IMG/VR virus record: IMGVR_UViG_3300045988_114753
Length of the DNA: 64,000 nucleotides
Direction: 5' to 3' (one strand)
Origin: a virus
Both the position numbers and the translations under genes were made by a program. Each line of letters opens with the position of its first letter. Within the stretch, counting starts at the first letter, position 1. Positions 1 to 64,000 of the stretch are shown one piece after another. The notes under the pieces are model-generated. The model saw nothing but the letters and a program-made list of their open reading frames with translations, was not told the origin of the DNA and did not search any database.

Positions 1-466
1 TAGGGTCTTTCTCTCTACGTTCTTTAGCAACCTCCTTTTCAGCCTTTCCAGTATAATCAGTAAAGACAACATACATTTTATCAAATATATCTTTTGTCTT
101 AGCAATAACTTGTACAATATTATCTGGTATATCTCTAGGATAATTTTCCAATTCAATAATTTTAACTACATTTTTAGAAATGTTATCAATATAATCTTCA
201 ATATCATCTCTATACACAAATGAATTAATACCTAAACCAACTACTTGCATCTCTTTTTCAATGTTGTCTGCTAAAAATCTTAACTTTTCAATAACACGCT
301 TTTGACCAGTTATGCTATATTTTTCTACTAATAGTAAATAACCATTATAAAGGTCTTTTAAATCTTTGTCTGTTACTGTTTGTTTCTTTTCTTTTAAATA
401 ATTAAAATATTGAGTAGCATTTAGTTCTTCAACGTTGACTTCGGTTATCTTCTTTTTGCTTGTCAT
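1..466 (-). CDS. hypothetical protein, N-terminal part only (C-terminus runs off the left window edge)
   Basis: Open - strand frame from ATG at 466 to the window edge. ATGA overlap (463-466) with the stop of the radical SAM gene suggests translational coupling. Confidence 0.6.
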   Translation of the reverse strand, partial: MTSKKKITEVNVEELNATQYFNYLKEKKQTVTDKDLKDLYNGYLLLVEKYSITGQKRVIEKLRFLADNIEKEMQVVGLGINSFVYRDDIEDYIDNISKNVVKIIELENYPRDIPDNIVQVIAKTKDIFDKMYVVFTDYTGKAEKEVAKERREKDP

Positions 467-1359
467 TTATTTTCACTTCCTTTTATTATTTTGAACATAT
501 CATCAATATTGCTTAATAGTGGATAACGTTCAACGGATGTAGATGTCTTTGCAAATTGTTTGTTTACTAAATCAACATACATCGTATGTGTGCCGTCATC
601 CCCTTGATAAAACTTATTCCATTGCTCATCTGTTAATACATCTTTAACAGCTAATTGTTCTATCGCTAAGTTATCAAATGATATAACTTTAAATTTCCCC
701 ATTAAACTAGATAAATTATTTTTTAACCAATCTATTTGTACTTGGATGATTGCACTCGCTTTTTCTAGTAAATCGTGTCCTCGTCCAAAGTCTTTATACC
801 CTAATATTAATATTTTTACACCTTTATTTGCGAAATAATCAAACACATCTCCACCGTGAATACCAGCAATAAGATGAACCACTAAATTTGGATTATTTTT
901 TATTGCATTATCCCAAAATTCGTCATCAAATGATGTGAATGAGACACCTAAACCATAAATTAATTTTTCATTTACCAATTTGTTAATTAATTCTAAATGT
1001 CCTTTAAACTCTTTTTGATTGACCGTAATACTAGGTATGACACCTCTTGCCTTTAATTTTTCTAAAAAAGGAATAAGGTCTGGATGACCTGTAACAGCTC
1101 CTCCACCTATTGCCATCTCAGTTCCAGGGCGAAGTTTGTCTATAAATTCAGCATTCATAATATCTCCGTGTTTGCCATCTGGTGTTGATTTTTCGTGACA
1201 CATAGGACATCCAAAAGGACATCTATTAGTGATTTTGCAGTCCATTGACTCTGGGTAATCTGCCTCAAAAAAATCTAAATCATTTTCTCTAATTTTAGTC
1301 CCATCATCAAATATTGTTACAAAATAATTTCCATTTTTATAATGTGCTAATTGTTTCAT
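463..1359 (-). CDS. radical SAM domain protein
   Basis: CxxxCxxC cluster NRC-PFG-C-PM-C (Cys47/51/54), followed by a glycine-rich IGGGAVTGHP motif. No C-terminal SPASM-like Cys cluster. Confidence 0.7.
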   Translation of the reverse strand: MKQLAHYKNGNYFVTIFDDGTKIRENDLDFFEADYPESMDCKITNRCPFGCPMCHEKSTPDGKHGDIMNAEFIDKLRPGTEMAIGGGAVTGHPDLIPFLEKLKARGVIPSITVNQKEFKGHLELINKLVNEKLIYGLGVSFTSFDDEFWDNAIKNNPNLVVHLIAGIHGGDVFDYFANKGVKILILGYKDFGRGHDLLEKASAIIQVQIDWLKNNLSSLMGKFKVISFDNLAIEQLAVKDVLTDEQWNKFYQGDDGTHTMYVDLVNKQFAKTSTSVERYPLLSNIDDMFKIIKGSENK

Positions 1360-1377
1360 TTTTATCCCTCCTTATTC

Positions 1378-1746
1378 TTAATAGTCTTGTCCGTAATAAC
1401 CAAAGGCAACTACAGTATCTCCATTTGGTGTATTATATTTATCGACATATGTTTCGTATTCTATATAATCATAGTCGTTAAACTCCTCGTATGTATAATA
1501 TGTCTTATCATCATCATTTAGATATTCTTCAAGTTTATCCTTAAAATCTGGGTCTTCTTTACTAACTCCTGTATTTTCTTTTAGAAATTCCTCTTCCACC
1601 GTTTCTTTAGAAACCAATTCATCATTCCATCTATTCCAATACATCTCACCATTTTTCCATTTTAAGAAATCACTCTCCATACACATTGTTATTGAATGTG
1701 TACTACTACTATTTGTTTCAAATGTTCCTATTCTTATTGTTCTCAT
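1378..1746 (-). CDS. FETNSSSTH-motif family protein, paralog 1 (short form)
   Basis: N-terminus MRTIRIGTFETNSSSTHS is shared with five neighbouring ORFs. The acidic C-terminal part is unrelated to them. Confidence 0.8.
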   Translation of the reverse strand: MRTIRIGTFETNSSSTHSITMCMESDFLKWKNGEMYWNRWNDELVSKETVEEEFLKENTGVSKEDPDFKDKLEEYLNDDDKTYYTYEEFNDYDYIEYETYVDKYNTPNGDTVVAFGYYGQDY

Positions 1747-1747
1747 A

Positions 1748-2107
1748 TTACCACCTATCTCCTCTATAAATACTCATAATAACATTATTACCTAGTTCTT
1801 TTTGCTCTACTTCCGCAAAACTCTCGACATACTCTGCCGATGCGTTATCGTCATCAATTACATAACAATAATCGCTTTCCATAAAACTATATTCGCTTTC
1901 AAAGTGTTGTCCGTCATAATCAACAGACCCATCTTCGTTTCTTACAATTTTTTTATCTTCATCGGTTAAGTCTTGCACTTGCCCAGAATGAAGGTTTAAT
2001 GTCTTTTTATTATTTTGCCACGCTTTATAATCTTCTTTTGATAGAATTACTAATGCGTGAGTACTACTAGAATTAGTCTCAAATGTGCCATATCTTATTG
2101 TCTTCAT
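1748..2107 (-). CDS. FETNSSSTH-motif family protein, paralog 2 (short form)
   Basis: N-terminus MKTIRYGTFETNSSSTHA. Only 1 nt separates it from the next gene. Confidence 0.8.
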   Translation of the reverse strand: MKTIRYGTFETNSSSTHALVILSKEDYKAWQNNKKTLNLHSGQVQDLTDEDKKIVRNEDGSVDYDGQHFESEYSFMESDYCYVIDDDNASAEYVESFAEVEQKELGNNVIMSIYRGDRW

Positions 2108-2109
2108 TA

Positions 2110-2619
2110 TTAATCCCTCCCAAACTCTATAACGGTATCTTCTCTTAATACTTCGTCTAATAAATTACGGTCGTGATTTACCAAATCTTCTAGTAACTCA
2201 TCTAAATTAGAACATATTATTTGGTGATTAATATTTACTATATCTTCTAAATCACTATATGTGTCACCATCTTCATCAGTCCATCTGTTAATTTTATATT
2301 CTTTTGGTAACACTACTTTCTTTCCATACCTTGACATCACGAAATCAGCAATTCGCTTAAAATCAAATGACTTTTCCACTTGTTCTTTTAGGTCGTCATA
2401 ATCATATACATCCCATTTGTATCTATTTATAATTTGTGATACCAAATATGATACTTTTTCTTTTAGAGTAGATAAAACTCTACAATCGTCAGTATCTATA
2501 AACTCTACAACTAATGTATCGCTAGGTGATAAATAATCACTATGGTCTCCTTTGGTAACACTAAGTGCGTGTGTACTGCTACTATTTGTTTCAAAAATTC
2601 TATTTCTAATTATTTTCAT
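2110..2619 (-). CDS. FETNSSSTH-motif family protein, paralog 3
   Basis: N-terminus MKIIRNRIFETNSSSTHA. Second shared motif LKEKVSY. GGAGG lies 9 nt upstream of the ATG. Confidence 0.8.
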   Translation of the reverse strand: MKIIRNRIFETNSSSTHALSVTKGDHSDYLSPSDTLVVEFIDTDDCRVLSTLKEKVSYLVSQIINRYKWDVYDYDDLKEQVEKSFDFKRIADFVMSRYGKKVVLPKEYKINRWTDEDGDTYSDLEDIVNINHQIICSNLDELLEDLVNHDRNLLDEVLREDTVIEFGRD

Positions 2620-2806
2620 TTTCTGATGCCTCCTTAAAATTATTTTTTATATATTCTTCTGGGGTTATATCCTCATCTGCATTCATTTCATCTGGTTCAT
2701 AGTAACCCTCCCAGTTATCTACACCATTGTTTATAAGTCTAGTTAACTCCCAACTGTCTTCAATTAATTGCTTTAAACTTTTTTCGCTTATTATATAACT
2801 TTTCAT
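2606..2806 (-). CDS. hypothetical acidic protein
   Basis: 66 aa ORF from the track, embedded in the paralog array. Overlaps the downstream gene by 14 nt. Confidence 0.6.
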   Translation of the reverse strand: MKSYIISEKSLKQLIEDSWELTRLINNGVDNWEGYYEPDEMNADEDITPEEYIKNNFKEASENENN

Positions 2807-2809
2807 ATT

Positions 2810-3595
2810 TTAATTTCCTTTCAAATAAACATCGTTATTTTTTTCGTACTCTTTTAATTTCTTCCAGAAATCACTATTGTCATACGGATACTCTTTACAA
2901 TATCTATCCCAATACTCATCTTTTATATGACCGTCTTTATCAAACCAATCTGCTGGTGGCTTTTCCCAATCTTCATTCACACAACATCCCTCACTGTCGT
3001 AGTCATATTCAAAGCCAATAGTTTTTATGTTATAGCCCCTAAACTCATCACCACCAATTGTTATATAACTATCTCTATTAAAAATAAATCTTTTAACAAA
3101 TTCGTCATCAGTTTTTAATCTTGCAACAAAGTCTGTACCGTCTAAACCATTTGCGTGGTCTATGTAATTTCCATATCTTTCCTTTAGTATTAAACAAGTA
3201 TCACTGCCAGTTAAATCCCCATCGTCGCCCTTTCTGTCGATGTAGTTAAATACATCTTGTGGTGTAGGATTATATCTTTTATTAGTTTCTAATTGTTTCC
3301 ATATTGCAATCACTCGCTTTTTAAAGTCGTCAATTTCGTCTTTATTTGTAGCATCTTGTGGTTTCCAATTATCGTCATAATGCGACCATTCATAATTATT
3401 TATCAACATCATATAAGCATACGCTAATTTTTCGTCCCAATTATCACACAAACGGCATTCTTCTCTGCCAAACGCATAATCGTGGTCTAAACTATCATAC
3501 AAGTCATATTCCTCATTATTAGCTTGTTTAGGCACCACAATTGCGTGTGTACTTGAACTATTAGTTTCAAAACTTCCATATCTAATCGTTTTCAT
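2810..3595 (-). CDS. FETNSSSTH-motif family protein, paralog 4 (longest, 261 aa)
   Basis: N-terminus MKTIRYGSFETNSSSTHA. Also carries the motifs DEKLAYAYMM, YIDHANG and ITIGGDEF. Confidence 0.8.
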   Translation of the reverse strand: MKTIRYGSFETNSSSTHAIVVPKQANNEEYDLYDSLDHDYAFGREECRLCDNWDEKLAYAYMMLINNYEWSHYDDNWKPQDATNKDEIDDFKKRVIAIWKQLETNKRYNPTPQDVFNYIDRKGDDGDLTGSDTCLILKERYGNYIDHANGLDGTDFVARLKTDDEFVKRFIFNRDSYITIGGDEFRGYNIKTIGFEYDYDSEGCCVNEDWEKPPADWFDKDGHIKDEYWDRYCKEYPYDNSDFWKKLKEYEKNNDVYLKGN

Positions 3596-3606
3596 CTGTT
3601 ACACAC

Positions 3607-4179
3607 CTATCTTTCCATTCCATAAGGGCATACTTCGTTATTGATAAATACATCTTTGTCAAAAATTATTTCTTTTATCTTGTTTTTGAATTTTTCTTTG
3701 TCTGACACTTGTAATAAATCTTTAATTCCAATACACTCATCATAAGTTGTTTCGTAAAATGGAAACCAATCATTTTCTGGTCGGACATAATCTATCATAG
3801 TGCCAGTTTCTTCTAATACTGCCTCTTGTAACCAAACAAACAAATCTGTTTTTATCATTTTTTCAAATACTTCCTCGTTGTAACCCTTTTCATTTCTTCT
3901 ATCATAATCCCACATATCGTCGTGTGTATCCTCAACAACACTAGCAATCATATTGATTATAAAACTTAATTTTTCTGTTTCGGTACGAAGTGTATCACAA
4001 GCATATTCTTCGTCGCCACCTCCACAATCTCCATATTCTACTACACTCAATAACTTTCCAGTATCTCTAGTTAAATTTCTAGGTATATCATCTTCTCTAG
4101 GTTTTTGATATTTTGAAATTGTAATGCTATGTGTACTACTAGAATTTGTTTCAAAAGTTCCGTATCTAATTGTTTTCAT
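3607..4179 (-). CDS. FETNSSSTH-motif family protein, paralog 5
   Basis: N-terminus MKTIRYGTFETNSSSTHS. Second shared motif TEKLSFIINM. Confidence 0.8.
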   Translation of the reverse strand: MKTIRYGTFETNSSSTHSITISKYQKPREDDIPRNLTRDTGKLLSVVEYGDCGGGDEEYACDTLRTETEKLSFIINMIASVVEDTHDDMWDYDRRNEKGYNEEVFEKMIKTDLFVWLQEAVLEETGTMIDYVRPENDWFPFYETTYDECIGIKDLLQVSDKEKFKNKIKEIIFDKDVFINNEVCPYGMER

Positions 4180-4185
4180 TATTTA

Positions 4186-4416
4186 TCACTCTCCTATTTT
4201 AAAACTAACTTTTTCTACTATTTCACTAAGATAAACAAACCAAGTACCCTCTTTATAATATTCTCTGTTATAACCATATTCATCGTCATGTTTACCTTTA
4301 TATTGCTTATCAATTAAATACACCTTATTTAAAGATATTGGTTCATTTTTTATATCAACTATTGTTGCAATAGTTCCATTAATCAATCTAACTCTATCTT
4401 TAATCTTTAATATCAT
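4186..4416 (-). CDS. hypothetical protein
   Basis: 76 aa ORF from the track in the - strand operon. No motif recognised. Confidence 0.65.
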   Translation of the reverse strand: MILKIKDRVRLINGTIATIVDIKNEPISLNKVYLIDKQYKGKHDDEYGYNREYYKEGTWFVYLSEIVEKVSFKIGE

Positions 4417-4726
4417 TTATACCTCTTTCTAGTTCTAACATTTTATCTAAAATTGCAACGAACCATTCGGTATCTATAAACACATCTTCTGGTATTTCAG
4501 TTTTAATATATTTTTTTAACTCAGCCCAATTATCTTTTAGTTGTTTATTTTCTTGTTGTAATTGTTCAAATTTTTCTTCATCATTTAGCCAATGACTAAT
4601 TTTGGTTTTACCATCAGTGTAAATACCTTTAATATTACCATTATCACTCTTATAAGTATATAGTAATCTAAAACTATTTTTAACCAAATGCCAGTCATTA
4701 CCCTGTAATCTTTGAAATTTTTCCAT
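4400..4726 (-). CDS. hypothetical protein
   Basis: 108 aa ORF from the track. Overlaps the downstream gene by 17 nt. Confidence 0.7.
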   Translation of the reverse strand: MEKFQRLQGNDWHLVKNSFRLLYTYKSDNGNIKGIYTDGKTKISHWLNDEEKFEQLQQENKQLKDNWAELKKYIKTEIPEDVFIDTEWFVAILDKMLELERGINDIKD

Positions 4727-4747
4727 TATCTACACCATTTCTTTCCG

Positions 4748-5176
4748 TTAATTTTGTTGTTCTTGTAACATTTCAATCTCTTGATTTAATTCTTTTATTT
4801 TATCTTTTAGTCTAGCAATTTCTAATTCCATTGCTCCACCATCTAACCAATGATGTAAATACCCCTCATCAAATTCTCTTTTGTCTATTATCGATTGTCC
4901 AAACAAATCACAGGCACTAGATAATAATCGTTGTAACCTACAAGCTTGTTCTTGATTAAGTTTGCTATATTCTTTGTCTTTATATATTTTACTACACAAA
5001 TCTTCGCCATAATAGCAAACCATATCATAACTGATTTCTCTAATCATTTTTAATACTTCTTGTAGTGTTAAGGTGCTAATAACATATTCTAATACCTTAT
5101 TCATTCTATCTAAATTTAATTCTTTTGCGTAAAAATCTTTACGAGGTTGTATGTCTTTTGTAATTTCATTATCCAT
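4748..5176 (-). CDS. hypothetical protein with C-terminal coiled coil
   Basis: ORF track gives 4748-5188. The ATG at 5176 sits 8 nt after GGGTGG and is preferred over the GTG at 5188. Confidence 0.7.
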   Translation of the reverse strand: MDNEITKDIQPRKDFYAKELNLDRMNKVLEYVISTLTLQEVLKMIREISYDMVCYYGEDLCSKIYKDKEYSKLNQEQACRLQRLLSSACDLFGQSIIDKREFDEGYLHHWLDGGAMELEIARLKDKIKELNQEIEMLQEQQN

Positions 5177-5603
5177 TATCATTTCCACCCTCTATATAAG
5201 AACTATCACTTAGTAGAAAAGTTAATAATGTATCGTCGTCTTTATATATTTCTTCTATTTCTTCTTGATACCAATCTTCGTGGTCTACATAACCATTTCT
5301 ATATTCTTCATAAGTAGGCAATTCAAAATCAATTCCTAGATTATGCAATCTTTCTTGAATTGGTTTTATTTTGTCTTGCAAGTTCTTTTCATTAAAGTCA
5401 TAGCACACTAGACATCTAATCATATATGCCAACTTTTCTTCTATGGTGTCCCAAGTTTCAAATTGCCAACCAAATTCCCCGTACCAATCTGGGTTGACTG
5501 TTATAGGAAGAATATCATACTTCCCGTTCTTATTTTCGCCAACTGTTATGGAATGTGTAGAACTGCTATTGGTTTCAAATACATTATTTCTTATTTTTTT
5601 CAT
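5169..5603 (-). CDS. FETNSSSTH-motif family protein, paralog 6
   Basis: N-terminus MKKIRNNVFETNSSSTHS. Also carries motifs EEKLAYMIRC, YVDHEDW and IEGGNDNG. AAGGAG lies upstream. Confidence 0.8.
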   Translation of the reverse strand: MKKIRNNVFETNSSSTHSITVGENKNGKYDILPITVNPDWYGEFGWQFETWDTIEEKLAYMIRCLVCYDFNEKNLQDKIKPIQERLHNLGIDFELPTYEEYRNGYVDHEDWYQEEIEEIYKDDDTLLTFLLSDSSYIEGGNDNG

Positions 5604-6009
5604 TCTTCTCTGCTCCTTTGATTATTTCTTTAACATCTGCCTTTATTTGTTTCTCGGCACTCTTTTTAAGTCGCTCAATCTCTTTATCTCTTTTTGATAA
5701 TGTTGATTGTACTTCTTCCAAGGTTTCATTTAAGGCTCTTATTTCCACTTTTAACTCTGCTATTTCTTTCTTTTGTTCCTTTGTTAAATTATAAGTTTCG
5801 CCATACAAATCGTGATAATAAATATATTGGTCAAAGCCTTTTCCTTTTTCTTCTAATAGACTAATGTATTTTTTAACTACATCATCATATTCCCCTTTTA
5901 ACTTTTTATAATCTTCCTTATCGTGTTTTCTTTTCTTTCTTAACTGCTTATTCTCTTCAAGTATAGTGTCCTCGTCCCCTTCTCCAAAAAAATCTTTAAA
6001 TATACTCAT
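5584..6009 (-). CDS. hypothetical Lys/Glu-rich coiled-coil protein
   Basis: 141 aa ORF from the track with heptad-like K/E-rich sequence. Confidence 0.7.
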   Translation of the reverse strand: MSIFKDFFGEGDEDTILEENKQLRKKRKHDKEDYKKLKGEYDDVVKKYISLLEEKGKGFDQYIYYHDLYGETYNLTKEQKKEIAELKVEIRALNETLEEVQSTLSKRDKEIERLKKSAEKQIKADVKEIIKGAEKNEKNKK

Positions 6010-6024
6010 AATATTTCCTCTCTT

Positions 6025-6558
6025 TTATTTTAATAATTTCTTTATTTCTTTTTCTGCAAGCACTTTTCGTTCTTGCGTATCGTCTGCGTCTAAACCAAAT
6101 CTACGATACCTATATTGTTGATTAAGTTTCTTTGTTGTTTTTCGTATTTCCGTTAAAAAGAATGGTCTTTGTGTTTCTATTGCTAATTTATTTCTATGTG
6201 TACTATATGTTTTCTTAATTTCATAATCATTACACAAACCTCTTCTTATTAATCTTTTTTGCTTAATCAACTTAATCATTTTAGCACATTCTTTAGCCGA
6301 CAAATTATTGTTTTCAATATAATGTAGTAAGTCGCTTAACTCCTCATCTACTTGTGATTGTAAATTAGGGAGGTCGTTAAAATAATCATCTATATCTTTT
6401 AACATTTCCTCAACACCTAATATTTGTGAAACAATAGGAGAGAAAGATGTGTCGGTTTCCTCCGTTTCTCCTCCGTTTTGTTCTAATTCTTGTTCTTTCA
6501 TTTGATATGACAATTCTTCCAAACTTATACCAACTTTATCAAGTTCCGTTTCCGTCAT
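6025..6558 (-). CDS. hypothetical protein
   Basis: 177 aa ORF from the track with an acidic N-terminus and a basic C-terminus. Confidence 0.7.
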   Translation of the reverse strand: MTETELDKVGISLEELSYQMKEQELEQNGGETEETDTSFSPIVSQILGVEEMLKDIDDYFNDLPNLQSQVDEELSDLLHYIENNNLSAKECAKMIKLIKQKRLIRRGLCNDYEIKKTYSTHRNKLAIETQRPFFLTEIRKTTKKLNQQYRYRRFGLDADDTQERKVLAEKEIKKLLK

Positions 6559-6569
6559 TCTTATACCTC

Positions 6570-7472
6570 CTAGTCTTCTTCTATATTTCTAAATGCGTCT
6601 TCATTTAACATAGCCATTTTTATTGCGTCCTCTTTAGAGTGAGAATAGTTATTTGTAGTAGCCATATTTGAATGCCCCGCCATATCTCTCACTACTTGTA
6701 TAGGTACTCCTTTATTAAGTTTTCCAGTAATAAAGCCGTGTCTTAATTTGTGTGGGGACATTTCGTCGCTCCAATACAAACCAATTCTACTAGCACAAGT
6801 TTTTAAACTTTTTGAAAAACTTTGCCTTGTCAAAACATTTCCCTCGTCGCCAATAAACAACAAGTCAGTCTTTACTCCAGTTCTTTCCACAATATGTTTC
6901 CTTTTATTGTTAATAAAATCTTTACATATTTTAGCACAAGATGGTGTAAACCATATAGTTCTTTCCTTTCCACCTTTACCCTCAACAACTGCAAAACCTC
7001 TTTCAATATCAGCACAATTAATTTGTATCATTTCTTTAAAACGAACTCCAGTGCATTGCATTACCGATATACCTGCCCTCACTCTTTCATTTGACGACAT
7101 TCTAATCATTTGCTCTGCTATATCTCCGTCTGCATATTTTCTTTCTTTATGTGGTGTCTTTGCAAGAGGTATATTTCCAATTTTTCTATCAACTAATATA
7201 TCTTTTTCAGTTTCAAGATATGAATAAATTTGTTTTATTGCACTTAATTTATTATTTCTAGTAGACGGCTCGTTTCCTTTATCTACTTGTTTAGAAAGCC
7301 AGTCTTTGATAATTTGTGCGTTTACATTTATGAAAGTTTTATAATCTTTAATATTCATTTCTTCACAAAATTCTTTAATATGATTGATATATAAGTCTAC
7401 ACTATTACTATTTCTACCCTCAATGTCAACCTTGTAAGTTTTAAATTCTTTTAGTAAAATTTCCATATTCAT
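6570..7472 (-). CDS. tyrosine recombinase / integrase (XerC/D-like)
   Basis: C-terminal catalytic signature: TGVRFKE (Arg), HKLRHGF (H-x-x-R), GHSNMATTNNYSH (His and Tyr). Start moved to the ATG at 7472, downstream of GGAGG; the track start is 7499. Confidence 0.8.
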   Translation of the reverse strand: MNMEILLKEFKTYKVDIEGRNSNSVDLYINHIKEFCEEMNIKDYKTFINVNAQIIKDWLSKQVDKGNEPSTRNNKLSAIKQIYSYLETEKDILVDRKIGNIPLAKTPHKERKYADGDIAEQMIRMSSNERVRAGISVMQCTGVRFKEMIQINCADIERGFAVVEGKGGKERTIWFTPSCAKICKDFINNKRKHIVERTGVKTDLLFIGDEGNVLTRQSFSKSLKTCASRIGLYWSDEMSPHKLRHGFITGKLNKGVPIQVVRDMAGHSNMATTNNYSHSKEDAIKMAMLNEDAFRNIEED

Positions 7473-7520
7473 ATTTATTTCACCTCCCTCTATCTTCATT
7501 AATAGAATACTATATTTTTA

Positions 7521-7826
7521 TTACTTTGTCAAGTTATATTTGCCAATTTTCTCTAAATCTAATTGATATAGGGGATAAATGCAAAAACCACTAGCCTTGT
7601 ATTCTCCCGTTGGTAGCCCAAAATCATTGTCTACTAAAAAGTCTTCAGCCCAAGAACAATTATTGGTGTCAATATAAGCCATATTTTTTTCCAATAAGTC
7701 CCCAAGGTTGACTGTTATAATAGCCAATGGTGTACCGTCTTCGCATACTAATTCTAGTGCCGTGTTATTATTTGAATAACTCCTTATATTCATTTCTTTA
7801 ATATTATAATTTTTTACTCTTAACAT
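7521..7826 (-). CDS. hypothetical protein
   Basis: 101 aa ORF from the track. Confidence 0.7.
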   Translation of the reverse strand: MLRVKNYNIKEMNIRSYSNNNTALELVCEDGTPLAIITVNLGDLLEKNMAYIDTNNCSWAEDFLVDNDFGLPTGEYKASGFCIYPLYQLDLEKIGKYNLTK

Positions 7827-8017
7827 TATTTTCCCTCCTTAATCAATACAATTTTATAGAAAGTTCCGTCAAAACTAACTTTAACCTCTTTATTTATTAT
7901 TTGCTTTACTGCATCAACTTGCTCTTGAAAGAACACATAAGTATTTCCTTTATCTTTCAATTCTTCAACTGCGTCCTTTACAATACCCCTAAAATAAGCA
8001 TTTTCTTCCTCTAACAT
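7826..8017 (-). CDS. hypothetical protein
   Basis: 63 aa ORF from the track. Shares 1 nt with the downstream start. Confidence 0.6.
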   Translation of the reverse strand: MLEEENAYFRGIVKDAVEELKDKGNTYVFFQEQVDAVKQIINKEVKVSFDGTFYKIVLIKEGK

Positions 8018-8028
8018 AAATTTCCTCC

Positions 8029-8523
8029 TTATTTTATCTTATAATTATCTTTATTTCTAAATTCGCCTTTAATGATACCCTCAATCGTTGTGTGGCTAAC
8101 TCCATACATTTCTGCCAACTTACGATAACTAATTTTAGTTGTAGGGTCATTCTTTTGCAACCTATTTTCTTTTGATTTTAGGTATATTTCTTTAATTTCT
8201 TCCACCTCTTTATCAGTTAATTTAGCTGAACTACTATTTTCGCCTTGCTTAATCATTTTGATTTTAAAAGGTCTTAAATTGTTAATACTGCAATCTTTTT
8301 CTTCTCCGTTAATATGTTGAATAATTATAGTCCTATCGTTGAAATTAAAGTTTTTAAAATTGAAAGCATAATATACAAAACGGGCATAATTCACTACTCT
8401 TTTCTTCTTTTGCTTTCCCCATTTTATAGAGATTTGCTTATTATTATTTAACTCTTTTCCACTTAAACCTATAATTTTACCATTTTCAAAAATTGTATAA
8501 CCCCATAACTCTACTTTCTTCAT
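8029..8523 (-). CDS. HNH homing-endonuclease-like protein with C-terminal HTH
   Basis: HNH_3-like core IIIQHINGEEKDCSINNLRP. C-terminal helix-turn-helix ISYRKLAEMYGVSHTTIEGIIKG. Confidence 0.65.
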   Translation of the reverse strand: MKKVELWGYTIFENGKIIGLSGKELNNNKQISIKWGKQKKKRVVNYARFVYYAFNFKNFNFNDRTIIIQHINGEEKDCSINNLRPFKIKMIKQGENSSSAKLTDKEVEEIKEIYLKSKENRLQKNDPTTKISYRKLAEMYGVSHTTIEGIIKGEFRNKDNYKIK

Positions 8524-8524
8524 A

Positions 8525-8764
8525 CTATTTCCCCTCTATATAATTATTTAATTTATCTATTCCTAGTGTGAATATTGTAGCAAAATCTACATACACACTA
8601 TCTTTGTCTTTCCTATAAAATTTAACTCTTTTCTTATTATTACTTACCTTATAACCCCCAATTTTTTTCATTGCTCTTGCAATAGCCAAGTCTTGTGAAA
8701 TATCTTTACACATTTCATAAAATTCAAACTTTCCATATTTTTTTATAAAATCGGTGTTATTCAT
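8525..8764 (-). CDS. hypothetical protein
   Basis: 79 aa ORF from the track. Confidence 0.65.
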   Translation of the reverse strand: MNNTDFIKKYGKFEFYEMCKDISQDLAIARAMKKIGGYKVSNNKKRVKFYRKDKDSVYVDFATIFTLGIDKLNNYIEGK

Positions 8765-8767
8765 AAG

Positions 8768-8857
8768 TTAATTTCCTCTCTCGTCTTCTTCGTCGTCGTC
8801 CTTTACAATTCCATTTAATAGTCCACTTAAACCCCACATAATTAATAAATCTAACAT
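8768..8857 (-). CDS. possible 29 aa mini-protein (MLDLLIMWGLSGLLNGIVKDDDEEDERGN)
   Basis: Not in the track (under 60 aa). GGAGG lies 7 nt upstream of the ATG. TAATG overlap with the upstream gene, and it fills an otherwise empty 90 nt gap. Confidence 0.4.
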   Translation of the reverse strand: MLDLLIMWGLSGLLNGIVKDDDEEDERGN

Positions 8858-9117
8858 TATTTTTCCTCCTCTGTGTTTTCTAATTCTTTGTTAATATATA
8901 TTAATTCGTCATTTAATTTTTCTAGGTCGTAATTACATAATCTTATTCTGTTTTCTACTTCTATTTTACGACGACCCAATTCTATTTTTCTAGCATTTAA
9001 CATTGTTTGTTCACTTTTCATTTTTGGAAAGCCCTCTTTTAAATATTTATCTAGGGTAGGTCTTGATATACCCATTGCCTTTGCTAGAGAACTTTTAGTC
9101 AACTTCTCGTTTGCCAT
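8857..9117 (-). CDS. helix-turn-helix DNA-binding protein with coiled-coil tail
   Basis: N-terminal HTH LTKSSLAKAMGISRPTLDKYLKEG. Could be a regulator or an excisionase-like protein. Confidence 0.6.
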   Translation of the reverse strand: MANEKLTKSSLAKAMGISRPTLDKYLKEGFPKMKSEQTMLNARKIELGRRKIEVENRIRLCNYDLEKLNDELIYINKELENTEEEK

Positions 9118-9127
9118 TTTTTACCTC

Positions 9128-9616
9128 CTAACAAGTGATTTCTATACCACAAATTTCTCCGTCTTTCATATAAAGTTCTGCTACATATTCTCCGTCGCCA
9201 CAACTTGTATTTACCCACACACCATTGTCGTCAGTTATATTAGCACCTCTTCTTAAAGTTTTAGTAAAATCACAAATATTTTTGTCATACCAATCTTCGT
9301 CTATCTTATTTTCAAAATGATATTTTTCATAATAATCTTTATCAAATATTCCAATAGTACCACTATCAACTCCTAAAGACGCACTATCTACCACCTCGTC
9401 ATAATCATTAAATATAGTCATACCATAATCTTCGTGTGCTACACTTAATATCACTTGTTGTTCCATTCCGTCTTCAAACTCGTTATATTCATAATCAATA
9501 ACCCAGTTTCCACTTTTAACTTTCTTTAATAATTGTTGACACCAAGTTGTTATATCATAACAAGGGTCAGTAAGATAAACTTCTTTTCCTAATTTAATTA
9601 CTTTATTTGTTTCCAT
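9128..9616 (-). CDS. hypothetical protein (possibly DUF4241-like, from memory only)
   Basis: 162 aa ORF. Motifs LTDPCY, GVDSGTIGIFD and CGDGEY recall DUF4241, but this was not verified. Confidence 0.7.
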   Translation of the reverse strand: METNKVIKLGKEVYLTDPCYDITTWCQQLLKKVKSGNWVIDYEYNEFEDGMEQQVILSVAHEDYGMTIFNDYDEVVDSASLGVDSGTIGIFDKDYYEKYHFENKIDEDWYDKNICDFTKTLRRGANITDDNGVWVNTSCGDGEYVAELYMKDGEICGIEITC

Positions 9617-9617
9617 A

Positions 9618-9725
9618 TTATTTTTTCTCCTTTTCCTTTACTTTTTGTTCTAAATTATCATACAATATATCTAGTCTATCAAATAATTTGTCAAATTTTT
9701 CTACAAGTTCTTTGTCTACTGCCAT
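9618..9725 (-). CDS. possible 35 aa coiled-coil mini-protein
   Basis: Not in the track. ATG at 9725; the ORF fills the gap between 9616 and 9727 exactly. Confidence 0.4.
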   Translation of the reverse strand: MAVDKELVEKFDKLFDRLDILYDNLEQKVKEKEKK

Positions 9726-9726
9726 A

Positions 9727-10005
9727 TTAATTTTCTTTATGCTTTCTTATTCCGTCCCAGATATATTCAATTAAAATTTCAGTTAAACTTTCTCCAAAAT
9801 AATCGCTATCAATTACATTATTTGCAATACTTTGTAAATCTTGTAGTGTCAATATCTTTCCATTATTTTCGTTGTGTCTTTCTTTTTCCATATAATCATA
9901 AGAATATTCGTTATAAACCTCTAATAATATTCCGTTATATAAACTATCTCCTATATTATTGTGTGTTTCTATATAATCACATACTTCCTTATATAATTCT
10001 TTCAT
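9727..10005 (-). CDS. hypothetical protein
   Basis: 92 aa ORF from the track. Confidence 0.7.
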   Translation of the reverse strand: MKELYKEVCDYIETHNNIGDSLYNGILLEVYNEYSYDYMEKERHNENNGKILTLQDLQSIANNVIDSDYFGESLTEILIEYIWDGIRKHKEN

Positions 10006-10007
10006 AA

Positions 10008-10166
10008 TTATTCTTCCTCCATATTCTCTAATTCTTCTAACTCTGCTAGTAACTCTTCCTTTTCGCCTTTACAACCAAAAGTGCAACAAACCTTATCTCT
10101 TTCTTCAATATATTCTAATTGCTTTTTGATTTCGTTTATTCTTTCTTCAATTTTGCTTTCTTTCAT
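10008..10166 (-). CDS. possible 52 aa protein (coiled coil with a CCTFGC motif)
   Basis: Not in the track. GGAGGTG lies upstream of the ATG at 10166. Fills the 10006-10171 gap. Confidence 0.45.
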   Translation of the reverse strand: MKESKIEERINEIKKQLEYIEERDKVCCTFGCKGEKEELLAELEELENMEEE

Positions 10167-10171
10167 TCTCT

Positions 10172-10423
10172 TTACACCTCCACATAATCATAACAATCGC
10201 TAGGTATCTCAAACCAATCAAATTCATTTAATCTTTCGTCTGCTAATATATCGTCAACTTGCCAGTCTAATTCTCCCTCGTCAAAATATTTATTCTTTAC
10301 TTCGTTAATTGCTTGTTGAAATTCTTTTATAGTATGTTTGTTATTTAACATAATCACACCATAACTTACATTTTCGTCCCCACAATCATTAATTCTAACT
10401 GCTCTATAATCTTCTATATTCAT
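10172..10423 (-). CDS. hypothetical acidic protein
   Basis: 83 aa ORF from the track. Confidence 0.7.
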   Translation of the reverse strand: MNIEDYRAVRINDCGDENVSYGVIMLNNKHTIKEFQQAINEVKNKYFDEGELDWQVDDILADERLNEFDWFEIPSDCYDYVEV

Positions 10424-10433
10424 AATTTCCTCC

Positions 10434-10943
10434 TTAATTATAACACATAATTGACTTCAATGGTCTATTTAATTCCATTAATCTCAAAATTATTTCGTCA
10501 ATGCCGTCAATATAATGGTCTTCACTTTCTTTTATTTTTTCTATAAATTTGCCATTTCTATAAATATTATTTCCTACTGCATAATAATATTCTTGTTCGT
10601 CGTATGGGTGGGAAGATTTCACATAAACTTCGCCATCTTCACTAATGCCCGTGTTATATTTAACATAGTTATACATATTCACTAACACAAAGTCTAAACT
10701 TCCGTCATTGTCCCAAACTTCCACATCTCCTAACACTACTAAACTATCTTCTTTTTGTTGTATAGTAGCACAAATGCTTTTATAATTTATATCTATAACA
10801 CCTCTAGTATCTCTTAAATCGTTCGTGATATTATATCTAGGGTTATCATAAATTAATTCTACCAATGTATTTATGTCTTTCACACCCTTTATAGTAGTTC
10901 TTAATTCGTTAAAGTCTTCTAAACCTTTTTGAATACTTATCAT
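10434..10943 (-). CDS. hypothetical protein
   Basis: Track gives 10434-11018. The internal ATG at 10943 forms an ATGA overlap with the upstream stop and follows GGGGAAG, so it is preferred. Confidence 0.7.
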   Translation of the reverse strand: MISIQKGLEDFNELRTTIKGVKDINTLVELIYDNPRYNITNDLRDTRGVIDINYKSICATIQQKEDSLVVLGDVEVWDNDGSLDFVLVNMYNYVKYNTGISEDGEVYVKSSHPYDEQEYYYAVGNNIYRNGKFIEKIKESEDHYIDGIDEIILRLMELNRPLKSIMCYN

Positions 10944-11191
10944 TCTATATCTTCCCCTTTCCAAGTTATCTTTCCGTTTTTTAAATAGAACTTGTCTTTT
11001 ACATATTCTTCTAAACATTCGTATAAGCCTTTTGAACTATCGTTATAATTACTTTCTTCAAAGTCAACTGCAACTTTCTTACAAAATTCGTATGCTAGGT
11101 CGTCTTCATAAGGTAATATACCTTTTAATAAATCTCTGCCTAATACAAACACACTATAATAATATGTATCTGCATAATTTTCAAATCTCAT
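10940..11191 (-). CDS. hypothetical protein
   Basis: 83 aa ORF from the track. Confidence 0.7.
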   Translation of the reverse strand: MRFENYADTYYYSVFVLGRDLLKGILPYEDDLAYEFCKKVAVDFEESNYNDSSKGLYECLEEYVKDKFYLKNGKITWKGEDIE

Positions 11192-11200
11192 AATTCCCTC

Positions 11201-11416
11201 CTAAATACTATCGTCAACACTTATTATTTCTAATATTTGCCACTCGTTTTCCATTATATCTTTGTTTTTAATACATTCTTCTATATCGTCTTTTGAAAGT
11301 CCATAGAAGAAAATACATTCGTCTTCTTTTTCACTATCGCTACAATCAAATGCTTTAATTGTCCCTACGAACTCGGTATCGTCGTCAACCCATTTTAATC
11401 TACAAGTAGTATACAT
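11201..11416 (-). CDS. hypothetical acidic protein
   Basis: 71 aa ORF from the track. Confidence 0.65.
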   Translation of the reverse strand: MYTTCRLKWVDDDTEFVGTIKAFDCSDSEKEDECIFFYGLSKDDIEECIKNKDIMENEWQILEIISVDDSI

Positions 11417-11419
11417 AAG

Positions 11420-11758
11420 TTATTCCTCCTCGTTCAAGATTTCTAGTAGGTCTTCTCCAACTAAATCATATTGAATATTTCTACTTAATATATATTCTCT
11501 AATCTTATCTTCTTTAGATTTCTTGTTGTTAATTTCATTAAATGCTCTTAAAAAGTCGCTCATAAAATCTACAAAATCACTAAACTCACTTTTACTTATA
11601 TCTTGCATAGTATAATCATAATCTTCTCCACTAATATAATTATACCATTTATCAAGGTTGTCATAATGATAATCATATACTCTATTAAAATCTTCGCTTG
11701 TATTATCTCCTAAATTCCAACCATACTCTTGCATTTTTTCAAATATTTTATCTTTCAT
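11420..11758 (-). CDS. hypothetical acidic protein
   Basis: 112 aa ORF from the track, rich in D/E/Y. Confidence 0.7.
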   Translation of the reverse strand: MKDKIFEKMQEYGWNLGDNTSEDFNRVYDYHYDNLDKWYNYISGEDYDYTMQDISKSEFSDFVDFMSDFLRAFNEINNKKSKEDKIREYILSRNIQYDLVGEDLLEILNEEE

Positions 11759-11951
11759 TTGTTTTTCCTCCTAACTCTATAACATAATCATTATAATATT
11801 TAAAACTATCAAATGTTCCACCATATTTTGCACTATAATTAAATACACTTACATATTTATTTTCGTCTTTGCACTTTGTATAATGTACTATTCTATCTCC
11901 GTTACTATCTACTAAATCTTTTAAAAACATTCTTTCCATTTTACCCCTCAC
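11748..11951 (-). CDS. hypothetical protein
   Basis: 67 aa ORF from the track, with 11 nt overlaps on both sides. Confidence 0.6.
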   Translation of the reverse strand: MRGKMERMFLKDLVDSNGDRIVHYTKCKDENKYVSVFNYSAKYGGTFDSFKYYNDYVIELGGKTNER

Positions 11952-12387
11952 TTTCGTTAAGTTCTTTTAATACACTTATCAAACTATCATATTCTGCATA
12001 TAGGTCATTTAATGTGTAGTTATTAATTTTAGCATAATTTATCAAGTTCATTATTCTATCTTTTATATCGCTAATATCATTAATAAAAATACTATCGTCG
12101 CCACCACTATAACTATAAATATCAACTTCTCCACTTACATACCAATCATTTTCTTTATTATTAGTATCAAAGTTTTTATCACTTATAAAAATAGTAGCAT
12201 TGTAACCAAAAGCATTTATAGGTATATAACCATTTTCTTTCCAATCTTCAATAGTAGCACCACAACTCACATCAAATTCGTCATTGTCAATTACTGCTTG
12301 TATCCCACCTTTGTCAAGTAATTCCTTTACTCTTTTATAGCCGTCGTATGCTAATTTATAATCAAAATATTTTCTTGTATCTTCCAT
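11941..12387 (-). CDS. hypothetical protein
   Basis: 148 aa ORF from the track. Confidence 0.75.
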   Translation of the reverse strand: MEDTRKYFDYKLAYDGYKRVKELLDKGGIQAVIDNDEFDVSCGATIEDWKENGYIPINAFGYNATIFISDKNFDTNNKENDWYVSGEVDIYSYSGGDDSIFINDISDIKDRIMNLINYAKINNYTLNDLYAEYDSLISVLKELNESEG

Positions 12388-12395
12388 TTTAATCT

Positions 12396-12430
12396 TCCTT
12401 TCTCTTTACACTTACATTATATTATATAAT
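12396..12430 (-). promoter_or_regulatory. partial copy of the phage promoter repeat (TATAAT plus GTGTAAAGAG leader, no ACTTCCCTAC box)
   Basis: - strand reads TATAATATAATGTAAGTGTAAAGAGAAAGGAAG. This matches the downstream half of the nine full repeats only. Confidence 0.35.
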
Positions 12431-12435
12431 AATTG

Positions 12436-12921
12436 TTATTTAGAACTCTTAATAAAATTTTCAATGATTTTTCCGTTCCCTTTGCCAAGATAGTATGGGT
12501 TTTCTTTATTTTTTTCTTTACATACACTATATACAACATTTTTAATGTCATATAATTCACTGCCAAATAAATCAATATATTCTTCAATATAACTGCCACC
12601 TAATATATTTTCCAACATTTGAAACATACAATCTAGGTCGTTTTTATGATAATATTCACTATCATAATCTATCTTTGATATAATAGCATAAGTTCCATTG
12701 ACACCATTTTCAACATAATTTCTTGCATATTCTAATGCCTTATTATAATCTAACTTAAATGCCACATTTTCGTCATAATAACCATATTGTTTGTCATAAA
12801 CACTATTATAACAATCATAATCTTCGTGTTCTTCGTCTTTAGTCCATAACACACCAACCTCAACTTTGTAAATGTCAAATTTATAATTATAATAATTGTT
12901 TTCTATCTCTATCTTATTCAT
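12436..12921 (-). CDS. hypothetical protein
   Basis: 161 aa ORF from the track. Confidence 0.75.
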   Translation of the reverse strand: MNKIEIENNYYNYKFDIYKVEVGVLWTKDEEHEDYDCYNSVYDKQYGYYDENVAFKLDYNKALEYARNYVENGVNGTYAIISKIDYDSEYYHKNDLDCMFQMLENILGGSYIEEYIDLFGSELYDIKNVVYSVCKEKNKENPYYLGKGNGKIIENFIKSSK

Positions 12922-12932
12922 ATTATACCTCC

Positions 12933-13277
12933 TTATTCATTTATAAAATCTTCGTCTTCGTACCAAAAATAATCTAGGTCAAAGCAAGTCATACAACTTA
13001 AATCTTTACCAACTTCATAATCTCCGTCAACACAACGACATATATATACCTTATCGCCGTCAACTTTATGTTCTAATGATTTAACTCTTAAATCTTCTTT
13101 ATCTAATGTTTTATAGAAGTCATAATATATATCTTCAACATTGCTTATTGCATTATCTAATTTACTAATGTTTTCTTCCATTTGTCCCGAACAATGGTCT
13201 ATACAACCATTTTCTCTTATATCTCTTAAATATTCATAACTTCTTTTTAATTCTGCTAATATCTCTTTATTAGTCAT
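12933..13277 (-). CDS. hypothetical Cys-containing protein
   Basis: 114 aa ORF from the track. Confidence 0.7.
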   Translation of the reverse strand: MTNKEILAELKRSYEYLRDIRENGCIDHCSGQMEENISKLDNAISNVEDIYYDFYKTLDKEDLRVKSLEHKVDGDKVYICRCVDGDYEVGKDLSCMTCFDLDYFWYEDEDFINE

Positions 13278-13449
13278 TATTTACCACCTCTTTTTCTGCT
13301 TGAATTTCTTTATAATTAATTGCGTCTTCTAAATATAATTTAATATAATCTAAATCTTCAATAAAATGTTCTTCTTGCATTTTGTTAATGTCTGCTATAA
13401 CTTCACAAATTTTATTTAAAACATTTTGTATTATAATATTATTCTGCAT
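13270..13449 (-). CDS. hypothetical protein
   Basis: Track gives 13270-13464. The ATG at 13449, 7 nt after GAGGTG, is preferred. Confidence 0.6.
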   Translation of the reverse strand: MQNNIIIQNVLNKICEVIADINKMQEEHFIEDLDYIKLYLEDAINYKEIQAEKEVVNND

Positions 13450-13747
13450 TATCAAACACCTCAATCTTTTCTAAAACTATCATATAATAATCGTCATATA
13501 TCTCAATGCCCTCGTTATAAACTCTACAAGCACCAAGTATATTTTTATTTTCTAATAAATCTAAATCAACTTCTTGTATGAACCAGTCGTACTCGCCGTC
13601 GCTTTGTGTTATAGTTCTTTCCAAATAGTTGTTATATTCCGTAACTGCTTGTTCTTTGTTGTTATATAGTGCTATTAATTTAGTGTTTACTAATAAATCT
13701 TTCAAGTTTCTACACTCGTCAGTATAACTTTCATATAATAAATACAT
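13439..13747 (-). CDS. hypothetical protein
   Basis: 102 aa ORF from the track. Confidence 0.7.
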   Translation of the reverse strand: MYLLYESYTDECRNLKDLLVNTKLIALYNNKEQAVTEYNNYLERTITQSDGEYDWFIQEVDLDLLENKNILGACRVYNEGIEIYDDYYMIVLEKIEVFDNAE

Positions 13748-13756
13748 AATTTCCTC

Positions 13757-14044
13757 CTATAATTCAATCCATAATTTAGTTTCTAACCAATTTACTTCAA
13801 CTGCATTCTTGATTTCTTCGCTCGTAGGTATCTTATTGTTTTCTTCGTAGTATTTATTGATAAATCGTCTTATGTCTTTGTATAATTCTACTGCAAACTC
13901 GTCGTCTTGTTTTAACCCCATTTTATTTAGGTCTAATTCAAACTCGTAGTTATCAATAACATTATCGTCATTACTAATCTCTAAATCAATTATTACTTTA
14001 TTATCTGCTAAATCTTTAATGTCCCAAATACAACAATTAAACAT
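13757..14044 (-). CDS. hypothetical acidic protein
   Basis: 95 aa ORF from the track. Confidence 0.7.
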   Translation of the reverse strand: MFNCCIWDIKDLADNKVIIDLEISNDDNVIDNYEFELDLNKMGLKQDDEFAVELYKDIRRFINKYYEENNKIPTSEEIKNAVEVNWLETKLWIEL

Positions 14045-14046
14045 AT

Positions 14047-14274
14047 CTATTCCTCCTCAATCATACTATCGTCAAGTTCTATATTATTTCCGTTTTCGTC
14101 TATAACATTATGTCCTATAAACTCTAAAGAGTACCATTCTTCTCCCTCGTGTTTACAAGTCAAGCATTCCCAAGGGAAATAACACATTTCTCCCTCAAAT
14201 CTAACTGCTCCATATTCTAAATTATTTTCTCCACAAAAAGGACAATACCCTCCATTATTACTTTTTACTTTCAT
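14047..14274 (-). CDS. zinc-ribbon protein
   Basis: CPFCG near the N-terminus is paired with CLTCKH, forming a 4-Cys ribbon. Confidence 0.7.
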   Translation of the reverse strand: MKVKSNNGGYCPFCGENNLEYGAVRFEGEMCYFPWECLTCKHEGEEWYSLEFIGHNVIDENGNNIELDDSMIEEE

Positions 14275-14285
14275 ATTATTACCTC

Positions 14286-14585
14286 CTAATAGTTTTCTAT
14301 TAATTCTAATAAATCTTTTTCAGTTATTTTATTATTTTGTGTATAGTCTAAATACCAATTACAAATGTCCCAAACTCTATTTAAGTCTTCTTCCATTTCA
14401 GTATACATATTATTTTGGAAATATTCAAACTCATCTCTACACCAATCTAAAAGTTCTTCTGCTCCTTGTTCGCCCTTATTTACGGCTTGTGTAATATTTT
14501 CTTTTAAATTTTTGTTGTCAAGATTGTAGTATTCAGTATAACTTTTCCAAAAATCATATAATCTATCAATTAATTTCTCTTTCAT
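14286..14585 (-). CDS. hypothetical protein
   Basis: 99 aa ORF from the track. Confidence 0.7.
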   Translation of the reverse strand: MKEKLIDRLYDFWKSYTEYYNLDNKNLKENITQAVNKGEQGAEELLDWCRDEFEYFQNNMYTEMEEDLNRVWDICNWYLDYTQNNKITEKDLLELIENY

Positions 14586-14586
14586 A

Positions 14587-14940
14587 CTATTCCTCCTCTA
14601 ACCACTTTGTTAAATTCTCTAGGTCTTTATAGTCTACATATTCAAAACCTATGAACGGACAAGGCTCACAATAATAAATGTGTGTACCATTATATTCTTT
14701 ATAATTTAATTCCTCGCCACATAAAGGACACTTTGTAGCATATTCTTCATTAATTCTATCAACAATTTCTTGTATCAATTCATTACATTTTGCTACACTT
14801 TCGTCTTGATTTTTTAATTCGTCTTCAATATCTACAATTAAATCTTCTGCGTCTATCTTTTTTGCTTTAGTTTCCTTTTTTAATATTTCTAAACTTTCTT
14901 CTAATGTGTAGTTATCAAAGTCTTCATAAGTATATTTCAT
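14587..14940 (-). CDS. zinc-ribbon protein
   Basis: CPLCGEEL is paired with CEPCP in the C-terminal half. Confidence 0.7.
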   Translation of the reverse strand: MKYTYEDFDNYTLEESLEILKKETKAKKIDAEDLIVDIEDELKNQDESVAKCNELIQEIVDRINEEYATKCPLCGEELNYKEYNGTHIYYCEPCPFIGFEYVDYKDLENLTKWLEEE

Positions 14941-14952
14941 ATCTATTCCTCC

Positions 14953-15198
14953 CTATTTCTTTAATTCGTTCAATGCTTTGCTAAACATAAACTCCATTAA
15001 TTCTAAACAACTTAATACACTACCATAAGTATCAAACTTGCCACAAAACAATTCTTTTTTGTTAAGCACTATCGTTAAACAATAGTTGTTAGAACCTTTA
15101 TTTGCATAAGCAATTTTCCATTTTTTATATTTTAATACATTATCATTAAGTAATTTTATTTTATCTTCTATCATTTGTAGTTTTTCTTTTGGTGTCAT
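14953..15198 (-). CDS. hypothetical protein
   Basis: 81 aa ORF. GGAGG lies 9 nt upstream of the ATG. Confidence 0.7.
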   Translation of the reverse strand: MTPKEKLQMIEDKIKLLNDNVLKYKKWKIAYANKGSNNYCLTIVLNKKELFCGKFDTYGSVLSCLELMEFMFSKALNELKK

Positions 15199-15364
15199 TT
15201 TTAACTACCTCCTTAAATATATTTGCTACCATATTTATATTGTCTTCATAATCTTTATTAATTTTATCGCTCGTTTTCTTCTTCTCTTTTCTTAATTCCT
15301 CTCTTAAGAAGTCAACTTCGCTTTCTAATATAAAGATATATTCTATTAATTCTTCTTCGGTCAT
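15161..15364 (-). CDS. hypothetical basic/coiled-coil protein
   Basis: 67 aa ORF, the first gene after the promoter repeat. Overlaps the next gene by 38 nt. Confidence 0.6.
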   Translation of the reverse strand: MTEEELIEYIFILESEVDFLREELRKEKKKTSDKINKDYEDNINMVANIFKEVVKNDTKRKTTNDRR

Positions 15365-15376
15365 TTGTATTTCCTC

Positions 15377-15424
15377 CTCTTTACACTTTAATTATATCAC
15401 ATAAATCGTAAAGTAGGGAAGTAA
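15377..15424 (-). promoter_or_regulatory. phage promoter repeat, copy I
   Basis: - strand reads ATTACTTCCCTAC-N13-TGATATAAT-TAAAGTGTAAAGAGGAGG. Sits directly between a stop codon (15425) and the next gene. Confidence 0.6.
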
Positions 15425-16051
15425 TTATGCAATTTTTAAATCTTTTTTCAAACTTTCTAGTTCATTATGAAAATCTGCTAACCAATCTTCTTCCCATTTT
15501 GTGCCGTCTTTGTGTCTTATGGCTATATTATAAAGTCCATAACCATAATTTAACTCGTCTTCGTCGTCTTGCCACTCGTGTTCGTCCCTAAAATAATCTA
15601 TGGCTCTACCCACAATTCTATTTACCAATTCACTAAATGTTTTGTAGTCTTCGTCCTCTACAAGTTTATTTAGTTGTAGGTCTAATATATTAAAACCACT
15701 TCCCGTGTCTACGGGTTGCCACTCATAAAAATCACAAAACTCTTTTAACAACTCTAAATCTTCGCCACCACTTAATTTTTGTAAGTCAATATTTTTAAAT
15801 TGTTCCTTAAACATTTGTTCGTATGCCATTTTTTTACCATAATCAGTGATGTCATATACTTCTTGATTAGGAATTTGATTTATACTATTGTAATATTCTG
15901 CATACATTTTCCACCTTTGTTCTCCGTCCTCTTTACACTCTTCTAATTTCTTATCTAATAAATCGTAAATTTGCTCCCAATAATGATATGCACTAACCAT
16001 ATTATTATCTTTATATGCTTGTCTGCATTTATCTATAAGTTCTTGATACAT
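15425..16051 (-). CDS. hypothetical protein
   Basis: 208 aa ORF from the track. Confidence 0.75.
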   Translation of the reverse strand: MYQELIDKCRQAYKDNNMVSAYHYWEQIYDLLDKKLEECKEDGEQRWKMYAEYYNSINQIPNQEVYDITDYGKKMAYEQMFKEQFKNIDLQKLSGGEDLELLKEFCDFYEWQPVDTGSGFNILDLQLNKLVEDEDYKTFSELVNRIVGRAIDYFRDEHEWQDDEDELNYGYGLYNIAIRHKDGTKWEEDWLADFHNELESLKKDLKIA

Positions 16052-16088
16052 AATTATTCCTCCTTATTATTGTAATAGAGAGTAATGG

Positions 16089-16718
16089 CTATTTTACCAT
16101 TACTTCCCTAACTACATTTAATACTTCTTCTTGTGTAGGTATTCTGCCAACACTATAATATAAGTCTTTAATGTCCTTTGATATTTCATAACAAACATTA
16201 AATAATTCTATTTCTTTATACCCTTTAATATTCATTTCTATTTCGTACTCTGCTAGTACATTATTATTATACCCAACTAGTATGATTTTTAAACCTTTTT
16301 CAGTATCATTTACACCAACTCCAATTAATGTTTCTAAAGGCTTATAATCTTCGTCGTCTTCCATATCTTCGTCGTCAAGTAATTTTTCTAAAAACTCCTC
16401 GTTTTCTTTATTAGTTTCTAACTCCTCAATTAAGTCTTTTACATAACTAATATAACTTTCAAAATCTTCTAAACTTTCTTTAATTGTAAAGTTATTTCTA
16501 TATTCTTCATTTTCTCTATACATATCTATTTCGCTATCTATATCAAAATTATCTATGTATTCTTTTAATTGTTCTAATAGAGTATCTCCATTTTTTTCAA
16601 TAGTGATAATCATATCAACTCCCTCGTTAGTCCAAGTTTCTAACTCATAACCACTTTCATTTTCTAATATAGTGAAGTAGTTTTCTAATATTTCTCTTTC
16701 ATTTTTTATAATTCTCAT
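16089..16718 (-). CDS. hypothetical highly acidic protein
   Basis: 209 aa ORF with long D/E runs (LLDDEDMEDDEDY). Confidence 0.75.
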   Translation of the reverse strand: MRIIKNEREILENYFTILENESGYELETWTNEGVDMIITIEKNGDTLLEQLKEYIDNFDIDSEIDMYRENEEYRNNFTIKESLEDFESYISYVKDLIEELETNKENEEFLEKLLDDEDMEDDEDYKPLETLIGVGVNDTEKGLKIILVGYNNNVLAEYEIEMNIKGYKEIELFNVCYEISKDIKDLYYSVGRIPTQEEVLNVVREVMVK

Positions 16719-16732
16719 AATTTTCTCCTTTT

Positions 16733-16780
16733 CTCTTATATATTAATTATACCATATAAATCGCATAGTAGGGAAGTAAA
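16733..16780 (-). promoter_or_regulatory. phage promoter repeat, copy H
   Basis: - strand reads TTTACTTCCCTAC-N13-TGGTATAAT-TAATATATAAGA. Confidence 0.6.
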
Positions 16781-16787
16781 ATGATAT

Positions 16788-17078
16788 TTAATAATACTTT
16801 TCTTTTTCTTCCTCACTTAATTCGTCTAGGTCAACAAAATCGTGTCCCATACTTTCTAATAAACTTTCTAAATCTGCCTTATTCATTTGATTTTTGAAAA
16901 GGTCATAAAGTTCTCCGTATGTAAAATTATCGTTAAACTCTTCGGTTATATAATTTTCTAGTACCTCTCCCGTCATATCAATTTCTTCAACCAAGTCCAT
17001 TAAATCAGTTGCCACTCTTTCCATATAAAAGTTTTGCATAAATGAACTTTTTAAAATATTTTTTAATTTTTCTTCCAT
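16788..17078 (-). CDS. hypothetical acidic protein
   Basis: Track gives 16788-17093. The ATG at 17078, 7 nt after GGAGG, is preferred. Confidence 0.7.
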   Translation of the reverse strand: MEEKLKNILKSSFMQNFYMERVATDLMDLVEEIDMTGEVLENYITEEFNDNFTYGELYDLFKNQMNKADLESLLESMGHDFVDLDELSEEEKEKYY

Positions 17079-17080
17079 AA

Positions 17081-17407
17081 TTATTCCTCCCAAACATTTA
17101 TTTTTTCTTTTTTATTATAGTATCTCATATAATTTTCTAACCAATCTTCTAACTCCCTAGTAAACATATTATCTCTTTTTAGATAAAACTTTAAGTTTTC
17201 ATAATCAATACTATTGTCTATGTAATAACCTATATACTCGTCAATGTCATTTAACTTGTCATAATGATTGTCTAATTTTTCAACAAGTTCATTCGCAAGA
17301 GTGAGAACTTTATCACATATTTCTTTATATTCGCTCTCATTCTTGCAATTTTCAAAATCATAATCTAAATCATTTAACTTGTCCTCAATTACTCTTAAAC
17401 TGCTCAT
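17081..17407 (-). CDS. hypothetical protein
   Basis: 108 aa ORF from the track. Confidence 0.7.
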   Translation of the reverse strand: MSSLRVIEDKLNDLDYDFENCKNESEYKEICDKVLTLANELVEKLDNHYDKLNDIDEYIGYYIDNSIDYENLKFYLKRDNMFTRELEDWLENYMRYYNKKEKINVWEE

Positions 17408-17408
17408 A

Positions 17409-18965
17409 TTAAAAGTTTACCTCCATTTTTCTACATTTTGCAAAATCTCTTAATGCTTGTTGTTCTTTTTCAGTAGGCTTTCTATTATGTAGTCCTCTAA
17501 CTTGTACTATTGTATTATGTCTTACCTCAAAAGTAATTAAACTTTCTTCTTTATTTGTTCTTAAGAAGTATATTAAACACTCCCCGTCAATAACTCTCTT
17601 AATATAACTTGCTACACAATGATTAAGTCTATCTCCCTCTTTCTTAAGGTCGTTGCTATTCTTTGGTGCTACTACATAGTACATTTTGCCCTTATATTCT
17701 TTAAAATCTTTGTATCTGCTTGTAAATGTTTCTTCTTTTTCCTTTTCTACTATTACTTTATGATTTCTGCTTGTTATATCGTGTGTTTGTTTTAAATAAC
17801 TTGAATATAATGTCGGCTTAATATCGTCCGTAGTACACATATTAAGATAATCTCTTAATTCAACCACAAAGTCGTTAATACTATTATACCCTTGATTGAT
17901 TGTTTCATTGATTACATAATTTGCGAACTTTCCAAATGAATAATTATCTCTAAACACTTGCTCGTGTGTATAACTAGTCAACATAGTGGCTAAAAGACTA
18001 TCGTTTCTGTTATAATAATAACCACTCCTATAAAACTCTATATTATAAAATCTTAAATCTTCTTCATAATGTTTCATTTCGTCAATAAGTTCAAACCACT
18101 CGTTTTCAGTTTTATGTAGATTATACTTTTCGTTATTTTCTCCACTAATAAAGTTTCTATTGTCAAATAACATTTTAATATCTCCTCGCTCAACGGCTTT
18201 GTCGTATGTTTCTTGTGATACACCTATAATTTTATTAATAGGTAGTGGCTTATCTACTTCTAATTTCAATAAATCGTCCACTATTTCTTTTGGAGAAGTT
18301 TTTAAAATTATTTCAAAAGACTTATTTACTGCATATCTTCTTCTTAATTCTTCTAGGTCAAGACTTCCCTCGTAGTTTACACCAAATAATGTATTGATAA
18401 ACTCTTTACTATCTACTCTTTGAAGAGAGTGTGTTATATTCCAATCAATACTATCTCTAGTAGTAGTTTCTTCTTTTTCTACTTCAAACACGGCTTGTTT
18501 GTTTTCAAAAAAACTAATTACATTTTCTTCTAACAACTTCAAATTAATTCTAGTATTATCTCTATTAATATTATATTTATATTTTTTTATAACAATACTT
18601 GCTAATTGAAAACTATAACCAACCACAACACAAAGTGTATCACTCTTGTTATAGATTGTATACACCACTTCGTCGCCTTGTAATTCGTCAAGTGCTAAAC
18701 CAGTTGCCAAATCAAAATATGTCCCATTTGTTCTGCCGTCATACTTAACAACTACTTTACTTGAAAGTGGTACAAAATTATTTGTATAAACATTTTCCAC
18801 TTCCTTATGTAATTCGTCGGTCTTCAATTCTAAATCTTTTTGTAGTTTATTTATTTGTCTTTTGATTTCTTTTATTTTATCGTCGTTATTTGTAGAACTA
18901 TTACCAATTAAACTTGTTAGGTCGTGTTCCTCTGCTTTAAAATATTCCTTTATATAATTTACCAT
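17409..18965 (-). CDS. PcfJ-like domain protein
   Basis: C-terminal LKKEGDRLNHCVASYIKRVIDGECLIYFLR...VRGLHNR matches my recollection of the PcfJ-like EG-x-x-hNHCV-x-x-Y signature. The N-terminal ~400 aa are unassigned. Confidence 0.55.
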   Translation of the reverse strand: MVNYIKEYFKAEEHDLTSLIGNSSTNNDDKIKEIKRQINKLQKDLELKTDELHKEVENVYTNNFVPLSSKVVVKYDGRTNGTYFDLATGLALDELQGDEVVYTIYNKSDTLCVVVGYSFQLASIVIKKYKYNINRDNTRINLKLLEENVISFFENKQAVFEVEKEETTTRDSIDWNITHSLQRVDSKEFINTLFGVNYEGSLDLEELRRRYAVNKSFEIILKTSPKEIVDDLLKLEVDKPLPINKIIGVSQETYDKAVERGDIKMLFDNRNFISGENNEKYNLHKTENEWFELIDEMKHYEEDLRFYNIEFYRSGYYYNRNDSLLATMLTSYTHEQVFRDNYSFGKFANYVINETINQGYNSINDFVVELRDYLNMCTTDDIKPTLYSSYLKQTHDITSRNHKVIVEKEKEETFTSRYKDFKEYKGKMYYVVAPKNSNDLKKEGDRLNHCVASYIKRVIDGECLIYFLRTNKEESLITFEVRHNTIVQVRGLHNRKPTEKEQQALRDFAKCRKMEVNF

Positions 18966-18976
18966 AATACTCCTCC

Positions 18977-19525
18977 TTATAATAATTCTTTATTTTCCTT
19001 AATATCTATTATTTTAAAATTACGACAACCACAATTTCTATGAACTCTAGTGTTATGTTTATAAGATAAGAATACCTCTCTTGTCATTCTATATCTATAC
19101 CATTCACACCCACATTTTTCACAAACTATTTTATACTTATAAGAACTTTCTCGGTGGTCGCTTGTAGGTCTAACCTCATTTGCTCTTGCATAAATGTTAT
19201 CAATGCTCGTTGTTCTTGTGATGTGATAATCAGTTCTATTATTTACATATCCTGCATAATATTGCCACTTTGCCTTATGCCCTATCGTGTCTTTAAAAGT
19301 ATGCAATATTTCGTGAATGATTGTATTTTTAATATCGTGGTCTAAACCTATTTCTAATAACCAACTAGATATATTAATATCTCTTTTATCAACACATTGT
19401 CCTAGTCTATTCTTTGCTTTATAGTTAATTGTAAAATGAAGATTTTTTGGTATCATTTTACCTAGTCCAATATCTTCTAATTCTTTTATACTTTCTTTAC
19501 TTAATCTTATCAACTTTTCGTTCAT
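18977..19525 (-). CDS. SprT-like zinc metalloprotease with C-terminal zinc ribbon
   Basis: HExxH motif (IIHEILHTF) followed by GH. The C-terminus has CEKCGC...CGC. Confidence 0.65.
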   Translation of the reverse strand: MNEKLIRLSKESIKELEDIGLGKMIPKNLHFTINYKAKNRLGQCVDKRDINISSWLLEIGLDHDIKNTIIHEILHTFKDTIGHKAKWQYYAGYVNNRTDYHITRTTSIDNIYARANEVRPTSDHRESSYKYKIVCEKCGCEWYRYRMTREVFLSYKHNTRVHRNCGCRNFKIIDIKENKELL

Positions 19526-19539
19526 AATTGTTCTTCCTC

Positions 19540-19588
19540 CTCTTTACACTTATATTATAACATATAATTTAAAAAGTAGGGAAGTAAA
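19540..19588 (-). promoter_or_regulatory. phage promoter repeat, copy G
   Basis: - strand reads TTTACTTCCCTAC-N13-TGTTATAAT-ATAAGTGTAAAGAGGAGG. Confidence 0.6.
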
Positions 19589-19589
19589 T

Positions 19590-19838
19590 TTAACTAATTA
19601 AGATAAATTTTTCATTTTCTTTAACACTACTACCAATGTTTTCATTAATTAAATCTACTATCATAGTGTTTTCTTCTTCGCCGTCGTTTTCAACAAGTTC
19701 ACAATACCAAGCATTATGTACTCCATTTAATTCGTCGTCGTTTCCTAAAAATACTCTTATTTTAGATAAATCTAACCCTTGTTCTTCTAATTTTAGTGCC
19801 ACTTCTAATATGCTTTGCATAGTTAATTGTGTATTCAT
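19590..19838 (-). CDS. hypothetical acidic protein
   Basis: 82 aa ORF from the track. Confidence 0.7.
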   Translation of the reverse strand: MNTQLTMQSILEVALKLEEQGLDLSKIRVFLGNDDELNGVHNAWYCELVENDGEEENTMIVDLINENIGSSVKENEKFILIS

Positions 19839-20008
19839 TATTTTTCCTCCTTTACATTTAATACAAACACTTGTTCGCTATCGTTCAAATCAATATATAA
19901 TTCGTTTTTATCGGTCAAATAAATACTTGCTCCGTTTTCGTATGCTAATTCCTCAATATGTTCTGCTATAATCTCGTATAAATTATTCATTAATTGTTCT
20001 TTTGTCAT
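19838..20008 (-). CDS. possible 56 aa acidic protein
   Basis: Not in the track. TAATG junctions at both ends (20008 and 19838). Fills the 19839-20007 gap. Confidence 0.45.
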   Translation of the reverse strand: MTKEQLMNNLYEIIAEHIEELAYENGASIYLTDKNELYIDLNDSEQVFVLNVKEEK

Positions 20009-20247
20009 TATATTACACCTCTATTCTTTAAACCCTCGTATGCACTATATTCGTGCTTTGAAATAGGTTTTACAACCATATATAAAGTAGTACATTGCTC
20101 TAATATAATATAATCAATTATTCTATATGCCTTACCATTTAATTCTAATGTTGCTCCTATCGGTGCTAATGAAATAGATTGCATACTTCCTACTTTTGTA
20201 TAATTTACATTTTCATATATTAATATCTGCATATTACCATTATACAT
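20008..20247 (-). CDS. hypothetical protein
   Basis: 79 aa ORF from the track. Confidence 0.65.
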   Translation of the reverse strand: MYNGNMQILIYENVNYTKVGSMQSISLAPIGATLELNGKAYRIIDYIILEQCTTLYMVVKPISKHEYSAYEGLKNRGVI

Positions 20248-20249
20248 AA

Positions 20250-20567
20250 TTATTCTCCTTTACATAGTGGTATATGATTTACCACCTTAAAATTGTGTGC
20301 TTGAAATTTTTTATTTATATTAAAATCAATATCTTTCATAAGTTGCATTAATTCTTCCATACTTTCCAAAACATTATTTTCCTTTTTAAAATCATATACA
20401 CAACTATATAAATTACTATAATCGTGTTCCCTTTCTCCACTCATATATTCTGCATAACTCATTTTTATTGCTTTATCTCTACAATTTGATAGTTTATAAT
20501 ATAAATCATTATATTCTTCACTACAATATTTTTCTACTAATTCTAATCTTTTTAATAAATCTTCCAT
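20250..20567 (-). CDS. hypothetical protein
   Basis: 105 aa ORF from the track. Confidence 0.7.
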   Translation of the reverse strand: MEDLLKRLELVEKYCSEEYNDLYYKLSNCRDKAIKMSYAEYMSGEREHDYSNLYSCVYDFKKENNVLESMEELMQLMKDIDFNINKKFQAHNFKVVNHIPLCKGE

Positions 20568-20570
20568 AAT

Positions 20571-20903
20571 TTACTCTCCCTCATTATCACTAAACATATC
20601 TAAAAAGTCTAGTGCTTGATAATTTCCAAAATCAGTTAATTCTCTCAATTTGTCATAATAATCAAAATTGTCCTCTTTTTGTGATAATTCGTCTAGTGCT
20701 TTAATTAAACCATTTTCAAGTTTTTTAACATAATCTATATTCAACTCGTGTACTAATTCCATTTCACTCTCGTTGCCAATTTGATTAATTATATCTAGTG
20801 GTGCAATTATCTTATCAAAACATTTTTGCATTGTTTTTTCTTTAACTTTGAATAGATTTCCACCTCTATCAATAACTATTACATAAGGCTCTTCGTTAAA
20901 CAT
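20571..20903 (-). CDS. hypothetical protein
   Basis: 110 aa ORF from the track. Confidence 0.7.
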   Translation of the reverse strand: MFNEEPYVIVIDRGGNLFKVKEKTMQKCFDKIIAPLDIINQIGNESEMELVHELNIDYVKKLENGLIKALDELSQKEDNFDYYDKLRELTDFGNYQALDFLDMFSDNEGE

Positions 20904-20904
20904 A

Positions 20905-21168
20905 TTATTTACCTCCTTTGGCTAATTTTTCTAACTTTTCAGTATCAAACATTATGTTTTTGAATAAAACATTTTCTTTTGTTTTTTTAGTATCTACAAT
21001 ATCAAGATAATCGCTCTTTGATATATCAGTATTACTTTCAAGGTCAAGTATATGTTTATCTCCATTATCTTTTTCAATAATCATAACTCCCTCTTTATTT
21101 CCATAACCTTGTTCGTGGTGTTTATTTACTATTACCACATTTGTTTTTATTTTAACTTCTTTAATCAT
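20905..21168 (-). CDS. hypothetical protein
   Basis: The track start at 21201 is a GTG with no RBS. The ATG at 21168 lies downstream of AAGGAGGAG and is preferred. Confidence 0.6.
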   Translation of the reverse strand: MIKEVKIKTNVVIVNKHHEQGYGNKEGVMIIEKDNGDKHILDLESNTDISKSDYLDIVDTKKTKENVLFKNIMFDTEKLEKLAKGGK

Positions 21169-21263
21169 TTTTGTTTTGCTCCTCCTTTTAATATTTTCCA
21201 CCTTATAGGCTTTAGGAATAGTATTGTAAAAGATTAGGAAAGACTACAACAATACTACTCATA

Positions 21264-21286
21264 AAACCTACAAAATAGGTTTTTTG
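21264..21286 (-). terminator. putative intrinsic terminator (usable on both strands)
   Basis: AAACCTA-N5-TAGGTTT hairpin with T runs on both sides. It follows the stop of 21292-21531. Confidence 0.4.
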
Positions 21287-21291
21287 CCGTG

Positions 21292-21531
21292 TTATAACCA
21301 ACGGCTTTCGCTTTCCTTTAGTCCTACAACATAACCATAATCGTTGTCTTTAACCACAAAGGAATTTTCTTTTATTCTAACCAAGAACTCCGTGTTTTCT
21401 TTGTTAATTTTATTATGTCTTTTAACTAACTTTGTTAGTCTTTTGCAAGTTCTTTTATATTCTCTTCTGCTTTTTATTTCCTTGCTATCTAATAATTTTA
21501 GTGTGTTTACACTTCTTATTTCCATTATCAT
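21292..21531 (-). CDS. hypothetical basic protein
   Basis: 79 aa ORF. GGAGG lies 7 nt upstream of the ATG. Confidence 0.7.
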   Translation of the reverse strand: MIMEIRSVNTLKLLDSKEIKSRREYKRTCKRLTKLVKRHNKINKENTEFLVRIKENSFVVKDNDYGYVVGLKESESRWL

Positions 21532-21540
21532 AATATTTCC

Positions 21541-21588
21541 TCCATTACATATTAATTATACCATACAATTTCGTAAGTAGGGAAGTAA
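21541..21588 (-). promoter_or_regulatory. phage promoter repeat, copy F
   Basis: - strand reads ATTACTTCCCTAC-N13-TGGTATAAT-TAATATGTAATGGAGG. The box abuts the stop codon of 21589-22680. Confidence 0.6.
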
Positions 21589-22680
21589 TTAGAAAGTTCT
21601 AGTAAGCAAATTAGTATCTGCTTTTTCAACCCCAATTAAACCTATTTCGCTACATACTTCGTCGCTTTTGTTATATACATAAGCATAACACTCTTTGTTT
21701 TGTAGGTCTTTTCTATCGGCTTTCCATTCTTCGGTGTTATTGCTAACATAAAGCATACTATATAGATTTCCAAAATTACTTTTTGTATATATAATATGAT
21801 ATACATAAGCATTATAATTTTTTTCAAAATTGTTTATGTCTCTTATTAAGTCCATTTCTCCGTCTTTTACTTCTCTTATGTAGTATCTATCACTCATATA
21901 CAATTTATCACTAAATCGTGGCTCTAAACCTAATAATTCTATTCTCTTTTTACTTTCTGCTATTTGTTCTTTAGTAGGCTTGTATTCTCTTCTAGGGACG
22001 GCTTTTATTTCTACATCTTTACCTATTGTTTCTTTCATACAATATGCTTGTTTGTAATTATCGTATATTTTCATATTTCCCTCAAACACATTATAATAAA
22101 AACTACCTTGTGTGCCTTTTGGTGTAATATTTCCATAAGTTTTGCTATATAAATAATACTTGCCGTCGTGTTTTTCTTCTAAAAATTGCATAAACAACTC
22201 ATAATATTTTTCTAGTACCTCGTGTGTCCTTGCTAATTCTTTGTTATATTCTTCTGCTCTATAATATACTTTACTCTTTCCGTCTTTGCTTTCCCACTCT
22301 AAAACATACTCATAATTGCCACTCTCTATTTCAGTTTGTGTTATAGGTGTATATGTACTACTTATTTGTTCTCCTAAACAATATTCAGTATAGTGCATAG
22401 TAGATAATTCATATAAATCGTATTCACTATATCTCGCTCTTATTTCTTCATTTGTCTTATATAAAGCATAATTCCAATCATAACAACTATCATTTAAAAC
22501 TAAACCTCCACCATTAATTCCTCGTAAAAGTCTTAATTCTTTTTCGTGATAATCTTGTTCGTCTGCTCTAAACTCCCACCTACTATATGTTTTTGGCGTA
22601 CAATTACTACACGCACTTGTTATAAATATTTTACCCTCTTTAGGCTTTAATGTTATATTTTTTACTCTTTCAACACTCAT
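21589..22680 (-). CDS. hypothetical protein (363 aa)
   Basis: Large ORF from the track. No motif recognised. Confidence 0.8.
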   Translation of the reverse strand: MSVERVKNITLKPKEGKIFITSACSNCTPKTYSRWEFRADEQDYHEKELRLLRGINGGGLVLNDSCYDWNYALYKTNEEIRARYSEYDLYELSTMHYTEYCLGEQISSTYTPITQTEIESGNYEYVLEWESKDGKSKVYYRAEEYNKELARTHEVLEKYYELFMQFLEEKHDGKYYLYSKTYGNITPKGTQGSFYYNVFEGNMKIYDNYKQAYCMKETIGKDVEIKAVPRREYKPTKEQIAESKKRIELLGLEPRFSDKLYMSDRYYIREVKDGEMDLIRDINNFEKNYNAYVYHIIYTKSNFGNLYSMLYVSNNTEEWKADRKDLQNKECYAYVYNKSDEVCSEIGLIGVEKADTNLLTRTF

Positions 22681-22682
22681 AA

Positions 22683-23021
22683 CTATATCTCCTTTCTTTT
22701 TCTATTTTCTATTGCTTTATTATGTGCTAAAATTTCTTTTTTACTTCTATCGTTCATTTTATTAATTTTTCTTCTTTTATTTTTATATTCAACTTGTTTA
22801 TCAATATTTTGTTTGTGTGTTATAATAAGTTGTTCTATTATATTATTAAATTGCATATAGTCGTCATAAGTAATTGTCGTTATATCGCCATTAAACCATT
22901 TAACTTTTACCACCTTGTCTTTATTTTTTCCAAAAATTTCTTTGCTATATTTCATTATTAAGTTTTCCATTTTTATTAGTGTATTTATTTTTTCTTTACT
23001 AAAATATAATTGTCTTGCCAT
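22683..23021 (-). CDS. hypothetical protein with basic RSKKEIL-type tail
   Basis: The ATG at 23021 after GAGGTGG is preferred over the track start at 23036. The C-terminal KINKMNDRSKKEILAHNKA resembles the tail of 23712-23954. Confidence 0.7.
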   Translation of the reverse strand: MARQLYFSKEKINTLIKMENLIMKYSKEIFGKNKDKVVKVKWFNGDITTITYDDYMQFNNIIEQLIITHKQNIDKQVEYKNKRRKINKMNDRSKKEILAHNKAIENRKRKEI

Positions 23022-23022
23022 A

Positions 23023-23364
23023 TTATTCCACCTCAACTAAACTATTATATGTTACACCCTCACAATCAGTATAAACATTTTTCTCAACTTTGCATTTTGT
23101 ATCAAAATAATTTTTTTGGTCGTTATAGACTTCCATAACTCTATCATAACCTAATATATCAATATATTCTTCTGCATAAGGCTTGTTATAATATTCACTA
23201 CAAGCATTGATACAAACACTTGTGAAAATGTCTTCCCCATATACCAAGCAACTCATAATCATACTTCTTAAACTTAATTCTTCTAATTCCAATTCTTGCT
23301 CTTTAGTTAATGTTTCTAGTCTTCTTAATGATTGCTCTTGTTTTCTTATTTCTTCTCTATTCAT
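23023..23364 (-). CDS. hypothetical protein
   Basis: 113 aa ORF, the first gene after promoter repeat E. Confidence 0.7.
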   Translation of the reverse strand: MNREEIRKQEQSLRRLETLTKEQELELEELSLRSMIMSCLVYGEDIFTSVCINACSEYYNKPYAEEYIDILGYDRVMEVYNDQKNYFDTKCKVEKNVYTDCEGVTYNSLVEVE

Positions 23365-23379
23365 ATATAGTCCTCCTTT

Positions 23380-23426
23380 GTCTTTACACTTATATTATAA
23401 CATAAGATTTTCCAAGTAGGGAAGTA
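23380..23426 (-). promoter_or_regulatory. phage promoter repeat, copy E
   Basis: - strand reads AATACTTCCCTAC-N13-TGTTATAAT-ATAAGTGTAAAGACAAAGGAGG. Confidence 0.6.
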
Positions 23427-23702
23427 TTATGCAAAATTATCAACAAAATATTTTATATCAATTACTTTATCTTTATCGTCAGTAATATATTCATAATAAT
23501 ATTTTATAATTAGTGGTGGCTTTCCAACCTCTGCTAATTCTATGCTACAAATAAACATATCTAAATCTTCGTCGTATACTTCATTAGCATTGCTTATTTC
23601 GTCCTTATAATCGCAAGTATCTTTACTATACCACCTATTAAAATATTCAGTGGCTTTTTTGCCTATATATTCTCCTAATTTATCATAATCTATATTATAC
23701 AT
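23427..23702 (-). CDS. hypothetical protein
   Basis: 91 aa ORF from the track. Confidence 0.7.
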   Translation of the reverse strand: MYNIDYDKLGEYIGKKATEYFNRWYSKDTCDYKDEISNANEVYDEDLDMFICSIELAEVGKPPLIIKYYYEYITDDKDKVIDIKYFVDNFA

Positions 23703-23711
23703 AATTACCTC

Positions 23712-23954
23712 CTAATTATTTCTTTTGGCTCTTTCGTGTTGTAATATTTCCTTTTTACTTCTAGCATACATTTTATTATATTGTCTTTTGATTGCCACTC
23801 TATTTTTGGCTCTTTCATTTCTTGTTGCCTTTGCTTGTAAAAGTTTGCTATTCAAATTATGAAGTCTTAAATATATGTTAATGTCTTTTTCATTATTCAA
23901 TAAATAGTTTTCTATTTCTAGTAATAACTCTAACTCCTCATTTGATATATTCAT
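23712..23954 (-). CDS. hypothetical protein with basic RSKKEIL-type tail
   Basis: The C-terminal QYNKMYARSKKEILQHERA is paralogous to the tail of 22683-23021. Confidence 0.7.
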   Translation of the reverse strand: MNISNEELELLLEIENYLLNNEKDINIYLRLHNLNSKLLQAKATRNERAKNRVAIKRQYNKMYARSKKEILQHERAKRNN

Positions 23955-23963
23955 AATTACCTC

Positions 23964-24176
23964 CTAATTGATTTTATCGTCTTTAGTCCACCAATCAATA
24001 CTATAACCCATTCCGTGGTCGTAGTTAATGGCTACTATATCGTCGTCATTTAATTCCTTTAATTCTTCTAATAAGTCCTCATATTCTTCTATATCTGCTC
24101 CAGTTGTATTGAAATATTCTATAATTTTCTTAACTTCCCCTAAACACATTTCGCCGTTATCATATATTTCTTGCAT
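23964..24176 (-). CDS. hypothetical acidic protein
   Basis: 70 aa ORF from the track. Confidence 0.65.
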   Translation of the reverse strand: MQEIYDNGEMCLGEVKKIIEYFNTTGADIEEYEDLLEELKELNDDDIVAINYDHGMGYSIDWWTKDDKIN

Positions 24177-24178
24177 TG

Positions 24179-24463
24179 TTATTTTTCCTCCTTAATAACC
24201 TTATTTTGCATATATTCGCCACCATTTCCACTCACTATGTTAATAAGTCCTATATCTCTTAAAAGATTTTCCTTATTTTTAGTGTAAATATCAAATATAC
24301 TTCCCTCAATTTCTCCTCGTTCACAACAATCATTTACATAATTTAAAGTTAAAACATTGTTATATCTTTCTTTTAATTCACTAGGAATAAATGGCTTTAA
24401 ATATTCTAAACCTAGTAAATCGCCTTGACTTATTAATTCATTAAACTTTGCTATATCAAACAT
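24179..24463 (-). CDS. hypothetical protein
   Basis: The ATG at 24463, 7 nt after GGAGG, is preferred over the track start at 24484. Confidence 0.7.
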   Translation of the reverse strand: MFDIAKFNELISQGDLLGLEYLKPFIPSELKERYNNVLTLNYVNDCCERGEIEGSIFDIYTKNKENLLRDIGLINIVSGNGGEYMQNKVIKEEK

Positions 24464-24474
24464 ATTATTACCTC

Positions 24475-25008
24475 CTAATTCCATTTTACAAAAGCAAACA
24501 CTTGTTCTCCTCTATATATTGCATATTTTCCGTGTAGTGTTATTGCTATATTATTGCCACAATCATAGTCATAAATGTTAAAGTCGCCCTCAATAGTTGT
24601 TAAGAAGTCCAAACAACTTAAATGCTCGTTATTTTCTAATATATAAACATAATTAGTGCCGTCCCCGTAAAGATTACCTATATTATACTTAAAATCGCTC
24701 GTTCCTACGGCTAAACTTCCTATGTCGCTTTCAGTTGTAAAGTATTTATCGGCTTTACTTCCTAAATATTCTAAAACTAATCTATCATAAAGTTGTATAT
24801 CTTCTTTTGCTAATTCCCAATAACCTTGATTATCTTTTAGTCGCTTGTCGTTAAGAACTAAATCTTTAAACTCATTTATAGTTTTTGCCTTGTTCCAATA
24901 ATCTTTTATGATTGCTATACTCCCCTTATAATCGTATATGCTCTCATTATTTAAACATCTTTTTGTAAAGTCTTTTATTTTCTTTGTTTCTAAAAATTGT
25001 TTTTCCAT
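24475..25008 (-). CDS. hypothetical protein
   Basis: 177 aa ORF from the track. Confidence 0.75.
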   Translation of the reverse strand: MEKQFLETKKIKDFTKRCLNNESIYDYKGSIAIIKDYWNKAKTINEFKDLVLNDKRLKDNQGYWELAKEDIQLYDRLVLEYLGSKADKYFTTESDIGSLAVGTSDFKYNIGNLYGDGTNYVYILENNEHLSCLDFLTTIEGDFNIYDYDCGNNIAITLHGKYAIYRGEQVFAFVKWN

Positions 25009-25020
25009 AATTACACCACC

Positions 25021-25389
25021 TTAATATATAAATTTTATTGTATAATCTTCATTTAAGAAGTCAAAATATTCTTTTTCTAGTGTTATATCTCCAATTTCAA
25101 AATTACACTCTAAACAAGCAACTTCCCTATAATCTAGTTCGGTTTTTCCTTTTTTCCATATAACTATGTTATCATAATAGTTACTAGTGCCACTTGCTAT
25201 GTCTATTGTTAATACATAGTCTTTGTTAATATCTATTGAAAATAAACCAATATTATCGTCTTGTCGTGCATTTAATTCTTTAATTAGTTTTTGCATTTCT
25301 AAACTATCGTCGTCAAAATTAATATCTTGTAATAATCTATTAATATAATCAATATATTTTTTATCTGCTTTTATTTCTATCGTTTTCAT
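25021..25389 (-). CDS. hypothetical protein
   Basis: 122 aa ORF from the track. Confidence 0.7.
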   Translation of the reverse strand: MKTIEIKADKKYIDYINRLLQDINFDDDSLEMQKLIKELNARQDDNIGLFSIDINKDYVLTIDIASGTSNYYDNIVIWKKGKTELDYREVACLECNFEIGDITLEKEYFDFLNEDYTIKFIY

Positions 25390-25391
25390 AT

Positions 25392-25694
25392 TTACACCTC
25401 GTTATCTATCTTATACTCTTTTAATTCTTTTGTTATAATATTGTCTAAATATTTATTTAAAAAGTTTATATTAAGTGTTTTTGATATACTTCCAAAACCA
25501 TACCAATTACTATATAAGAATATTAAATATTGTTTATCATATTTTTCTATTACCATATCTTTTATAACTTGTTTATCTTTTTCCTTAAGGATTTCTATTA
25601 TGGCTCTAATATAACCATTTAAAGATAGTTTTAATTCAATAGACTTGTTATAGTCAATTTTTTCTACTTGATAAAATGCTTTTAAAATATTCAT
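25392..25694 (-). CDS. hypothetical protein
   Basis: 100 aa ORF from the track. Confidence 0.7.
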   Translation of the reverse strand: MNILKAFYQVEKIDYNKSIELKLSLNGYIRAIIEILKEKDKQVIKDMVIEKYDKQYLIFLYSNWYGFGSISKTLNINFLNKYLDNIITKELKEYKIDNEV

Positions 25695-25706
25695 ATTTAC
25701 ACCTCA

Positions 25707-26078
25707 TTAGTCAAAGTTTCTAGTGCTTATTCTTTCCTTAATTTCCATTAAGTCTTTTATATATTCTTTTTGCTCCCACTCTTTAATAACTTCTGCTTTT
25801 TTATTGGCTAGTAGTCTTGATATGCCGTTATCTTCCTTGTATTCTGTTATGTAAGATTTTTGATTGCTTTCTAAAATATTTGCTAGTAGTTGTCGCATAC
25901 AAGTTTGATAAGTGTAGCACTCCCAAGTTCTATTATAATACCTAACTTTATGGCTTTCTACTTCGCCCCAAGGTGCAATTAATGTGCTTTTATGTCCCCA
26001 AGAGTTGCTAGTTTCCCAATATTCATTTACTATATTATATTCATTTCCACTTTTACATTTAATTTTTTTTATTTCCAT
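25707..26078 (-). CDS. hypothetical protein
   Basis: 123 aa ORF, the first gene after promoter repeat D. Confidence 0.7.
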   Translation of the reverse strand: MEIKKIKCKSGNEYNIVNEYWETSNSWGHKSTLIAPWGEVESHKVRYYNRTWECYTYQTCMRQLLANILESNQKSYITEYKEDNGISRLLANKKAEVIKEWEQKEYIKDLMEIKERISTRNFD

Positions 26079-26090
26079 AATTTTTTCCTC

Positions 26091-26139
26091 CTCTTTACAC
26101 CTATATTATATCATAAGTTTTCCAAATACGGGAAGTAAA
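26091..26139 (-). promoter_or_regulatory. phage promoter repeat, copy D
   Basis: - strand reads TTTACTTCCCGTA-N13-TGATATAAT-ATAGGTGTAAAGAGGAGG. The box is slightly diverged. Confidence 0.55.
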
Positions 26140-26391
26140 TTAATTTTTCCCTTGTTTTAGTTTGTCGTTTATTTCCATTTCTGCTCTTTTGTATAGTTCG
26201 TCTAGGTCGTTATAGTCTATGCTATTATGATATAAGTCAATATCTTTTTGTCCTAACATACTAATATATAAGTGGTCGTCATATAGTCCGTAAGTGTCGC
26301 TACAATCAGCACAAGTCCACCCAATATCTGCATTATATTTTAGTAATAAGTCCTTAAATTCTTTTAAAAATTCTTTTTGTTTTACTGTCAT
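26140..26391 (-). CDS. hypothetical protein
   Basis: 83 aa ORF from the track. Confidence 0.7.
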   Translation of the reverse strand: MTVKQKEFLKEFKDLLLKYNADIGWTCADCSDTYGLYDDHLYISMLGQKDIDLYHNSIDYNDLDELYKRAEMEINDKLKQGKN

Positions 26392-26402
26392 ATTGACACC
26401 TC

Positions 26403-26576
26403 CTAAAATAATTTTTCGCCGTCTATTTCCAAATCTAGGTCATATTGTAGGTTGCTTGTTATAGTTGCCTTAATATAATCTATAAAGTCCTCTAGGCTAT
26501 TAATTCCTAATTCTTCCCTCGTATCTGCTCCTATCTCGTCATAAAGTTGTGTTATATATTCCTTATTTAAAGTCAT
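26403..26576 (-). CDS. possible 57 aa acidic protein
   Basis: Not in the track. ATG at 26576 preceded by GGAGGG. Fills part of the 26392-26786 gap. Confidence 0.45.
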   Translation of the reverse strand: MTLNKEYITQLYDEIGADTREELGINSLEDFIDYIKATITSNLQYDLDLEIDGEKLF

Positions 26577-26642
26577 AATTTTTCCCTCCTAACTTTCAAT
26601 AAACATTACAAGGTCTACTCCGTCCTTGAAGTTTTGGCTTTC

Positions 26643-26768
26643 TTATTCCGTCATAACTTCGTCGTACTCGTCCTCGTCTAATTCCATTAAATCTCTATAT
26701 AATCTACCATAAAGTCCTTGACTACTTGCTAAACTCTTGATTGTTTCCATAATTTCTTCTCTTTTCAT
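26643..26768 (-). CDS. possible 41 aa acidic protein
   Basis: Not in the track. ATG at 26768, with an AGAGGTAAAATT-type RBS region upstream. Confidence 0.35.
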   Translation of the reverse strand: MKREEIMETIKSLASSQGLYGRLYRDLMELDEDEYDEVMTE

Positions 26769-26786
26769 AATTTTACCTCTTTTCCT

Positions 26787-27215
26787 TTATTTTAATTTTT
26801 CCTTTACTAATTCTAAATGATTTTCGTGTATGTTTCCTTGTTCTAGGTCTTCTAAAAGTGCCTTGTGTAGATTTCCCACATACTTTTTAAATGTTGTTAT
26901 AATCTTGTCTTCGTCGCCTTGTGTCTTTCTAAAAGCAACTTTTTTGCTTTCATATACTAAATATTTATTAGTAGGTTTTACAAGGTATCTGCTATTCTCA
27001 TTTTCTATTATGTAGTTATTTTCTGCCGTTTTTGTTATTTTAAATAATATACTAAACATATCATTGCAAAAATAACCATTGATTTCTTCTTGCTCGTTTT
27101 GTGCTAGAAATAATTGTACCCATAAAACATTATCTCCACTAAAACTATTTTTCATTATTGCTATTTTACTATTTTTAAATACTTCTTTATATGCTAATTC
27201 TAATTTACTTTCCAT
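26787..27215 (-). CDS. hypothetical protein
   Basis: 142 aa ORF from the track. Confidence 0.75.
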   Translation of the reverse strand: MESKLELAYKEVFKNSKIAIMKNSFSGDNVLWVQLFLAQNEQEEINGYFCNDMFSILFKITKTAENNYIIENENSRYLVKPTNKYLVYESKKVAFRKTQGDEDKIITTFKKYVGNLHKALLEDLEQGNIHENHLELVKEKLK

Positions 27216-27226
27216 ATTTTTTCCTC

Positions 27227-27394
27227 CTATTCGCTCGTTATCTTATTAAATGCACGGTTATATATTGTAGTAGCTTTTTCAACTCCTAAACTCTCTATAA
27301 TGTCCTTGTAATTTTCAAATATAAACCCCTTGAAATAACCATAATATAAACAATCATAACATATCATATAAAAGTCTTGTTCTAATCTTTCCAT
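27227..27394 (-). CDS. hypothetical protein (55 aa short form; track form extends to 27499)
   Basis: The internal ATG at 27394 follows a strong ACGGAGGAG RBS. The upstream 105 nt of the track ORF consists of DNA repeats and looks non-coding. Confidence 0.5.
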   Translation of the reverse strand: MERLEQDFYMICYDCLYYGYFKGFIFENYKDIIESLGVEKATTIYNRAFNKITSE

Positions 27395-27561
27395 AATAAC
27401 TCCTCCGTTCTTTCTCACGGCTCGTGTTATGGCTCTTGTTTCCATAAACACGGCTCGTGATTTCTTTCCGTCGTTTTCAAAAACCTTATAATGTGTCATT
27501 TCTTTCCATAATATGCTTTTTACAAAGCATATAGTCCGTGATTTCTTTCCATTAAGGCTTG
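27395..27561 (-). promoter_or_regulatory. repeat-rich intergenic regulatory region
   Basis: Contains a perfect 22 bp palindrome ATATGCTTT-ttac-AAAGCATAT (27511-27532). Also two copies of CGTGATTTCTTTCC and two copies of the small palindrome CACGGCTCGTG. Confidence 0.45.
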
Positions 27562-27846
27562 TTATTCTTCAGTTAAACCAAATCTAACCTCGTCCAAATC
27601 AACCCTATTAAAATTGATTTTATCCCCATAATGAAAATCTTTTAAAATGCCATATAACTCTAAATCACTCAAATCTTTTAACTTGTGCGTGTTATTGACA
27701 ATTCTAGTTATGCCCTCGTAGTTGTTTTGGTCGTTATTCAACCATAACATAACCAACCAAGTATCTCTATTACACCACCCGTTATAGTCCTCAAATGCTA
27801 ATTTATATTTTTTTGCATAGTTTGTTTTATATTCTTTATTATTCAT
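27562..27846 (-). CDS. hypothetical protein
   Basis: 94 aa ORF from the track. Confidence 0.7.
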   Translation of the reverse strand: MNNKEYKTNYAKKYKLAFEDYNGWCNRDTWLVMLWLNNDQNNYEGITRIVNNTHKLKDLSDLELYGILKDFHYGDKINFNRVDLDEVRFGLTEE

Positions 27847-27847
27847 A

Positions 27848-28096
27848 TTATAATACCTCCAATTTTTTATAATTATATTTTACACCATTTATTAATTCAT
27901 AGGCTAGTCGCTCGTTAATAATTGTATAATCATATTGTAAAGTTTTAATCATATCTCTAATACATAATGAGTTATTAATGATAAGATTAATATCGTCATA
28001 CAACCCAGTTGTTATATAAAGTTTTTTCTTCTTTTCACTATAATACCAATTAAGATTATTTTCTAGCATATAATTTTTTATTTCTTCTTTATTCAT
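27848..28096 (-). CDS. hypothetical protein
   Basis: 82 aa ORF, the first gene of the - strand block after the tandem promoter repeats. Confidence 0.7.
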   Translation of the reverse strand: MNKEEIKNYMLENNLNWYYSEKKKKLYITTGLYDDINLIINNSLCIRDMIKTLQYDYTIINERLAYELINGVKYNYKKLEVL

Positions 28097-28107
28097 AGTA
28101 ATCTCTC

Positions 28108-28156
28108 CTCTTTACACTTATATTATACCATAACTTTTTTAAACTAGGGAAGTAAA
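28108..28156 (-). promoter_or_regulatory. phage promoter repeat, copy A
   Basis: - strand reads TTTACTTCCCTAG-N13-TGGTATAAT-ATAAGTGTAAAGAGGAGAG. Confidence 0.6.
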
Positions 28157-28210
28157 TTGTATTTTTTACAACTTTTTTTTGCAACTTTTTGCACTCTCTA
28201 GTTGTATTAT

Positions 28211-28260
28211 TCCCTTTGTTAATTATATTATACCACAAGTTTTGCGAAGTAGGGAAGTAA
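28211..28260 (-). promoter_or_regulatory. phage promoter repeat, copy B
   Basis: - strand reads TTTACTTCCCTAC-N13-TGGTATAAT-ATAATTAACAAAGGG. No ORF lies before copy A, so it acts as a tandem promoter. Confidence 0.55.
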
Positions 28261-28270
28261 ATTGACTTTT

Positions 28271-28413
28271 CCCCGTTCTTTTTTGTTCGCCGTGTTATAT
28301 GTTCGCCCCGTTCTTCCTCGGCTCGGCTGTTATAGATAGACTTCTACACCTCGCCCCGTGTTAGGAATACACCCGAACACTTGTTCGCACGAACACCCGT
28401 TCGCCTTGTTCGC
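28271..28413. repeat. GC-rich iteron cluster (TGTTCGC / GCGAACA units plus CCCCGTTCTT direct repeat)
   Basis: TGTTCGC occurs at 28284, 28300, 28382 and 28407. CGTTCGC occurs at 28398. Inverted CGAACA occurs at 28374 and 28390, giving interlocking palindromes CGAACActTGTTCG and TGTTCGcaCGAACA. CCCCGTTCTT occurs at 28271 and 28307. Confidence 0.7.
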
Positions 28414-28464
28414 TTTTAGTATCATATCATTATTATTATATACTATTTTTATTTTAATATACAT
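28330..28464 (-). CDS. possible 44 aa protein overlapping the iteron cluster
   Basis: Not in the track. GGAGGTG lies 8 nt upstream of the ATG at 28464, just downstream of promoter repeat C. Coding status is uncertain because the sequence is dominated by DNA repeats. Confidence 0.35.
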   Translation of the reverse strand: MYIKIKIVYNNNDMILKANKANGCSCEQVFGCIPNTGRGVEVYL

Positions 28465-28482
28465 TTTTTTGACACCTCCTAA

Positions 28483-28530
28483 AAGTTACAATATAATTAT
28501 ATCATAAGTTTAGAAAAGCAGGGAAGTAAA
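28483..28530 (-). promoter_or_regulatory. phage promoter repeat, copy C
   Basis: - strand reads TTTACTTCCCTGC-N13-TGATATAAT-TATATTGTAACTTTTAGGAGG. Confidence 0.55.
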
Positions 28531-28619
28531 GGGGGCTTTTTTATTCCTATATAATAAGGAAAAGGAAAAGGCTTTTTTTGTAAAATTGTAAACTTTTTTA
28601 ATAAATTGTAAAAAAGGGG

Positions 28620-28648
28620 TTGTAATTTACTTTTTTTAGTGGTATAAT
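28620..28648 (+). promoter_or_regulatory. sigma-A type promoter (TTGTAA-17-TATAAT, extended -10 TGg)
   Basis: TTGTAA at 28620-28625, 17 nt spacer, TGGTATAAT ending at 28648. Preceded by three more TTGTAAA repeats (28578, 28586, 28607). Divergent from the - strand repeats. Confidence 0.6.
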
Positions 28649-28699
28649 TAAAGAGTAGTAAGGGAAAGACTACAAAAGAAAATAACGGAGGTGGAAAAA

Positions 28700-28921
28700 A
28701 TGAAAAAAAGAAAAGTCCTAAAAAATTATATATCATTTATATTATACTTTATTAATACGGCTTTAATAATGCTTGATATAATGCTATTAGCAGAGTTAAA
28801 CACTTGCATTTTATTTTATAGTATATCTATTAATATAGTGATTTTAAATACTTATATAATACATAATTTTAGCAGTAGGGCTTTTAATAATGAATATATG
28901 TATATATTCAAAGAGAATTAA
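28700..28921 (+). CDS. small hydrophobic membrane protein
   Basis: GGAGGTG lies upstream of the ATG at 28700 (the track starts at GTG 28691). Basic N-terminus followed by two hydrophobic stretches. Confidence 0.6.
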   Translation: MKKRKVLKNYISFILYFINTALIMLDIMLLAELNTCILFYSISINIVILNTYIIHNFSSRAFNNEYMYIFKEN

Positions 28922-28986
28922 AAGCAAGTATAAAAGAATAAAAACGGGGTAAAATAATAATAAGAAAATAAAGGAGATATAAAAAA

Positions 28987-29568
28987 ATGGAATTAAAAGA
29001 CATTAAAAGAATAATAGAAAATAAGGGGGAAACATTAACAAAGGAACTAAAAAAAGCAGAACTAAAAAGGGGTTATATGGTAAGTTTAGAGGGTACGGAA
29101 ACACAAACAAAAGGCGACGACTACCAAGCAATTATAAAAGCAATAGAGGAAAAACAAGCAATCATAAAAGATAAAAATAATATGTATATAGGTTTATGGC
29201 TTGATAGTAATATTATGTATATTGATATTAGTGTTAATATAATTGATAAGGTGGAGGCTTTAGAGTTTGGGAAGTATAACAAACAATTAGCAATTTACGA
29301 CCTAAAAAATAATGATAGTATATATTTAAAAGATTATAATTTTATAAAATATTATACATTATATGAAGTAATAAAAGATAGAAATAATAATATAATTGAT
29401 TATAAAATAAAAGAACAAAAAGAAAATATTAACCTATTTAAAAGCATAAAAGCGAGTGCTAAAACTTTATTAAATGCAACATATAATAGCATAGATAATA
29501 TAAAAAATGATAGTAGATTAATTAATAATAGATATATAATCATAAAAGATTATGATATAATTTTATAA
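28987..29568 (+). CDS. hypothetical protein
   Basis: 193 aa ORF. AAAGGAG lies upstream. Followed by a strong terminator. Confidence 0.75.
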   Translation: MELKDIKRIIENKGETLTKELKKAELKRGYMVSLEGTETQTKGDDYQAIIKAIEEKQAIIKDKNNMYIGLWLDSNIMYIDISVNIIDKVEALEFGKYNKQLAIYDLKNNDSIYLKDYNFIKYYTLYEVIKDRNNNIIDYKIKEQKENINLFKSIKASAKTLLNATYNSIDNIKNDSRLINNRYIIIKDYDIIL

Positions 29569-29585
29569 GATAATTCAAGAAAAAC

Positions 29586-29607
29586 GCCCTTTTAAGGGCT
29601 TTTTTTT
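29586..29607. terminator. bidirectional intrinsic terminator
   Basis: GCCCTT-tt-AAGGGC hairpin with T8 downstream on the + strand and a T5 run (GTTTTTC) downstream on the - strand. Confidence 0.75.
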
Positions 29608-29721
29608 GGTGCTTTTTTTGTTTTTAAGTATGCTTAAATATACATTTTAGCAATAAAACGGGGGTATTTTACAACGGAAAGCGAACAAGGGGCTTTTTTA
29701 TAATGTGTGCTGCTCTTTTCG

Positions 29722-29836
29722 CACATCCCCCTTAGCATTTCCCACCATCCCATCACCCACACATCCACTCCCCACACCTCACACACCATCTCCCATCTAT
29801 CACTCTCCATAATCCATCCTCACCACTTCAAACCCC
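29722..29836. repeat. strand-asymmetric C/A-rich tract (G/T-rich on - strand), essentially G-free on + strand
   Basis: One G in 115 nt of the + strand. Seven C3-5 runs and nine TCC (GGA on the - strand). No ORF. Confidence 0.8.
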
Positions 29837-29936
29837 GATAATACAAGGCTTCTCAGTTTTACCTCCTCTTTACACTCGTGGCGTACTGTCCGCACCCCTC
29901 CCCCTCGTTTACAATAATATAATTCCTAAACAAAAA

Positions 29937-29951
29937 AGAGGCATAGCCTCT
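29937..29951 (-). terminator. putative - strand intrinsic terminator
   Basis: - strand reads AGAGGC-tat-GCCTCT followed by TTTTTG. No T run follows on the + strand. Confidence 0.4.
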
Positions 29952-30103
29952 CTGTGACGAATACGGGCTCATCACGAGCTCTTAGTAACGTGGGCAGTAT
30001 AATTACCCTCTGAGCCTTATAAAACCTCATAAAACGGCTTAAAATGCCCTCTGTGAGGGTAGTGGCAGAATGTCGGGCGGAGGTTAGTAGTAACAGACTC
30101 TTT

Positions 30104-30222
30104 ATGTCTTAAGACATTAGTGTAGACTTTTAAAGCCTTAAGACTTATTATATATAAAGACACCTATATAGGAGTCATAATATATAGAGTCGAAGACATT
30201 TTCAAAATCTAGTCTTAAGACT
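30104..30222. repeat. three CTTAAG-centred palindromes (operator-like)
   Basis: ATGTCTTAAGACAT (30104-30117, perfect), AAGCCTTAAGACTT (30133-30146, imperfect) and AGTCTTAAGACT (30211-30222, perfect). Many extra AGAC(A/T)T half-sites lie nearby. Confidence 0.7.
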
Positions 30223-30400
30223 TTTTATGCCTATGTTCGTCTACACCTATAAGCTGTCTACTATTGTTAGATTTTGGAAATGCTCTTCTCCTAAACGATT
30301 TCATCGTTTTGCCAATGGCTCTCTATGGTTAACACCCGCTTAGATGAAATTGCTTTAGGACTGCCTACGCTATGCTCTTTTTAGACTTCAAAATGCCTTA

Positions 30401-30431
30401 ATGTAACTTTTGAGCCTTAAAAAAGTTACAT
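30401..30431. other. perfect 11 bp stem hairpin presenting GAGCCTTAA in the loop
   Basis: ATGTAACTTTT (30401-30411) pairs with AAAAGTTACAT (30421-30431). The loop carries the GCCTTA motif, which recurs five times in the region. Confidence 0.6.
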
Positions 30432-30550
30432 CGCCCTCTGCAAAGCCTTATAAATAAAGGTTAAAAAGTGCATTTCCTTAAAGATATATAGTATATAAAA
30501 AGACACCTAAAAAGGAGCCATAAAGAAACCCAGACCCTTTTTTCGTTTTG

Positions 30551-30579
30551 ATTTTACATTTTTGCAAATTACTTTACAA
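30551..30579 (-). promoter_or_regulatory. candidate sigma-A promoter reading leftward into the ORF-free region
   Basis: - strand reads TTGTAA (30579-30574), 17 nt spacer, TAAAAT (30556-30551). Embedded in TTGTAAA repeats. Such matches are common in AT-rich DNA. Confidence 0.3.
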
Positions 30580-30597
30580 TTTTACATTTTTTTATGC

Positions 30598-30626
30598 AAC
30601 AAAAAAAAAGACCTTGTGTGGTCTTT
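30598..30626 (-). terminator. intrinsic terminator of the small peptide gene (hairpin usable on both strands)
   Basis: AAAGACC-ttgtgt-GGTCTTT hairpin starts 1 nt after the stop codon. T6 follows on the - strand, and TTATTATTTT follows on the + strand. Confidence 0.7.
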
Positions 30627-30627
30627 A

Positions 30628-30738
30628 TTATTTTCGTGCAAAGTTTGTTGCTAAACGATAACGTCTTCTCTTACTAGCACTTTCTGGCGTAGCTTTAAAA
30701 GCATTCCAACATAAGGCTCCTAATAATAAATTAAACAT
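30628..30738 (-). CDS. 36 aa peptide MFNLLLGALCWNAFKATPESASKRRRYRLATNFARK
   Basis: Not in the track. GGAGG lies 7 nt upstream of the ATG at 30738. Has its own consensus promoter and its own terminator. Hydrophobic N-terminal half, Arg/Lys-rich C-terminal half. Confidence 0.55.
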   Translation of the reverse strand: MFNLLLGALCWNAFKATPESASKRRRYRLATNFARK

Positions 30739-30780
30739 TTTCATTCCTCCTTTTAATTATTTTCCCCTTTGGTTAAATAT

Positions 30781-30809
30781 AGTATACCACTAACAATATA
30801 ATTTGTCAA
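30781..30809 (-). promoter_or_regulatory. consensus sigma-A promoter (TTGACA-17-TATACT, extended -10 TGg)
   Basis: - strand reads TTGACAAATTATATTGTTAGTGGTATACT. Drives the 36 aa peptide gene. Confidence 0.7.
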
Positions 30810-30827
30810 CATTTTTTCAAAAATTCA

Positions 30828-30856
30828 TTGACATATATTATATATTATGATATTAT
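30828..30856 (+). promoter_or_regulatory. consensus sigma-A promoter (TTGACA-17-TATTAT, extended -10 TGa)
   Basis: TTGACA at 30828-30833, 17 nt spacer, TGATATTAT ending at 30856. Back to back with the - strand promoter. Heads the + strand block. Confidence 0.7.
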
Positions 30857-30883
30857 ATATATAAAGATAGGAGGATAAGAAAG

Positions 30884-31177
30884 ATGGAAGAGATACTGGC
30901 TGGCATACTGCAAGGCGAAGATGCAAGTTCACTATATGATAAATATATTGACTTCTTAGTAACGAGCGGATATGTTGATTACGACGGCGTTCCTCAAAAG
31001 TGCCCAATGTGTGGAAGCAAGCACCTAGTTGAGGACAATGCTGAAATTGGAGGATTTAATATACCAGAAGGATGCGTAACCGAATACGACGTGTATTGTG
31101 AAAACTGTAATAGTTTAGTGGCTCACTATGCTTATGGCAGTTGGGATTATGGGGAGGTTAATGATGAAGATTTTTAA
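30884..31177 (+). CDS. zinc-ribbon protein
   Basis: AGGAGG RBS. CPMCGS is paired with CENCNS. Confidence 0.75.
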   Translation: MEEILAGILQGEDASSLYDKYIDFLVTSGYVDYDGVPQKCPMCGSKHLVEDNAEIGGFNIPEGCVTEYDVYCENCNSLVAHYAYGSWDYGEVNDEDF

Positions 31178-31361
31178 GAGGCGACTTTATTGCTATTTAC
31201 TAGCCTATACTTGTAAAGGTGGCGAGGGCTGTATGACGGTGAACTTAGAACGCAAAATTAAGACGTCAGGCGACCTCAAAGAATTACAAAAATATATAGA
31301 AGATACGACCGAATGTGTAAATGTTGGTATTAAGAATTTTATATTAGTGGGTAGGTGTTAG
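31161..31361 (+). CDS. hypothetical protein
   Basis: Track gives 31128-31361. The ATG at 31161/31164 just after GGGGAGG is preferred. The start is uncertain. Confidence 0.5.
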   Translation: MMKIFKRRLYCYLLAYTCKGGEGCMTVNLERKIKTSGDLKELQKYIEDTTECVNVGIKNFILVGRC

Positions 31362-31363
31362 AT

Positions 31364-31606
31364 ATGTTTGATTTAGATGAATTGTTTAGAGGCTTCTCAA
31401 ATCAAGATGAATATATTGCTAGAGATATGATGATATTAGAGTTATTAATGAAAAAAGGCTTGATAACGCAGGAAGACATTGTGGAAGAGTTTTCAGCAGA
31501 TAATTTACAAGCCTATATTAAAATAGTACAAGACCAAAAGAAAGCTGAAGCTCAAAAAAGACTTGACGAGTATGCAGAGCGAAAAAAGAAAGATGGCACT
31601 GTTTAA
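31364..31606 (+). CDS. hypothetical protein
   Basis: The track starts at GTG 31355. The ATG at 31364 avoids overlap and follows GGTAGGTG. Confidence 0.65.
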   Translation: MFDLDELFRGFSNQDEYIARDMMILELLMKKGLITQEDIVEEFSADNLQAYIKIVQDQKKAEAQKRLDEYAERKKKDGTV

Positions 31607-31898
31607 CGAATTGCAAACTCTTGACTCTATATCTAGTGAAGCATTTCAGGTATTTGGTATGGTTAAGTCATACGAGCAACGTGGCGAAGATATATTGGTT
31701 GTTTGCTCGACATCACGAGTGGCTGAAGCCTTATTCAAAAATTATGCTAAGGATAGGCTAGGTAATAAAATGAACGTTAGTGGCAGATGGATTGAAATAG
31801 AGCCCAATAAAGGCAAAATATATTTTAAACCATTAAGTAGTCTACGCACGTGGTTACCTGGTCGCAGGTTTAAGAAAATATATTTTAGAGAGGACTGA
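31593..31898 (+). CDS. hypothetical protein
   Basis: Track gives 31563-31898. The internal ATG at 31593 gives a short overlap. The start is uncertain. Confidence 0.6.
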   Translation: MALFNELQTLDSISSEAFQVFGMVKSYEQRGEDILVVCSTSRVAEALFKNYAKDRLGNKMNVSGRWIEIEPNKGKIYFKPLSSLRTWLPGRRFKKIYFRED

Positions 31899-31902
31899 TA
31901 TT

Positions 31903-32184
31903 ATGGAAGAAAAGGTTAAAGTGTTAAAAGAACAGATATACGCCCGACTTCGTGGAGAGGCACCTAAGGTACAAGTCCAGCTTGGTGGTAGAAGTTCAGG
32001 TAATATGTATGCATTGCTATTAGCCCTCGACTCGTGTCTTATGGAATTGTACGAGGAGAACCAAGCATTACTTAGTAACCAAGAAAGTATTCTTGAAACG
32101 AATGGCGTCTTGTTGAGAAGATTACTCAAACTAAGTGGAATTACAGATGTGGAGGGCGTTATTAATGGCAAAAGTAACAGTTGA
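31903..32184 (+). CDS. hypothetical protein
   Basis: 93 aa ORF from the track. Confidence 0.7.
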   Translation: MEEKVKVLKEQIYARLRGEAPKVQVQLGGRSSGNMYALLLALDSCLMELYEENQALLSNQESILETNGVLLRRLLKLSGITDVEGVINGKSNS

Positions 32185-32455
32185 CTATCTTGATTTAGGT
32201 GATGGTGGAATGGCATATAACTACAATCGTTACACCAGAGAAGAAGCCATCGCTGAATATAAAAAGGATTATGACCGTGAACTCAATGATTGGGAACCGT
32301 TCGTTGCCTGGTATAGATACAAAACTAAAGCCGAAGTAATTGCCGACGGTGATTGGGAGGAAATTGATGGCTATGAACAAGGTTATATGACTATATTTGT
32401 AGAGTGTGAGCCTGATGATGTTGGAGCATTTAAGTGCTGGGTTATTGGAGGTTAG
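32165..32455 (+). CDS. hypothetical acidic protein
   Basis: The ATG at 32165, 8 nt after GGAGGGCG, is preferred over the track start at 32135. Confidence 0.65.
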   Translation: MAKVTVDYLDLGDGGMAYNYNRYTREEAIAEYKKDYDRELNDWEPFVAWYRYKTKAEVIADGDWEEIDGYEQGYMTIFVECEPDDVGAFKCWVIGG

Positions 32456-32456
32456 T

Positions 32457-32714
32457 ATGAAGCTATATGCACTATTTAAGGATGGCGAACTATATAGAGC
32501 GTCATACGACCAAAATACACCATTCTATATGAATATCAAGGGTGCAGAAAAAGCATTGCAATCTGTAACTAACATTAGAAATGTACCGTATGATTTAGAA
32601 GGAGCTCCTATGACGCAAAAACGAGAATACTTAGAAGAACTAAAAACGCACTTTACAATAATGGAATTTAAACTAATAAAGGAGGGTGAAGTTGATGTCA
32701 AAAGTCATATATGA
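32457..32714 (+). CDS. hypothetical protein
   Basis: The ATG at 32457, 5 nt after GGAGG, is preferred over the track start at 32406. Confidence 0.7.
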   Translation: MKLYALFKDGELYRASYDQNTPFYMNIKGAEKALQSVTNIRNVPYDLEGAPMTQKREYLEELKTHFTIMEFKLIKEGEVDVKSHI

Positions 32715-32883
32715 TTGTTGGGTGTTTGCTTGTAGAAAGTGTGGACATCTATTATTTGTAGATAAAAATAAGTCGTTAAAGAAAGTATATACCTGTGAGT
32801 GTCCAGAATGTGGAGAAGAGCCATATGAAAACTGGATAATTATGGGCGAAGGAAATGGAAAAACTTTTGAATGGAGAAGATAA
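32695..32883 (+). CDS. zinc-ribbon protein
   Basis: AAGGAGGG RBS. CRKCGH is paired with CECPECGE. Confidence 0.7.
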   Translation: MSKVIYDCWVFACRKCGHLLFVDKNKSLKKVYTCECPECGEEPYENWIIMGEGNGKTFEWRR

Positions 32884-32885
32884 GT

Positions 32886-33425
32886 ATGAATAAGAAATTA
32901 GTGGAAGAATTTGTAGATAAACATTATAGTGAAAATTTTAAAGTTATAAAGTCTTATATAGGAGGCAACTTATCATCAATAGAAATAATGCCAGCAGGTG
33001 ATGGTCAAAGTATTTATATTTGGGATGAAGACTTAGTAGAAGAAAGACCTGTAGACAACGAATTAACTATCGAGTTAAATATGCAGGTATTAGGTAATTG
33101 TCTTCAAACAGATGAAGAAGGTATGCTTGAGACAATCAATTATTTTTTAGGCAACACACCAATAGTTTGTATTTGTGCTGATTATGGTGACTTTACAGAT
33201 GTTATAGCTGTTGATGTAGATATGAGCGTCGATGATGTAGTTGAAACATACATTACACCTTTATTATGTGACATTGGTGCATTAAGTGATGACGATAGTG
33301 ATACTCTATCTTATTTAGTAAATTATTCTATATTAACATCTTCAGATGGCGTAGATATTAATGGGGTTAGAATTTATATGACCGAAATACCAAAATCTTT
33401 ATACGACACAATGGAGGAAGTATGA
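32886..33425 (+). CDS. hypothetical acidic protein
   Basis: ATG at 32886 (the track start is 32871). 180 aa. Confidence 0.7.
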   Translation: MNKKLVEEFVDKHYSENFKVIKSYIGGNLSSIEIMPAGDGQSIYIWDEDLVEERPVDNELTIELNMQVLGNCLQTDEEGMLETINYFLGNTPIVCICADYGDFTDVIAVDVDMSVDDVVETYITPLLCDIGALSDDDSDTLSYLVNYSILTSSDGVDINGVRIYMTEIPKSLYDTMEEV

Positions 33426-33694
33426 TAAAAGAATATTTATTTAAAGTCACTAAGGAGCAATATGTTAAGGTTAGTGCTACGAACAAAGAAGACGCTTATG
33501 AGTTAGCAGAAGAAAATAGCTTGATAGATACGAGCGATGAAGAAGTGACGGATATTGAATTGATAGATGTTTACGATGAAGATGTAGATGCCATATATGA
33601 TGATTATAAATTAGGAATGTATGACACAGATGAAGAGGAGGATTACAGAGATTATGACGAAGAAAGAATTAACAATTATTTTTATGGAGGCTAA
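33422..33694 (+). CDS. hypothetical extremely acidic protein
   Basis: 90 aa. The C-terminal half is almost entirely D/E/Y (DVYDEDVDAIYDDYKLGMYDTDEEEDYRDYDEE). Confidence 0.7.
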   Translation: MIKEYLFKVTKEQYVKVSATNKEDAYELAEENSLIDTSDEEVTDIELIDVYDEDVDAIYDDYKLGMYDTDEEEDYRDYDEERINNYFYGG

Positions 33695-33890
33695 GGCTAA
33701 TAAAAGCGATGTCTGTGTAGAAGTTACTATACCAGGGCAAGAGGATACAGAATATATAGTCAACAAAAATAAAAGTATAGATAACAAACTAGATTATTAC
33801 TTTCAAACATATGATGATAATTTAGTACATAAACATAATGAAGCAATACGCATAGTTAATGCTATAGATTTTTATATGGGAGGTGATTGA
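33654..33890 (+). CDS. hypothetical protein
   Basis: Track gives 33621-33890. The start is uncertain (ATG at 33654 or 33684). Confidence 0.55.
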   Translation: MTKKELTIIFMEAKANKSDVCVEVTIPGQEDTEYIVNKNKSIDNKLDYYFQTYDDNLVHKHNEAIRIVNAIDFYMGGD

Positions 33891-33891
33891 T

Positions 33892-34233
33892 TTGAATAAA
33901 ATCAAAGAGAAATTAAAAAAGATATTTTTTACAGATGAAGATGAAGTGCAGGGCGATGACTTTGCTACTAAAAGAGAAATGTTCTATTTTGTAGGAATGA
34001 TAGTTGGTATTGTTGTTTCAATATTTGTCATTTTATTCGCAGCAATTACGATGTCAATGTGTGAAGATTTAGTTGATGTGATACAAACGGACAAAGCTGA
34101 AATAAACAGATTAGGCGACTTAAATGATTATTATTCTGGGGAAGCAGCAAGGTATAAAATGATGTATGAAGACTTATACGACATTTATGTATTCCCACAA
34201 GAACAAAAGGAGGCAGGTGTTTATAATGACTGA
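33892..34233 (+). CDS. membrane protein (one TM helix)
   Basis: TTG at 33892, 6 nt after GGGAGGTG (the track starts at GTG 33883). Hydrophobic stretch FYFVGMIVGIVVSIFVILFAAITM. Confidence 0.65.
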   Translation: MNKIKEKLKKIFFTDEDEVQGDDFATKREMFYFVGMIVGIVVSIFVILFAAITMSMCEDLVDVIQTDKAEINRLGDLNDYYSGEAARYKMMYEDLYDIYVFPQEQKEAGVYND

Positions 34234-34468
34234 AGCAGAAAGATATTACTTTCAAGAATATGTTAAGGAAGTGTTTCATTACGAGCATCAATGTTCTACT
34301 GAAATACTTGCTAGGGTGCTATTATTATGCGAGCTTTTAATTGAAAAGGGTTTAATCACAGACGCAGAAGTGGCAGAGAAATTAGCTGCTCCAAATGTTG
34401 CTGAAATAATGGCGGAATTAAATTATGGTGATGACACGTGGAACCCAGAGGAGGATATTAATGATTAA
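34226..34468 (+). CDS. hypothetical protein
   Basis: The ATG at 34226 is preferred over the track start at 34166. Confidence 0.6.
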   Translation: MTEAERYYFQEYVKEVFHYEHQCSTEILARVLLLCELLIEKGLITDAEVAEKLAAPNVAEIMAELNYGDDTWNPEEDIND

Positions 34469-34859
34469 ATTTAAAAGTGAATATTTTGATACTAATAAAA
34501 ACGCAGTGCACGTTAATGATACTGATGTGCAAGAAATGATTGATGAAGTTTTAGAAAATTTAATAGCATCAAGAGAAAAGACAGATTTTTGCTTTCAAGC
34601 AACAGGAGATACTTTGGTGGCTGGTGTTAAATGGGAAGCTGAAGGAGAGATTGAAGTAATAGTAACTCAAAGGTATAATCACGCTTGTTTGTTAAAAGAT
34701 AAATATGGTAATTATCAACCTATTGATTGGTTAGAAGAACAAGAAAAAGACGAGTTATCAGATAGGTCGGTTGATGAATTAGTGGCAGAGATAATGTTAT
34801 TAAGAAAAGAACTAGAAGACCAAAGAAAACCTCAATATAATCCTAGACGCGAGGTTTAA
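34461..34859 (+). CDS. hypothetical protein
   Basis: The ATG at 34461, 6 nt after GAGGAGG, is preferred over the track start at 34425. Confidence 0.7.
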   Translation: MIKFKSEYFDTNKNAVHVNDTDVQEMIDEVLENLIASREKTDFCFQATGDTLVAGVKWEAEGEIEVIVTQRYNHACLLKDKYGNYQPIDWLEEQEKDELSDRSVDELVAEIMLLRKELEDQRKPQYNPRREV

Positions 34860-34861
34860 AT

Positions 34862-34890
34862 TTGACAAAAACAAAATAATGTGCTATTAT
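34862..34890 (+). promoter_or_regulatory. consensus sigma-A promoter (TTGACA-17-TATTAT, extended -10 TGc)
   Basis: TTGACA at 34862-34867, 17 nt spacer, TGCTATTAT ending at 34890. Internal to the + strand block. Confidence 0.65.
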
Positions 34891-34915
34891 GTATATAATA
34901 GGAGGTCTAAAAGAC

Positions 34916-35530
34916 GTGAAAAAATATAGATATTTAGCACTTTATTTTGCTATAATTTTAGTGGTTTTTACGCAATTTTCTAGTAAAAACATAGAAAAAC
35001 AAGTGAATTTAGATGCAAAAATAGAAGCTTCTGAAAATGCTATGAAAATTGAAGAAATCGATGAAAAGGAAGAAGTTGTCGAGGAGCCAATAGTTACGCC
35101 CGAACCTGTCAAAGAATATAGATACTATCGTCTTACAAGTTTTTGGGCTAACGATGGCTATGACACAACTAGTTGTACTGGCTCAGGTTTGTGTGAAAAT
35201 GATTTTTCTGTAAATGATAAAGGCTGGTATACATATAATGGCAAATTGGTATTGGCTGGAGCCACATACGAGTGCTTAAATGCTAAACGAGGTTCTTGTG
35301 GCAATTGGAATGAACAACGTAGTGACAAAAGATATTATCATTATTACGATACTGTCGAAATTATTATAGATGGTTTATCGTATGAAGGCATTATTTTAGA
35401 TAGTTGTGGTGCTTGTATGTATATTAACGGAGAAGAACGTTTAGACTTATTTGTTAGTGGTAAGGATTATGCTATTGATAGAGGATATAAAGGTAATAAT
35501 TCAGTAGCGGTGTTTAAGGAGGAGAGATAG
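34916..35530 (+). CDS. secreted/membrane-anchored 3D (RlpA/MltA-like double-psi barrel) domain protein, putative peptidoglycan hydrolase
   Basis: GTG at 34916 downstream of AGGAGG and of the promoter. N-terminal hydrophobic anchor. Pattern LTSFWANDGYD..TSCTGSG ... LVLAGAT ... IILDSCGAC...LDLFV resembles 3D-domain proteins. Confidence 0.5.
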   Translation: MKKYRYLALYFAIILVVFTQFSSKNIEKQVNLDAKIEASENAMKIEEIDEKEEVVEEPIVTPEPVKEYRYYRLTSFWANDGYDTTSCTGSGLCENDFSVNDKGWYTYNGKLVLAGATYECLNAKRGSCGNWNEQRSDKRYYHYYDTVEIIIDGLSYEGIILDSCGACMYINGEERLDLFVSGKDYAIDRGYKGNNSVAVFKEER

Positions 35531-35532
35531 AA

Positions 35533-35775
35533 ATGAATTTTATGACTGGAAACGACGGAAAACCAACAATAGTTTTACCAGAGAGTTATGGTGGCAACTG
35601 GTATCCAGCTCAATTAACTTTTGAAAGAAAGCCTTATAGATGTCCAGTGTGTTCTGGTAAAGGGCTCGTGCCTAATGGTTTTTATAGTTGCACTGGAAAC
35701 ACTATAATATCTACATCTACTGCACCAGAGCAATGTAAATCTTGTAAAGGTACTGGGGTGGTATGGAGTGATTGA
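35533..35775 (+). CDS. DnaJ-type zinc-finger (CxxCxGxG) mini-protein
   Basis: Carries CPVCSGKG and CKSCKGTG repeats. Confidence 0.65.
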   Translation: MNFMTGNDGKPTIVLPESYGGNWYPAQLTFERKPYRCPVCSGKGLVPNGFYSCTGNTIISTSTAPEQCKSCKGTGVVWSD

Positions 35776-36244
35776 TATATATGATATTTCATTTGGATGG
35801 GCTGTTTTACAAATTGGTTATTGTGTGTTCAATGCCAGTTACTTAACAGATATTAAATCTGAATTAGATTATTTGTTTTTTGATTTGGAAGGCACAGACG
35901 AATGTAGTGTTCGTAAAGTAATTTTAGAAGGTGAGAGCCAAGGAGATTTAGCACTAATATCTCATTTAACATTTGAAGATGTTAATCAATATTTACCTAC
36001 ATCAAAGCAACGTGATGCTTCTAATAATTATGATTATGTGTTAAATATTATTTGGCAAAGATTATATAGTTCTGATGCAAATAGTCTTACTATTATGAAG
36101 TTTCCCTACAAGGAATTTTTGGAAGAATATAAAGAGTTGATAAATAATATCAAAGACGATTATATTAATGGCTTTATATGCCCAGATAATGATGAAGAAT
36201 ATCGCGAGGCTATGAGTATATATGAAGGAAGAAAGGGTGAATAG
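35768..36244 (+). CDS. hypothetical protein
   Basis: 158 aa ORF with a GTG start that overlaps the upstream stop. Confidence 0.7.
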   Translation: MIDIYDISFGWAVLQIGYCVFNASYLTDIKSELDYLFFDLEGTDECSVRKVILEGESQGDLALISHLTFEDVNQYLPTSKQRDASNNYDYVLNIIWQRLYSSDANSLTIMKFPYKEFLEEYKELINNIKDDYINGFICPDNDEEYREAMSIYEGRKGE

Positions 36245-36246
36245 AA

Positions 36247-37500
36247 ATGAAAAGTTATGAGTTGCCTTTATCTCCAAATTACGTATGTAATTGGGGTGTC
36301 AAAGAGGCTATTAGAGAGTTATTACAGAATGCTATTGATGGTGAACATTGTGGTCATAAGAAGAGTATCAGGTATAATGAGGAAGAGCGAGTACTATATA
36401 TTATAAATGAAGATACCAAGTTGCCAAAATCATCTTTAGTGTTAGGATGTTCTAGTAAAGATAGTATTGATGGTATGATTGGTAAGTTTGGTGAGGGTTA
36501 TAAATTGGCATTAATAGTGCTATTGAGAAAAGGATTTAAGATAGATATTATTAACGCTGATGAAGAGTGGAAACCAAGGTTTGCCAACAGTGAAAAGTTT
36601 GATACACAAGTATTAACAATAGATGTTGAAAGCTTGTCTACTGAAGACAAGAAGTGTATCAATACAGAATTATGTTTTGCTATATATGGTATTGATAAGG
36701 AGTTGTATGATGAATTACTTGTATATTTTCCTTGTATTGATGGAGATTATGGCAATATGGTTGAGTCAGAAAATGGTTATATTTTACTAGAGCCAAAATT
36801 TAAAGGCAAAATGTATGTTGAAGGGTTGTATATCCAATCAGATGACAACTTTAAATATGGGTATAATTTTAATTCGGATGTTGTTGATTTGGATAGAGAT
36901 AGAAAGGCTATCAACTATTACGAATTAAGAAGATTGACAGCAGCATCTGTGGTTACAGCAGAAACTTGTTGTCCAGAATTATTTAAAGCAATTAGTGATA
37001 GTTATACAGACGTTAAAGATATTACTGATGTATTAGATGATGCTAGTGATGATTTTCTACAGCAATACAGGGATATGCTTTATGAAGAAAAGGGTTTAGA
37101 AGAAAATACTTTGGTAGCAACAGAGTCAGTGATGAGACAATTAGAACAAATGGATGTAGATATGCCAATAGTAAAAGGTACTGAAATAGAGAGTTATTTG
37201 ATTGCTAAGGCTAACGATAAATTAGGGTTAATATACCAAGCCAAAGAGGCGGCATCTAAAAAGAGTGATGAAGATGATGCTTGGCACTATGTTAGAAATT
37301 CTAATTGGATGTCTTTAAAGTGTTGGTTTGATAAATATTGCAAACGTATTTCTAAAGAGGGAAAAGAGCGATTTGCTTCAATAATGAATAGAATGGAACC
37401 ATCAGATTTATACCACATTAAAAAATATCTGCCAGAGGGCTTTATTTGGACAGAAGAAAATTTTGATGATTTAGAAGAACAAATTAAAAACCGAACTTAA
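36247..37500 (+). CDS. GHKL (Bergerat-fold) ATPase-like protein
   Basis: N-box-like IRELLQNAIDG and G2-like GKFGEGYK motifs in the N-terminal 90 aa. The C-terminal 300 aa are unassigned. Confidence 0.5.
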   Translation: MKSYELPLSPNYVCNWGVKEAIRELLQNAIDGEHCGHKKSIRYNEEERVLYIINEDTKLPKSSLVLGCSSKDSIDGMIGKFGEGYKLALIVLLRKGFKIDIINADEEWKPRFANSEKFDTQVLTIDVESLSTEDKKCINTELCFAIYGIDKELYDELLVYFPCIDGDYGNMVESENGYILLEPKFKGKMYVEGLYIQSDDNFKYGYNFNSDVVDLDRDRKAINYYELRRLTAASVVTAETCCPELFKAISDSYTDVKDITDVLDDASDDFLQQYRDMLYEEKGLEENTLVATESVMRQLEQMDVDMPIVKGTEIESYLIAKANDKLGLIYQAKEAASKKSDEDDAWHYVRNSNWMSLKCWFDKYCKRISKEGKERFASIMNRMEPSDLYHIKKYLPEGFIWTEENFDDLEEQIKNRT

Positions 37501-38711
37501 TCGTTCGGTTTTTTTAACCATTCAAGGAATAATGTTCTCATTCTTTTAGAGGGAATATATACATCTATTGGTTTATTATTTCTAATAGCACTTCTATATA
37601 TGAATTGAACTAATTCAGACAGTGCAAATTTATCTTCAAATTCTTTACCAACGGCAATATTATTAAATGTAAAGAAGTTTTTAATAGTGGGTTTAAAATA
37701 TCTATTGCCGATATATGCTATTGCTCTTTTATAGCTATATTCGTTAGTGGCTCTGGAATTGATTGGAGCAAAACTCTTTGTAAAACCTTTACGCTTAATT
37801 GCACCTCTATATTCTTTAAAAGTTGTCCACAGTAATTCTTTACTATTTGCCTTTGTGTGGCTTCTAAAAAAATTATAAATATTGTTTTGAAGTTTTATCA
37901 TCTCATAGCTCCTTCTCTTACGAGCAAACCACGATAAAGATAAAGATGTATTTTTATTACCTATTTCGTTTAAAGAGGTGTCGCTACATACTCTAATTAA
38001 AGATTTTGCTTTAGTATAATCATATACCTGAGGTATTGGTGTAAGCCTATAATTTTTAACATACCATTGTGTATATGTTGTTCCAAAGTAATCAAAGTAT
38101 CTTTTTTGTATTTGTCCGTCAAACATATAAGTTAGCACATATATTTCTTTGAAAGACTTAAATACCTTATATGGGAACATCCACATTAAAGATATTATTG
38201 TATTGTCTTTATCTGCGTAGGCAAAGACATTATTCATTTTTATCATTTTTTTATATTCATCAAAAGCACCTTGATAGTGTTCGTCATTCCATTCAGCCAT
38301 ATGGGTTCTAGGATGCACGGTTATCTTATTACTTAGTAATTTTAGGTCTGATTTAGATATTGGCAGTTCATCAACTACATCTGCAACTTCATCCATAACT
38401 AAGATGTAGTCTTGTAGTAATTCGATAGATATAGCCTCTTCGTCAATTTTTTTAAATAATGCGTGTGTTGTTACAATGTTTTTACTTTCTCTAATTAAAG
38501 AAGTTAAGTGTTCTATTTTAGTACCTTTTTTGTCGTTAGGTGTCGGTGATACAAAGTTCTTGTTTGGGCACGCTTTTTTTATTCTTTCAACTTCACTAAG
38601 AAATGGTGTAACAAAAAGATATTTTTGTCCGCTTGTATCTTCATTCATTTTATTTATTAGTGCTGTTGTTTTACCAATTCCACATCCCGCATCAACTACA
38701 TTGACTTTCAT
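37497..38711 (-). CDS. SF2 helicase-like P-loop ATPase
   Basis: Walker A DAGCGIGKTT, motif Ia-like LFVTPF, Walker B/DExx LVMDEVAD, and a late Q..YRSAIR arginine-finger-like motif. Convergent with the GHKL gene, overlapping it by 4 nt. Confidence 0.6.
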   Translation of the reverse strand: MKVNVVDAGCGIGKTTALINKMNEDTSGQKYLFVTPFLSEVERIKKACPNKNFVSPTPNDKKGTKIEHLTSLIRESKNIVTTHALFKKIDEEAISIELLQDYILVMDEVADVVDELPISKSDLKLLSNKITVHPRTHMAEWNDEHYQGAFDEYKKMIKMNNVFAYADKDNTIISLMWMFPYKVFKSFKEIYVLTYMFDGQIQKRYFDYFGTTYTQWYVKNYRLTPIPQVYDYTKAKSLIRVCSDTSLNEIGNKNTSLSLSWFARKRRSYEMIKLQNNIYNFFRSHTKANSKELLWTTFKEYRGAIKRKGFTKSFAPINSRATNEYSYKRAIAYIGNRYFKPTIKNFFTFNNIAVGKEFEDKFALSELVQFIYRSAIRNNKPIDVYIPSKRMRTLFLEWLKKPND

Positions 38712-39411
38712 CTTTTATCCCTCCTTTATTAACAAACAGTTTTAAAGCTCTTATGATGTCCTCATTATTATTTAATGACATTTTATAAAGCAAGTCAAGA
38801 CCATCATTTTCGTATATGAATTGTATGATTTTATTTTGGCATTTAAAATTTTTACCTTGGCACTGTAAACATTTACTATTTTTGGTCTTCTTCTCTCCAA
38901 AGTATCTAACTCTATCTGGATAGTAATAGCCACACTCATTACATTTTTTCCACCTATCTGTATTTTTTAGTTTTAAGTCATTTTCAATACACATTACAGA
39001 CCAAATATCGTAATCTTTTAAGTTTGGTGGAGTGTTGATGTAGAGAGGGTCTAATTCATTAGGGGTTTTGACATTGAAGAATAAACAAGCTTCATAGAAA
39101 CCTTTCTCACGGGATGAATAGATATGCTTATTATCAACTCTTCTTATTTCCATATGTCTTAAAAGATATTTAACACCATTTTCGTTTATAAACCACATCT
39201 TAATATTTCTATATGCTCCAGGTCTATTTGGGTTATATTCAAATACTTTCATATAACGAGATATAGCACTATCTCTAAAACTAGATACTTTGTCGTATTT
39301 ACATAATATTTTTGTCAAAAAACTTTTTAGGGGATACCATTTAACCCCCTCTTCATCAGTTAGTTGGTCTAAGACCTTTTCACCTATATATACTTGCTGT
39401 ATTGTAAACAT
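38692..39411 (-). CDS. hypothetical protein with C-terminal zinc ribbon
   Basis: Carries CNECGY ... CLQCQGKNFKC. Track gives 38692-39456. The start was moved downstream of the predicted promoter (ATG at 39411 after GGTGAT, or 39423). Confidence 0.65.
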   Translation of the reverse strand: MFTIQQVYIGEKVLDQLTDEEGVKWYPLKSFLTKILCKYDKVSSFRDSAISRYMKVFEYNPNRPGAYRNIKMWFINENGVKYLLRHMEIRRVDNKHIYSSREKGFYEACLFFNVKTPNELDPLYINTPPNLKDYDIWSVMCIENDLKLKNTDRWKKCNECGYYYPDRVRYFGEKKTKNSKCLQCQGKNFKCQNKIIQFIYENDGLDLLYKMSLNNNEDIIRALKLFVNKGGIKDESQCS

Positions 39412-39427
39412 AATTATCACCATTGTT

Positions 39428-39456
39428 ATTCTAACATATATCTTAAGATTTGTCAA
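39428..39456 (-). promoter_or_regulatory. sigma-A promoter (TTGACA-17-TAGAAT)
   Basis: The - strand TTGACA (39456-39451) is the left arm of the palindrome ATTTGTCAA-attatta-TTGACAAAT. Confidence 0.6.
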
Positions 39457-39463
39457 ATTATTA

Positions 39464-39492
39464 TTGACAAATTCGTATTTTTTTGTTATAAT
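39464..39492 (+). promoter_or_regulatory. perfect consensus sigma-A promoter (TTGACA-17-TATAAT, extended -10 TGt)
   Basis: TTGACA at 39464-39469, 17 nt spacer, TGTTATAAT ending at 39492. The -35 is the right arm of the same palindrome. Confidence 0.75.
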
Positions 39493-39528
39493 ATGTATGT
39501 AAGGTAGGATAAAGAGAGGAGGTCTGTG

Positions 39529-40119
39529 ATGACAACTATTTATGTTGATTTTGATAATACAATAGTCGAGAGTAATCAGAAGATTATTGAGTTATTAAAT
39601 GAAAGATATGGTTTATCTAAAACAGAAGCAGATTTACTTGATTACGGATACCAATCCATAGCTCCAATTACCGAAGAAGAAAAAATTGCGTTATTTGAGA
39701 GCGATGACTTTTTTAATAATTTAAAATTTAAAAGTGACTTTTTAAAAGTTTTTAATAAATACTGCGGGCAAGTAGAATTTATTGTTACTACAAAAGGCAC
39801 TCCGAATAATTTATTAAAAAAAGAAGCCTGGATTAAAGAACACATCCCATATCAGGTGAAATTTGTTGGTATAACTAATGACAGCCTAAGTAAAAAACAA
39901 GTTGATATGTCAGATGGTATACAGATAGATGATTGTACGGCGGCTTTAGACACAAACGCTAGTTTAAAGATTTTATACAAAGACAATCATAATTTTAGTT
40001 GGCAGTCTGATTATAGTAATACAGATATAATGGTTGTAAATAATTGGAAAGAAATAGATGAAATAATATCTTTCTATTCCACATATGATTATAAAACATT
40101 AAGTAAAAAAGGAGAGTAA
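39529..40119 (+). CDS. HAD-superfamily 5'(3')-deoxyribonucleotidase-like protein
   Basis: DxDxT motif (VDFDNT) at the N-terminus, then IVTTKG and a later IQIDDC acidic motif. Confidence 0.6.
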   Translation: MTTIYVDFDNTIVESNQKIIELLNERYGLSKTEADLLDYGYQSIAPITEEEKIALFESDDFFNNLKFKSDFLKVFNKYCGQVEFIVTTKGTPNNLLKKEAWIKEHIPYQVKFVGITNDSLSKKQVDMSDGIQIDDCTAALDTNASLKILYKDNHNFSWQSDYSNTDIMVVNNWKEIDEIISFYSTYDYKTLSKKGE

Positions 40120-40122
40120 CAG

Positions 40123-40665
40123 ATGAAGAAAATAATTTTATTTAGTGGTAAAGCAGAAAATGGTAAAACTACAGCCGCTGAATTATTAAAGGATATTTTG
40201 GAGTCTGAAGGTCAAAGTGTTGTCATTACGAGATACGCTTATTACCTAAAGGATTTAGCAAAAAGATATTGTAATTGGGATGGACAAAAAGATGAGGCTG
40301 GTCGTCGTTTATTACAAGTATTAGGGACTGATATTATTAGGCAAAAATTAAACAAGCCAAATTTTCACGTTGGTGGAATTTGTGAAGATATAGAGATATG
40401 CCAAGATTGCGTGGATTATGTTTTAATTGATGATACAAGATTTGAAAATGAGATATATTATCCAAAGGCTATGTTTGGTGATAAGGTGGTAGCAATAAGA
40501 GTAATAAGAACTACGCCAGATTTTCATTCGCATCTTAGTGAAGAGCAACTAAATCATAGAAGTGAGACGGCATTAGATAACTTTAAAGGTTTTGACTTCG
40601 TGGTTGAAGCGAAGGATATTGATGAATTAAAGTCTGCTATGCAAGAATTAAGTAAATCTATTTAG
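40123..40665 (+). CDS. deoxynucleoside monophosphate kinase-like P-loop protein
   Basis: Walker A FSGKAENGKTT plus IDDTRFENE, which resembles the DVRFxNE hallmark of phage dNMP kinases. Confidence 0.6.
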   Translation: MKKIILFSGKAENGKTTAAELLKDILESEGQSVVITRYAYYLKDLAKRYCNWDGQKDEAGRRLLQVLGTDIIRQKLNKPNFHVGGICEDIEICQDCVDYVLIDDTRFENEIYYPKAMFGDKVVAIRVIRTTPDFHSHLSEEQLNHRSETALDNFKGFDFVVEAKDIDELKSAMQELSKSI

Positions 40666-40678
40666 GAGGAGTGATAAC

Positions 40679-43429
40679 GTGACCAAAGTATTGCAAAATC
40701 AATACTATATATACAAGATACCATCCAACAAAATAACAAAGTTAAAAACGTACAGTTTTAAAGAAGCATCCAAAGATGGTTGCGTTGTCTCTATTGGTGA
40801 TAATCTTGTATTAGCTAAAATTAGAGAATATTATGGGGAAAATGGTGACCACGTTTCTTTATACAATAAAGTGCAAAATATACGTAAAGAAATGAAGAAA
40901 ATTAGAAAGTTGCCTACAAGCACAGAAAATGTTGAAGCGATTAGAAATCTTCAATCACAGTTGGATAATCTATTGTTTGTAGACGATATAGTAAATATAA
41001 AAGTAGTTACAAAAAAAGAATATAGGGAGTTAGGAAGAAAAGGCTTTGACTTAAACGGTAAACATTATGTGAGATTTATGGTTGGTTCAGGTCAAATGCG
41101 TAGAAACACAGTAACATTTATTAATGAAGAATTATTTGATTATATGCAAGAAAGACTTATGTGTGGTCTTAGTGGTAAAATTAAGACAATTAATTTAGCT
41201 AAATTATCTGCATATTTTGCATTATCTTTTTCATCTGTACTTTGGGTTAGAGAACCTAGGGTGTGTGTTATAAAAGATTTTGACACTGTAATACCAAATC
41301 AAAAATTGAACTGGATAAACAAGGGTGAAGATGGTAATACGGTTACACAGATTTATAAAGATATTAAATTAAATAGTGCTGATGGACAAGGGTTAATTAG
41401 TCCAGAGATGGCTAAATTGTGGGCTGAGGATATGCACTTAAATTATGTGCCTTGTTCATTTGTTGTTAGGACGGCATTTGTAAAAGGTAATCTTGTACCA
41501 TTTGATTTTAAAGAATACGCTAAAGAACACGGTGTCACCACTATCAAAGATAGATATGGTACCGAATATAATGTTGAAGATGTAGATGTTCTTTTATCAG
41601 AAAGCCAATTTAAGATGGCTAAGTATTATTCATCTTGGGAAGGATATTTAAGTTATCATAAAGCCTATAATTTAAAATGGGGCGTTGCTCGTTATAATAA
41701 AGAGTTTGATGATGAGTATGTTCTAACTAACTATCAATATATTCAAGTGTTAAACTTAAATAAGGAAGACATAGATGGTTTAATATCATATACAACAAAT
41801 TGGATAAAAAATATTTGTAGTGGTAATTTAGAATATGCTTTGACTTACAATGTGGGGGTGAAAAATCCAGCATTGAGTGTAGATAGCATAATTAATTCTT
41901 GTGGTAGCACTTTTACTAAGGCAATTATTAAAAATCCAGAGATGTTGAAAGATGGATTTGTTCAAAGAAAAATATATAACTCTATAAAAGAGAGTATAAG
42001 ACAAGCGAAGATTGGTCGTATATGGGTTAAAGGCAATTATTCTTTTATGATTAGTGACCCCGTTGCTCAATGTAGAAGTGCATTAGGTTTAAGTCCTGAT
42101 GGCTTATTACCAGCCAATCACGTATATGGAAATTTCTGGAACGAGCGAGATATTTCTGGCGAGGTGTGTCTTTTAAGAAGCCCATTGACACATTATTCAG
42201 AAGTCAATGTACAAGAATTGTCTAATACAGAAGAAATGCAGAAGTGGTATAAATATATATATAGTGGCATAATTTATAATATTTATGATATTAGTGTCGT
42301 TAAGCACGCAGACTCTGATTTTGATGGCGACATTTGTATGGCGACAGATAATCCATATTTTCTTAAAGGAGCAAAAAGAGAAGAACTCCCAATTATGTAT
42401 GACAAAGAAGCAGTTCCAACTCAAAAAATAACATTACCTAATCAAGTTAGATGTGATATTAAAGGGTTAGATACTAAAGTTGGTCAAATAACAAATTATT
42501 CTACTAGTATGTTGGCGATGTTACCATTGTTTAAGGGTGAGAAGCAACAAGACCAAAAGCAAGAAATAGAAACACGTTTAAAATTGCTTAGAGAGTTGCA
42601 AGGGGCAGAAATTGATAAAATTAAAGGAACCGCCCCACCAAACTTTCCAAAATCTTGGAGACATTGGGTTCATATCAATAAGGATGACGACGATATAACT
42701 AAAGCTGAGAAATATAAATATAATTCTATGGTCGTAAAAAAGAAGCCGTACTTCTTTATATATTTGTATAGTACTCTAATGAATGATTATAAGAACTATG
42801 AAAAGAATTTCAATAGCATTAGTCTTACACATTTTGGCGTACCAATAAAAGTTTTGTTGAGAAAAAAAGACCATACAGAAGGAGAAATGAATTTGCTTAG
42901 AAAGTATCGTAAATATTCTCCAGTGCTAGAAACAGATTGTGTAATGAATATTTTGTGTAAAGAAATTGAAAATGTAGAGTTCGATATTAAGTACAAGCCA
43001 AATTGTACAAGTTTATTGCCAGAATTTGCTGACAGAACAGAAATCGATGAAGATAAAATAGTTAAGTTAATAGAATTATATAAAGGATATAAAGCTCAAA
43101 GAAAGTATAAAGGTATTGAAGCGTTGGTTGATAACGAAGGAATACAAGATGATGATATGAATGAGATATTGAGAGGGGTTTTATATGCTAACCGTGATGA
43201 ATATAAAAACAATATGTTAGATTTATTTACGTCATCTAAAGAGTTATTTAATCATCTAGTAGTTATGTGTGAGCGAAACAACTGGTCTTGCGATTGTATT
43301 TGGGATATTGTTGGTGATGATATTGTAGATATTATACCTTATGGAAATACACAGGTCGTAGTAGAGGATGCCGACGGCTTTGAATATTTGGGACGTAACT
43401 ATAAATTAGAGGAGGTAAAGAGATGTTAA
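40679..43429 (+). CDS. YonO / cellular-RdRP-like single-subunit two-barrel RNA polymerase (candidate)
   Basis: 916 aa. Catalytic-type motif ADSDFDGD (nt 42308-42331), preceded by CLLRSPLTHYSEV. This matches the RnP..h...(D/E) ... DbDGD pattern of the RdRP/YonO family. GTG start after AGGAGGAG. Confidence 0.55.
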   Translation: MTKVLQNQYYIYKIPSNKITKLKTYSFKEASKDGCVVSIGDNLVLAKIREYYGENGDHVSLYNKVQNIRKEMKKIRKLPTSTENVEAIRNLQSQLDNLLFVDDIVNIKVVTKKEYRELGRKGFDLNGKHYVRFMVGSGQMRRNTVTFINEELFDYMQERLMCGLSGKIKTINLAKLSAYFALSFSSVLWVREPRVCVIKDFDTVIPNQKLNWINKGEDGNTVTQIYKDIKLNSADGQGLISPEMAKLWAEDMHLNYVPCSFVVRTAFVKGNLVPFDFKEYAKEHGVTTIKDRYGTEYNVEDVDVLLSESQFKMAKYYSSWEGYLSYHKAYNLKWGVARYNKEFDDEYVLTNYQYIQVLNLNKEDIDGLISYTTNWIKNICSGNLEYALTYNVGVKNPALSVDSIINSCGSTFTKAIIKNPEMLKDGFVQRKIYNSIKESIRQAKIGRIWVKGNYSFMISDPVAQCRSALGLSPDGLLPANHVYGNFWNERDISGEVCLLRSPLTHYSEVNVQELSNTEEMQKWYKYIYSGIIYNIYDISVVKHADSDFDGDICMATDNPYFLKGAKREELPIMYDKEAVPTQKITLPNQVRCDIKGLDTKVGQITNYSTSMLAMLPLFKGEKQQDQKQEIETRLKLLRELQGAEIDKIKGTAPPNFPKSWRHWVHINKDDDDITKAEKYKYNSMVVKKKPYFFIYLYSTLMNDYKNYEKNFNSISLTHFGVPIKVLLRKKDHTEGEMNLLRKYRKYSPVLETDCVMNILCKEIENVEFDIKYKPNCTSLLPEFADRTEIDEDKIVKLIELYKGYKAQRKYKGIEALVDNEGIQDDDMNEILRGVLYANRDEYKNNMLDLFTSSKELFNHLVVMCERNNWSCDCIWDIVGDDIVDIIPYGNTQVVVEDADGFEYLGRNYKLEEVKRC

Positions 43430-44208
43430 TATTTGATGAAAAAAAATATGCAGAGAATATAATTAACAATAAGAGATATGAAACCGTCAAGACGCAAGGT
43501 AGAGAGCGTTGCGTCTTAGTTAGATATTTAACATCTCTAAACTATTCTGTAGAGGAGATAAAAAAGGTTCTTTCAGAAATACCTATGTCTGGCGGTGAAT
43601 ATTTATCTTCAAAAGATAAAGATGTAATTTTTTCAAAGATTATTGCTAAGGCTAATGAATATGAGTTTGTAACTAATAAAGTTGTTAAGATATATCAATC
43701 TGAACTTGATATTATAGAACAGGTTGAGGATGATTATGCTAGGCATCTATTATTTGTTTATTTAGTGTATTATAAATGGGCTTCTACTGTCTCTCATTTA
43801 CAATTTTATAGCAAAAAGAATGATATTATGATGGTAACTGAAAATAATAATGATGTTTGGAAATTGGCAGGGTTATCGAAGCTAAGAGTAGCAGATAGGT
43901 ATAGACTTTGTAATTTGTTATTTAATAAAGGACTTTATAAAATAGATAATTTTAAAGCCTATAATTATATCTACATTCCATTTGTCAAGGATGATGGAGA
44001 TGTGGCTATAGAGATTTCAAACTTTGATAATATACTAGGTGAATTATTAATTTATGAAAAGCCAACCGAATATAAAAGATGTGTTATTTGTGATACCGTA
44101 ATCAAAAAAACTCGTTCTCCTAAAAAGTACTGTATTAATTGTGCTTATAAGGAAAACCTAAGAAAAACAAAGGAAAGAAAAAGGGGTTTGAAAACCCAAA
44201 CTTCTTAA
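43423..44208 (+). CDS. hypothetical protein with C-terminal zinc ribbon and basic tail
   Basis: Carries CVICDT...CINCAY followed by KTKERKRGLK. Overlaps the polymerase gene by 7 nt, so it is probably coupled to it. Confidence 0.7.
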   Translation: MLIFDEKKYAENIINNKRYETVKTQGRERCVLVRYLTSLNYSVEEIKKVLSEIPMSGGEYLSSKDKDVIFSKIIAKANEYEFVTNKVVKIYQSELDIIEQVEDDYARHLLFVYLVYYKWASTVSHLQFYSKKNDIMMVTENNNDVWKLAGLSKLRVADRYRLCNLLFNKGLYKIDNFKAYNYIYIPFVKDDGDVAIEISNFDNILGELLIYEKPTEYKRCVICDTVIKKTRSPKKYCINCAYKENLRKTKERKRGLKTQTS

Positions 44209-44220
44209 ACCCCTTATTTT
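44181..44220 (+). terminator. putative intrinsic terminator
   Basis: AAGGGGTTT ... AAACCCCTT 9 bp stem spanning the stop codon, followed by ATTTT. The 17 nt loop lowers confidence. Confidence 0.35.
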
Positions 44221-44302
44221 ACTAGGCAAACGTACGTTCTATTAAAAAATATTATTAATGAAAGAGAAAAATAAGAAAATCCAGTAAAAAAGGAGAGTAT
44301 AT

Positions 44303-45481
44303 ATGGAAGCATTTAAAAGATTAGAAAATGAAGACGAAAATGCGTACATATGGCGTGTGTGTGACAATAAAGATTTAATAGGTACTTGGCAAGACGTTTG
44401 TGATTTATTAAATTCAGAATTAAATCACGATTATAATGAGTCTTGGTACAGAAAGATGTATCAAAGTTTTATGATGATGTTTGATGCGATAAAAAGTAAA
44501 TATTTCGATGATGAACAAATACATAAAATAGAACAGAAAAAACAAGAACTTATTAAAGAGCGTTTTCGTTTAAACGATGAACGTGTAGCGTATAATAGAG
44601 CATTACGCAATGACGCAAGATTAGAAAGTAGATTAGATAAATTAGAGGAAGCTATATTGGACTTTGGTAAAGAAGCCTATGTTAGTAGTCCAGTAAAAAC
44701 TATAAAATCCGACAATGATTTATTAGTTATTTTGAGTGACCTCCATATAGGACAGACGTTTGATAGTTTTGGTGGTAAATATAATACAGACATAGCAAAG
44801 CAAAGATTGTGTAAATATTTAGACGAGATAATTGCTTTAAGAGATATATATAATTCTGAAAATTGTTATGTGTCTTTACAAGGGGATTTAATTAGTAATT
44901 CAATTCATAAGACTATAGCAATTACCAATCAAGAGAACGTCATACAACAAATTAAAAAAGCTAGTGAACTTGTTACTATGTTTGTTTATGAATTAAGTAA
45001 ACATTTTAATAAGGTTATGGTTACAAGTGTAAGCGGTAATCATTCACGTTTAGATAAAAAAGAAGACGCACTGAAAGATGAGCGTTTAGATGATATTGTG
45101 ATTTGGTATATGAATGCTGCTTTAAGTGGTGTAAACAATGTAGAATTAAAGACAAACAATGAAGATAGCACTTTTGCTGAAATGGATATTAGAGGAAAAA
45201 AGTACATTAATGTTCACGGAGATTATGACGCTTTTTCTAAAGCTGGTATAGCAAGTTTGTCAATGATGTTAGGATATTTCCCATATGCTATCACATTTGG
45301 ACACCTACATACTTGTGCTATGCAAGATGAGGGTGGAGTAAAAATAATTAGAGGCGGTAGTCTGGCTGGTAGTGGCGATGATTATACAATTCAAAAAAGA
45401 TTACCTGGAAATGCTACACAAATGGTCTGCGTTTGTACTGCTGACGGTATAAAATCATATAATGTTATAGAACTAAGTTAG
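44303..45481 (+). CDS. calcineurin-like metallophosphoesterase
   Basis: Motifs in order: LSDLHIG, QGDLI, SGNHS, VHGDY, FGHLH. Confidence 0.7.
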   Translation: MEAFKRLENEDENAYIWRVCDNKDLIGTWQDVCDLLNSELNHDYNESWYRKMYQSFMMMFDAIKSKYFDDEQIHKIEQKKQELIKERFRLNDERVAYNRALRNDARLESRLDKLEEAILDFGKEAYVSSPVKTIKSDNDLLVILSDLHIGQTFDSFGGKYNTDIAKQRLCKYLDEIIALRDIYNSENCYVSLQGDLISNSIHKTIAITNQENVIQQIKKASELVTMFVYELSKHFNKVMVTSVSGNHSRLDKKEDALKDERLDDIVIWYMNAALSGVNNVELKTNNEDSTFAEMDIRGKKYINVHGDYDAFSKAGIASLSMMLGYFPYAITFGHLHTCAMQDEGGVKIIRGGSLAGSGDDYTIQKRLPGNATQMVCVCTADGIKSYNVIELS

Positions 45482-45497
45482 TCTTAGTTTTTTTTAT
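45472..45497 (+). terminator. intrinsic terminator
   Basis: ACTAAG-ttagt-CTTAGT hairpin followed by T8. Confidence 0.6.
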
Positions 45498-45516
45498 TTT
45501 TTTGAAAGAAAGGTGA

Positions 45517-46356
45517 ATGCACGTGGCAACTAAATATAAGAAGCCTATAAAAAAAGTTGAGGGTCAACAAAAAGTTATTTGTCAAAATAAAGATTGCGAT
45601 AAAATGGGCAAGCACTTAAGTGTAGATGATTTTTATAAATCACGTAATGCTATGGTGCAACACCATCCTTATTGCAAAGATTGTGTTAATAAAATGATTG
45701 ACGTTAATAATTTAGAGTCAGTATATAGTGTATTAAAAGTGTTGGATACTCCTTTTATAATGGATATTTGGAATGACGTATGTAATTCTGGTACAACCAA
45801 TTATATGGGAGATTATTTAAGGGCTATAAATTTTACATATAGAAAAAAATATGCAGGTATGGGTTTTGACGATAGTATATTTGAATTATCTGAAAATGAA
45901 GAGATAAGTGATAATGTACAGGCTGCTTTTGATGATACTCCAGTTTGGAGTGATGATTGGCAAGGTAAATACACTAAGTCTGATTTAAAATATTTAAACG
46001 ATTATTATAATGGATTACAAAATGACTTCAAAATAATTACTACAAATCATAAAGATTATGCTAGAAAAATTGCTCAAGCATCTTTGTCTCAAATGAAAGC
46101 ATATCAACATTTATTACAAGGTGAAGAGGGTGCTGACTTGGCATATGAAAAAGCTACTAAAATATTTGATATGTTATCTAAATCAGCTCAATTTGCTGAA
46201 AGCCAACGTGGAGCTAATGATGTTGCTTTAGGTTGTTTTGGTAGAGTATTTGATGCAGTTGAAAAACACAATTGGGTTCCAGAGTATATTCCAACTGACG
46301 AAGATATGTATGATAAGTTATTAAATCAATTCTCCAATATTGAGAGGAGTTTATAA
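45517..46356 (+). CDS. possible small terminase subunit (zinc-finger N-terminus)
   Basis: Sits immediately upstream of the large terminase with a TAATG junction. Carries CQNKDC...CKDCVNK. The assignment rests on position only. Confidence 0.35.
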   Translation: MHVATKYKKPIKKVEGQQKVICQNKDCDKMGKHLSVDDFYKSRNAMVQHHPYCKDCVNKMIDVNNLESVYSVLKVLDTPFIMDIWNDVCNSGTTNYMGDYLRAINFTYRKKYAGMGFDDSIFELSENEEISDNVQAAFDDTPVWSDDWQGKYTKSDLKYLNDYYNGLQNDFKIITTNHKDYARKIAQASLSQMKAYQHLLQGEEGADLAYEKATKIFDMLSKSAQFAESQRGANDVALGCFGRVFDAVEKHNWVPEYIPTDEDMYDKLLNQFSNIERSL

Positions 46357-48116
46357 TGGCTTCATATAAAAATTTTAGTCAAAAAAGAAGAGCTGCACAA
46401 ACTTGGGCATATAATAACACTGATAATCCATTAAGTTATGACCCAATTAATAGTGAAAAAATTGACTATGAAGAATGGACAAAATTCTTATCATATTATA
46501 GATATTATATAGATAAATTCGCCGTAGATATTTTAGGAGTAAACTTATTTCCATTTCAAAGATTAATAATGAGGGCTATGGCAAGATACCCTAATGCAAT
46601 GTTAATATGTTGTCGTGGTTTAGGTAAATCTTGGTTATGTGCTTTATTTATGATATGTATGGCAATTCTTTATCCTGGTATGGCTGTCGGAATTGTTTCT
46701 GGAAACGGAAATCAAGCACGTATGGTTATTAAACAAAAAATAGAGGGCGAGTTGCAAAAGAACGAGAATATTAAGAGAGAAATATCAAACATAAAGACGA
46801 GTACCGATGACTGTATAGTAACTCTCAAAAACGGTAGTTCTATACGTGCTATTACTTTAGGTACTAATCAAAAGGGTGACAATGCTCGTGGTTGGCGTTT
46901 CCAATTGGTTTTGGTGGATGAGGCGAGATTGGTTAAAGATAACACTTTAACAGAGGTTATTCGCCCGATGATAAAAACACCAAGACAAAATGCAATTGAT
47001 TTACACGACAAATATCCAGAGAACCCTATAGAGAAGGGTAGAATGATTTATATTTCTTCTGCTTGGTTAAAGACTTGTGACTTATACCAAAAGTTTTTAA
47101 ATTTCTATCATTCAATGATTAGCGGAGATAAGCACTACTTTGTAGCAAGCTTGGATTATAAAGTAGGAATTGATGCAGGTTTATTTTCTCAAGAAGAAAT
47201 AGATATAGAAAAAGAAAGTCCAGATATGTCTTTAGATAAATTTGCTTATGAATATGAAGGAACATTTGTTGGTAGTTCTAACGATAGTTATTATCCATAT
47301 TCATTAACAAATAAATGCCGTGTCTTAGATAGGTGTGAATTATTACAACCTAAGAAGACACAGTATGCATATGTAATTACACACGACGTTGCCGTATCAA
47401 CTAAGGCTGGCTCCGATAATTCGTGTACACACGTTATTAAGTTAATACCAAAAAGTAATGGTACATTTGATAAGCACGTTGTTTTTACAAAGACATTAAA
47501 TGGAGCTAGTTTAAAAGAACAAAGGGACTTATTGCGTGAGTTATTACATATTAGGTTCCCTAATACAGAAAAACTCGTAATTGACGTTCGTAGTGCTGGA
47601 CAAGGTTTGCTTTCTTTATTGGAAGAGCCTTGGTCTTATCGTAATGAAAGAGGAGATATTGAAGAATATCCACCATTAATTCAGGACGATGACGAAGAGA
47701 CAATGAGAACTTTGCCTAACGCAGAACCAATTATTAGAGGTATTCAAGCAACCGCTGATTTTAACAGCACTTATTATCCTTATATGAAAAGTTGTTTTGA
47801 AGACCAGAGTTTAAAATTATTAGTTGATAGTAATGAGACAGATGAACTATATAAAGCTGGAAAGTATACAGCCGAAGAACAAGTAATGCACGTTGAACAC
47901 GATAATTTAATGCAAGAGCTTAGTAATATTAAAAGAGACTTCGGTCTTAATGGTCAGATATTATATGACCGTATTGTTAAATCTGCTAAACGTGACCGTG
48001 CGACATCTTTAATGTATGGGTTATCTGTTGTATTTGAATATGAAAAACAAGGTAAAGCCGATATAGGTAGAACAGAAGTTGACACCTTAAAATATTTGGC
48101 TGAATACATTTATTAG
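46356..48116 (+). CDS. terL: terminase large subunit
   Basis: 586 aa. Deviant Walker A CRGLGKS and Walker B LVLVDEA. Located directly upstream of the portal-sized gene. Confidence 0.8.
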   Translation: MASYKNFSQKRRAAQTWAYNNTDNPLSYDPINSEKIDYEEWTKFLSYYRYYIDKFAVDILGVNLFPFQRLIMRAMARYPNAMLICCRGLGKSWLCALFMICMAILYPGMAVGIVSGNGNQARMVIKQKIEGELQKNENIKREISNIKTSTDDCIVTLKNGSSIRAITLGTNQKGDNARGWRFQLVLVDEARLVKDNTLTEVIRPMIKTPRQNAIDLHDKYPENPIEKGRMIYISSAWLKTCDLYQKFLNFYHSMISGDKHYFVASLDYKVGIDAGLFSQEEIDIEKESPDMSLDKFAYEYEGTFVGSSNDSYYPYSLTNKCRVLDRCELLQPKKTQYAYVITHDVAVSTKAGSDNSCTHVIKLIPKSNGTFDKHVVFTKTLNGASLKEQRDLLRELLHIRFPNTEKLVIDVRSAGQGLLSLLEEPWSYRNERGDIEEYPPLIQDDDEETMRTLPNAEPIIRGIQATADFNSTYYPYMKSCFEDQSLKLLVDSNETDELYKAGKYTAEEQVMHVEHDNLMQELSNIKRDFGLNGQILYDRIVKSAKRDRATSLMYGLSVVFEYEKQGKADIGRTEVDTLKYLAEYIY

Positions 48117-48133
48117 GAAAGGCAGGTGTAATA

Positions 48134-49729
48134 ATGAGTAAGAAAAAAGATAATAATAAGGTTCTTTTGTCTGAGAATGAAGTTGTAGAAACTTTAGAAG
48201 CTGTACAAAGAGCGTTTGATGTATTAGATTTCGCTAAAGGATATAACGATGGTGTTTATAGTCCTATGACGCAAAATACATTAATGAAGAATTTAAACAT
48301 TTCTTCTGTTGTACCAGATAGAGCTGGCATTGAAGAAGCATTAAAAGACCCAGCAAATCACGAAACGTCATTAGTATCTTATGGTCAGTCATATTATTTT
48401 AGCAGTCTAATGTATAAACGTAATTTAGAATACATTGCGAATTTACCTGCTTTTGACCTAGAAATGACTTGTATCAATGCTACAGCCGCTGATTATAACA
48501 CAACCAAATATAAAAACGATTATAAAGCCATTGCAAACTTTCTGGATAAATTTGATTATAGAGCTCAATTTAAAGAGGTTCTATGGAATTTATTAATGGA
48601 AGAAACATATTATGGTATCTTTAGAACGTTTGACAGCAAAAGCGTATTACAACAATGGCCTTGGAAGTATGCTAAAGTCACTGGTAAATTTGAATATGGT
48701 TTATTATATGATATTGATATGAACTATTTTTTACAAGGGGTTGTAGACTTAAACTGCTATCCAGATTGGTTAAAAAAGAAATATAAAGAGGTTTTTAGTG
48801 CTGATACAAACGCTTATAAGCCAGGTAATAAATTGAATAATAGAACTGGTAAATTTGCAACTTGGGTTCAAACATCACCAGAAGAAGGTTTTTGGTGTTT
48901 TAAATTTAATCCAAAACATTCATTACAGGTTCCATTCTTTAGTGCAATGTTGCCAGAGATGGCTATTGTTCCTTTAATGAGAAGATTGCAAGTTGACCAA
49001 AGTATGGCTGCTGCTCGTAAATTATTAGTAAGTTCAGTGCCATATTTAAAAGAGAAGAAATCTTCTAGTGTCGCTAATCAATTAGCTATTGATGCCGATG
49101 TTTTAGGTAAATTTATCGGTTTAGCAGCACAAGGAATTGAGAATGCTATTAAGATTTTAGCATTACCAACAGAAGATATTAAGGGTGTAGAATTTGAAAA
49201 TACAGATAAAGACACCTATAAAAACTTTATGGCAATTACAAGTTCATTATTAAGTGGAGGTAAGGTAATATTCTCTACTGATGAAAATCAAAATGCCATA
49301 GAGACACAATTATCATTGAATTTAGATGAGCTATTAGCAGAGTCAATTTATCCTCAATTTGAAGAATTTTTAAATTATTTTGCAAATAAAGAAACAAAAA
49401 AGTTTAAATGGAAATTTAGATTTGTTGGATGTAATGACCAATTTGATAGACTAAGACGCCAAAATGAAGCTTTCACTTATGCCGATAAAGGTGTCGTGTT
49501 ACCAAATAAGATAGCGTCGTCTTTAGGATTAAATAAAATAGAACTAGAAAGAGAACTAGAAGAGGCAAATGCTACAGGGTTTACTGATAAGTTAATGATG
49601 ATGGTCAATATAAATACAATGTCGCCTAATAATGCTGGTCGTCCCACTAAAGACGATGCAGATTTAACAGACAGCGGGGCAAAGACTAGGTCTAATGCTT
49701 CAAATATTGAAAAAGGTGGAAAGGTTTAA
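48134..49729 (+). CDS. portal protein
   Basis: 531 aa gene directly after terL. Basic/Gly-rich C-terminal tail. Assigned by synteny and size. Confidence 0.65.
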   Translation: MSKKKDNNKVLLSENEVVETLEAVQRAFDVLDFAKGYNDGVYSPMTQNTLMKNLNISSVVPDRAGIEEALKDPANHETSLVSYGQSYYFSSLMYKRNLEYIANLPAFDLEMTCINATAADYNTTKYKNDYKAIANFLDKFDYRAQFKEVLWNLLMEETYYGIFRTFDSKSVLQQWPWKYAKVTGKFEYGLLYDIDMNYFLQGVVDLNCYPDWLKKKYKEVFSADTNAYKPGNKLNNRTGKFATWVQTSPEEGFWCFKFNPKHSLQVPFFSAMLPEMAIVPLMRRLQVDQSMAAARKLLVSSVPYLKEKKSSSVANQLAIDADVLGKFIGLAAQGIENAIKILALPTEDIKGVEFENTDKDTYKNFMAITSSLLSGGKVIFSTDENQNAIETQLSLNLDELLAESIYPQFEEFLNYFANKETKKFKWKFRFVGCNDQFDRLRRQNEAFTYADKGVVLPNKIASSLGLNKIELERELEEANATGFTDKLMMMVNINTMSPNNAGRPTKDDADLTDSGAKTRSNASNIEKGGKV

Positions 49730-49741
49730 GGAGGTTAGAGT

Positions 49742-50260
49742 ATGAGTGAAGGACTTATTTCAAAAGAAATGAAAGCGTCTTTGGAAGAAATAATTTCACA
49801 CTGTTTTTATAGCAATCGTATGCTTGATAGAATGTGTAGTATTTTATCCGTAACTTTCGTAATGCCTATCACATCTAATATTCTTCATCACAAATTAGCA
49901 CATCTTTATCCAGTATTAGCAGATGATATTTCTGACTATATGGATGCTAGAGATTGCACTACAGTTTATGGAGAAACTCCTAAAGGAGACCAAGATTATG
50001 ATACAGCATTAGATTGTTTTAATAAGATGCTAGAAATTAATTTAAAATTGGAGTCGTTAGTAAAAGACTCTATTACTTTGGCACAAAATATGAATGATTA
50101 TAGTACTAAAGTAATGTTAGAACAATTTATATTAAAAATTACTCATATCACAAAAGATATTTTATTATTAGTTGATAAAGCAGAAATGTATGGAGACAGT
50201 GATGCTTCTATGATGAAGTTTGACCACGATATGCCATCATTTAATGTTTTTGGAGAGTAG
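49742..50260 (+). CDS. hypothetical protein (head module)
   Basis: 172 aa ORF from the track. Confidence 0.7.
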   Translation: MSEGLISKEMKASLEEIISHCFYSNRMLDRMCSILSVTFVMPITSNILHHKLAHLYPVLADDISDYMDARDCTTVYGETPKGDQDYDTALDCFNKMLEINLKLESLVKDSITLAQNMNDYSTKVMLEQFILKITHITKDILLLVDKAEMYGDSDASMMKFDHDMPSFNVFGE

Positions 50261-50261
50261 T

Positions 50262-50471
50262 ATGTTTATTTCTAATTTAGACAATAAAGATAAAAAATAT
50301 TATGAATGTGGTAAGATTGTGGGTAATTATTTAATTAAAAATGGCATTCCAATGTTGGCACGTGAAAATGGGCTAATGTTGTTTGCAAAAACAAAAAGAC
50401 TTCAAAAGGTCATTGATGATATGCCTTTGTATTTACAACTTCTAATTAAAGGGGGTGTTATCAATGGATAA
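50262..50471 (+). CDS. hypothetical protein
   Basis: The ATG at 50262 after GGAGAG is preferred over the track start at 50220. Confidence 0.6.
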   Translation: MFISNLDNKDKKYYECGKIVGNYLIKNGIPMLARENGLMLFAKTKRLQKVIDDMPLYLQLLIKGGVING

Positions 50472-51933
50472 AAAGATTTCTTTTGAAGTACAAGGATTTG
50501 ATGTTATAGACGATTATTCAGATAATCAATTTGCTATTGCTGAAATTTATGTATGTCACGATGGCAATAATCTGCATAATATGCCTATTGACTTATCCGT
50601 AATCAAAAAAGCAAAAAGGACTTTAAAAAATAAATTCTTAGTTGCTGGTTTTGATGGAGATGACTTTGAGGGTCACGAGCCTGATGAACTAATTGTGGGC
50701 GTCTTTCCAGAAAGTTCAGAGATGAAATTCGTTGAGAAGAATGGAAAGACTTATCTTGTTGCTCAAGCCATCATTTCTAAAGTTTATGCAAAATGGGCTT
50801 ATGATGTGTTTGTAGAAGATGAAGATAACGAGAGAGCTGTTTCAATGGAAATTACTGTGTTAGGTACAGAATTACAAGATGATGGATTAGAACATATTAC
50901 TAAATTCGTATTTAATGGGGTAACTTTACTTGGAGAGTCTCATATGCCCGCCTGTGAAGGCAGTAATGCGTCTATAATCAAGTTCAGTAAGGAAAACGCA
51001 TTGAAAGTTTACAGCAAGCGTTTAAAAAATTCTGAAAAGATTAAGAAGAATTTTGTTAGAGATATGGAGCTTGCAGAAATTTCAAGAAAGGAGGAGAGCG
51101 AAGAAATGGAAGATAAAGAAAAAGAAGTTGTAGAAACAGTTGAAGAAGAAGTTAAAGAAACTCCAGTGGAAGGAACTGAAGAAGTTAAAGAAACTGAAGA
51201 ATTTGCAAAAGAAGCTTCTGACGATGAAACTTATATGGAAGAAGATGAGTCTGAAAAAGAAGAAGACGATAAGGATGACGAAGAAAAGTCTGATGAGGAG
51301 TCTGACGAAAAAGAAGACGAAGAAGACGACGATAAGGACGAAAAGGAAGAAGATATGGAATGCAACAAAGACTTCGAGTCATTAACTGTTGAACAAAAAT
51401 ATGAAGTATTCCGCTCTGCTGTTGAAGAGTCTCTTGATGGATGTGGATATTTAGAGTCTTATGACGATGAATATTTATATGTTTATGATTATTGTGACGG
51501 AAATACTGTCAGATATGCTTATACTTTAGATGGTACTACTTGTACTATCGATGTAGACTCTAAAACAAGAGTAATGCGTGGTGGTTATGTAGAATTTGAA
51601 GTGTATGAAGAAGACAATAATAAATTAGAGACACTTGAAAAAGAAAACTGCGAGCTTAAGGAAAAACTTATGGCTTATGAAACAGCTGAAAAGGAAAAAT
51701 CTGTTGAAGCTATTTTATCAGAAGTAGTCGACGTAATTCCTGCTGACCGCATCGCAGAACTTCGTGAAAAATCTGCTGATTTCTCTTTAGATAATTTGTC
51801 AGTATTTGAAAACGAAGTAAAAGCAATCGCTTTTGAAGCTGTTGCAAAAGAAGTTAAAGGTAGTAAGTATAGTTTTACAAAAATGCCTATTAACAACGAA
51901 ATGGAAAAGAAGACATCTAAATATGGATGGTAA
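50464..51933 (+). CDS. scaffolding / prohead-associated protein with long acidic low-complexity linker
   Basis: Sits between portal and capsid genes. Has a central ~90 aa E/D/K tract and a coiled-coil C-terminus (KLETLEKENCELKEKLMAYE). Confidence 0.5.
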   Translation: MDKKISFEVQGFDVIDDYSDNQFAIAEIYVCHDGNNLHNMPIDLSVIKKAKRTLKNKFLVAGFDGDDFEGHEPDELIVGVFPESSEMKFVEKNGKTYLVAQAIISKVYAKWAYDVFVEDEDNERAVSMEITVLGTELQDDGLEHITKFVFNGVTLLGESHMPACEGSNASIIKFSKENALKVYSKRLKNSEKIKKNFVRDMELAEISRKEESEEMEDKEKEVVETVEEEVKETPVEGTEEVKETEEFAKEASDDETYMEEDESEKEEDDKDDEEKSDEESDEKEDEEDDDKDEKEEDMECNKDFESLTVEQKYEVFRSAVEESLDGCGYLESYDDEYLYVYDYCDGNTVRYAYTLDGTTCTIDVDSKTRVMRGGYVEFEVYEEDNNKLETLEKENCELKEKLMAYETAEKEKSVEAILSEVVDVIPADRIAELREKSADFSLDNLSVFENEVKAIAFEAVAKEVKGSKYSFTKMPINNEMEKKTSKYGW

Positions 51934-51969
51934 GAAAAAAATAATTAATTTTGAAAGGAGAAATAAAAA

Positions 51970-52506
51970 ATGGCAAAATCAATTTTAATTCCAACTCTAG
52001 TTGCTGCTAAAAATATCGATAGCTTAAATAGAAGTTTCGTTTCTACAGCAGACTTAGATAACGGAAATGTATTTGGAAAAGGAGAACTTTCAACTAATGC
52101 TGGTGAAAGTCAAGTTTATAAAACAGTTACACCTGCTACAGGAAGCTTATCTGGATTATATATGGCATTCTCTGCTGAAGATGTTGTATTAACTGATGAT
52201 TTAGGAAATCAATTCAAAGTTGGTACATTAGACCCAAGAGCTTTCACAAACAAAGCTGGTACAGTATTTAGTGGATTTAAACCACAAGTAGGAGATTTAG
52301 TTTTAATTTCTGCTGATGGTATTTCAGGAGACGCTGCTGCTTACGCTGTTGCTGCAAATGGAGCTAGTCAATTAGCATTTGCTGAAGCTGCTGGTGCTGG
52401 ATTAAGTTTCAAAGTTGTTGAAACTACTTATATTTCACTTGCTAGTGCAAATAATATTGGTTCTCAAAGAGTTCCTGCTTATTTATTAGAATGTGTAGCT
52501 AACTAA
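51970..52506 (+). CDS. possible head decoration/auxiliary capsid protein
   Basis: Ala/Gly-rich 178 aa protein immediately upstream of the capsid gene. Its translation-initiation region is nearly identical to the capsid gene's. Confidence 0.35.
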   Translation: MAKSILIPTLVAAKNIDSLNRSFVSTADLDNGNVFGKGELSTNAGESQVYKTVTPATGSLSGLYMAFSAEDVVLTDDLGNQFKVGTLDPRAFTNKAGTVFSGFKPQVGDLVLISADGISGDAAAYAVAANGASQLAFAEAAGAGLSFKVVETTYISLASANNIGSQRVPAYLLECVAN

Positions 52507-52617
52507 TTTGAGTCATCAATCAAGGCTAATAACAAGTAAATATACACAGTTCGTATATCACTATTTATAAAAGTGTAAAAAATAAATAATTTATTAATTT
52601 TGAAAGGAGAATATAAA

Positions 52618-53715
52618 ATGGCAAAATTACCAAATAGTGTCTTAGCTTTCACAGCAGATAGTGCTGATAGAAAAGAAGGATACACAAACTTTGTAGAATA
52701 CTACAATTTATATAAAGAAGGAAAAACTCAAAATGCCAATGGTGTTAGTTTTTCTGAAATGAACGAAAAAATGTTAACATTCTTCTCTGATGAAGTAGCA
52801 AGATTATCAGGAAAGAAACAATCAGACGTACCTGATTTAGCAACTTATTGCAACTTCAGTGACGTTAAAGAAGCTGCTTTTGCAGTAGTTGGTATGTTAA
52901 CTGATTTAATCATCCCAGATGCTTTAATTAAAGATTTAGGAATGATTGCTGAAATCAAAAACGGTGGATGGGGAGACAGTTTAAAAGTTGAACTTAAACC
53001 AAGAGATTTATTCGTTGTATCAAAAGGCGGAAGAAATCGTAGAACTTATGACGTAACTCGTCAATTCAAAGGTGAAAAGACTATCGTTCCTGAGTCAAGA
53101 GGAATTACAGTTGGTATTTCTTTATATGACGTATTAAAAGGAACTTATTCATTAGCAGAATTTGTTGCTAAAGCAGTATTATCTATGGAAATTCAAATGA
53201 AATATGATATTTATGATGCTTTCGCAGCAGCTATGAATGCACTTCCAAACACAACTGGTGCTAGTCAATTAAGAATTAGTGGTTTCTCTCAAGACACTGC
53301 TATCGCTTTAGCACAAAAAGTTCAAGCTTGGAATGGTGGAGCTAAACCAGTTTTCTTAGGAACTAAATTAGCTTTATCTAAAATCTTACCAGCATCAACT
53401 AATGCTCGTATCTTATTAGGAGACGAATATGTTAAAGTTGGTTATATGAGAGACTTTATGGGTATCTCAACTATTGAATTAGAACAAGTTGCAGACTTTA
53501 CTACTGAATTTGCAGTAAAATTAGATGATAAGAAAATCTATGTAATCTGCCCAGGTACTGATAAAATGGTTAAAGTATTCGTTGAAGGTTCTACATTATC
53601 TAATGTTGATGGTAACTATGCAAATGCTAACTTAACTCAAACAGCTACATTATATAAATCTTATGGTGTAGGTGCTATTAGTTCAGCATTAGCAGGTGTT
53701 ATTGAATTAGCTTAA
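52618..53715 (+). CDS. major capsid protein
   Basis: 366 aa. AAAGGAGAA RBS (the track start at 52600 is rejected). Position after the scaffold gene and a strong terminator downstream support the call. Confidence 0.6.
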   Translation: MAKLPNSVLAFTADSADRKEGYTNFVEYYNLYKEGKTQNANGVSFSEMNEKMLTFFSDEVARLSGKKQSDVPDLATYCNFSDVKEAAFAVVGMLTDLIIPDALIKDLGMIAEIKNGGWGDSLKVELKPRDLFVVSKGGRNRRTYDVTRQFKGEKTIVPESRGITVGISLYDVLKGTYSLAEFVAKAVLSMEIQMKYDIYDAFAAAMNALPNTTGASQLRISGFSQDTAIALAQKVQAWNGGAKPVFLGTKLALSKILPASTNARILLGDEYVKVGYMRDFMGISTIELEQVADFTTEFAVKLDDKKIYVICPGTDKMVKVFVEGSTLSNVDGNYANANLTQTATLYKSYGVGAISSALAGVIELA

Positions 53716-53739
53716 TTGTAACACAAAAGAATATTAGAG

Positions 53740-53770
53740 GAGAGGCTTCATAAGAGCCTCTCTTTATTTT
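53740..53770 (+). terminator. intrinsic terminator after capsid gene
   Basis: GAGAGGCT-tcataag-AGCCTCTC hairpin followed by TTTATTTT. Confidence 0.7.
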
Positions 53771-53797
53771 AATTTAGAAAAAAAGGAGAGATAAATA

Positions 53798-54421
53798 ATG
53801 GCAAATACTAAAACAAGTGCAAAAAATAATAGTGATGCAAAAAAGATTAAAGAGTTAGAAAAGACAATTTCAGATTTAAACGCTGTAGTTCAAATGTTAA
53901 TGAAGCAAGGAGTTTCAACTCCAACAGTTGAAACAGAAGGCGAAAGAGATGTAGTATTTATTTCTTTATGTAATCATATACTTAATCTTTCTACTGAACC
54001 AAATGGAGGAGGCACTATTTATACTTTCACTGAATTTGGTGAAGAGCAAGCTATTCCTTATTCTGATGCTAGAAAAATAATTAAAAACAATAAAAGTTTT
54101 ATTAAAGGTGGTAAGTGTTACATTGCTGATGATAAGATTATCAACACAGAACATTTAACTAGCGATTATAAAAAAATTCTTAGTAAAGATGATTTATTGG
54201 ATTTATTATCATCAGATAGGGTTAAATTTAGAAATATCTTTGATAAAATGACACCAACTCAACAAGAAATATTCAGAGATGTTGTTGTTGATAAATTATC
54301 TAAAGATAAAAACAGTGTAGATATGAATATTGTTCAATATATAAATGAGTCTTTAAATATCGATATTTTAAAAAGTATTGATTATAACAAGGAGTTGTTG
54401 GTTGTTAAAGACGAAAACTAG
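53798..54421 (+). CDS. hypothetical structural-module protein
   Basis: 207 aa ORF with an AAGGAGAG RBS. Confidence 0.7.
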   Translation: MANTKTSAKNNSDAKKIKELEKTISDLNAVVQMLMKQGVSTPTVETEGERDVVFISLCNHILNLSTEPNGGGTIYTFTEFGEEQAIPYSDARKIIKNNKSFIKGGKCYIADDKIINTEHLTSDYKKILSKDDLLDLLSSDRVKFRNIFDKMTPTQQEIFRDVVVDKLSKDKNSVDMNIVQYINESLNIDILKSIDYNKELLVVKDEN

Positions 54422-54435
54422 AGGAGGCTGGGAAT

Positions 54436-54891
54436 ATGACACCATATGATGACATATTGGATTTAGCGTTAGTCTCTATTGAAGATTATAGATTGAATAA
54501 ACTTTCTACAGACTCGCCAGCTGAATTTAAGTTGATTTTAGAGGGATTTATGATTAGAGGGTTATCTAATTTTGAAAACTGTATAAAAGACCTTTCTGAC
54601 AGAGATGATGAAGCACATCAATTCAATGTTGTTCTTGATGATTTAGAAAAGTCAATTATCGCTGACTGGACTGCTATTATGTGGTTAGATAAAGAGATAA
54701 ATGACACTCGTCAAATTACATCTATGCTACAGAATAGAAATGAAGCTCATAGATACTCTGAAGCTAACAACTTAAAAGCTAAAGCCGACCATCGTGTACA
54801 AATGGTTGAAGATGTTAAACATAAGCAAACAACTTATAGTTTAAAACACGCAGATTGGAAGGGGTGGGCTAGTGGCAACTATCAATTATAA
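54436..54891 (+). CDS. possible head-tail connector protein
   Basis: 151 aa. Assigned by position only. Confidence 0.4.
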   Translation: MTPYDDILDLALVSIEDYRLNKLSTDSPAEFKLILEGFMIRGLSNFENCIKDLSDRDDEAHQFNVVLDDLEKSIIADWTAIMWLDKEINDTRQITSMLQNRNEAHRYSEANNLKAKADHRVQMVEDVKHKQTTYSLKHADWKGWASGNYQL

Positions 54892-55240
54892 AGATTTTCA
54901 ATTAGATGATAACGCAACAGTGCAATCATTAAAAATCTTAATAAATCAATGTTGGAAAACTCTTCCTATATTTGAAGGAAAAAATAAAGAAAACCAAATT
55001 GTTTATTCTCGTGAGGAGGCATATGAGAATTATCAAAAACATTTGTGTTTTTTAATTACTAAAGTCTCTGGTGCAAGTAAAATTTGGCAGGATAATCAAT
55101 ATTATGTAGAACTTGTTTATATCTTAGTTGGTATGCAAGATTTTACAGAAGATGAGCACGACAGAGTAAAATATATAGTGCATCATTGTACCAAACTTAT
55201 CAACAATATGATAGAGATGGTATTAAACGATGAGTCTTAA
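54872..55240 (+). CDS. possible head-tail connector protein
   Basis: 122 aa with a GTG start. Assigned by position only. Confidence 0.4.
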   Translation: MATINYKDFQLDDNATVQSLKILINQCWKTLPIFEGKNKENQIVYSREEAYENYQKHLCFLITKVSGASKIWQDNQYYVELVYILVGMQDFTEDEHDRVKYIVHHCTKLINNMIEMVLNDES

Positions 55241-56519
55241 ATATTACGATGCGGCTCAGAAGATTAGACAACCAAATCCTAAAGCATCCTATTATGCAGA
55301 TTATAATGCAATATTAGATTTTAGTTTTGATAATGCCCCAAATGTTGTTTATGATGAAGTCGAATACGAACAAACGTATGGTGAAAATGATTTCGTCAAA
55401 ATCAATAAAGTCCGTGTTGATACTATATTAAACTATAATACTGGTATTATATTGGGTGATGATTATAAAACATTTATATTTGCTCCTGATTTTCCAGTTA
55501 CGCCTTATTATGGAATGAAATTTCGTTGGCAAGGCAGTTATTGGTTAGTAATCAACACTAATTCTTATGCAAGTATACCTAACACAGCAGAGGTCAGACG
55601 TTGTAATAATGTGTTGAGGTTCTTTGATAAAGATGGTTCAAGAATTTACGAACCTTGTATATTAGATTATACATTACGTTTCGCAAATAATGAAGAGTCT
55701 ATGGAAATTATTGTTGGTAATGGTGAACAAAAAGTTTGGTGCCAACGTAATAAGAGAACAACAACAATCAAACCAAATGACAGATTTTTATTTGGTACTC
55801 CAGAACAAAGAGTCGCATTTAGACTTTATGGTGGTGGTACTAAAAACTATATGAATGGAGTTACTATGGATGATAATTCACCTACAATAACAGAATTTTA
55901 TGTAGACCATTATGAAACAAATCCGTTATTTGATGATTTTGAAAATGGTTTTGCTGATGCTTACTTGAATGAGGTGACTATAAAAATTGAGGATGTTGTT
56001 AATTCGTTAAATGTAGACGAAAGTGCTGTTTTAAGTGCTAAGGTATACAAAGGGACAAAAGAAGTTGCTAACACCAATGTCTTATGGAAATCTTCTGACG
56101 ATACCATAATTGAGATTAGTGATAATATAGCGACTGCTAAACAAGTTGGTAGTGCAACTATAACTGCTTATATCGAAAATACAACGATACAAAGTAGTAT
56201 TGATATAAATGTTGTGGAGGAGCCTACTGAAGACGTAATAGAATTAATAGCAGAACCTAATATAGATTATGTACTACAAAATAAATCACAACAATTTGTA
56301 GTTTATTTATATAAAAACGGTATCAAGCAAACTGACGGCGTGTCTTTTGCTGATATGTCTGTGGGTATACCAGTTGGAAAATACACAATCGTAGTAGACA
56401 ATGATAATGCGTTCACACTTTTCAATAAGGGAATGTATATGAATGCACCAGTCATTGTAAGGTGTGTATGTGGAGAGACTACGTTAGATATGAAAATTAA
56501 GTTAAGGGGGTTATATTAA
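55230..56519 (+). CDS. structural protein with C-terminal bacterial Ig-like (Big_2-type) domain(s)
   Basis: Sequence VLSAKVYKGTKEVANTNVLWKSSDDTIIEISDNIATAKQVGSATITAY fits the Big_2 pattern. Confidence 0.55.
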   Translation: MSLKYYDAAQKIRQPNPKASYYADYNAILDFSFDNAPNVVYDEVEYEQTYGENDFVKINKVRVDTILNYNTGIILGDDYKTFIFAPDFPVTPYYGMKFRWQGSYWLVINTNSYASIPNTAEVRRCNNVLRFFDKDGSRIYEPCILDYTLRFANNEESMEIIVGNGEQKVWCQRNKRTTTIKPNDRFLFGTPEQRVAFRLYGGGTKNYMNGVTMDDNSPTITEFYVDHYETNPLFDDFENGFADAYLNEVTIKIEDVVNSLNVDESAVLSAKVYKGTKEVANTNVLWKSSDDTIIEISDNIATAKQVGSATITAYIENTTIQSSIDINVVEEPTEDVIELIAEPNIDYVLQNKSQQFVVYLYKNGIKQTDGVSFADMSVGIPVGKYTIVVDNDNAFTLFNKGMYMNAPVIVRCVCGETTLDMKIKLRGLY

Positions 56520-57067
56520 TGATTAGTGATGTAAAACCATATGCTATATATGAAAACCTACCTAATATTTCTTATAGAATAATTGAATATTTAATGACTA
56601 GCCCAGATGCTGAAATCATATGGAAATTATTAAAGTATGATGACGCCGATGCATATAGTCGCCCTAATTTAACTTTAGAGGAAAAATCAAAGTTAATATA
56701 TAATGGTGAAGCGGTATTGTCTAAATATAATGTATTTTTTGATTATATGATGGACGACGCTGAAGACCAAATGAAAACTTTACTACGAATTTATCCAGCA
56801 GAAGTTTACCCAACAACTAGAGTCACTGGTATATGCACAGTGAATTTAGAGGTATTTACGCATAGCAAAATAAATCATCTATCAAATTATACTACAAGGG
56901 TAGATGTCATCATACAAACACTTTTGAAGGTATTAAATGGTGCTGATGTTGGTGGTATTGGAGTTTTATTCTTTGATAATCAAGGTAGCCGTTATGACAG
57001 AATACAGACAATAGGACAAAAACCTTATAAAGGTAAATTGTTGAAAATGTCTGTTAATATGGGGTAA
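56519..57067 (+). CDS. hypothetical structural-module protein
   Basis: 182 aa with a TAATG junction. Confidence 0.7.
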   Translation: MISDVKPYAIYENLPNISYRIIEYLMTSPDAEIIWKLLKYDDADAYSRPNLTLEEKSKLIYNGEAVLSKYNVFFDYMMDDAEDQMKTLLRIYPAEVYPTTRVTGICTVNLEVFTHSKINHLSNYTTRVDVIIQTLLKVLNGADVGGIGVLFFDNQGSRYDRIQTIGQKPYKGKLLKMSVNMG

Positions 57068-57069
57068 TT

Positions 57070-57831
57070 ATGTTAGAGCATATTAAAGAATTATACTTTG
57101 ATGAGCCAATCCCATATAAAGAATTATTAATTTACCCAGTAACAATGAAAGACTATTTAGAATTTCATTGGCTAGTAAGTTGTTTATTGATTGATAAGAA
57201 TAGCATACCAGACATCAATGTTATTTCTATGTCGTATTTACGATTTTTGTATTATAACGCTGCAAATAATGATGAGCCATATGTATATATGATAAAAATG
57301 TTATTATGTATGGTCTTACATATGGATTTTAATGAAGAAATGAGTTTTTATGTTGACGAAAAAAGTGATAAAGCATTTTTCAAAGTAAGAGGCGTTGCTT
57401 ATAGTGGTTCTGATTTTGACGAAATAGTTAAGATTATATTTGAGCAAAACTGTATAACTCCTATTGATAACACAATTCAAAAGGAAGTTAGAGACGCTTT
57501 AGAAAAAGCCGAAGAATTTAAGATGCAACAAACTAAGCAAAAAATGTGTTCTTTAGAAGAGCAAATGATTTGTGTATTAATTTCAACTCCATTAAAATTA
57601 GAAGACATCTACAAACTAACTATTAGGAAGTTTGAGAAGATTTTGCAACGTGTTGATGCAAAGTTACACTATCAAATTTATCTTAATGCGTCTATGTCAG
57701 GTATGGTTAAATTTAAAGATGAAAGTGTAATTCAACACTGGATGAATGATTTAACAAAAGACGACAGATATTCTGATGTTAAAGTTGATATGGACACAAT
57801 GCGTAATAAAATTGAAAGTGTAAACAAATAA
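57070..57831 (+). CDS. hypothetical structural-module protein
   Basis: 253 aa ORF from the track. Confidence 0.7.
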   Translation: MLEHIKELYFDEPIPYKELLIYPVTMKDYLEFHWLVSCLLIDKNSIPDINVISMSYLRFLYYNAANNDEPYVYMIKMLLCMVLHMDFNEEMSFYVDEKSDKAFFKVRGVAYSGSDFDEIVKIIFEQNCITPIDNTIQKEVRDALEKAEEFKMQQTKQKMCSLEEQMICVLISTPLKLEDIYKLTIRKFEKILQRVDAKLHYQIYLNASMSGMVKFKDESVIQHWMNDLTKDDRYSDVKVDMDTMRNKIESVNK

Positions 57832-57902
57832 AATATCTATGCTATTGGATATAAAATATAATAGCTTTATATAAAATATTATTTCATAAGGAGGAATTAT
57901 AA

Positions 57903-58934
57903 ATGAAAAAGTTTTTAGTTAGTACAGCTGATGTGTACGGATATGACTCTAATGATAACTTATTATTCGTTGGTAAAACTTTATTAGATAGTTCTATTGA
58001 AACAACATTATCTAATACTGACGTAAGAGCAGGTAAAGGTAACCAATTACAATATATTTATTATCACACAGCTGAAATGAATATCACTATTAACGAAGCA
58101 CAATTCTCATTAGCATTCTTAGCTTTAAATACTGGTTCATCTATTGAAACAGGAGCTAATGTTTGGACTGAAGAAAGTGTTACAGTTACTAATGGTGTAG
58201 GTAGTGTTACAAAGGGTACTCCTTTAGCTCTTCAAACTCAAACTGTTTATGGTTGGGTAACTAAAGAAGATGAAACAGTAGAAAGAGTTACATTTAGTGG
58301 TGCACAATTCACTTTAGCAGATACTAATTACGATGGTACTGTTTGTGTAAGATATTATACAAATGACTCTGCTGCAAGAAAAGTAACCGTTTATGCTGAT
58401 ATGTTACCTTCTGTAATTAGATTAGTAATGGTTGGTACTTTAGCAAGTTCTGACTCTACAACTAACCAAATCGGAACAGTACAAATCGAAGTTCCAAGAG
58501 CTTCTATGACAGGGGCATTTACATTAAGTATGACACCAGACTCAGTTGCTCAAACTCCATTATCAGTAAGAGCATTATCTTCAACAGTTAATGCTGGTGG
58601 TTGTGATGGTAATAGACCAATTTATGCAACTATCACTGAAAAAATAAATGGTGCTAAATGGTATGACAACGTAATTGCTTTAGCTATTGAAGGTGGAGAC
58701 TTCACTATGACAAATGGAACATCAAAACAACTTCAAGTTTACGCTATTAAAAATGATGGCTCTGCTGCATTCTTAGCTCCTGTAAATGGAATTACATTTG
58801 CTAGTGATAAACCTGCTACAGCTACTGTAGAAGGTGGTTTAGTAGTTGCTAAGGCCGCTGGTACAACAACAATTAAGGCTACAATTACAGATATGCCTGA
58901 CATTGATGCTAACGTTATTGTAACAGTTGAATAA
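57903..58934 (+). CDS. major tail protein with C-terminal Big_2-type Ig domain
   Basis: 343 aa, Thr/Ser/Ala/Val-rich. C-terminus ITFASDKPATATVEGGLVVAKAAGTTTIKATI. Strong RBS, and a large hairpin follows. Confidence 0.55.
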   Translation: MKKFLVSTADVYGYDSNDNLLFVGKTLLDSSIETTLSNTDVRAGKGNQLQYIYYHTAEMNITINEAQFSLAFLALNTGSSIETGANVWTEESVTVTNGVGSVTKGTPLALQTQTVYGWVTKEDETVERVTFSGAQFTLADTNYDGTVCVRYYTNDSAARKVTVYADMLPSVIRLVMVGTLASSDSTTNQIGTVQIEVPRASMTGAFTLSMTPDSVAQTPLSVRALSSTVNAGGCDGNRPIYATITEKINGAKWYDNVIALAIEGGDFTMTNGTSKQLQVYAIKNDGSAAFLAPVNGITFASDKPATATVEGGLVVAKAAGTTTIKATITDMPDIDANVIVTVE

Positions 58935-58970
58935 TCATTATGTATTGCAAGTATTGTCAATGTATCACAA

Positions 58971-59006
58971 AGAGTGTATTTGAGCAGTATTTAAACTGCT
59001 CACTCT
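58971..59006 (+). terminator. large hairpin (terminator/attenuator) after major tail gene
   Basis: AGAGT-(bulge)-GAGCAGT-atttaa-ACTGCTC-ACTCT. The downstream T run is weak. Confidence 0.4.
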
Positions 59007-59111
59007 CTCGTGATTATTGTTTAAAACAGAAGTTCTGTCATAAAGAAAACAAACCTGTGCATACAGATGATTGGCAAAAATGCCCTAGATTAGTAAAAGA
59101 GGAGGATAAGA

Positions 59112-59375
59112 ATGAGAATTTTCAAAAACAAACAAAATAAAGAAGAAGTAACTATTGAAAGTAATAAAGACTTAGAAACTCCTGTAGTGGCTAAGGAAGA
59201 AATCAAAGAAGAAAAGAAAACTACTAGAACAACAACTAGAAAGAAAAATACTGTAAAAACAGTATGTAGGGTTTTGGTTGCTACACCTTCATATTTTGTT
59301 ATAGATAAAAACGGTGAACAAATCACTGTCAACAAGAAAAATAATTATCATAGAAATGAAGAAATTTTATATTAA
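59112..59375 (+). CDS. hypothetical basic protein
   Basis: 87 aa. Strong GAGGAGG RBS. Lys/Thr/Arg-rich centre. Confidence 0.7.
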   Translation: MRIFKNKQNKEEVTIESNKDLETPVVAKEEIKEEKKTTRTTTRKKNTVKTVCRVLVATPSYFVIDKNGEQITVNKKNNYHRNEEILY

Positions 59376-59382
59376 TTTCTTC
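59358..59382 (+). terminator. AT-rich hairpin overlapping stop codon (weak terminator candidate)
   Basis: GAAGAAATT-N7-AATTTCTTC followed by TCTTTATAT. Confidence 0.3.
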
Positions 59383-59389
59383 TCTTTAT

Positions 59390-59440
59390 ATAGAGTATTC
59401 ATTGGGAATTTATTGGGTTCGACTCCCAAACTCTATGCCA
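59390..59440 (+). ncRNA. tRNA-like minihelix (acceptor stem + T-arm + GCCA), not a full tRNA
   Basis: ATAGAGT (59390-96) pairs with ACTCTAT (59430-36). T-arm TTGGG-TTCGACT-CCCAA (59413-29) has a canonical T-loop. Discriminator G plus CCA at 59437-40. Only 16 nt (small ATTC-attgg-GAAT hairpin) replace the D and anticodon arms. Confidence 0.45.
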
Positions 59441-59464
59441 AATATTGTTGATAGGAGGGGTCAA

Positions 59465-60094
59465 ATGGATTGGAATGCGATACTTGATGAAATTAAGACT
59501 ATCGGTACTGCACTTGGCACCGTAATATTTACTGGTTATATCACATATAAGACTTTTAGTTCAAAATTAGAAAAATGGAGACAAGAAGATAAGGTTAATG
59601 TTCCTAAAAATATAGAGAAACAATCTAAACTTGATTGTGAAATTATGACAGAGGCAGATAAATTGAAAGAATTGTTAAATGCTGATAGAGTACAAATATA
59701 TGAATTTCATAATGGGATACATTATGCAAATGGGCGTAGTGCTCTTAGGACATCTTGTACTTATGAGGCTTGTCGTTTTGGCGTAGAGGGGTGTATAGAC
59801 AGATTAAATGGGATACCTCTTAGTGTTATACCAACATTTATTAAAACCTTGTTAGATAAAGGGGAACTATTAGTAAAAGATTTAGAAGATATAAAAGAAA
59901 CAATGCCTTCTACATATAACTTAAAAAAATCAATGAGCATTCAATCGTTCTATGATTTTGCTATCCATAATACAAATGGAGAACCTGTGGGCTTTGTTGC
60001 AGTGCAATTTTGCGGTGGAGATATTAAAAATTTAAACAAGGATGCAGTAAAAAGATTTGCTTGGTTTGTGGAGAGTAAATTGTTAGAAATGTAA
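59465..60094 (+). CDS. membrane-anchored protein with possible GAF-like domain
   Basis: The ATG at 59465, 5 nt after AGGAGGGG, is preferred over the track start at 59402. TM helix IGTALGTVIFTGYITY. ADRVQIYEFHNG resembles the start of a GAF domain (weak). Confidence 0.6.
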   Translation: MDWNAILDEIKTIGTALGTVIFTGYITYKTFSSKLEKWRQEDKVNVPKNIEKQSKLDCEIMTEADKLKELLNADRVQIYEFHNGIHYANGRSALRTSCTYEACRFGVEGCIDRLNGIPLSVIPTFIKTLLDKGELLVKDLEDIKETMPSTYNLKKSMSIQSFYDFAIHNTNGEPVGFVAVQFCGGDIKNLNKDAVKRFAWFVESKLLEM

Positions 60095-60112
60095 TTTTCA
60101 AGGAGGCTATCT

Positions 60113-61042
60113 ATGGAAACTAAAGAACTTTGTGAAAAGATTAAAATTTTATTAAAAAAGAAAAAGAGTTTTGTAGATATTTGTAAAGAGCTACAACTAA
60201 AGGATTACGAGGCAATCGGATTAGTTAATTTGATGAAACAAGATGGTGAATTGATTGATTATGTTAATGGTGAATTAGTAAGATTAAAAACACCGCCAAA
60301 GACTAATGATGTTTATCAAGTTTCTACAAATAGCACTCATATTCCACTATTATTAATAAGTGATACTCATTTATGTAGTAAATATGATAGATTAGACATT
60401 TTGCGTTATTTATATGATAAGGCAGAAGATAGAGGTATCAAATATATTTTGCATAGTGGAGATTTTACAGATGGTCGTTCTAATAGACCAGAACATATTT
60501 ATGAATTAAAAGAAACGTCGTATGAAGGACAAGTTGATTATTGTGTAGACAAATACCCAACTTTTAGTGGTAAAACTTATGTTATAAGCGGTAATCACGA
60601 TGATTGGTGGTATAAATCAACTGGTTCAGAAATAGTTAAAGCTATTGCTAAAAGAAGAGACGATATTGTTTACTTAGGTAGCGATGTTGCTGATTTGAAA
60701 ATTGGGAAATTAAAAATAAGATTATTTCACGGAAAAGGTGGAAATGCTTATGCAAAATCTTATAAGGTACAAAAATACTTAGACTCTATACCTTTAGAAG
60801 AAAGACCACATATATTGCAAACTGGGCACGTACATCAGAGTTTTTATATGAAACAAGATGATACACATTGCTTCCAAACTTCTTGCTTAGAAGATTTAAC
60901 TCCATTTGCTAGGAGTATGGGGCTTGCTAATGACAAGTCAGTTTGGTGGGTTGATGTTAATATTGACGATAGAGGAAAAATTGAAAGTATTAACCAAGAG
61001 TTAGAGACTTTCAATACAAAGAAGTTGGTGAGAAGAAAGTGA
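60113..61042 (+). CDS. calcineurin-like metallophosphoesterase with N-terminal winged-helix-like domain
   Basis: Motifs in order: LISDTHLC, SGDFTDG, SGNHDDW, FHGKGG, TGHVHQ. Confidence 0.7.
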   Translation: METKELCEKIKILLKKKKSFVDICKELQLKDYEAIGLVNLMKQDGELIDYVNGELVRLKTPPKTNDVYQVSTNSTHIPLLLISDTHLCSKYDRLDILRYLYDKAEDRGIKYILHSGDFTDGRSNRPEHIYELKETSYEGQVDYCVDKYPTFSGKTYVISGNHDDWWYKSTGSEIVKAIAKRRDDIVYLGSDVADLKIGKLKIRLFHGKGGNAYAKSYKVQKYLDSIPLEERPHILQTGHVHQSFYMKQDDTHCFQTSCLEDLTPFARSMGLANDKSVWWVDVNIDDRGKIESINQELETFNTKKLVRRK

Positions 61043-61239
61043 TTGATGCAGTCCTGAAACTTATATTGGCAGTTTTTGTATTGTCAATGATTATATTTCC
61101 AGTTTATGTTAATTTGTTTAAAGAACGATTGTGGGAATATGTGAAACAAAAGTTGGAAGAACAAGAAAAACACGATAAGTTAGTGAGAAATATGAAACAA
61201 AGGAAGAAGGGCAATCAAGGAAAAAGTATTATAAAATAG
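61039..61239 (+). CDS. small membrane protein
   Basis: GTG start overlapping the upstream stop. One TM helix (LILAVFVLSMIIFPVYV) and a basic tail. Confidence 0.6.
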   Translation: MIDAVLKLILAVFVLSMIIFPVYVNLFKERLWEYVKQKLEEQEKHDKLVRNMKQRKKGNQGKSIIK

Positions 61240-61251
61240 GGAGGCTATACT

Positions 61252-61767
61252 ATGATTTTGGGGTTAGATATGGCTACCAAAAAAACAGGATATGGTCTGC
61301 TTGACGAAGAGGCTAATCTGTATGATTATGGTGTCATTCGTACTACAAGTGAAGAGTCAAGAGATAGAATACGTGAAGTATACGATGCTATTGAGGCTAT
61401 AATTAACAAATATAATATAGAACATATGGTGTTTGAAGATGTGCCAGTAACAAATCATAATAATTTAAAGACTGGAAAAGATTTGTGTATATTGCAAGGT
61501 GCAATCTTATCGTTATGTTTTAAATATAATATAGAGTATTCTTTTTATGCTCCGTCTTCTTGGAGAAGTTTAATTGGAACTTATGATGGGACAAGACAGG
61601 GTATGAAAAGAGAAATTCAAAAGCAAAGAGCTGTAGATAGAGTAAATGAAATTTATAACTTAGGTTTTGTATATAATGCTACAGAGACCAAAACTAGACA
61701 TACAGATGATGATAAAGCAGAGGCTATATGTTTAGGATTGGCTTATATAGAAGATATTAGTAAATAA
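61252..61767 (+). CDS. RuvC-like Holliday junction resolvase
   Basis: N-terminal ILGLDMATKKTGYGLL and FEDV acidic motifs typical of the RuvC family. 171 aa. Confidence 0.7.
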   Translation: MILGLDMATKKTGYGLLDEEANLYDYGVIRTTSEESRDRIREVYDAIEAIINKYNIEHMVFEDVPVTNHNNLKTGKDLCILQGAILSLCFKYNIEYSFYAPSSWRSLIGTYDGTRQGMKREIQKQRAVDRVNEIYNLGFVYNATETKTRHTDDDKAEAICLGLAYIEDISK

Positions 61768-61778
61768 GGAGGATTATT

Positions 61779-62279
61779 ATGGAAGTTATTACAGTTAAAG
61801 AGAAAAAAATTACATTAAAGAAAGATTACTTAACAAATGGAGAGGTAAATTATATTGTAGGAGAGGTTTTAAAAATTTATGACCAATCAGGAGATATAGA
61901 TGGTTATGATTATAGTCCTTTAGCTATGATTACAAACTTTTACGCTTTATTGTTTGCAGAATGTATTGAAGGTTACGACCTTGATGATGTAGATATGTAT
62001 AATGAATATTATAATATCGGTACACAATATGAATTATTGAGAGTTGTAACTAATGCTGATGAGGCTTATCATTTAATGATGTCTTTATCAAAACAAATCA
62101 ATAGTATAGAAAATACTGTGAACAGAAGTCTTCAAAAAATTGTTGGTATGATTTCAGATAAAATACCTGATGCCAAAACTATGACAAAAATGGTTAATAA
62201 ATTACCAAAGGAATGGCAAAAGGCTGTAGATGATTACAACCAAATTACAGGTAAAGAAGAAATAAAAGAAGACGAATAA
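61779..62279 (+). CDS. hypothetical protein (possible tail assembly chaperone by position)
   Basis: 166 aa ORF from the track. Confidence 0.65.
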   Translation: MEVITVKEKKITLKKDYLTNGEVNYIVGEVLKIYDQSGDIDGYDYSPLAMITNFYALLFAECIEGYDLDDVDMYNEYYNIGTQYELLRVVTNADEAYHLMMSLSKQINSIENTVNRSLQKIVGMISDKIPDAKTMTKMVNKLPKEWQKAVDDYNQITGKEEIKEDE

Positions 62280-62292
62280 GTCTTCTTTTTTT
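62267..62292 (+). terminator. intrinsic terminator
   Basis: GAAGAC-gaataa-GTCTTC hairpin spanning the stop codon, followed by T8. Confidence 0.65.
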
Positions 62293-62329
62293 TAGGAAAT
62301 AACAAAAATTGAGGGAGGAGGCTGGGTTT

Positions 62330-62848
62330 ATGGCTAGTATCAATTATGTAGCCAGCACAACTCAATTAAACAAGGAATTATCAGATATATTAGAAAAGGT
62401 CATTGATGCTGTTTCTGAGACCCTATTAAAGGATTTTAGGCAGCATTTGGATGCTACTATTTATGCCGCTCCCAAAGGAGATTATGTTCGTAATCGTGAA
62501 AATGGGGGTTTTTATGCTGGTTGGGAAATAAAAAAAGACCAGTCAAGTGCACTTAAAGGTTATATTAGAAGATTAGCATTTGATGGAGGAAACTTAGTTG
62601 CCCCTTCTGATTATAATGGATGGGCTCACGGTGGTAATTGGGGAGGTTCACCAGGTGGAGACCAAAGAGGAAAAATGTATTGGATTTTAAACGATATACA
62701 ATCAAATAACGATTATTCTTATGCAGGTGGTGCTAAGTATTTAGAAAATAATGATGGATATTGGAATACATATTTGGCAAATATAGATGATAAAATAGAG
62801 AAATGGTTAAATGATGAATTTAAAAAATATGGAATAGTGAGGAGGTGA
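62330..62848 (+). CDS. hypothetical protein
   Basis: The ATG at 62330 after GGGAGGAGG is preferred over the track start at 62309. Gly/Trp-rich centre (GWAHGGNWGGSPGGDQRG). Confidence 0.7.
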   Translation: MASINYVASTTQLNKELSDILEKVIDAVSETLLKDFRQHLDATIYAAPKGDYVRNRENGGFYAGWEIKKDQSSALKGYIRRLAFDGGNLVAPSDYNGWAHGGNWGGSPGGDQRGKMYWILNDIQSNNDYSYAGGAKYLENNDGYWNTYLANIDDKIEKWLNDEFKKYGIVRR

Positions 62849-62857
62849 ATTTAGATT

Positions 62858-64000
62858 ATGAATAAGGAATTTTACATTAAATTACAAGCGAAGTTAGAAA
62901 ATAATGAAAAAACAGTTGCAGAGCTTAATAATCAGATTAAATCGCTACAAGGCAAAGTTTCAAAATTACAATTAAAGGTTGACTCACAAAAAGTTTCTAA
63001 AGCCGATAAACAATTAAAATCATTTAATGATACAGCTAAAGAAGGACAGAAACAGGCTGATAAATGGAATTATTCTTGGAGCAAAACTTTTCAATCGTTT
63101 ACCACATATATGTCTGTAACAACGGTGTTCTATCAAGTTATACATACAATAAAAGATATGATTAGTGAAGTTACCGACCTTGATGGGGCATTAGTAGAAT
63201 TGAAAAAAGTAACCGATTTAGAAGGAGAGTCTTTACAGAGATTTACAAAAGAAGCCTATGCTGCTGGTGCAAATGTTGCTAAAACTGGTACAGAAATGGT
63301 TGAGGCTGCTACATCATTTGCTAAGGCTGGTTACAATGAAGACCAAATTCTACAGCTTGGTGAAGTTGCTGCAATGTATACTAATATTGCTGACGAAGCT
63401 ATTAGTAGTGCCGATGCCGCAGATTTTATTATTGCACAATTAAAAGCATTTAATTTAGAGTCTGATGATTTGAACAAAACATTGGAAAATTCTTATCACA
63501 TTATAGATGCGGTTAATGAGGTTTCAAATAACTTTGCTGTAAGTTCTTCAGATATTGCTACTAATTTAGGTAAAGCAAGTTCAGTTATGGCGAACGCTGG
63601 TAACAGTATGGAACAAATGATTGGTTTAATGACTGCTGGTACTGAGGTAACACGTAATGCTAGTAAAGTGGCAAATGGATTAAAAACTATTACCCTACGT
63701 CTACAAGGAATGGACGATGAAGGAGAAAAGAACCTAGAATTAATGTCTCAAATGGAGGGATTATTTAATAAGTTAGGAAAGACGGTTTATAATACCGACG
63801 GTACGCTTAAAAATACTTATGATTTATTAGGTGAGTTAGCAGATGTTTATCCAACATTAACGGCTGCTGAAAAGGCGTATGTTACCGAAACTATTGCTGG
63901 TAAGTATCAAGCACAAAATGCTGCTGCTATTTTATCTAACTGGAAAACTGCTGTTGACGCAACTGCCACAGCATTAGACTCGCAAGGCAGTGCTATGAAA
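62858..64000 (+). CDS. tail tape measure protein, N-terminal part (continues beyond the window)
   Basis: Not in the track because no stop lies in the window. ATG at 62858 after GAGGAGGTG. Translation includes DLDGALVELKKVTDLEGESLQRFTKEAYAAGANVAKTGTEMVEAATSFAKAGY, typical of the TP901-type tape measure core. Confidence 0.8.
   Translation, partial: MNKEFYIKLQAKLENNEKTVAELNNQIKSLQGKVSKLQLKVDSQKVSKADKQLKSFNDTAKEGQKQADKWNYSWSKTFQSFTTYMSVTTVFYQVIHTIKDMISEVTDLDGALVELKKVTDLEGESLQRFTKEAYAAGANVAKTGTEMVEAATSFAKAGYNEDQILQLGEVAAMYTNIADEAISSADAADFIIAQLKAFNLESDDLNKTLENSYHIIDAVNEVSNNFAVSSSDIATNLGKASSVMANAGNSMEQMIGLMTAGTEVTRNASKVANGLKTITLRLQGMDDEGEKNLELMSQMEGLFNKLGKTVYNTDGTLKNTYDLLGELADVYPTLTAAEKAYVTETIAGKYQAQNAAAILSNWKTAVDATATALDSQGSAMK

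Follow-up and report, generated by a model that had tools for sequence, protein, structure and literature searches.

Radical SAM (rSAM) enzymes with dedicated protein partners have repeatedly given new chemistry, including glycyl radicals, formylglycine and RiPP crosslinks. Partners with an invariant short motif are usually substrates, as is the case for glycyl-radical enzymes, sulfatases, RiPP precursors, QhpC, and the lipoyl and diphthamide targets. The anaerobic sulfatase-maturing enzyme (anSME) is one rSAM for many folded paralogous enzymes, which share a short Ser/Cys motif near the N-terminus plus active-site residues elsewhere. The glycyl-radical activases are small single-cluster rSAMs whose target is the finger loop of a folded protein encoded by the neighbouring gene; examples are known from phages. 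The RRE partners of the PqqD/MftB type are small proteins that are either encoded by a neighbour of the rSAM gene or joined to the rSAM itself, at one end or the other. In the multi-precursor peptide maturases (SkfB, SuiB, EpeE/YydG, and the NHLP- and Nif11-leader RiPP families), one rSAM lies beside several genes in which the N-terminus is conserved and the rest is variable.

The last arrangement was also observed in the DNA analysed here, a 64-kb stretch from a virus (hereafter the window), in which one rSAM gene adjoins six paralogues that begin with the same polar motif; these and related proteins are termed clients. Its rSAM core was nearest to the peptide maturases by predicted fold and weak profile similarity. 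However, the clients are folded, acidic and 119–261 aa long, whereas known precursors are short (usually under ~100 aa) with an unstructured core; SPASM/twitch cysteines, RRE, protease and exporter were absent, and the conserved segment is the polar loop itself, which does not vary in fusions with the enzyme. The one-to-many pattern and the extra motifs of the longer clients may be analogous to anSME and its sulfatases (formylglycine formation), but the clients lack (C/S)-x-(P/A)-x-R, the rSAM lacks auxiliary clusters, the partner fold is not alkaline-phosphatase-like, and no sulfatase Pfam match was found among the array proteins. As in the glycyl-radical pairs (PflB/PflA, NrdD/NrdG, and GrcA), the module is predicted to form a hairpin whose tip is the invariant loop; however, RVxG[FWY] is missing from all six copies, and the conserved loop lies at the N-terminus and has no Gly. 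The adjacency and either-order fusion of the clients resemble the PqqD/MftB-type partners, but there was no PqqD Pfam match or winged-helix RRE fold, and the clients have as many as seven paralogues and a polar loop that does not vary. The array thus lacked the defining motifs or features of glycyl-radical, sulfatase-maturation and classical RiPP systems, and these assignments were rejected.

Organization of the array and its N-terminal module

The preliminary description had reported six minus-strand ORFs with a shared start, and both their coordinates and their first 18 residues were reproduced exactly (Table 1). The consensus of this ~20-residue start was MKxIRxxxFETNSSSTH (IR-x3-FETNSSSTH). 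A six-frame scan found [hydrophobic]-E-T-N-S-S-S-T-H six times in the 64 kb, each at the N-terminus of a paralogue, and no further copy in the whole window. In the aligned DNA, the serine codon families varied among the six copies (AGT/AGC vs. TCT/TCA), and the upstream DNA was unrelated from copy to copy. This indicated that the identity of the motif was kept by selection on the protein, and it ruled out a recent DNA repeat or gene conversion. All six paralogues were acidic (pI 4.2–4.6).

Table 1. Client and radical SAM genes of the array, with their parts and profile matches.
Feature	Coordinates	Strand	Length (aa)	Parts and matches
Radical SAM enzyme	463..1359	-	298	Single CX3CX2C (C47, C51, C54); PF04055 4.2e-7, phrog_16999 9e-47
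Short-form client p122	1378..1746	-	122	N-terminal module and short-class body, end TPNGDTVVAFGYYGQDY
Short-form client p119	1748..2107	-	119	N-terminal module and short-class body
Long-form client p169	2110..2619	-	169	N-terminal module, EKVSY, NINH, C-terminal FGRD
Long-form client p261	2810..3595	-	261	N-terminal module, EKLAY, YIDH, IGGDE, extra C-terminal extension ending YLKGN; phrog_28997 1.1e-7
Long-form client p190	3607..4179	-	190	N-terminal module, EKLSF, C-terminal CPYGMER
Long-form client p144	5169..5603	-	144	N-terminal module, FGW, EKLAY, YVDH, GGNDN; phrog_28997 1.8e-10, full length

The gap between the last paralogue and the start of the rSAM gene is 18 nt, and the rSAM gene shares an ATGA overlap with the gene that follows, in agreement with the coupling reported before. 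Its CxxxCxxC motif, also noted earlier, is present as CPFGCPMC, and the ORF passed the PF04055 cut-off (30.7 vs. 29.5 bits). That the six paralogues and the rSAM gene belong to one operon, as had been proposed, is suggested by their tight spacing, but four unrelated ORFs are interspersed in the array, and promoter and terminator scans scored no better than shuffled sequence. A gp5.9-like RecBCD inhibitor gene is nested inside the array.

The module comprises ~25 residues: a beta-strand (K-x-I/V-R), a polar loop (F-E/A-T-N-S-S-S-T/S-H) and a second beta-strand (S-I/L-T-I). It is followed by one of two body classes, short (p122 and p119) or long (p169, p261, p190, and p144). The bodies had been thought to diverge almost completely, which held between the classes but not within them, where the members were detectably related to one another. 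The two classes had only the first 28 profile columns in common (hhalign probability 99.3), and hhalign found no similarity past them. This indicated that the module is a portable unit on unrelated bodies, an arrangement that, by analogy, would fit the behaviour of modification sites and leaders.

The long forms keep four further polar motifs (FGW, K..Y, [IV]DH, and GGNDN), and the residues R, T, N, S, S, H, K, Y, and D are conserved in them, in both cases over large distances. Two elements recognized by eye in the longer members were thereby substantiated: in EKLAY/EKLSF/EKVSY, the Lys was invariant among 66 long-form relatives, and the hydrophobic-(D/N)-H element proved to be a family-wide [IV]-D-H motif. 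In the short forms, the N-terminal module was the only long-form motif present. Because the K, DH and GxNDN motifs are missing there, the small Ser/Thr/His catalytic core that had been suggested may apply to the long forms but not to the short ones. Client p144 is the archetype of the family; it represents the same domain type as the rSAM-fused domain of other organisms, and the same five motifs were found in the fused-family consensus.

The client family comprised ~4,000 clusters at 50% identity, and the motif was invariant over about 4,000 clusters. No match was obtained in Pfam and NCBIfam even at E ≤ 1, none in the PDB with family profiles, and none was found in the literature. PHROG 28997 (function unknown) was the only library family containing clients: p144 matched it over the full length, and p261 matched it as well (Table 1). 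This family has no annotation, the short forms were caught only via the N-terminal module, and the matches of the four clients other than p144 and p261 (8e-4 to 1.2e-2) came mainly through that module. The AF2 model of p144 had a pLDDT of 85 and a pTM of 0.81, with residues 1–13 below 50 and the body at 88–97. Foldseek found no match to it in the PDB (best E 1.9, TM below 0.25), and neither Foldseek nor PDB profiles detected a ligand pocket or known binding fold in the clients. The family appears to be undescribed, with a fold that is predicted to be novel.

Linkage and fusion of the module to the radical SAM enzyme

An rSAM homologue adjoined family members in 211 of 237 loci; these were retrieved through the motif, many of them from one study, and the co-occurrence percentages do not come from independent lineages. 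The rSAM was adjoining in 76/80 IMG/VR loci ranked on p122 and in 74/80 ranked on p144, and orthologues of p122 lay directly upstream of it in 76/80 loci. Among GTDB loci it adjoined in 61 of 77, or in 49 of the 56 where the flank was sufficient. The nearest client was always on the strand of the rSAM (173/173), with a median gap of 16 nt (174 distinct rSAM sequences). One client per locus was found in 42 loci, two in 73, three in 25, four in 22, five in 6, six in 4, and seven in 1. The genes most often adjoining the rSAM were short forms, and the composition of the arrays varied among close relatives. No third gene family was conserved near the module, the best being a kinase-HD protein at 29 of ~150 loci, and no conserved protease or transporter/exporter was found in these ~150 loci.

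Reverse retrieval via the rSAM in deposited phage genomes recovered a partner in four of four lineages: four client copies directly downstream of the rSAM in Lak-B7, gp130 in cyanophage Ma-LMM01, gp162 with a degenerate motif in phiYS40, and gp146c in Salmonella phage Arash, which is a client-rSAM fusion (N-domain vs. PHROG 28997, 1.5e-5). The rSAM-client module was present in Lak megaphages, Ma-LMM01, Arash, many gut phages and some bacteria, and CPR-associated contigs also carried an adjacent rSAM and client. The proposal of a linked system withstood the comparison, since no characterised domain was matched and the rSAM co-occurred in ~90% of loci from very different phages. The genetic tie between module and enzyme holds in distant phages as well as in some bacteria, and it is highly probable that the rSAM acts jointly with the proteins bearing the module, as a two-part system.

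Natural client-rSAM fusions formed at least 57 protein clusters. Both domain orders occurred, the long-form-rSAM order in at least 57 clusters, and the reverse order also exists. T-N-S-S-x-x-H was invariant in 57 fused clusters. That suggested the module is more than a docking handle or recognition leader. A gene for the fused form stood alone on a bacterial contig of 934 kb and in phage Arash, and the module was sometimes internal (P0399, P0402, and P0457). The C-terminal Gly of the window's six copies was not kept in the fused family, where P0401 has IDNDN. Rare long-form relatives were fused to a Tad2-like domain (a ligand sponge).

At least 4,995 homologues of the rSAM were found. In an alignment of 38 diverse ones, only the three Cys of the cluster motif were invariant, from which the enzyme is predicted to hold a single Fe-S cluster. 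The same alignment showed no SPASM or twitch auxiliary-cluster cysteines and no conserved Cys outside the cluster motif, and there was no SPASM Pfam match. The N-terminal extension is only ~35 aa; the N-terminal beta-hairpin YxNGNYxVxIxDDGTKIR is conserved and specific to this rSAM family. No RRE or PqqD match was found with Pfam in the rSAM, clients or fusions. In the model predicted for a fused homologue, the rSAM part came closest in fold to SkfB (2.6e-6), SuiB and EpeE, and weak NCBIfam similarities were mostly to peptide maturases. Weak similarities of the core also reached the nucleotide-modifying enzymes viperin and MoaA. Identity with prokaryotic viperin (pVip) was rejected: only the cluster-binding N-terminal ~110 positions aligned (E 0.0024), with no full-length match.

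The hairpin loop as a candidate site of modification

Here, we propose that a set of client proteins is modified by the rSAM at the N-terminal hairpin-loop, and we put the probability of this reading at roughly 45%. The same-strand linkage, the service of one enzyme to 1–7 clients, the invariance of the module in fusions and the peptide-maturase-like fold argue for it at that strength. The predicted structures are also consistent with it: residues 1–13 had low pLDDT in the lone p144 model, and the module formed an ordered hairpin in that of fused P0401 (E2-6, loop, E18-22; pLDDT 89/73), although this difference in pLDDT may reflect different alignments. The loop would enter the open side of the rSAM barrel, where the 5′-deoxyadenosyl radical would abstract a hydrogen from Asn12, Ser13–15, Thr16 or His17 and thereby install a post-translational modification required for client function. 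One rSAM would mature all six paralogues of this phage, and the mature acidic clients might, more speculatively, take part in host takeover or counter-defence at an early stage of infection. The anti-defence role put forward in the preliminary description would have circumstantial support from the gp5.9-like RecBCD inhibitor gene nested in the array and from the rare fusions to a Tad2-like domain. As there is neither an auxiliary cluster nor a conserved Cys outside the cluster motif, sulfatase-type oxidation, thioether formation and Cys-dependent epimerisation look less likely than outcomes that are redox-neutral or retain the radical. Candidates of the latter kind would be rearrangement, fragmentation, elimination, a stable protein radical, or addition of part of SAM. 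Against modification of the loop, an enzyme is not usually fused to its substrate, repeated fusion in either order is the classic signature of the subunits of one enzyme, and the four extra long-form motifs look like an active or ligand-binding site of the clients' own.

It is quite possible, as an alternative, that the proteins with the module serve the rSAM enzyme as subunits or adaptors and are not its substrates. The hairpin would close or complete the active site, its Ser and His serving in substrate binding or in a proton or H-atom relay, and the variable body would bring the true substrate (another protein, a nucleotide, the end of a nucleic acid or an immune signalling molecule). On this view, one catalytic core would be served by six interchangeable specificity subunits, the paralogues. 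Consistent with this are the fusion clusters in both orders, the stand-alone fused genes, the overall pTM of 0.71 for the fused model with its ordered hairpin, the similarities to viperin and MoaA, and the Tad2-like domain on rare long forms; the residues conserved in the long forms are typical of a phosphate- or nucleotide-binding or catalytic site. However, the short forms lack the long-form motifs past the module and yet lie most often beside the rSAM, up to seven divergent paralogues of one subunit would be unusual, and the clients showed no ligand pocket or known binding fold. To our knowledge, no rSAM takes an active-site loop from a separate small protein.

A classical RiPP locus, with six precursors whose N-terminal leader is recognised by the rSAM and whose C-terminal core is modified, cleaved and released, is very unlikely. 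The preliminary description had likened the array to such loci. The conserved leader and variable body and the several genes beside one rSAM were borne out, there are 1–7 clients per rSAM, and the enzyme fold is nearest to SkfB, SuiB and EpeE, but the defining features of RiPPs were missing: the bodies (95–240 aa) are confidently folded, acidic and not Cys-rich, auxiliary-cluster cysteines, RRE and a conserved third gene are lacking, and the supposed leader is the most polar and most invariant part and is retained in fusions.

A role of the module as a signal for targeting or processing, with no relation to the rSAM and with adjacency as mere synteny, is highly improbable. The model for this would be the T4 internal proteins, whose capsid-targeting sequence is cleaved by the prohead protease; T4-type internal-protein loci are tandem, fast-changing genes in which only the N-terminal ~20 residues are conserved. 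The tandem, fast-changing clients may resemble such loci, as does the variation of arrays between close relatives, but the rSAM adjoins the clients in Lak megaphages, in a cyanophage, in gut phages and in CPR-associated contigs, which have nothing else in common. The module is also fused to the rSAM, sometimes internal, and present in a bacterial chromosome, and its invariance over the whole family fits poorly with a signal co-evolving with the scaffold and protease of each phage.

On inspection, "beta-strand then S-S-T-H" resembles the start of metallophosphoesterases and GGNDN may recall GNHD/GxND blocks, but a diverged known hydrolase (metallophosphoesterase with an SDTH-like motif I, or SGNH/GDSL) acting alone is extremely unlikely, as Pfam/NCBIfam, PDB-profile and Foldseek searches were negative, the motif order is unlike both folds and the short forms lack the later motifs. 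The metallophosphoesterase assignment itself (PF00149/PF12850) was rejected, with neither the DxH...GD...GNH[DE]...H...GHxH order nor a calcineurin-like fold.

Implications for large phages

The rSAM and the module-bearing proteins very probably constitute a new two-part enzyme system. The client family, with ~4,000 clusters and an invariant eight-residue loop, is tied to its own rSAM clade, and the large phages that carry the pair cover at least four bacterial phyla and include the Lak megaphages and the phage of a bloom-forming cyanobacterium. Returning to modification of the loop, one doubtful but specific extension is that the FETNSSSTH hairpin might be the acceptor of a previously unknown rSAM-installed protein modification or protein-derived cofactor (a modified Ser/His or a stable radical), which would arm fast-diversifying counter-defence or host-takeover proteins of large phages; the same chemistry would take place in the single-chain enzymes of some bacteria and Arash. 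Gp146c of Salmonella phage Arash, now annotated as a methyltransferase, offers a culturable system for genetics. The reaction, once worked out, would give a function to thousands of "hypothetical" phage genes, and a new post-translational modification, or a new kind of counter-defence in phages, could come to light.

Composition of the array in the window

The six minus-strand ORFs reported in the preliminary description (p122, p119, p169, p261, p190, and p144, named by their length in aa) were recovered in the ORF listing with identical coordinates and the same first 18 residues. In a six-frame scan of the whole 64 kb, ETNSSSTH preceded by a hydrophobic residue occurred only six times, always at the start of these ORFs. 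The protein alignment showed M1, I4, R5, F9, E10, T11, N12, S13, S14, S15, T16, and H17 to be invariant. In the aligned DNA, the serine codons of the shared N-terminus came from both families (AGT/AGC and TCT/TCA), and the regions upstream of the six genes were unrelated to one another. This indicated that the N-terminal identity was kept by selection at the protein level, and the same divergence ruled out recent duplication, gene conversion or a DNA repeat as its source. All six proteins were acidic (pI 4.2–4.6).

The intergenic spacing of the array ranged from -20 to +21 nt, which makes the single operon of the preliminary description a reasonable proposal; promoter and terminator scans performed no better than on shuffled sequence, and the transcription unit itself is deduced from the spacing. 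Four unrelated ORFs were interspersed among the paralogues, and the smallest of these belonged to the T7 gp5.9 RecBCD-inhibitor family (PF25708, 5.4e-12; phrog_6234 "host RecBCD nuclease inhibitor," 7e-9).

Features of the array, the radical SAM (rSAM) gene and their surroundings in the window
Feature	Position	Strand	Remarks
ORF running off the left edge	2-466	-	phrog_10081 "transposase" (3.8e-57); ATGA overlap with rSAM stop
rSAM	463-1359	-	CPFGCPMC; above Pfam threshold; begins 18 nt past p122; ATGA overlap with next ORF
p122	1378-1746	-	ORF with N-terminal module
p119	1748-2107	-	ORF with N-terminal module
p169	2110-2619	-	ORF with N-terminal module
Unrelated ORF within array	2606-2806	-	66 aa; overlaps p169 start by 14 nt
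p261	2810-3595	-	ORF with N-terminal module
p190	3607-4179	-	ORF with N-terminal module
Unrelated ORF within array	4186-4416
Unrelated ORF within array	4400-4726
Unrelated ORF within array	4748-5188
p144	5169-5603	-	ORF with N-terminal module
Tyrosine recombinase or integrase	6570-7499	-	PF00589, 5.7e-29; just upstream of array block
DUF4313 protein	7521-7826	-	Just upstream of array block

Within the first 8 kb, the sole nucleotide similarity to deposited phages was at 3-222 (79–82% to the C. difficile phages phiCD211, phiCDIF1296T, and AR1086-1), and the transposase-like ORF was not conserved beside the module in other loci. At ~28000-30000 both GC skew and AT skew changed sign, and coding lay on the minus strand with small ORFs over 1–28 kb and on the plus strand with larger ORFs over 29–64 kb, so that two blocks of genes diverge here. 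Exact matches to proteins of the window occurred on as many as 166 public contigs, of which the longest measured about 114 kb, and the nearest binned relative was a Candidatus Coprovivens MAG. The window therefore comes from a gut phage that is common and about 114 kb in size.

The family and its two classes of body

No Pfam or NCBIfam model matched any of the six paralogues, even at E ≤ 1, and a PADLOC scan of them gave nothing above chance. PHROG 28997 (function unknown) matched all six, with p144 covered over its full length. A word-indexed search found 1,615 family proteins at E ≤ 1e-3, and an exhaustive search found 3,976 clusters (representatives at 50% identity); in nearly all of these clusters the motif lay at residues ~9–17, and the proteins were 90–330 aa long.

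Searches with the bodies alone, the N-terminal residues having been removed, divided the members into two classes. The long forms were p144, p190, p261 and, by a weaker link, p169, and their bodies had in common FGW, an invariant Lys in E-K-L-x-Y, [IV]-D-H, and a C-terminal element resembling G-G-N-D-N. The short forms, p122 and p119, shared C-x-x-E-[DE]-Y-x-K-W-x-x-G-E and the C-terminus T-T-P-x-G-[DE]-x-[IV]-V-A-F-G-Y-Y-G-x-D. When the class profiles were compared with hhalign, the first 28 columns only could be aligned (probability 99.3), and homology beyond that point received no support. Thus, the N-terminal ~25 residues form a portable module carried on two unrelated bodies. Two module copies were also found in single ORFs, at residues 1 and ~166 of P0135 (288 aa) and at residues 1 and ~250 of P0173 (395 aa); each represents either two clients joined in tandem or read-through from one gene into the next.

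The AlphaFold model of p144 was of high confidence, with a pLDDT of 85 and a pTM of 0.81, except at residues 1–13 (pLDDT below 50). Foldseek retrieved no similar structure from the PDB (best E 1.9, TM below 0.25), and its matches in BFVD were only one family member and one possible rSAM fusion. The family profiles A1 and A3 had no match among PDB sequences. With Pfam, NCBIfam, and the PDB all negative, the module did not resolve into any well-characterised domain, which upholds the preliminary description on this point. Literature searches for ETNSSS, NSSSTH, and phage radical SAM returned nothing relevant, and the motif was unmentioned in the literature searched.

Linkage and fusion of the family with a radical SAM enzyme

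The association with the radical SAM gene, proposed earlier from the window, recurred in other genomes. In the IMG/VR set, family genes adjoined a homologue of the rSAM of the window in 76 of 80 loci (E 1e-60 to 1e-198) when similarity to p122 was used for ranking, and in 74 of 80 when p144 was used. The GTDB set gave 61 of 77 loci, or 49 of 56 when only those with 2.5 kb or more of flank were counted; its sequences were for the most part phage contigs from MAG bins, with a small number from isolates. These proportions overstate the independent observations because most loci were fetched via the motif, many came from one metagenome study and some overlapped. For the 174 distinct rSAM sequences, the family gene closest to rSAM was on the same strand in all cases, at a median gap of 16 nt, and the client preceded the rSAM gene in 139 and followed it in 34. 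Loci carried one (42 loci), two (73), three (25), four (22), five (6), six (4) or seven (1) family copies, which places the window at the high end, and array makeup varied among close relatives (4–6 copies, different members). The minimal unit was one long form plus rSAM, and the commonest was long plus short plus rSAM. No conserved third gene family was found around the module among the retrieved loci. Since the hosts are so diverse and the loci share no further synteny, a functional basis for the linkage is likely.

When deposited phage genomes were searched starting from rSAM, four lineages only were recovered, each with a partner: Lak megaphages, Microcystis phage Ma-LMM01, Thermus phage phiYS40, and Salmonella phage Arash, in which the partner is fused to rSAM (see below). 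In Lak megaphages, four family genes lay immediately downstream of rSAM. In Microcystis phage Ma-LMM01, gp130 belonged to the long forms and stood two genes upstream of gp128, which is annotated as "Fe-S oxidoreductase." Thermus phage phiYS40 gp162 (L252:2015-2968, 317 aa) began MRRLKEVRLTSMTNSSSASM (...MTNSSSAS), a degenerate motif from which His and Phe-Glu were gone, and was directly upstream of gp161, a distant rSAM homologue. A tblastn search of p190 against deposited phages gave no match, probably owing to low-complexity masking and divergence.

The two partners were also found covalently joined. A 560-aa ORF in a Ruminiclostridium MAG joined a family member to rSAM, and a search with it gave at least 57 clusters of the same architecture (430–590 aa, 20–65% identity), in which the motif was at residues 8–30 and CX3CX2C at ~190–350. 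Three clusters (P0399, P0402, and P0457) had the reverse order, with the motif internal at ~residue 308. The fused N-domain was of the long form, with the consensus R-x-G-F-A-T-N-S-S-S-S-H-S...F-G-W...K-x-x-Y...I-D-H-Q-S...G-G-N-D-N; the loop (the invariant polar stretch of the module) kept its T, N, S, S, and H in every fusion, and Glu10 was usually Ala. Similarity of the fusions to Pfam and NCBIfam models was confined to the rSAM half, and none reached the family cut-off. Salmonella phage Arash gp146c (WGL32597.1, L251:3491-4921), annotated as "methyltransferase," consisted of a long-form domain (MYLTQIRYGFATNSSSSHS...GGNDN) matching PHROG 28997 and a radical SAM domain; it offers a culturable system for tests of function. 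One phage fusion gene adjoined rIIB. The fusion P0506 (L239:8001-9404) stood alone in a bacterial contig of 934 kb, with housekeeping surroundings (CAP-domain, thymidine kinase, and adenylate kinase genes) and no phage genes nearby. Together, a dedicated rSAM clade and the module-bearing proteins constitute a conserved unit, often fused.

In an alignment of 38 rSAM sequences, the three cluster cysteines were the only invariant Cys, and the GGG-x-P SAM-binding stretch was conserved. YxNGNYxVxIxDDGTKIR formed an N-terminal hairpin specific to this rSAM family and kept in the fusions. SPASM, twitch domain, and RRE were absent from rSAM. In the confident AlphaFold model of the fusion P0401 (pLDDT 87.5, pTM 0.71; disordered linker 195–211), the module was predicted as a hairpin (strands 2–6 and 18–22, pLDDT 89 and 73) with the invariant loop between. 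Foldseek matched this model through the rSAM half only, best to SkfB (2.6e-6), SuiB (2.4e-5), and EpeE (about 1e-4), followed by BlsE and AprD4. The closest structural relatives of the modelled enzyme thus appear to be peptide-modifying enzymes, at modest E-values and TM-scores.

Some rSAM alleles (P0541, P0546, P0336, and P0461) bore inteins; the window allele was intein-free. P0541 was the rSAM of the window with a 351-aa LAGLIDADG intein just before Cys54 of CX3CX2C, a position that marks this site as reliably conserved for the element. P0336 had a mini-intein at the same site, and P0461 appeared to have two inteins.

Possible action and role of the pair

Covalent fusion leaves selection on the loop unrelaxed, which argues that the loop is not a mere docking handle. 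We infer that it is either acted on by rSAM or part of its catalytic apparatus. We favoured, at a probability of roughly 0.45, the option that the loop is the element on which rSAM acts, in which case the module-bearing proteins would be its substrates. This option was favoured because a single rSAM goes with between one and seven divergent clients, because the module is portable between bodies and the short and long forms have otherwise no features in common, and because of precedent: in glycyl-radical enzymes, sulfatases, RiPPs, QhpC, and others, the protein that pairs with the rSAM enzyme and bears the motif is its substrate. The lack of an auxiliary cluster and of any further conserved Cys in rSAM speaks against a reaction by formylglycine-type oxidation, thioether or other SPASM-type crosslinks, or Cys-dependent epimerisation.

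The main rival, to which we gave a somewhat lower probability, is that the module-bearing proteins are interchangeable subunits, the hairpin completing the active site and the bodies selecting the substrate. The two-way fusions and the long-form motifs rich in R/K/S/T/H/D fit such subunits better. These extra motifs can also be compatible with a substrate, by analogy with the sulfatase-anSME pair; if the loop is acted on by rSAM, they would build, around the modified residue, an active site belonging to the client itself. A glycyl-radical function, suggested by the invariant C-terminal Gly of the six copies, was dropped, as this Gly was lost in fused homologues.

RiPP, glycyl-radical, and sulfatase systems follow the same general logic, in which one rSAM serves clients with an invariant short motif. 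However, the unit described here differed from RiPP systems in precursor size and in SPASM, RRE, and protease or exporter, from glycyl-radical pairs in the RVxG motif, and from sulfatase maturation in (C/S)xPxR and SPASM. The defining features of metallophosphoesterases and of pVip were likewise absent. The partner family, its predicted fold and the motif are previously undescribed, and the reaction may be new.

Near the module, an AAA_33 kinase with an HD-domain protein was found in 29 loci, a second small rSAM (243 aa, NFGCDCHCKYC) in 14, and RNA ligase, Thg1, and metallophosphoesterase in single loci each (examples are L104:14705-15436, L123:7772-8692, L247:2703-3734, and L248:2604-4406). 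These recurrent neighbours may be RNA-repair genes. DNA methyltransferases occurred in a subset of loci only. The module neighbours were primase and resolvase in Ma-LMM01, and DNA polymerase and RNA ligase in Arash, the RNA ligase gene lying ~400 nt downstream of gp146c; these, together with RNA ligase, Thg1, and the kinase-HD proteins of other loci, point to nucleic-acid metabolism but are confined to subsets.

A Tad2-like (Thoeris anti-defence 2, PF11195) C-terminal domain was detected on long forms adjoining rSAM in three loci (L145:5073-5861, L144:368-1159, and L155:9229-10017), two of which encoded an identical protein, at a Pfam score of 25.6 bits that is barely above the cut-off of 25; a Pfam scan of the larger family members gave nothing besides this domain. 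This fusion, the gp5.9-like RecBCD inhibitor in the array and the strong acidity of the clients are circumstantial grounds on which the role of the family leans towards early host takeover or counter-defence.

Follow-up and report, generated by a model that had tools for sequence, protein, structure and literature searches.

The locus and its surroundings

The DNA considered here, a window of 64,000 nucleotides, is part of the genome of an uncultured human-gut phage of ~105-115 kb. Between 15.4 and 28.5 kb, its minus strand carries nine promoter-like units, in each of which a short sequence, here called the box, lies upstream of an extended -10 element. The first of them, P1 (28496-28530), heads a leftward gene block; it consists of the box TTTACTTCCCTGC, 13 nt and TGATATAAT, and its leader has its own SD and an ORF of 44 codons. 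P2 (28227-28261; box TTTACTTCCCTAC, 13 nt, TGGTATAAT) has neither an SD nor a gene of its own and reads into P3 (28122-28156), in which the box TTTACTTCCCTAG, 13 nt and TGGTATAAT are followed by the leader ATAAGTGTAAAGAGGAG and an ATG at 28096. Farther along the block, such units are found at 26105-26139 (variant box TTTACTTCCCGTA, full leader), 23394-23428 (box ATACTTCCCTAC, with leader), 21555-21589 (box ATTACTTCCCTAC), 19554-19588 (box TTTACTTCCCTAC, with leader), 16746-16780 (box TTTACTTCCCTAC) and 15391-15425, the last of the block (box ATTACTTCCCTAC, with leader).

Divergently from P1, the plus strand carries an operon composed of a 76-aa hydrophobic ORF (28691-28921), which is replaced by non-homologous small ORFs in relatives of the phage, and the gene for a 193-aa protein (28987-29568). 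Two promoters point towards this operon: a perfect-consensus sigma-A promoter (plus strand, 28469-28497; TTGACA-17-TATAAT), whose -10 overlaps the -10 of P1 on the opposite strand, and a second one at 28620-28648 (TTGTAA-17-TATAAT with TG). Between P1 and P2 lie two adjacent perfect CGAAC-N4-GTTCG palindromes (28374-28403), which correspond to the LexA/Cheo-box consensus of Firmicutes and are conserved in relatives. The other operons of the phage have canonical TTGACA sigma-A promoters without the box. Among them are a back-to-back pair at 30781-30856 (minus strand 30809-30781, plus strand 30828-30856; both TTGACA-17 with TG), of which the plus-strand member drives a rightward block of small genes, and a promoter at 39464-39492 on the plus strand (TTGACA-17-TGTTATAAT). 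The latter fronts an operon whose last gene encodes the phage RNA polymerase, a single-subunit enzyme of the YonO type (plus strand, 40679-43429; Pfam RdRP, PF05183). By this polymerase, the phage is a distant relative of SPbeta and c-st. A module of yonV-yonO-yonJ-yonG-yonF (terminase) is common to the phage and SPbeta in the same relative order, and its proteins are 28-38% identical to the SPbeta proteins; at the DNA level, no similarity to any deposited phage was found.

Architecture of the nine promoters

The nine minus-strand copies claimed in the initial annotation are real and conform to TTACTTCCC(TAC)-N13-TRTGnTATAAT, and the start coordinates given there are the starts of the units, right to a few bases. 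When the window was searched for ACTTCCCTAC-N13-TGNTATAAT with up to 2 mismatches, 8 matches were obtained on the minus strand (15391-15422, 16746-16777, 19554-19585, 21555-21586, 23394-23425, 28122-28153, 28227-28258 and 28496-28527). A ninth copy, with the variant box ACTTCCCGTA, lies at 26105-26136. The pattern of box, N13 and extended -10 gave 0 matches across 100 shuffles. On the minus strand from 15 to 28.5 kb, the box is present at every intergenic extended -10, and no terminator-like site was seen ahead of the copies, as had been stated.

Alignment of the nine copies shows that positions -39 to -32 (TACTTCCC), the TG, the TATAAT and T-17 are invariant. Positions -17 to -14 read TATG in seven copies and TGTG in the other two, which is the TRTG form of the Gram-positive '-16 region', so that all nine belong to the extended -10 class (TGn plus TATAAT). 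The distance between box and TG is 13 nt in 9/9 copies, the spacer being variable in sequence and constant in length. The box itself is asymmetric, spans 12-13 bp from about -41 to -29 and always has the same orientation; its last three positions (TAC) are the loosest, reading TGC in P1, TAG in P3 and GTA in the 26.1 kb copy. At the place of the -35 hexamer (-35 to -30) the sequence is, as the initial annotation rightly says, TCCCTA instead of TTGACA, with 2/6 matches to the canonical hexamer; a TTTACT sits 23 bp upstream of the -10, and TTGACA-like hexamers 16-18 bp upstream of the -10 are absent from the nine promoters. The leader had been described as a usual part of the repeat. A AAGTGTAAAGAGGAGG-type leader is clear in 6/9 copies; the three with different leaders are P1, P2 and the 16.7 kb copy. 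The leader is very short and leads directly into a strong ribosome-binding site, and the predicted transcription start is the G of GTGTAAAG, 7 nt past TATAAT. Judged from sequence and from comparison with other phages, the nine units are very probably promoters of the extended -10 type for host sigma-A RNA polymerase. Of two further sites proposed as remnants, the 'tenth copy' on the minus strand at 12396-12430 keeps TATAAT and the GTGTAAAGAG leader and lacks both TG and box, and is better called a decayed promoter, of which genome L020 (type B) has an intact ortholog with the box; that at 29862-29880 is only a leader-like string, AGTGTAAAGAGGAGG.

A generic promoter with a particular box

The ~48 bp repeat had been regarded as one unit, and this view could not be kept: the extended -10 together with the GTGTAAAGAGG leader is generic in unrelated gut phages. 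Among unrelated viral contigs, more than 120 stretches contain a promoter and leader of the form TGnTATAAT-N4-GTGTAAAGA, in nearly every case with TTGACA, TTGTAT or TTGATA at 17 bp, and many unrelated gut phages use the GTGTAAAGAGGAGG leader with the extended -10 behind a TTGACA-like -35. Since nearly all of these stretches have a normal -35, only the box is particular to this phage, while the -10 and the leader belong to the host polymerase. Ordinary Gram-positive extended -10 promoters are likewise alike to the nine copies in TRTGnTATAAT, but they add a TTGACA-like -35 at 17 bp, which the nine copies do not have. Promoters with a TRTG-extended -10 can function without a -35 contact, and therefore an activator is not strictly needed here.

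Box types among relatives

In relatives of the phage the promoter architecture is kept, but at least seven kinds of box are found in it, namely types A (TTACTTCCCTAC), B (TTTTTCTACTATA), C (AAAGTCCTATAT), C' (AAAGTCCTAGAT), D (TTTACCCCTNTTTRGAG), E (TTTTACACCTAG) and F (AGTGAAATATA), and each genome has one box type throughout its early promoters. Across about 90 sites of the 7 types, box core and TG are separated by a distance that changes by no more than 1 bp: it is the same in 28/28 sites of type A, 25/25 of B, 7/7 of C', 4/4 of E and 9/9 of F, and varies by 1 bp in types C and D. Genomes of types B and C share ~80-90% DNA identity; in their orthologous promoters the flanks are nearly identical and only ~11 bp (-40 to -30) are exchanged. 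Some type A relatives have an additional box 21 bp upstream as a direct repeat, an arrangement that fits one protein monomer per box.

Because the other operons have canonical promoters without a box, and because the box is swapped as a set, the box is most likely the site at which a lineage-specific phage factor acts at the -35 position, and we hold this part of the interpretation with good confidence. A phage-encoded reader of the box, as suggested in the initial annotation, is thus the likeliest reading, backed by at least seven types swapped as sets, although no MotA-, AsiA- or sigma-like protein was found among ~30 of the ~140 ORFs of the window that were compared with Pfam, PHROGs and NCBIfam.

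Could the repeats instead be mainly substrates of recombination, that is, mobile promoter cassettes whose box has no regulatory partner and is kept by gene conversion? Promoter cassettes are found at gene-module boundaries in T4-type phages, where they are called PeSL elements. In the present phages, the early block is highly mosaic, and a promoter and its gene can come or go together as one module, as in the relative 134872, which lacks the 16.7 kb promoter along with its gene. Gene conversion alone, however, does not account for the box being better conserved than the rest within a genome, for its being the only part exchanged between near-identical genomes, or for its fixed distance to the -10 in seven lineages, and we consider this explanation very improbable.

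It is also conceivable that the box is read directly by a component of a polymerase, either a sigma-like subunit with an altered region 4 or the YonO-type polymerase. In position and phasing the box does resemble a promoter element, and the phage encodes its own RNA polymerase, of a type for which the promoter recognized by YonO has yet to be defined (PMC5467207). Against this, the same -10 and leader are found with a normal -35 in many phages without a phage polymerase, no Sigma70 domains were detected in the proteins scanned, and YonO of SPbeta transcribes the late operon from one start (PMC5467207). Moreover, genomes of types B and C have phage polymerases that are 97% identical, so that the enzyme cannot explain the switch of the box. 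Such a direct reading therefore seems very improbable.

A candidate for the proposed factor

The 193-aa protein is the only one universal among the fetched relatives whose divergence follows box type, in a scan of the families common to the fetched genomes, where those of types C-F are partial and another co-varying protein could be missed. Between types B and C it is 45-52% identical, whereas the neighbouring proteins are all 84-97% identical; between type B genomes it is 69-74% identical even where its neighbours fall to 31-68%. Divergence tracks box type most strongly in the C-terminal ~55 aa, and in the C-terminal part identity is 78-88% between B and B and 26-30% between B and C. The protein has a conserved N-terminal domain, which is a widespread uncharacterised phage domain also present inside large multidomain proteins, and a type-specific C-terminal part. 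Within the protein, a stretch of 8 residues is invariant in each type despite heavy polymorphism elsewhere: in type A it is KTLLNATY in nearly all of ~115 alleles, about ten of which show conservative variants only (e.g., KSLLNATY, KTILNATY and NATH), and in type B it is KTIDNIIY in 34 alleles. In a blind test, an allele with KTIRNATY was predicted to go with a C-like box, and its genome turned out to have 7 promoters with GTCCTAGA, one base off the type C box.

The AlphaFold model of the 193-aa protein is confident (pLDDT 91) and matches no DNA-binding fold among the solved structures of the PDB, MotA included; as far as the model goes, the predicted fold is new. A profile of the C-terminal part had GerE/LuxR-type HTH proteins as its top two sequence matches in the PDB, both weak (E = 0.021 and 0.065), and other weak sequence matches were to NUMOD1 and HTH_17, but the model has only a 6-residue helix in the C-terminal region and supports none of the three. 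Since the gene is hypervariable, like those engaged in arms races, its co-variation with the box could also be a product of local linkage, the gene lying at the head of the block. The 193-aa protein may be the box-specific factor, and we put it forward, by co-variation alone, as a tentative candidate to which we give somewhat less than an even chance. As a separate observation, the hypervariability of the types, the neighbouring LexA boxes and a regulator-like gene placed divergently give the locus the look of an immunity region, a resemblance that favours a repressor and speaks against an activator.

Activator or repressor

How would a factor bound at the box act? We favour positive control, although we give it about an even chance. 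In this scheme the box would be the docking site for a phage-encoded, lineage-specific DNA-binding factor, which would supply the upstream promoter contact normally made by sigma region 4 with the -35, in the manner of class II activation or sigma appropriation, that is, of the kind known for T4 MotA, MalT and PhoB. The host polymerase would first read the canonical promoters, namely those of the rightward small-gene block, the RNA polymerase operon and the operon divergent from P1, and the factor, as the product of one of these canonical operons, might then act at the nine boxes to turn on the leftward block as a whole.

The other way to use such a site is repression. The initial annotation had offered a repressor operator shared by all units as its alternative, and this is still a live rival, in our judgement plausible but clearly the less probable of the two. 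The box would then be the operator of a lineage-specific phage repressor covering the -35 region of all nine promoters, either an immunity-type master repressor like MrpR or a repressor for early shut-off; unrepressed promoters would fire from the extended -10 alone, and the box types would be heteroimmunity groups. SPbeta, the closest studied relative, has an MrpR-bound repeated element in ~10 early promoters (PMC10516654). In the phages studied here, perfect TRTGnTATAAT elements should need no activator, and a switch of allelic type from one genome to another that is otherwise almost the same is what repressor-operator pairs under frequency-dependent selection typically show. The 193-aa gene, divergent from P1 with its own canonical promoters and with small membrane ORFs ahead, looks like part of a lysogeny or immunity operon, two perfect LexA boxes adjoin that operon, and the extra tandem box in some relatives suggests cooperative binding. 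On the other hand, the asymmetry of the box, its single orientation and its phasing within 1 bp across seven diverged lineages are features that a pure roadblock does not need. The canonical promoters of the rightward block and of the RNA polymerase operon have no box, and a box-binding repressor alone could therefore not silence the phage. No integrated copy was found in 185,579 reference genomes searched with the type A promoter pattern. A homolog of MrpR (YopR), which has a catalytically dead tyrosine-recombinase fold, was not found either when all proteins of the window were compared by tblastn with the 50-100 kb region of SPbeta, which includes yopR; the only match in that region was of the recombinase at 6570-7499 to yopP (24%), and this, the only tyrosine recombinase, is Xer-like with its catalytic residues R, K, HxxR, H and Y all kept. 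Nor was any similarity seen between the box and the SPBRE copies (about AATACAAAWAATATGTATATA) extracted from SPbeta.

Returning to positive control, a wider proposal may be ventured, which we regard as possible but doubtful. Widespread gut phages of 100-133 kb with a YonO-type polymerase might run their main early block by a private promoter code, in which a small phage protein of two domains and novel fold would replace the recognition of the -35 by region 4 of sigma-A, as a Gram-positive form of sigma appropriation, and protein and box might have co-diversified into at least seven mutually orthogonal specificities, with all promoters rewritten at each change.

Whichever way the factor acts, the variation of the box is a natural experiment in co-evolution, in which the -10 and leader are constant, the box takes seven types and the flanks are ~90% identical, and the comparative pattern yields a short list of testable protein-DNA pairs. 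Should the 193-aa protein be the reader, it would represent a new DNA-recognition fold and give a function to a widespread uncharacterised phage domain, and the box types would be ready-made orthogonal promoter-factor pairs for Firmicutes. If the factor is a repressor instead, the box type would tell to which immunity group one of these abundant, uncultured gut phages belongs.

Comparison with known systems

To our knowledge, phage promoters in which a factor-specific box takes the place of the -35 are known in detail essentially from T4 only, and we know of no comparable case among phages that infect Gram-positive gut bacteria or those with a YonO polymerase, about whose regulation little is known. 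Middle promoters of T4 have a MotA box 12 +/- 1 bp from the -10, and MotA is a two-domain monomer of ~210 aa (PMC2988021), near in size to the 193-aa candidate. The two systems are alike in an excellent host-type -10, often with TGn, in having, at a fixed distance and in place of the -35, an asymmetric box specific to the phage, and in many copies spread over a prereplicative gene block. They differ in that the box of the present phage is ~3-5 bp farther upstream, 16 bp from the -10 hexamer and centred at about -35/-36 instead of -30, that its host is Gram-positive, and that homologs of MotA and AsiA were not found among the ~30 scanned proteins. The modelled fold of the candidate differs from the double-wing of MotA and from every other solved structure, and the box comes in at least seven interchangeable types here, a feature not known for MotA. 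For the present promoters, dependence on an activator is a proposal.

SPBRE and MrpR of SPbeta are similar in that a repeated cis-element occurs in ~10 early promoters of a large phage encoding YonO. SPBRE is, however, a 15-bp palindrome-like element of variable position, which may lie upstream of the -10, over it or downstream, in contrast to the asymmetric and strictly phased box, and SPbeta has SPBRE at the yonP-yonO promoter while there is no box at the RNA polymerase operon of the present phage. Class II sites offer another parallel. MalT boxes at -37.5/-38.5 and the pho boxes of PhoB are asymmetric, lie in one orientation and are fixed over the -35 region of promoters without a -35 hexamer, where the activator contacts sigma region 4. 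MalT and PhoB are host regulators with a single specificity each, whereas the factor considered here is apparently phage-encoded and appears to diversify rapidly together with all its sites. Finally, the immunity modules of lambdoid and other temperate phages share with the present phages discrete specificity types between very similar genomes and a candidate regulator gene divergent from the first early promoter, but classical operators are clustered dyads, while the sites here are single and asymmetric, distributed among nine or more promoters in a region exceeding 13 kb, and kept in register with the -10.

Box promoters of the leftward block

The box, a 12-13 bp element standing in place of -35, is found in nine minus-strand promoters between 15.4 and 28.5 kb of the window. 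When the window was searched for ACTTCCCTAC-N13-TGNTATAAT with up to two mismatches, eight minus-strand matches were obtained, against none in 100 dinucleotide-preserving shuffles; a ninth, at 26105-26136 (-), is a variant whose box reads ACTTCCCGTA. A list of all TGNTATAAT sites shows a box at each intergenic one on the minus strand from 15 to 28.5 kb. When aligned, the nine copies agree throughout at positions -39 to -32 (TACTTCCC), T-28, A-22, T-17, TG and TATAAT, and the spacer between box and TG is variable in sequence but fixed at 13 nt in length. Judging from the pattern count against shuffles and from this alignment, the array is far beyond chance. The initial annotation, which had reported nine copies with constant spacing between the box and the extended -10, was thus right on both points, and also in placing TCCCTA instead of TTGACA at the canonical -35 position and in noting the absence of terminators, since no terminator-like site was found upstream of the copies. 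Its degenerate tenth copy at 12396-12430 has indeed lost both TG and box, and the ortholog of this copy is intact in one relative. Positions -17 to -14 read TATG in seven copies and TGTG in two, which is the TRTG '-16 region' of Gram-positive promoters. The nine units are therefore sigma-A-type extended -10 promoters without a -35 element, with a phased, oriented and lineage-specific box; they occur only in the leftward early block, and the other operons are on canonical promoters.

Exchange of the box among relatives

The box of the window phage, type A (TTACTTCCC...), is present at orthologous promoters of six close relatives. In more distant relatives TRTGnTATAAT and the leader are retained together with a different box: type B, WATTTTTCTACTATA (loci L020/L025, L024/L148 and L159); type C, AAAAGTCCTATAT (L147, L156); type C', AAAAGTCCTAGAT (L251); type D, TTTACCCCTNTTTRGAG (L158); type E, CTTTTACACCTAG (L160); and type F, AGTGAAATATA with GGTGCA further upstream, in phages of 123-133 kb (L166, L248-L250). 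Box core and TG are equally far apart in all sites of a type (A 28/28, B 25/25, C' 7/7, E 4/4, F 9/9), except for 1 bp variation in types C and D. In every type the box extends from about -41 to -28, and its non-template strand is pyrimidine-rich in most types, type F being the exception. The type C promoter pattern gave only chance matches in IMG/VR. In some type A relatives (L021 146-200, L144 ~1600, and L146), a second box lies exactly 21 bp, or two helical turns, upstream of the box of P2 (the box promoter at 28227-28261), as a direct repeat TTTACTTCCCTAGTAATGAAATTTACTTCCCTAC.

Type B and type C genomes are ~80-90% identical in DNA across the early block and the polymerase region. Their orthologous promoters are nearly identical in flanks, spacer, -10 and leader, and only ~11 bp, from -40 to -30, are exchanged. 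A cis-element whose sequence is the same throughout a genome but not across lineages, and which changes faster than its flanks, calls for a trans partner differing between the same lineages; the likeliest source of such a partner is therefore the phage itself. We infer from these comparisons that a phage factor would bind the box. A purely recombinational role of the box is unlikely in view of this exchange and of the conservation pattern of the nine copies.

How much of the unit belongs to the phage itself? The combination TGNTATAAT-N4-GTGTAAAGA occurs in at least 120 stretches of IMG/VR, and the matches listed come from many unrelated phages, including ~16 kb podophage-like contigs and contigs of 40-50 kb and 130-180 kb. 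The podophage-like contigs have TGnTATAAT-N4-GTGTAAAGA facing inward at both ends. Nearly all the listed matches have TTGACA, TTGTAT or TTGATA upstream at 17 bp and, downstream, a purine-rich ribosome-binding site. Since unrelated phages share them together with a -35, the extended -10 and the GTGTAAAGAGG leader are a generic sigma-A promoter and leader of the host range. The recurrence of TGnTATAAT-N4-GTGTAAAGA with a purine-rich Shine-Dalgarno sequence (loci L026-L143) implies a host-adapted promoter, start site and leader, in which the conserved GTGTAAAGA is so far unexplained. Only the box of the whole unit is particular to the window phage. The single promoter repeat of the initial annotation thus has to be divided: its box is phage-specific, and its extended -10 and leader are generic parts found in unrelated gut phages. 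This sharing with phages that have a normal -35 also makes it unlikely that the box is read directly by a phage polymerase or a sigma-like factor, all the more because the polymerase is 97% identical between types B and C.

The phage and its genome

The window has a G+C content of ~29% and consists of a minus-strand block of ~95 small genes, which occupies the left part up to 28.5 kb, and plus-strand blocks that begin at 30.9 kb. A 916-aa ORF at 40679-43429 (+) matches Pfam RdRP (PF05183), the family that includes YonO, the SPbeta RNA polymerase with a single subunit; SPbeta-like Bacillus phages, Clostridium phage c-st, Enterocloster phages and a human faecal phage encode the closest of its deposited relatives (28-33% identity). 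Homologs of yonV, yonO, yonJ, yonG and yonF (terminase) follow an SPbeta-like order, and the YonO-type polymerase module spans 37497-38711 (-), 40679-43429 (+) and 44303-48116 (+). YonO of SPbeta serves the late operon alone, which it transcribes from a single start, and the promoter it recognises is not known (PMC5467207). Directly 3' of the polymerase gene and accompanying it in every relative is a 261-aa gene (43423-44208) with a C-terminal zinc-ribbon-like motif, whose product may act as a cofactor of the polymerase.

For 15-29 kb, megablast detected no DNA-level match among 50,697 deposited phages, and proteins of the phage recur on many human-gut metagenome contigs of 105-115 kb. In 185,579 reference genomes the type A promoter pattern has only single chance matches, inside coding DNA, and a plasmid search returned only distant YonO homologs, on plasmids of Clostridium botulinum and Bacillus. 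No RNA genes were detected in the whole window, either with Rfam at gathering threshold or by a tRNA scan.

The early block contains a Xer-like tyrosine recombinase (6570-7499, -) with all catalytic residues kept and weak likeness to SPbeta YopP. Its role could be that of an integrase or of a dimer resolvase, and it bears on a temperate versus plasmid-like lifestyle. Six paralogous genes at 1378-5603 (-) (1378-1746, 1748-2107, 2110-2619, 2810-3595, 3607-4179 and 5169-5603) have in common an N-terminal motif, (I/T)R(Y/I/N)G(T/S/I)FETNSSSTH(S/A), and differ in their C-termini; Pfam gave no match for the one at 2810-3595. A radical-SAM protein is encoded at 463-1359 (-) in the leftward block. Genes for Lar-like zinc-ribbon proteins, which may be anti-restriction factors, open the rightward early block (30884-31177 and 32686-32883, +).

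Canonical promoters and the head of the early block

Besides the box set, the window has ordinary promoters free of the box: one with a 12/12 consensus match (TTGACA-17-TATAAT) at 28469-28497 (+), and others at 28620-28648 (+), 30809-30781 (-), 30828-30856 (+) and, ahead of the RNA polymerase operon, 39464-39492 (+). The phage therefore has two classes of sigma-A-type promoter. At 28469-28504 the plus-strand consensus promoter and P1, the box promoter at 28496-28530 (-), share their -10 region on opposite strands (TGATATAATTATA), and therefore use of the one should preclude use of the other. The divergent promoter of relatives is instead ~70-110 bp away. Between P1 and P2 are two perfect, adjacent LexA (Cheo) boxes (28374-28387 and 28390-28403), and 28270-28430 contains further LexA half-matches and repeated ATAACACGG motifs. 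LexA-like boxes lie at the equivalent place in the relatives L020, L164 and L250. These motifs suggest that SOS signals feed into the early block at its head.

The region 29600-30850 has no ORFs and a raised G+C. Its canonical minus-strand promoters (30809-30781 and 30205-30177) and terminator-like hairpins (30626-30607, 29953-29935 and 29599-29586) probably define two small RNAs of ~150-220 nt; Rfam gave no match there. The region may hold the genome terminus, because metagenomic contigs of several relatives (L017, L155, L157) end in or beside it.

A candidate for the box factor

In search of the partner, ORFs of 11 genomes were clustered over ~10 kb on each side of the 417-aa anchor gene. 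This 417-aa protein (36247-37500, +) is conserved and shows weak signatures of a GHKL/sacsin-type ATPase. When the type C genome is compared with L148 and L159, both of type B, the shared families are 84-97% identical (RNA polymerase 97%) with a sole exception, a 193-aa protein encoded at 28987-29568 (+), divergently from P1, at 45-52%. Its identity is 69-74% within type B, even where other proteins reach only 31-68%, 76-94% within type A, and at most 59% between types throughout. The N-terminal 140 residues are conserved across types. The C-terminal ~55 residues are 78-88% identical within B and 26-30% between B and C, and the highest cross-type value (44-56%) is between A and C, whose boxes are the most alike, sharing TCC..CTA. 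Within each type one stretch hardly varies: it is KTLLNATY in type A, where variants are rare and conservative, KTIDNIIY in 34/34 alleles of type B, KTIKNAIY in type C, and either REIYNIIN or KEVYNILN in type F. In a blind test, the genome of an allele with KTIRNATY was found to carry seven promoters with GTCCTAGA, one base off type C. A 78%-identical type A allele (KTILNATY) comes from a genome whose boxes are of type A. Polymorphism of the gene is high: type A has ~115 different alleles, at 80-100% identity. In metagenomes its 90%-identity clusters (homologs P0121-P0300) are nearly all single-member, unlike those of its neighbours.

A first structure model was poor at the C-terminus; a second (AlphaFold) model is a confident alpha/beta fold (pLDDT 90.9), and its comparison with the PDB gave no significant match. 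The N-terminal ~120 residues are an uncharacterised domain common in phages, either standalone or within multidomain proteins of 400-1100 aa, often near contig ends. The C-terminal profile gave weak matches to GerE/LuxR HTH (E = 0.02-0.07), NUMOD1 and HTH_17, which the AlphaFold model does not support, and PADLOC and NCBIfam gave no match for the 193-aa protein. Because of the PDB comparison without a match, the widespread N-terminal domain, the unsupported HTH matches and the partial coverage of type C-F genomes, the 193-aa protein is a lead, not a result: it is possibly the factor that reads the box.

Other candidates were set aside. Rightward-block proteins diverge strongly between A and B but are 84-97% identical between B and C despite the box switch, and the divergence of a 363-aa and a 142-aa early protein, like that of the RNA polymerase (97% B-C), is discordant with box type. 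The Xer-like recombinase, considered as an analogue of MrpR, the SPbeta master repressor, is set aside only tentatively: it is catalytically intact, and in the comparison of types A and B its identity of 63% is no different from that of its neighbours. SPBRE, the repeated element bound by MrpR, has no similarity to the box, and an 11-nt TTTACTTCCCT upstream of SPbeta yopM has a different spacing and was judged to be chance.

Activation or repression

Does the factor switch these promoters on or off? We favour positive control, to which we give an even chance. The box keeps a single orientation and a phasing within 1 bp in seven diverged lineages; a stereospecific contact with RNA polymerase needs both, and a roadblock needs neither. 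Furthermore, the whole class lacks a -35, with which the same -10 and leader are nearly always associated in other phages, and each promoter has one asymmetric site. The promoter layout also yields a simple order of events, in which canonical promoters would fire first and the factor would then switch on the box regulon.

That the box is instead the operator of a repressor is less likely, even though MrpR and SPBRE of SPbeta provide a precedent (PMC10516654), the box types are immunity-like, the candidate 193-aa gene is divergent in position, two perfect LexA boxes lie at 28374-28403, and TRTG promoters are able to fire unaided. SPBRE is dyad-like and variably placed, unlike the box, and no MrpR homolog was found when the window proteins were compared with SPbeta. 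Moreover, the RNA polymerase operon and the rightward block have no box, and therefore a box repressor alone could not silence a prophage. For the activating factor favoured here, the proposal of the initial annotation holds insofar as a phage-encoded factor, in parallel with T4 middle promoters, is most likely; its sigma-like reader is improbable.

Comparison with known systems

A literature search found no description of this promoter system. The class itself, in which a box for a phage-specific factor replaces -35, is already known from T4; what appears to be new is its setting in Gram-positive gut phages with a YonO-type polymerase, the existence of a family of interchangeable boxes, at least seven in number, which change throughout a genome, and a candidate reader of unknown fold. 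T4 middle promoters combine an excellent -10, in many cases with TGn, and, at a distance of 12 +/- 1 bp, the box of MotA, a monomeric two-domain activator (PMC2988021). The likeness to the window phage thus lies in the combination of a factor box with an excellent -10. The sites of MalT and PhoB offer a further parallel to a box that replaces -35.
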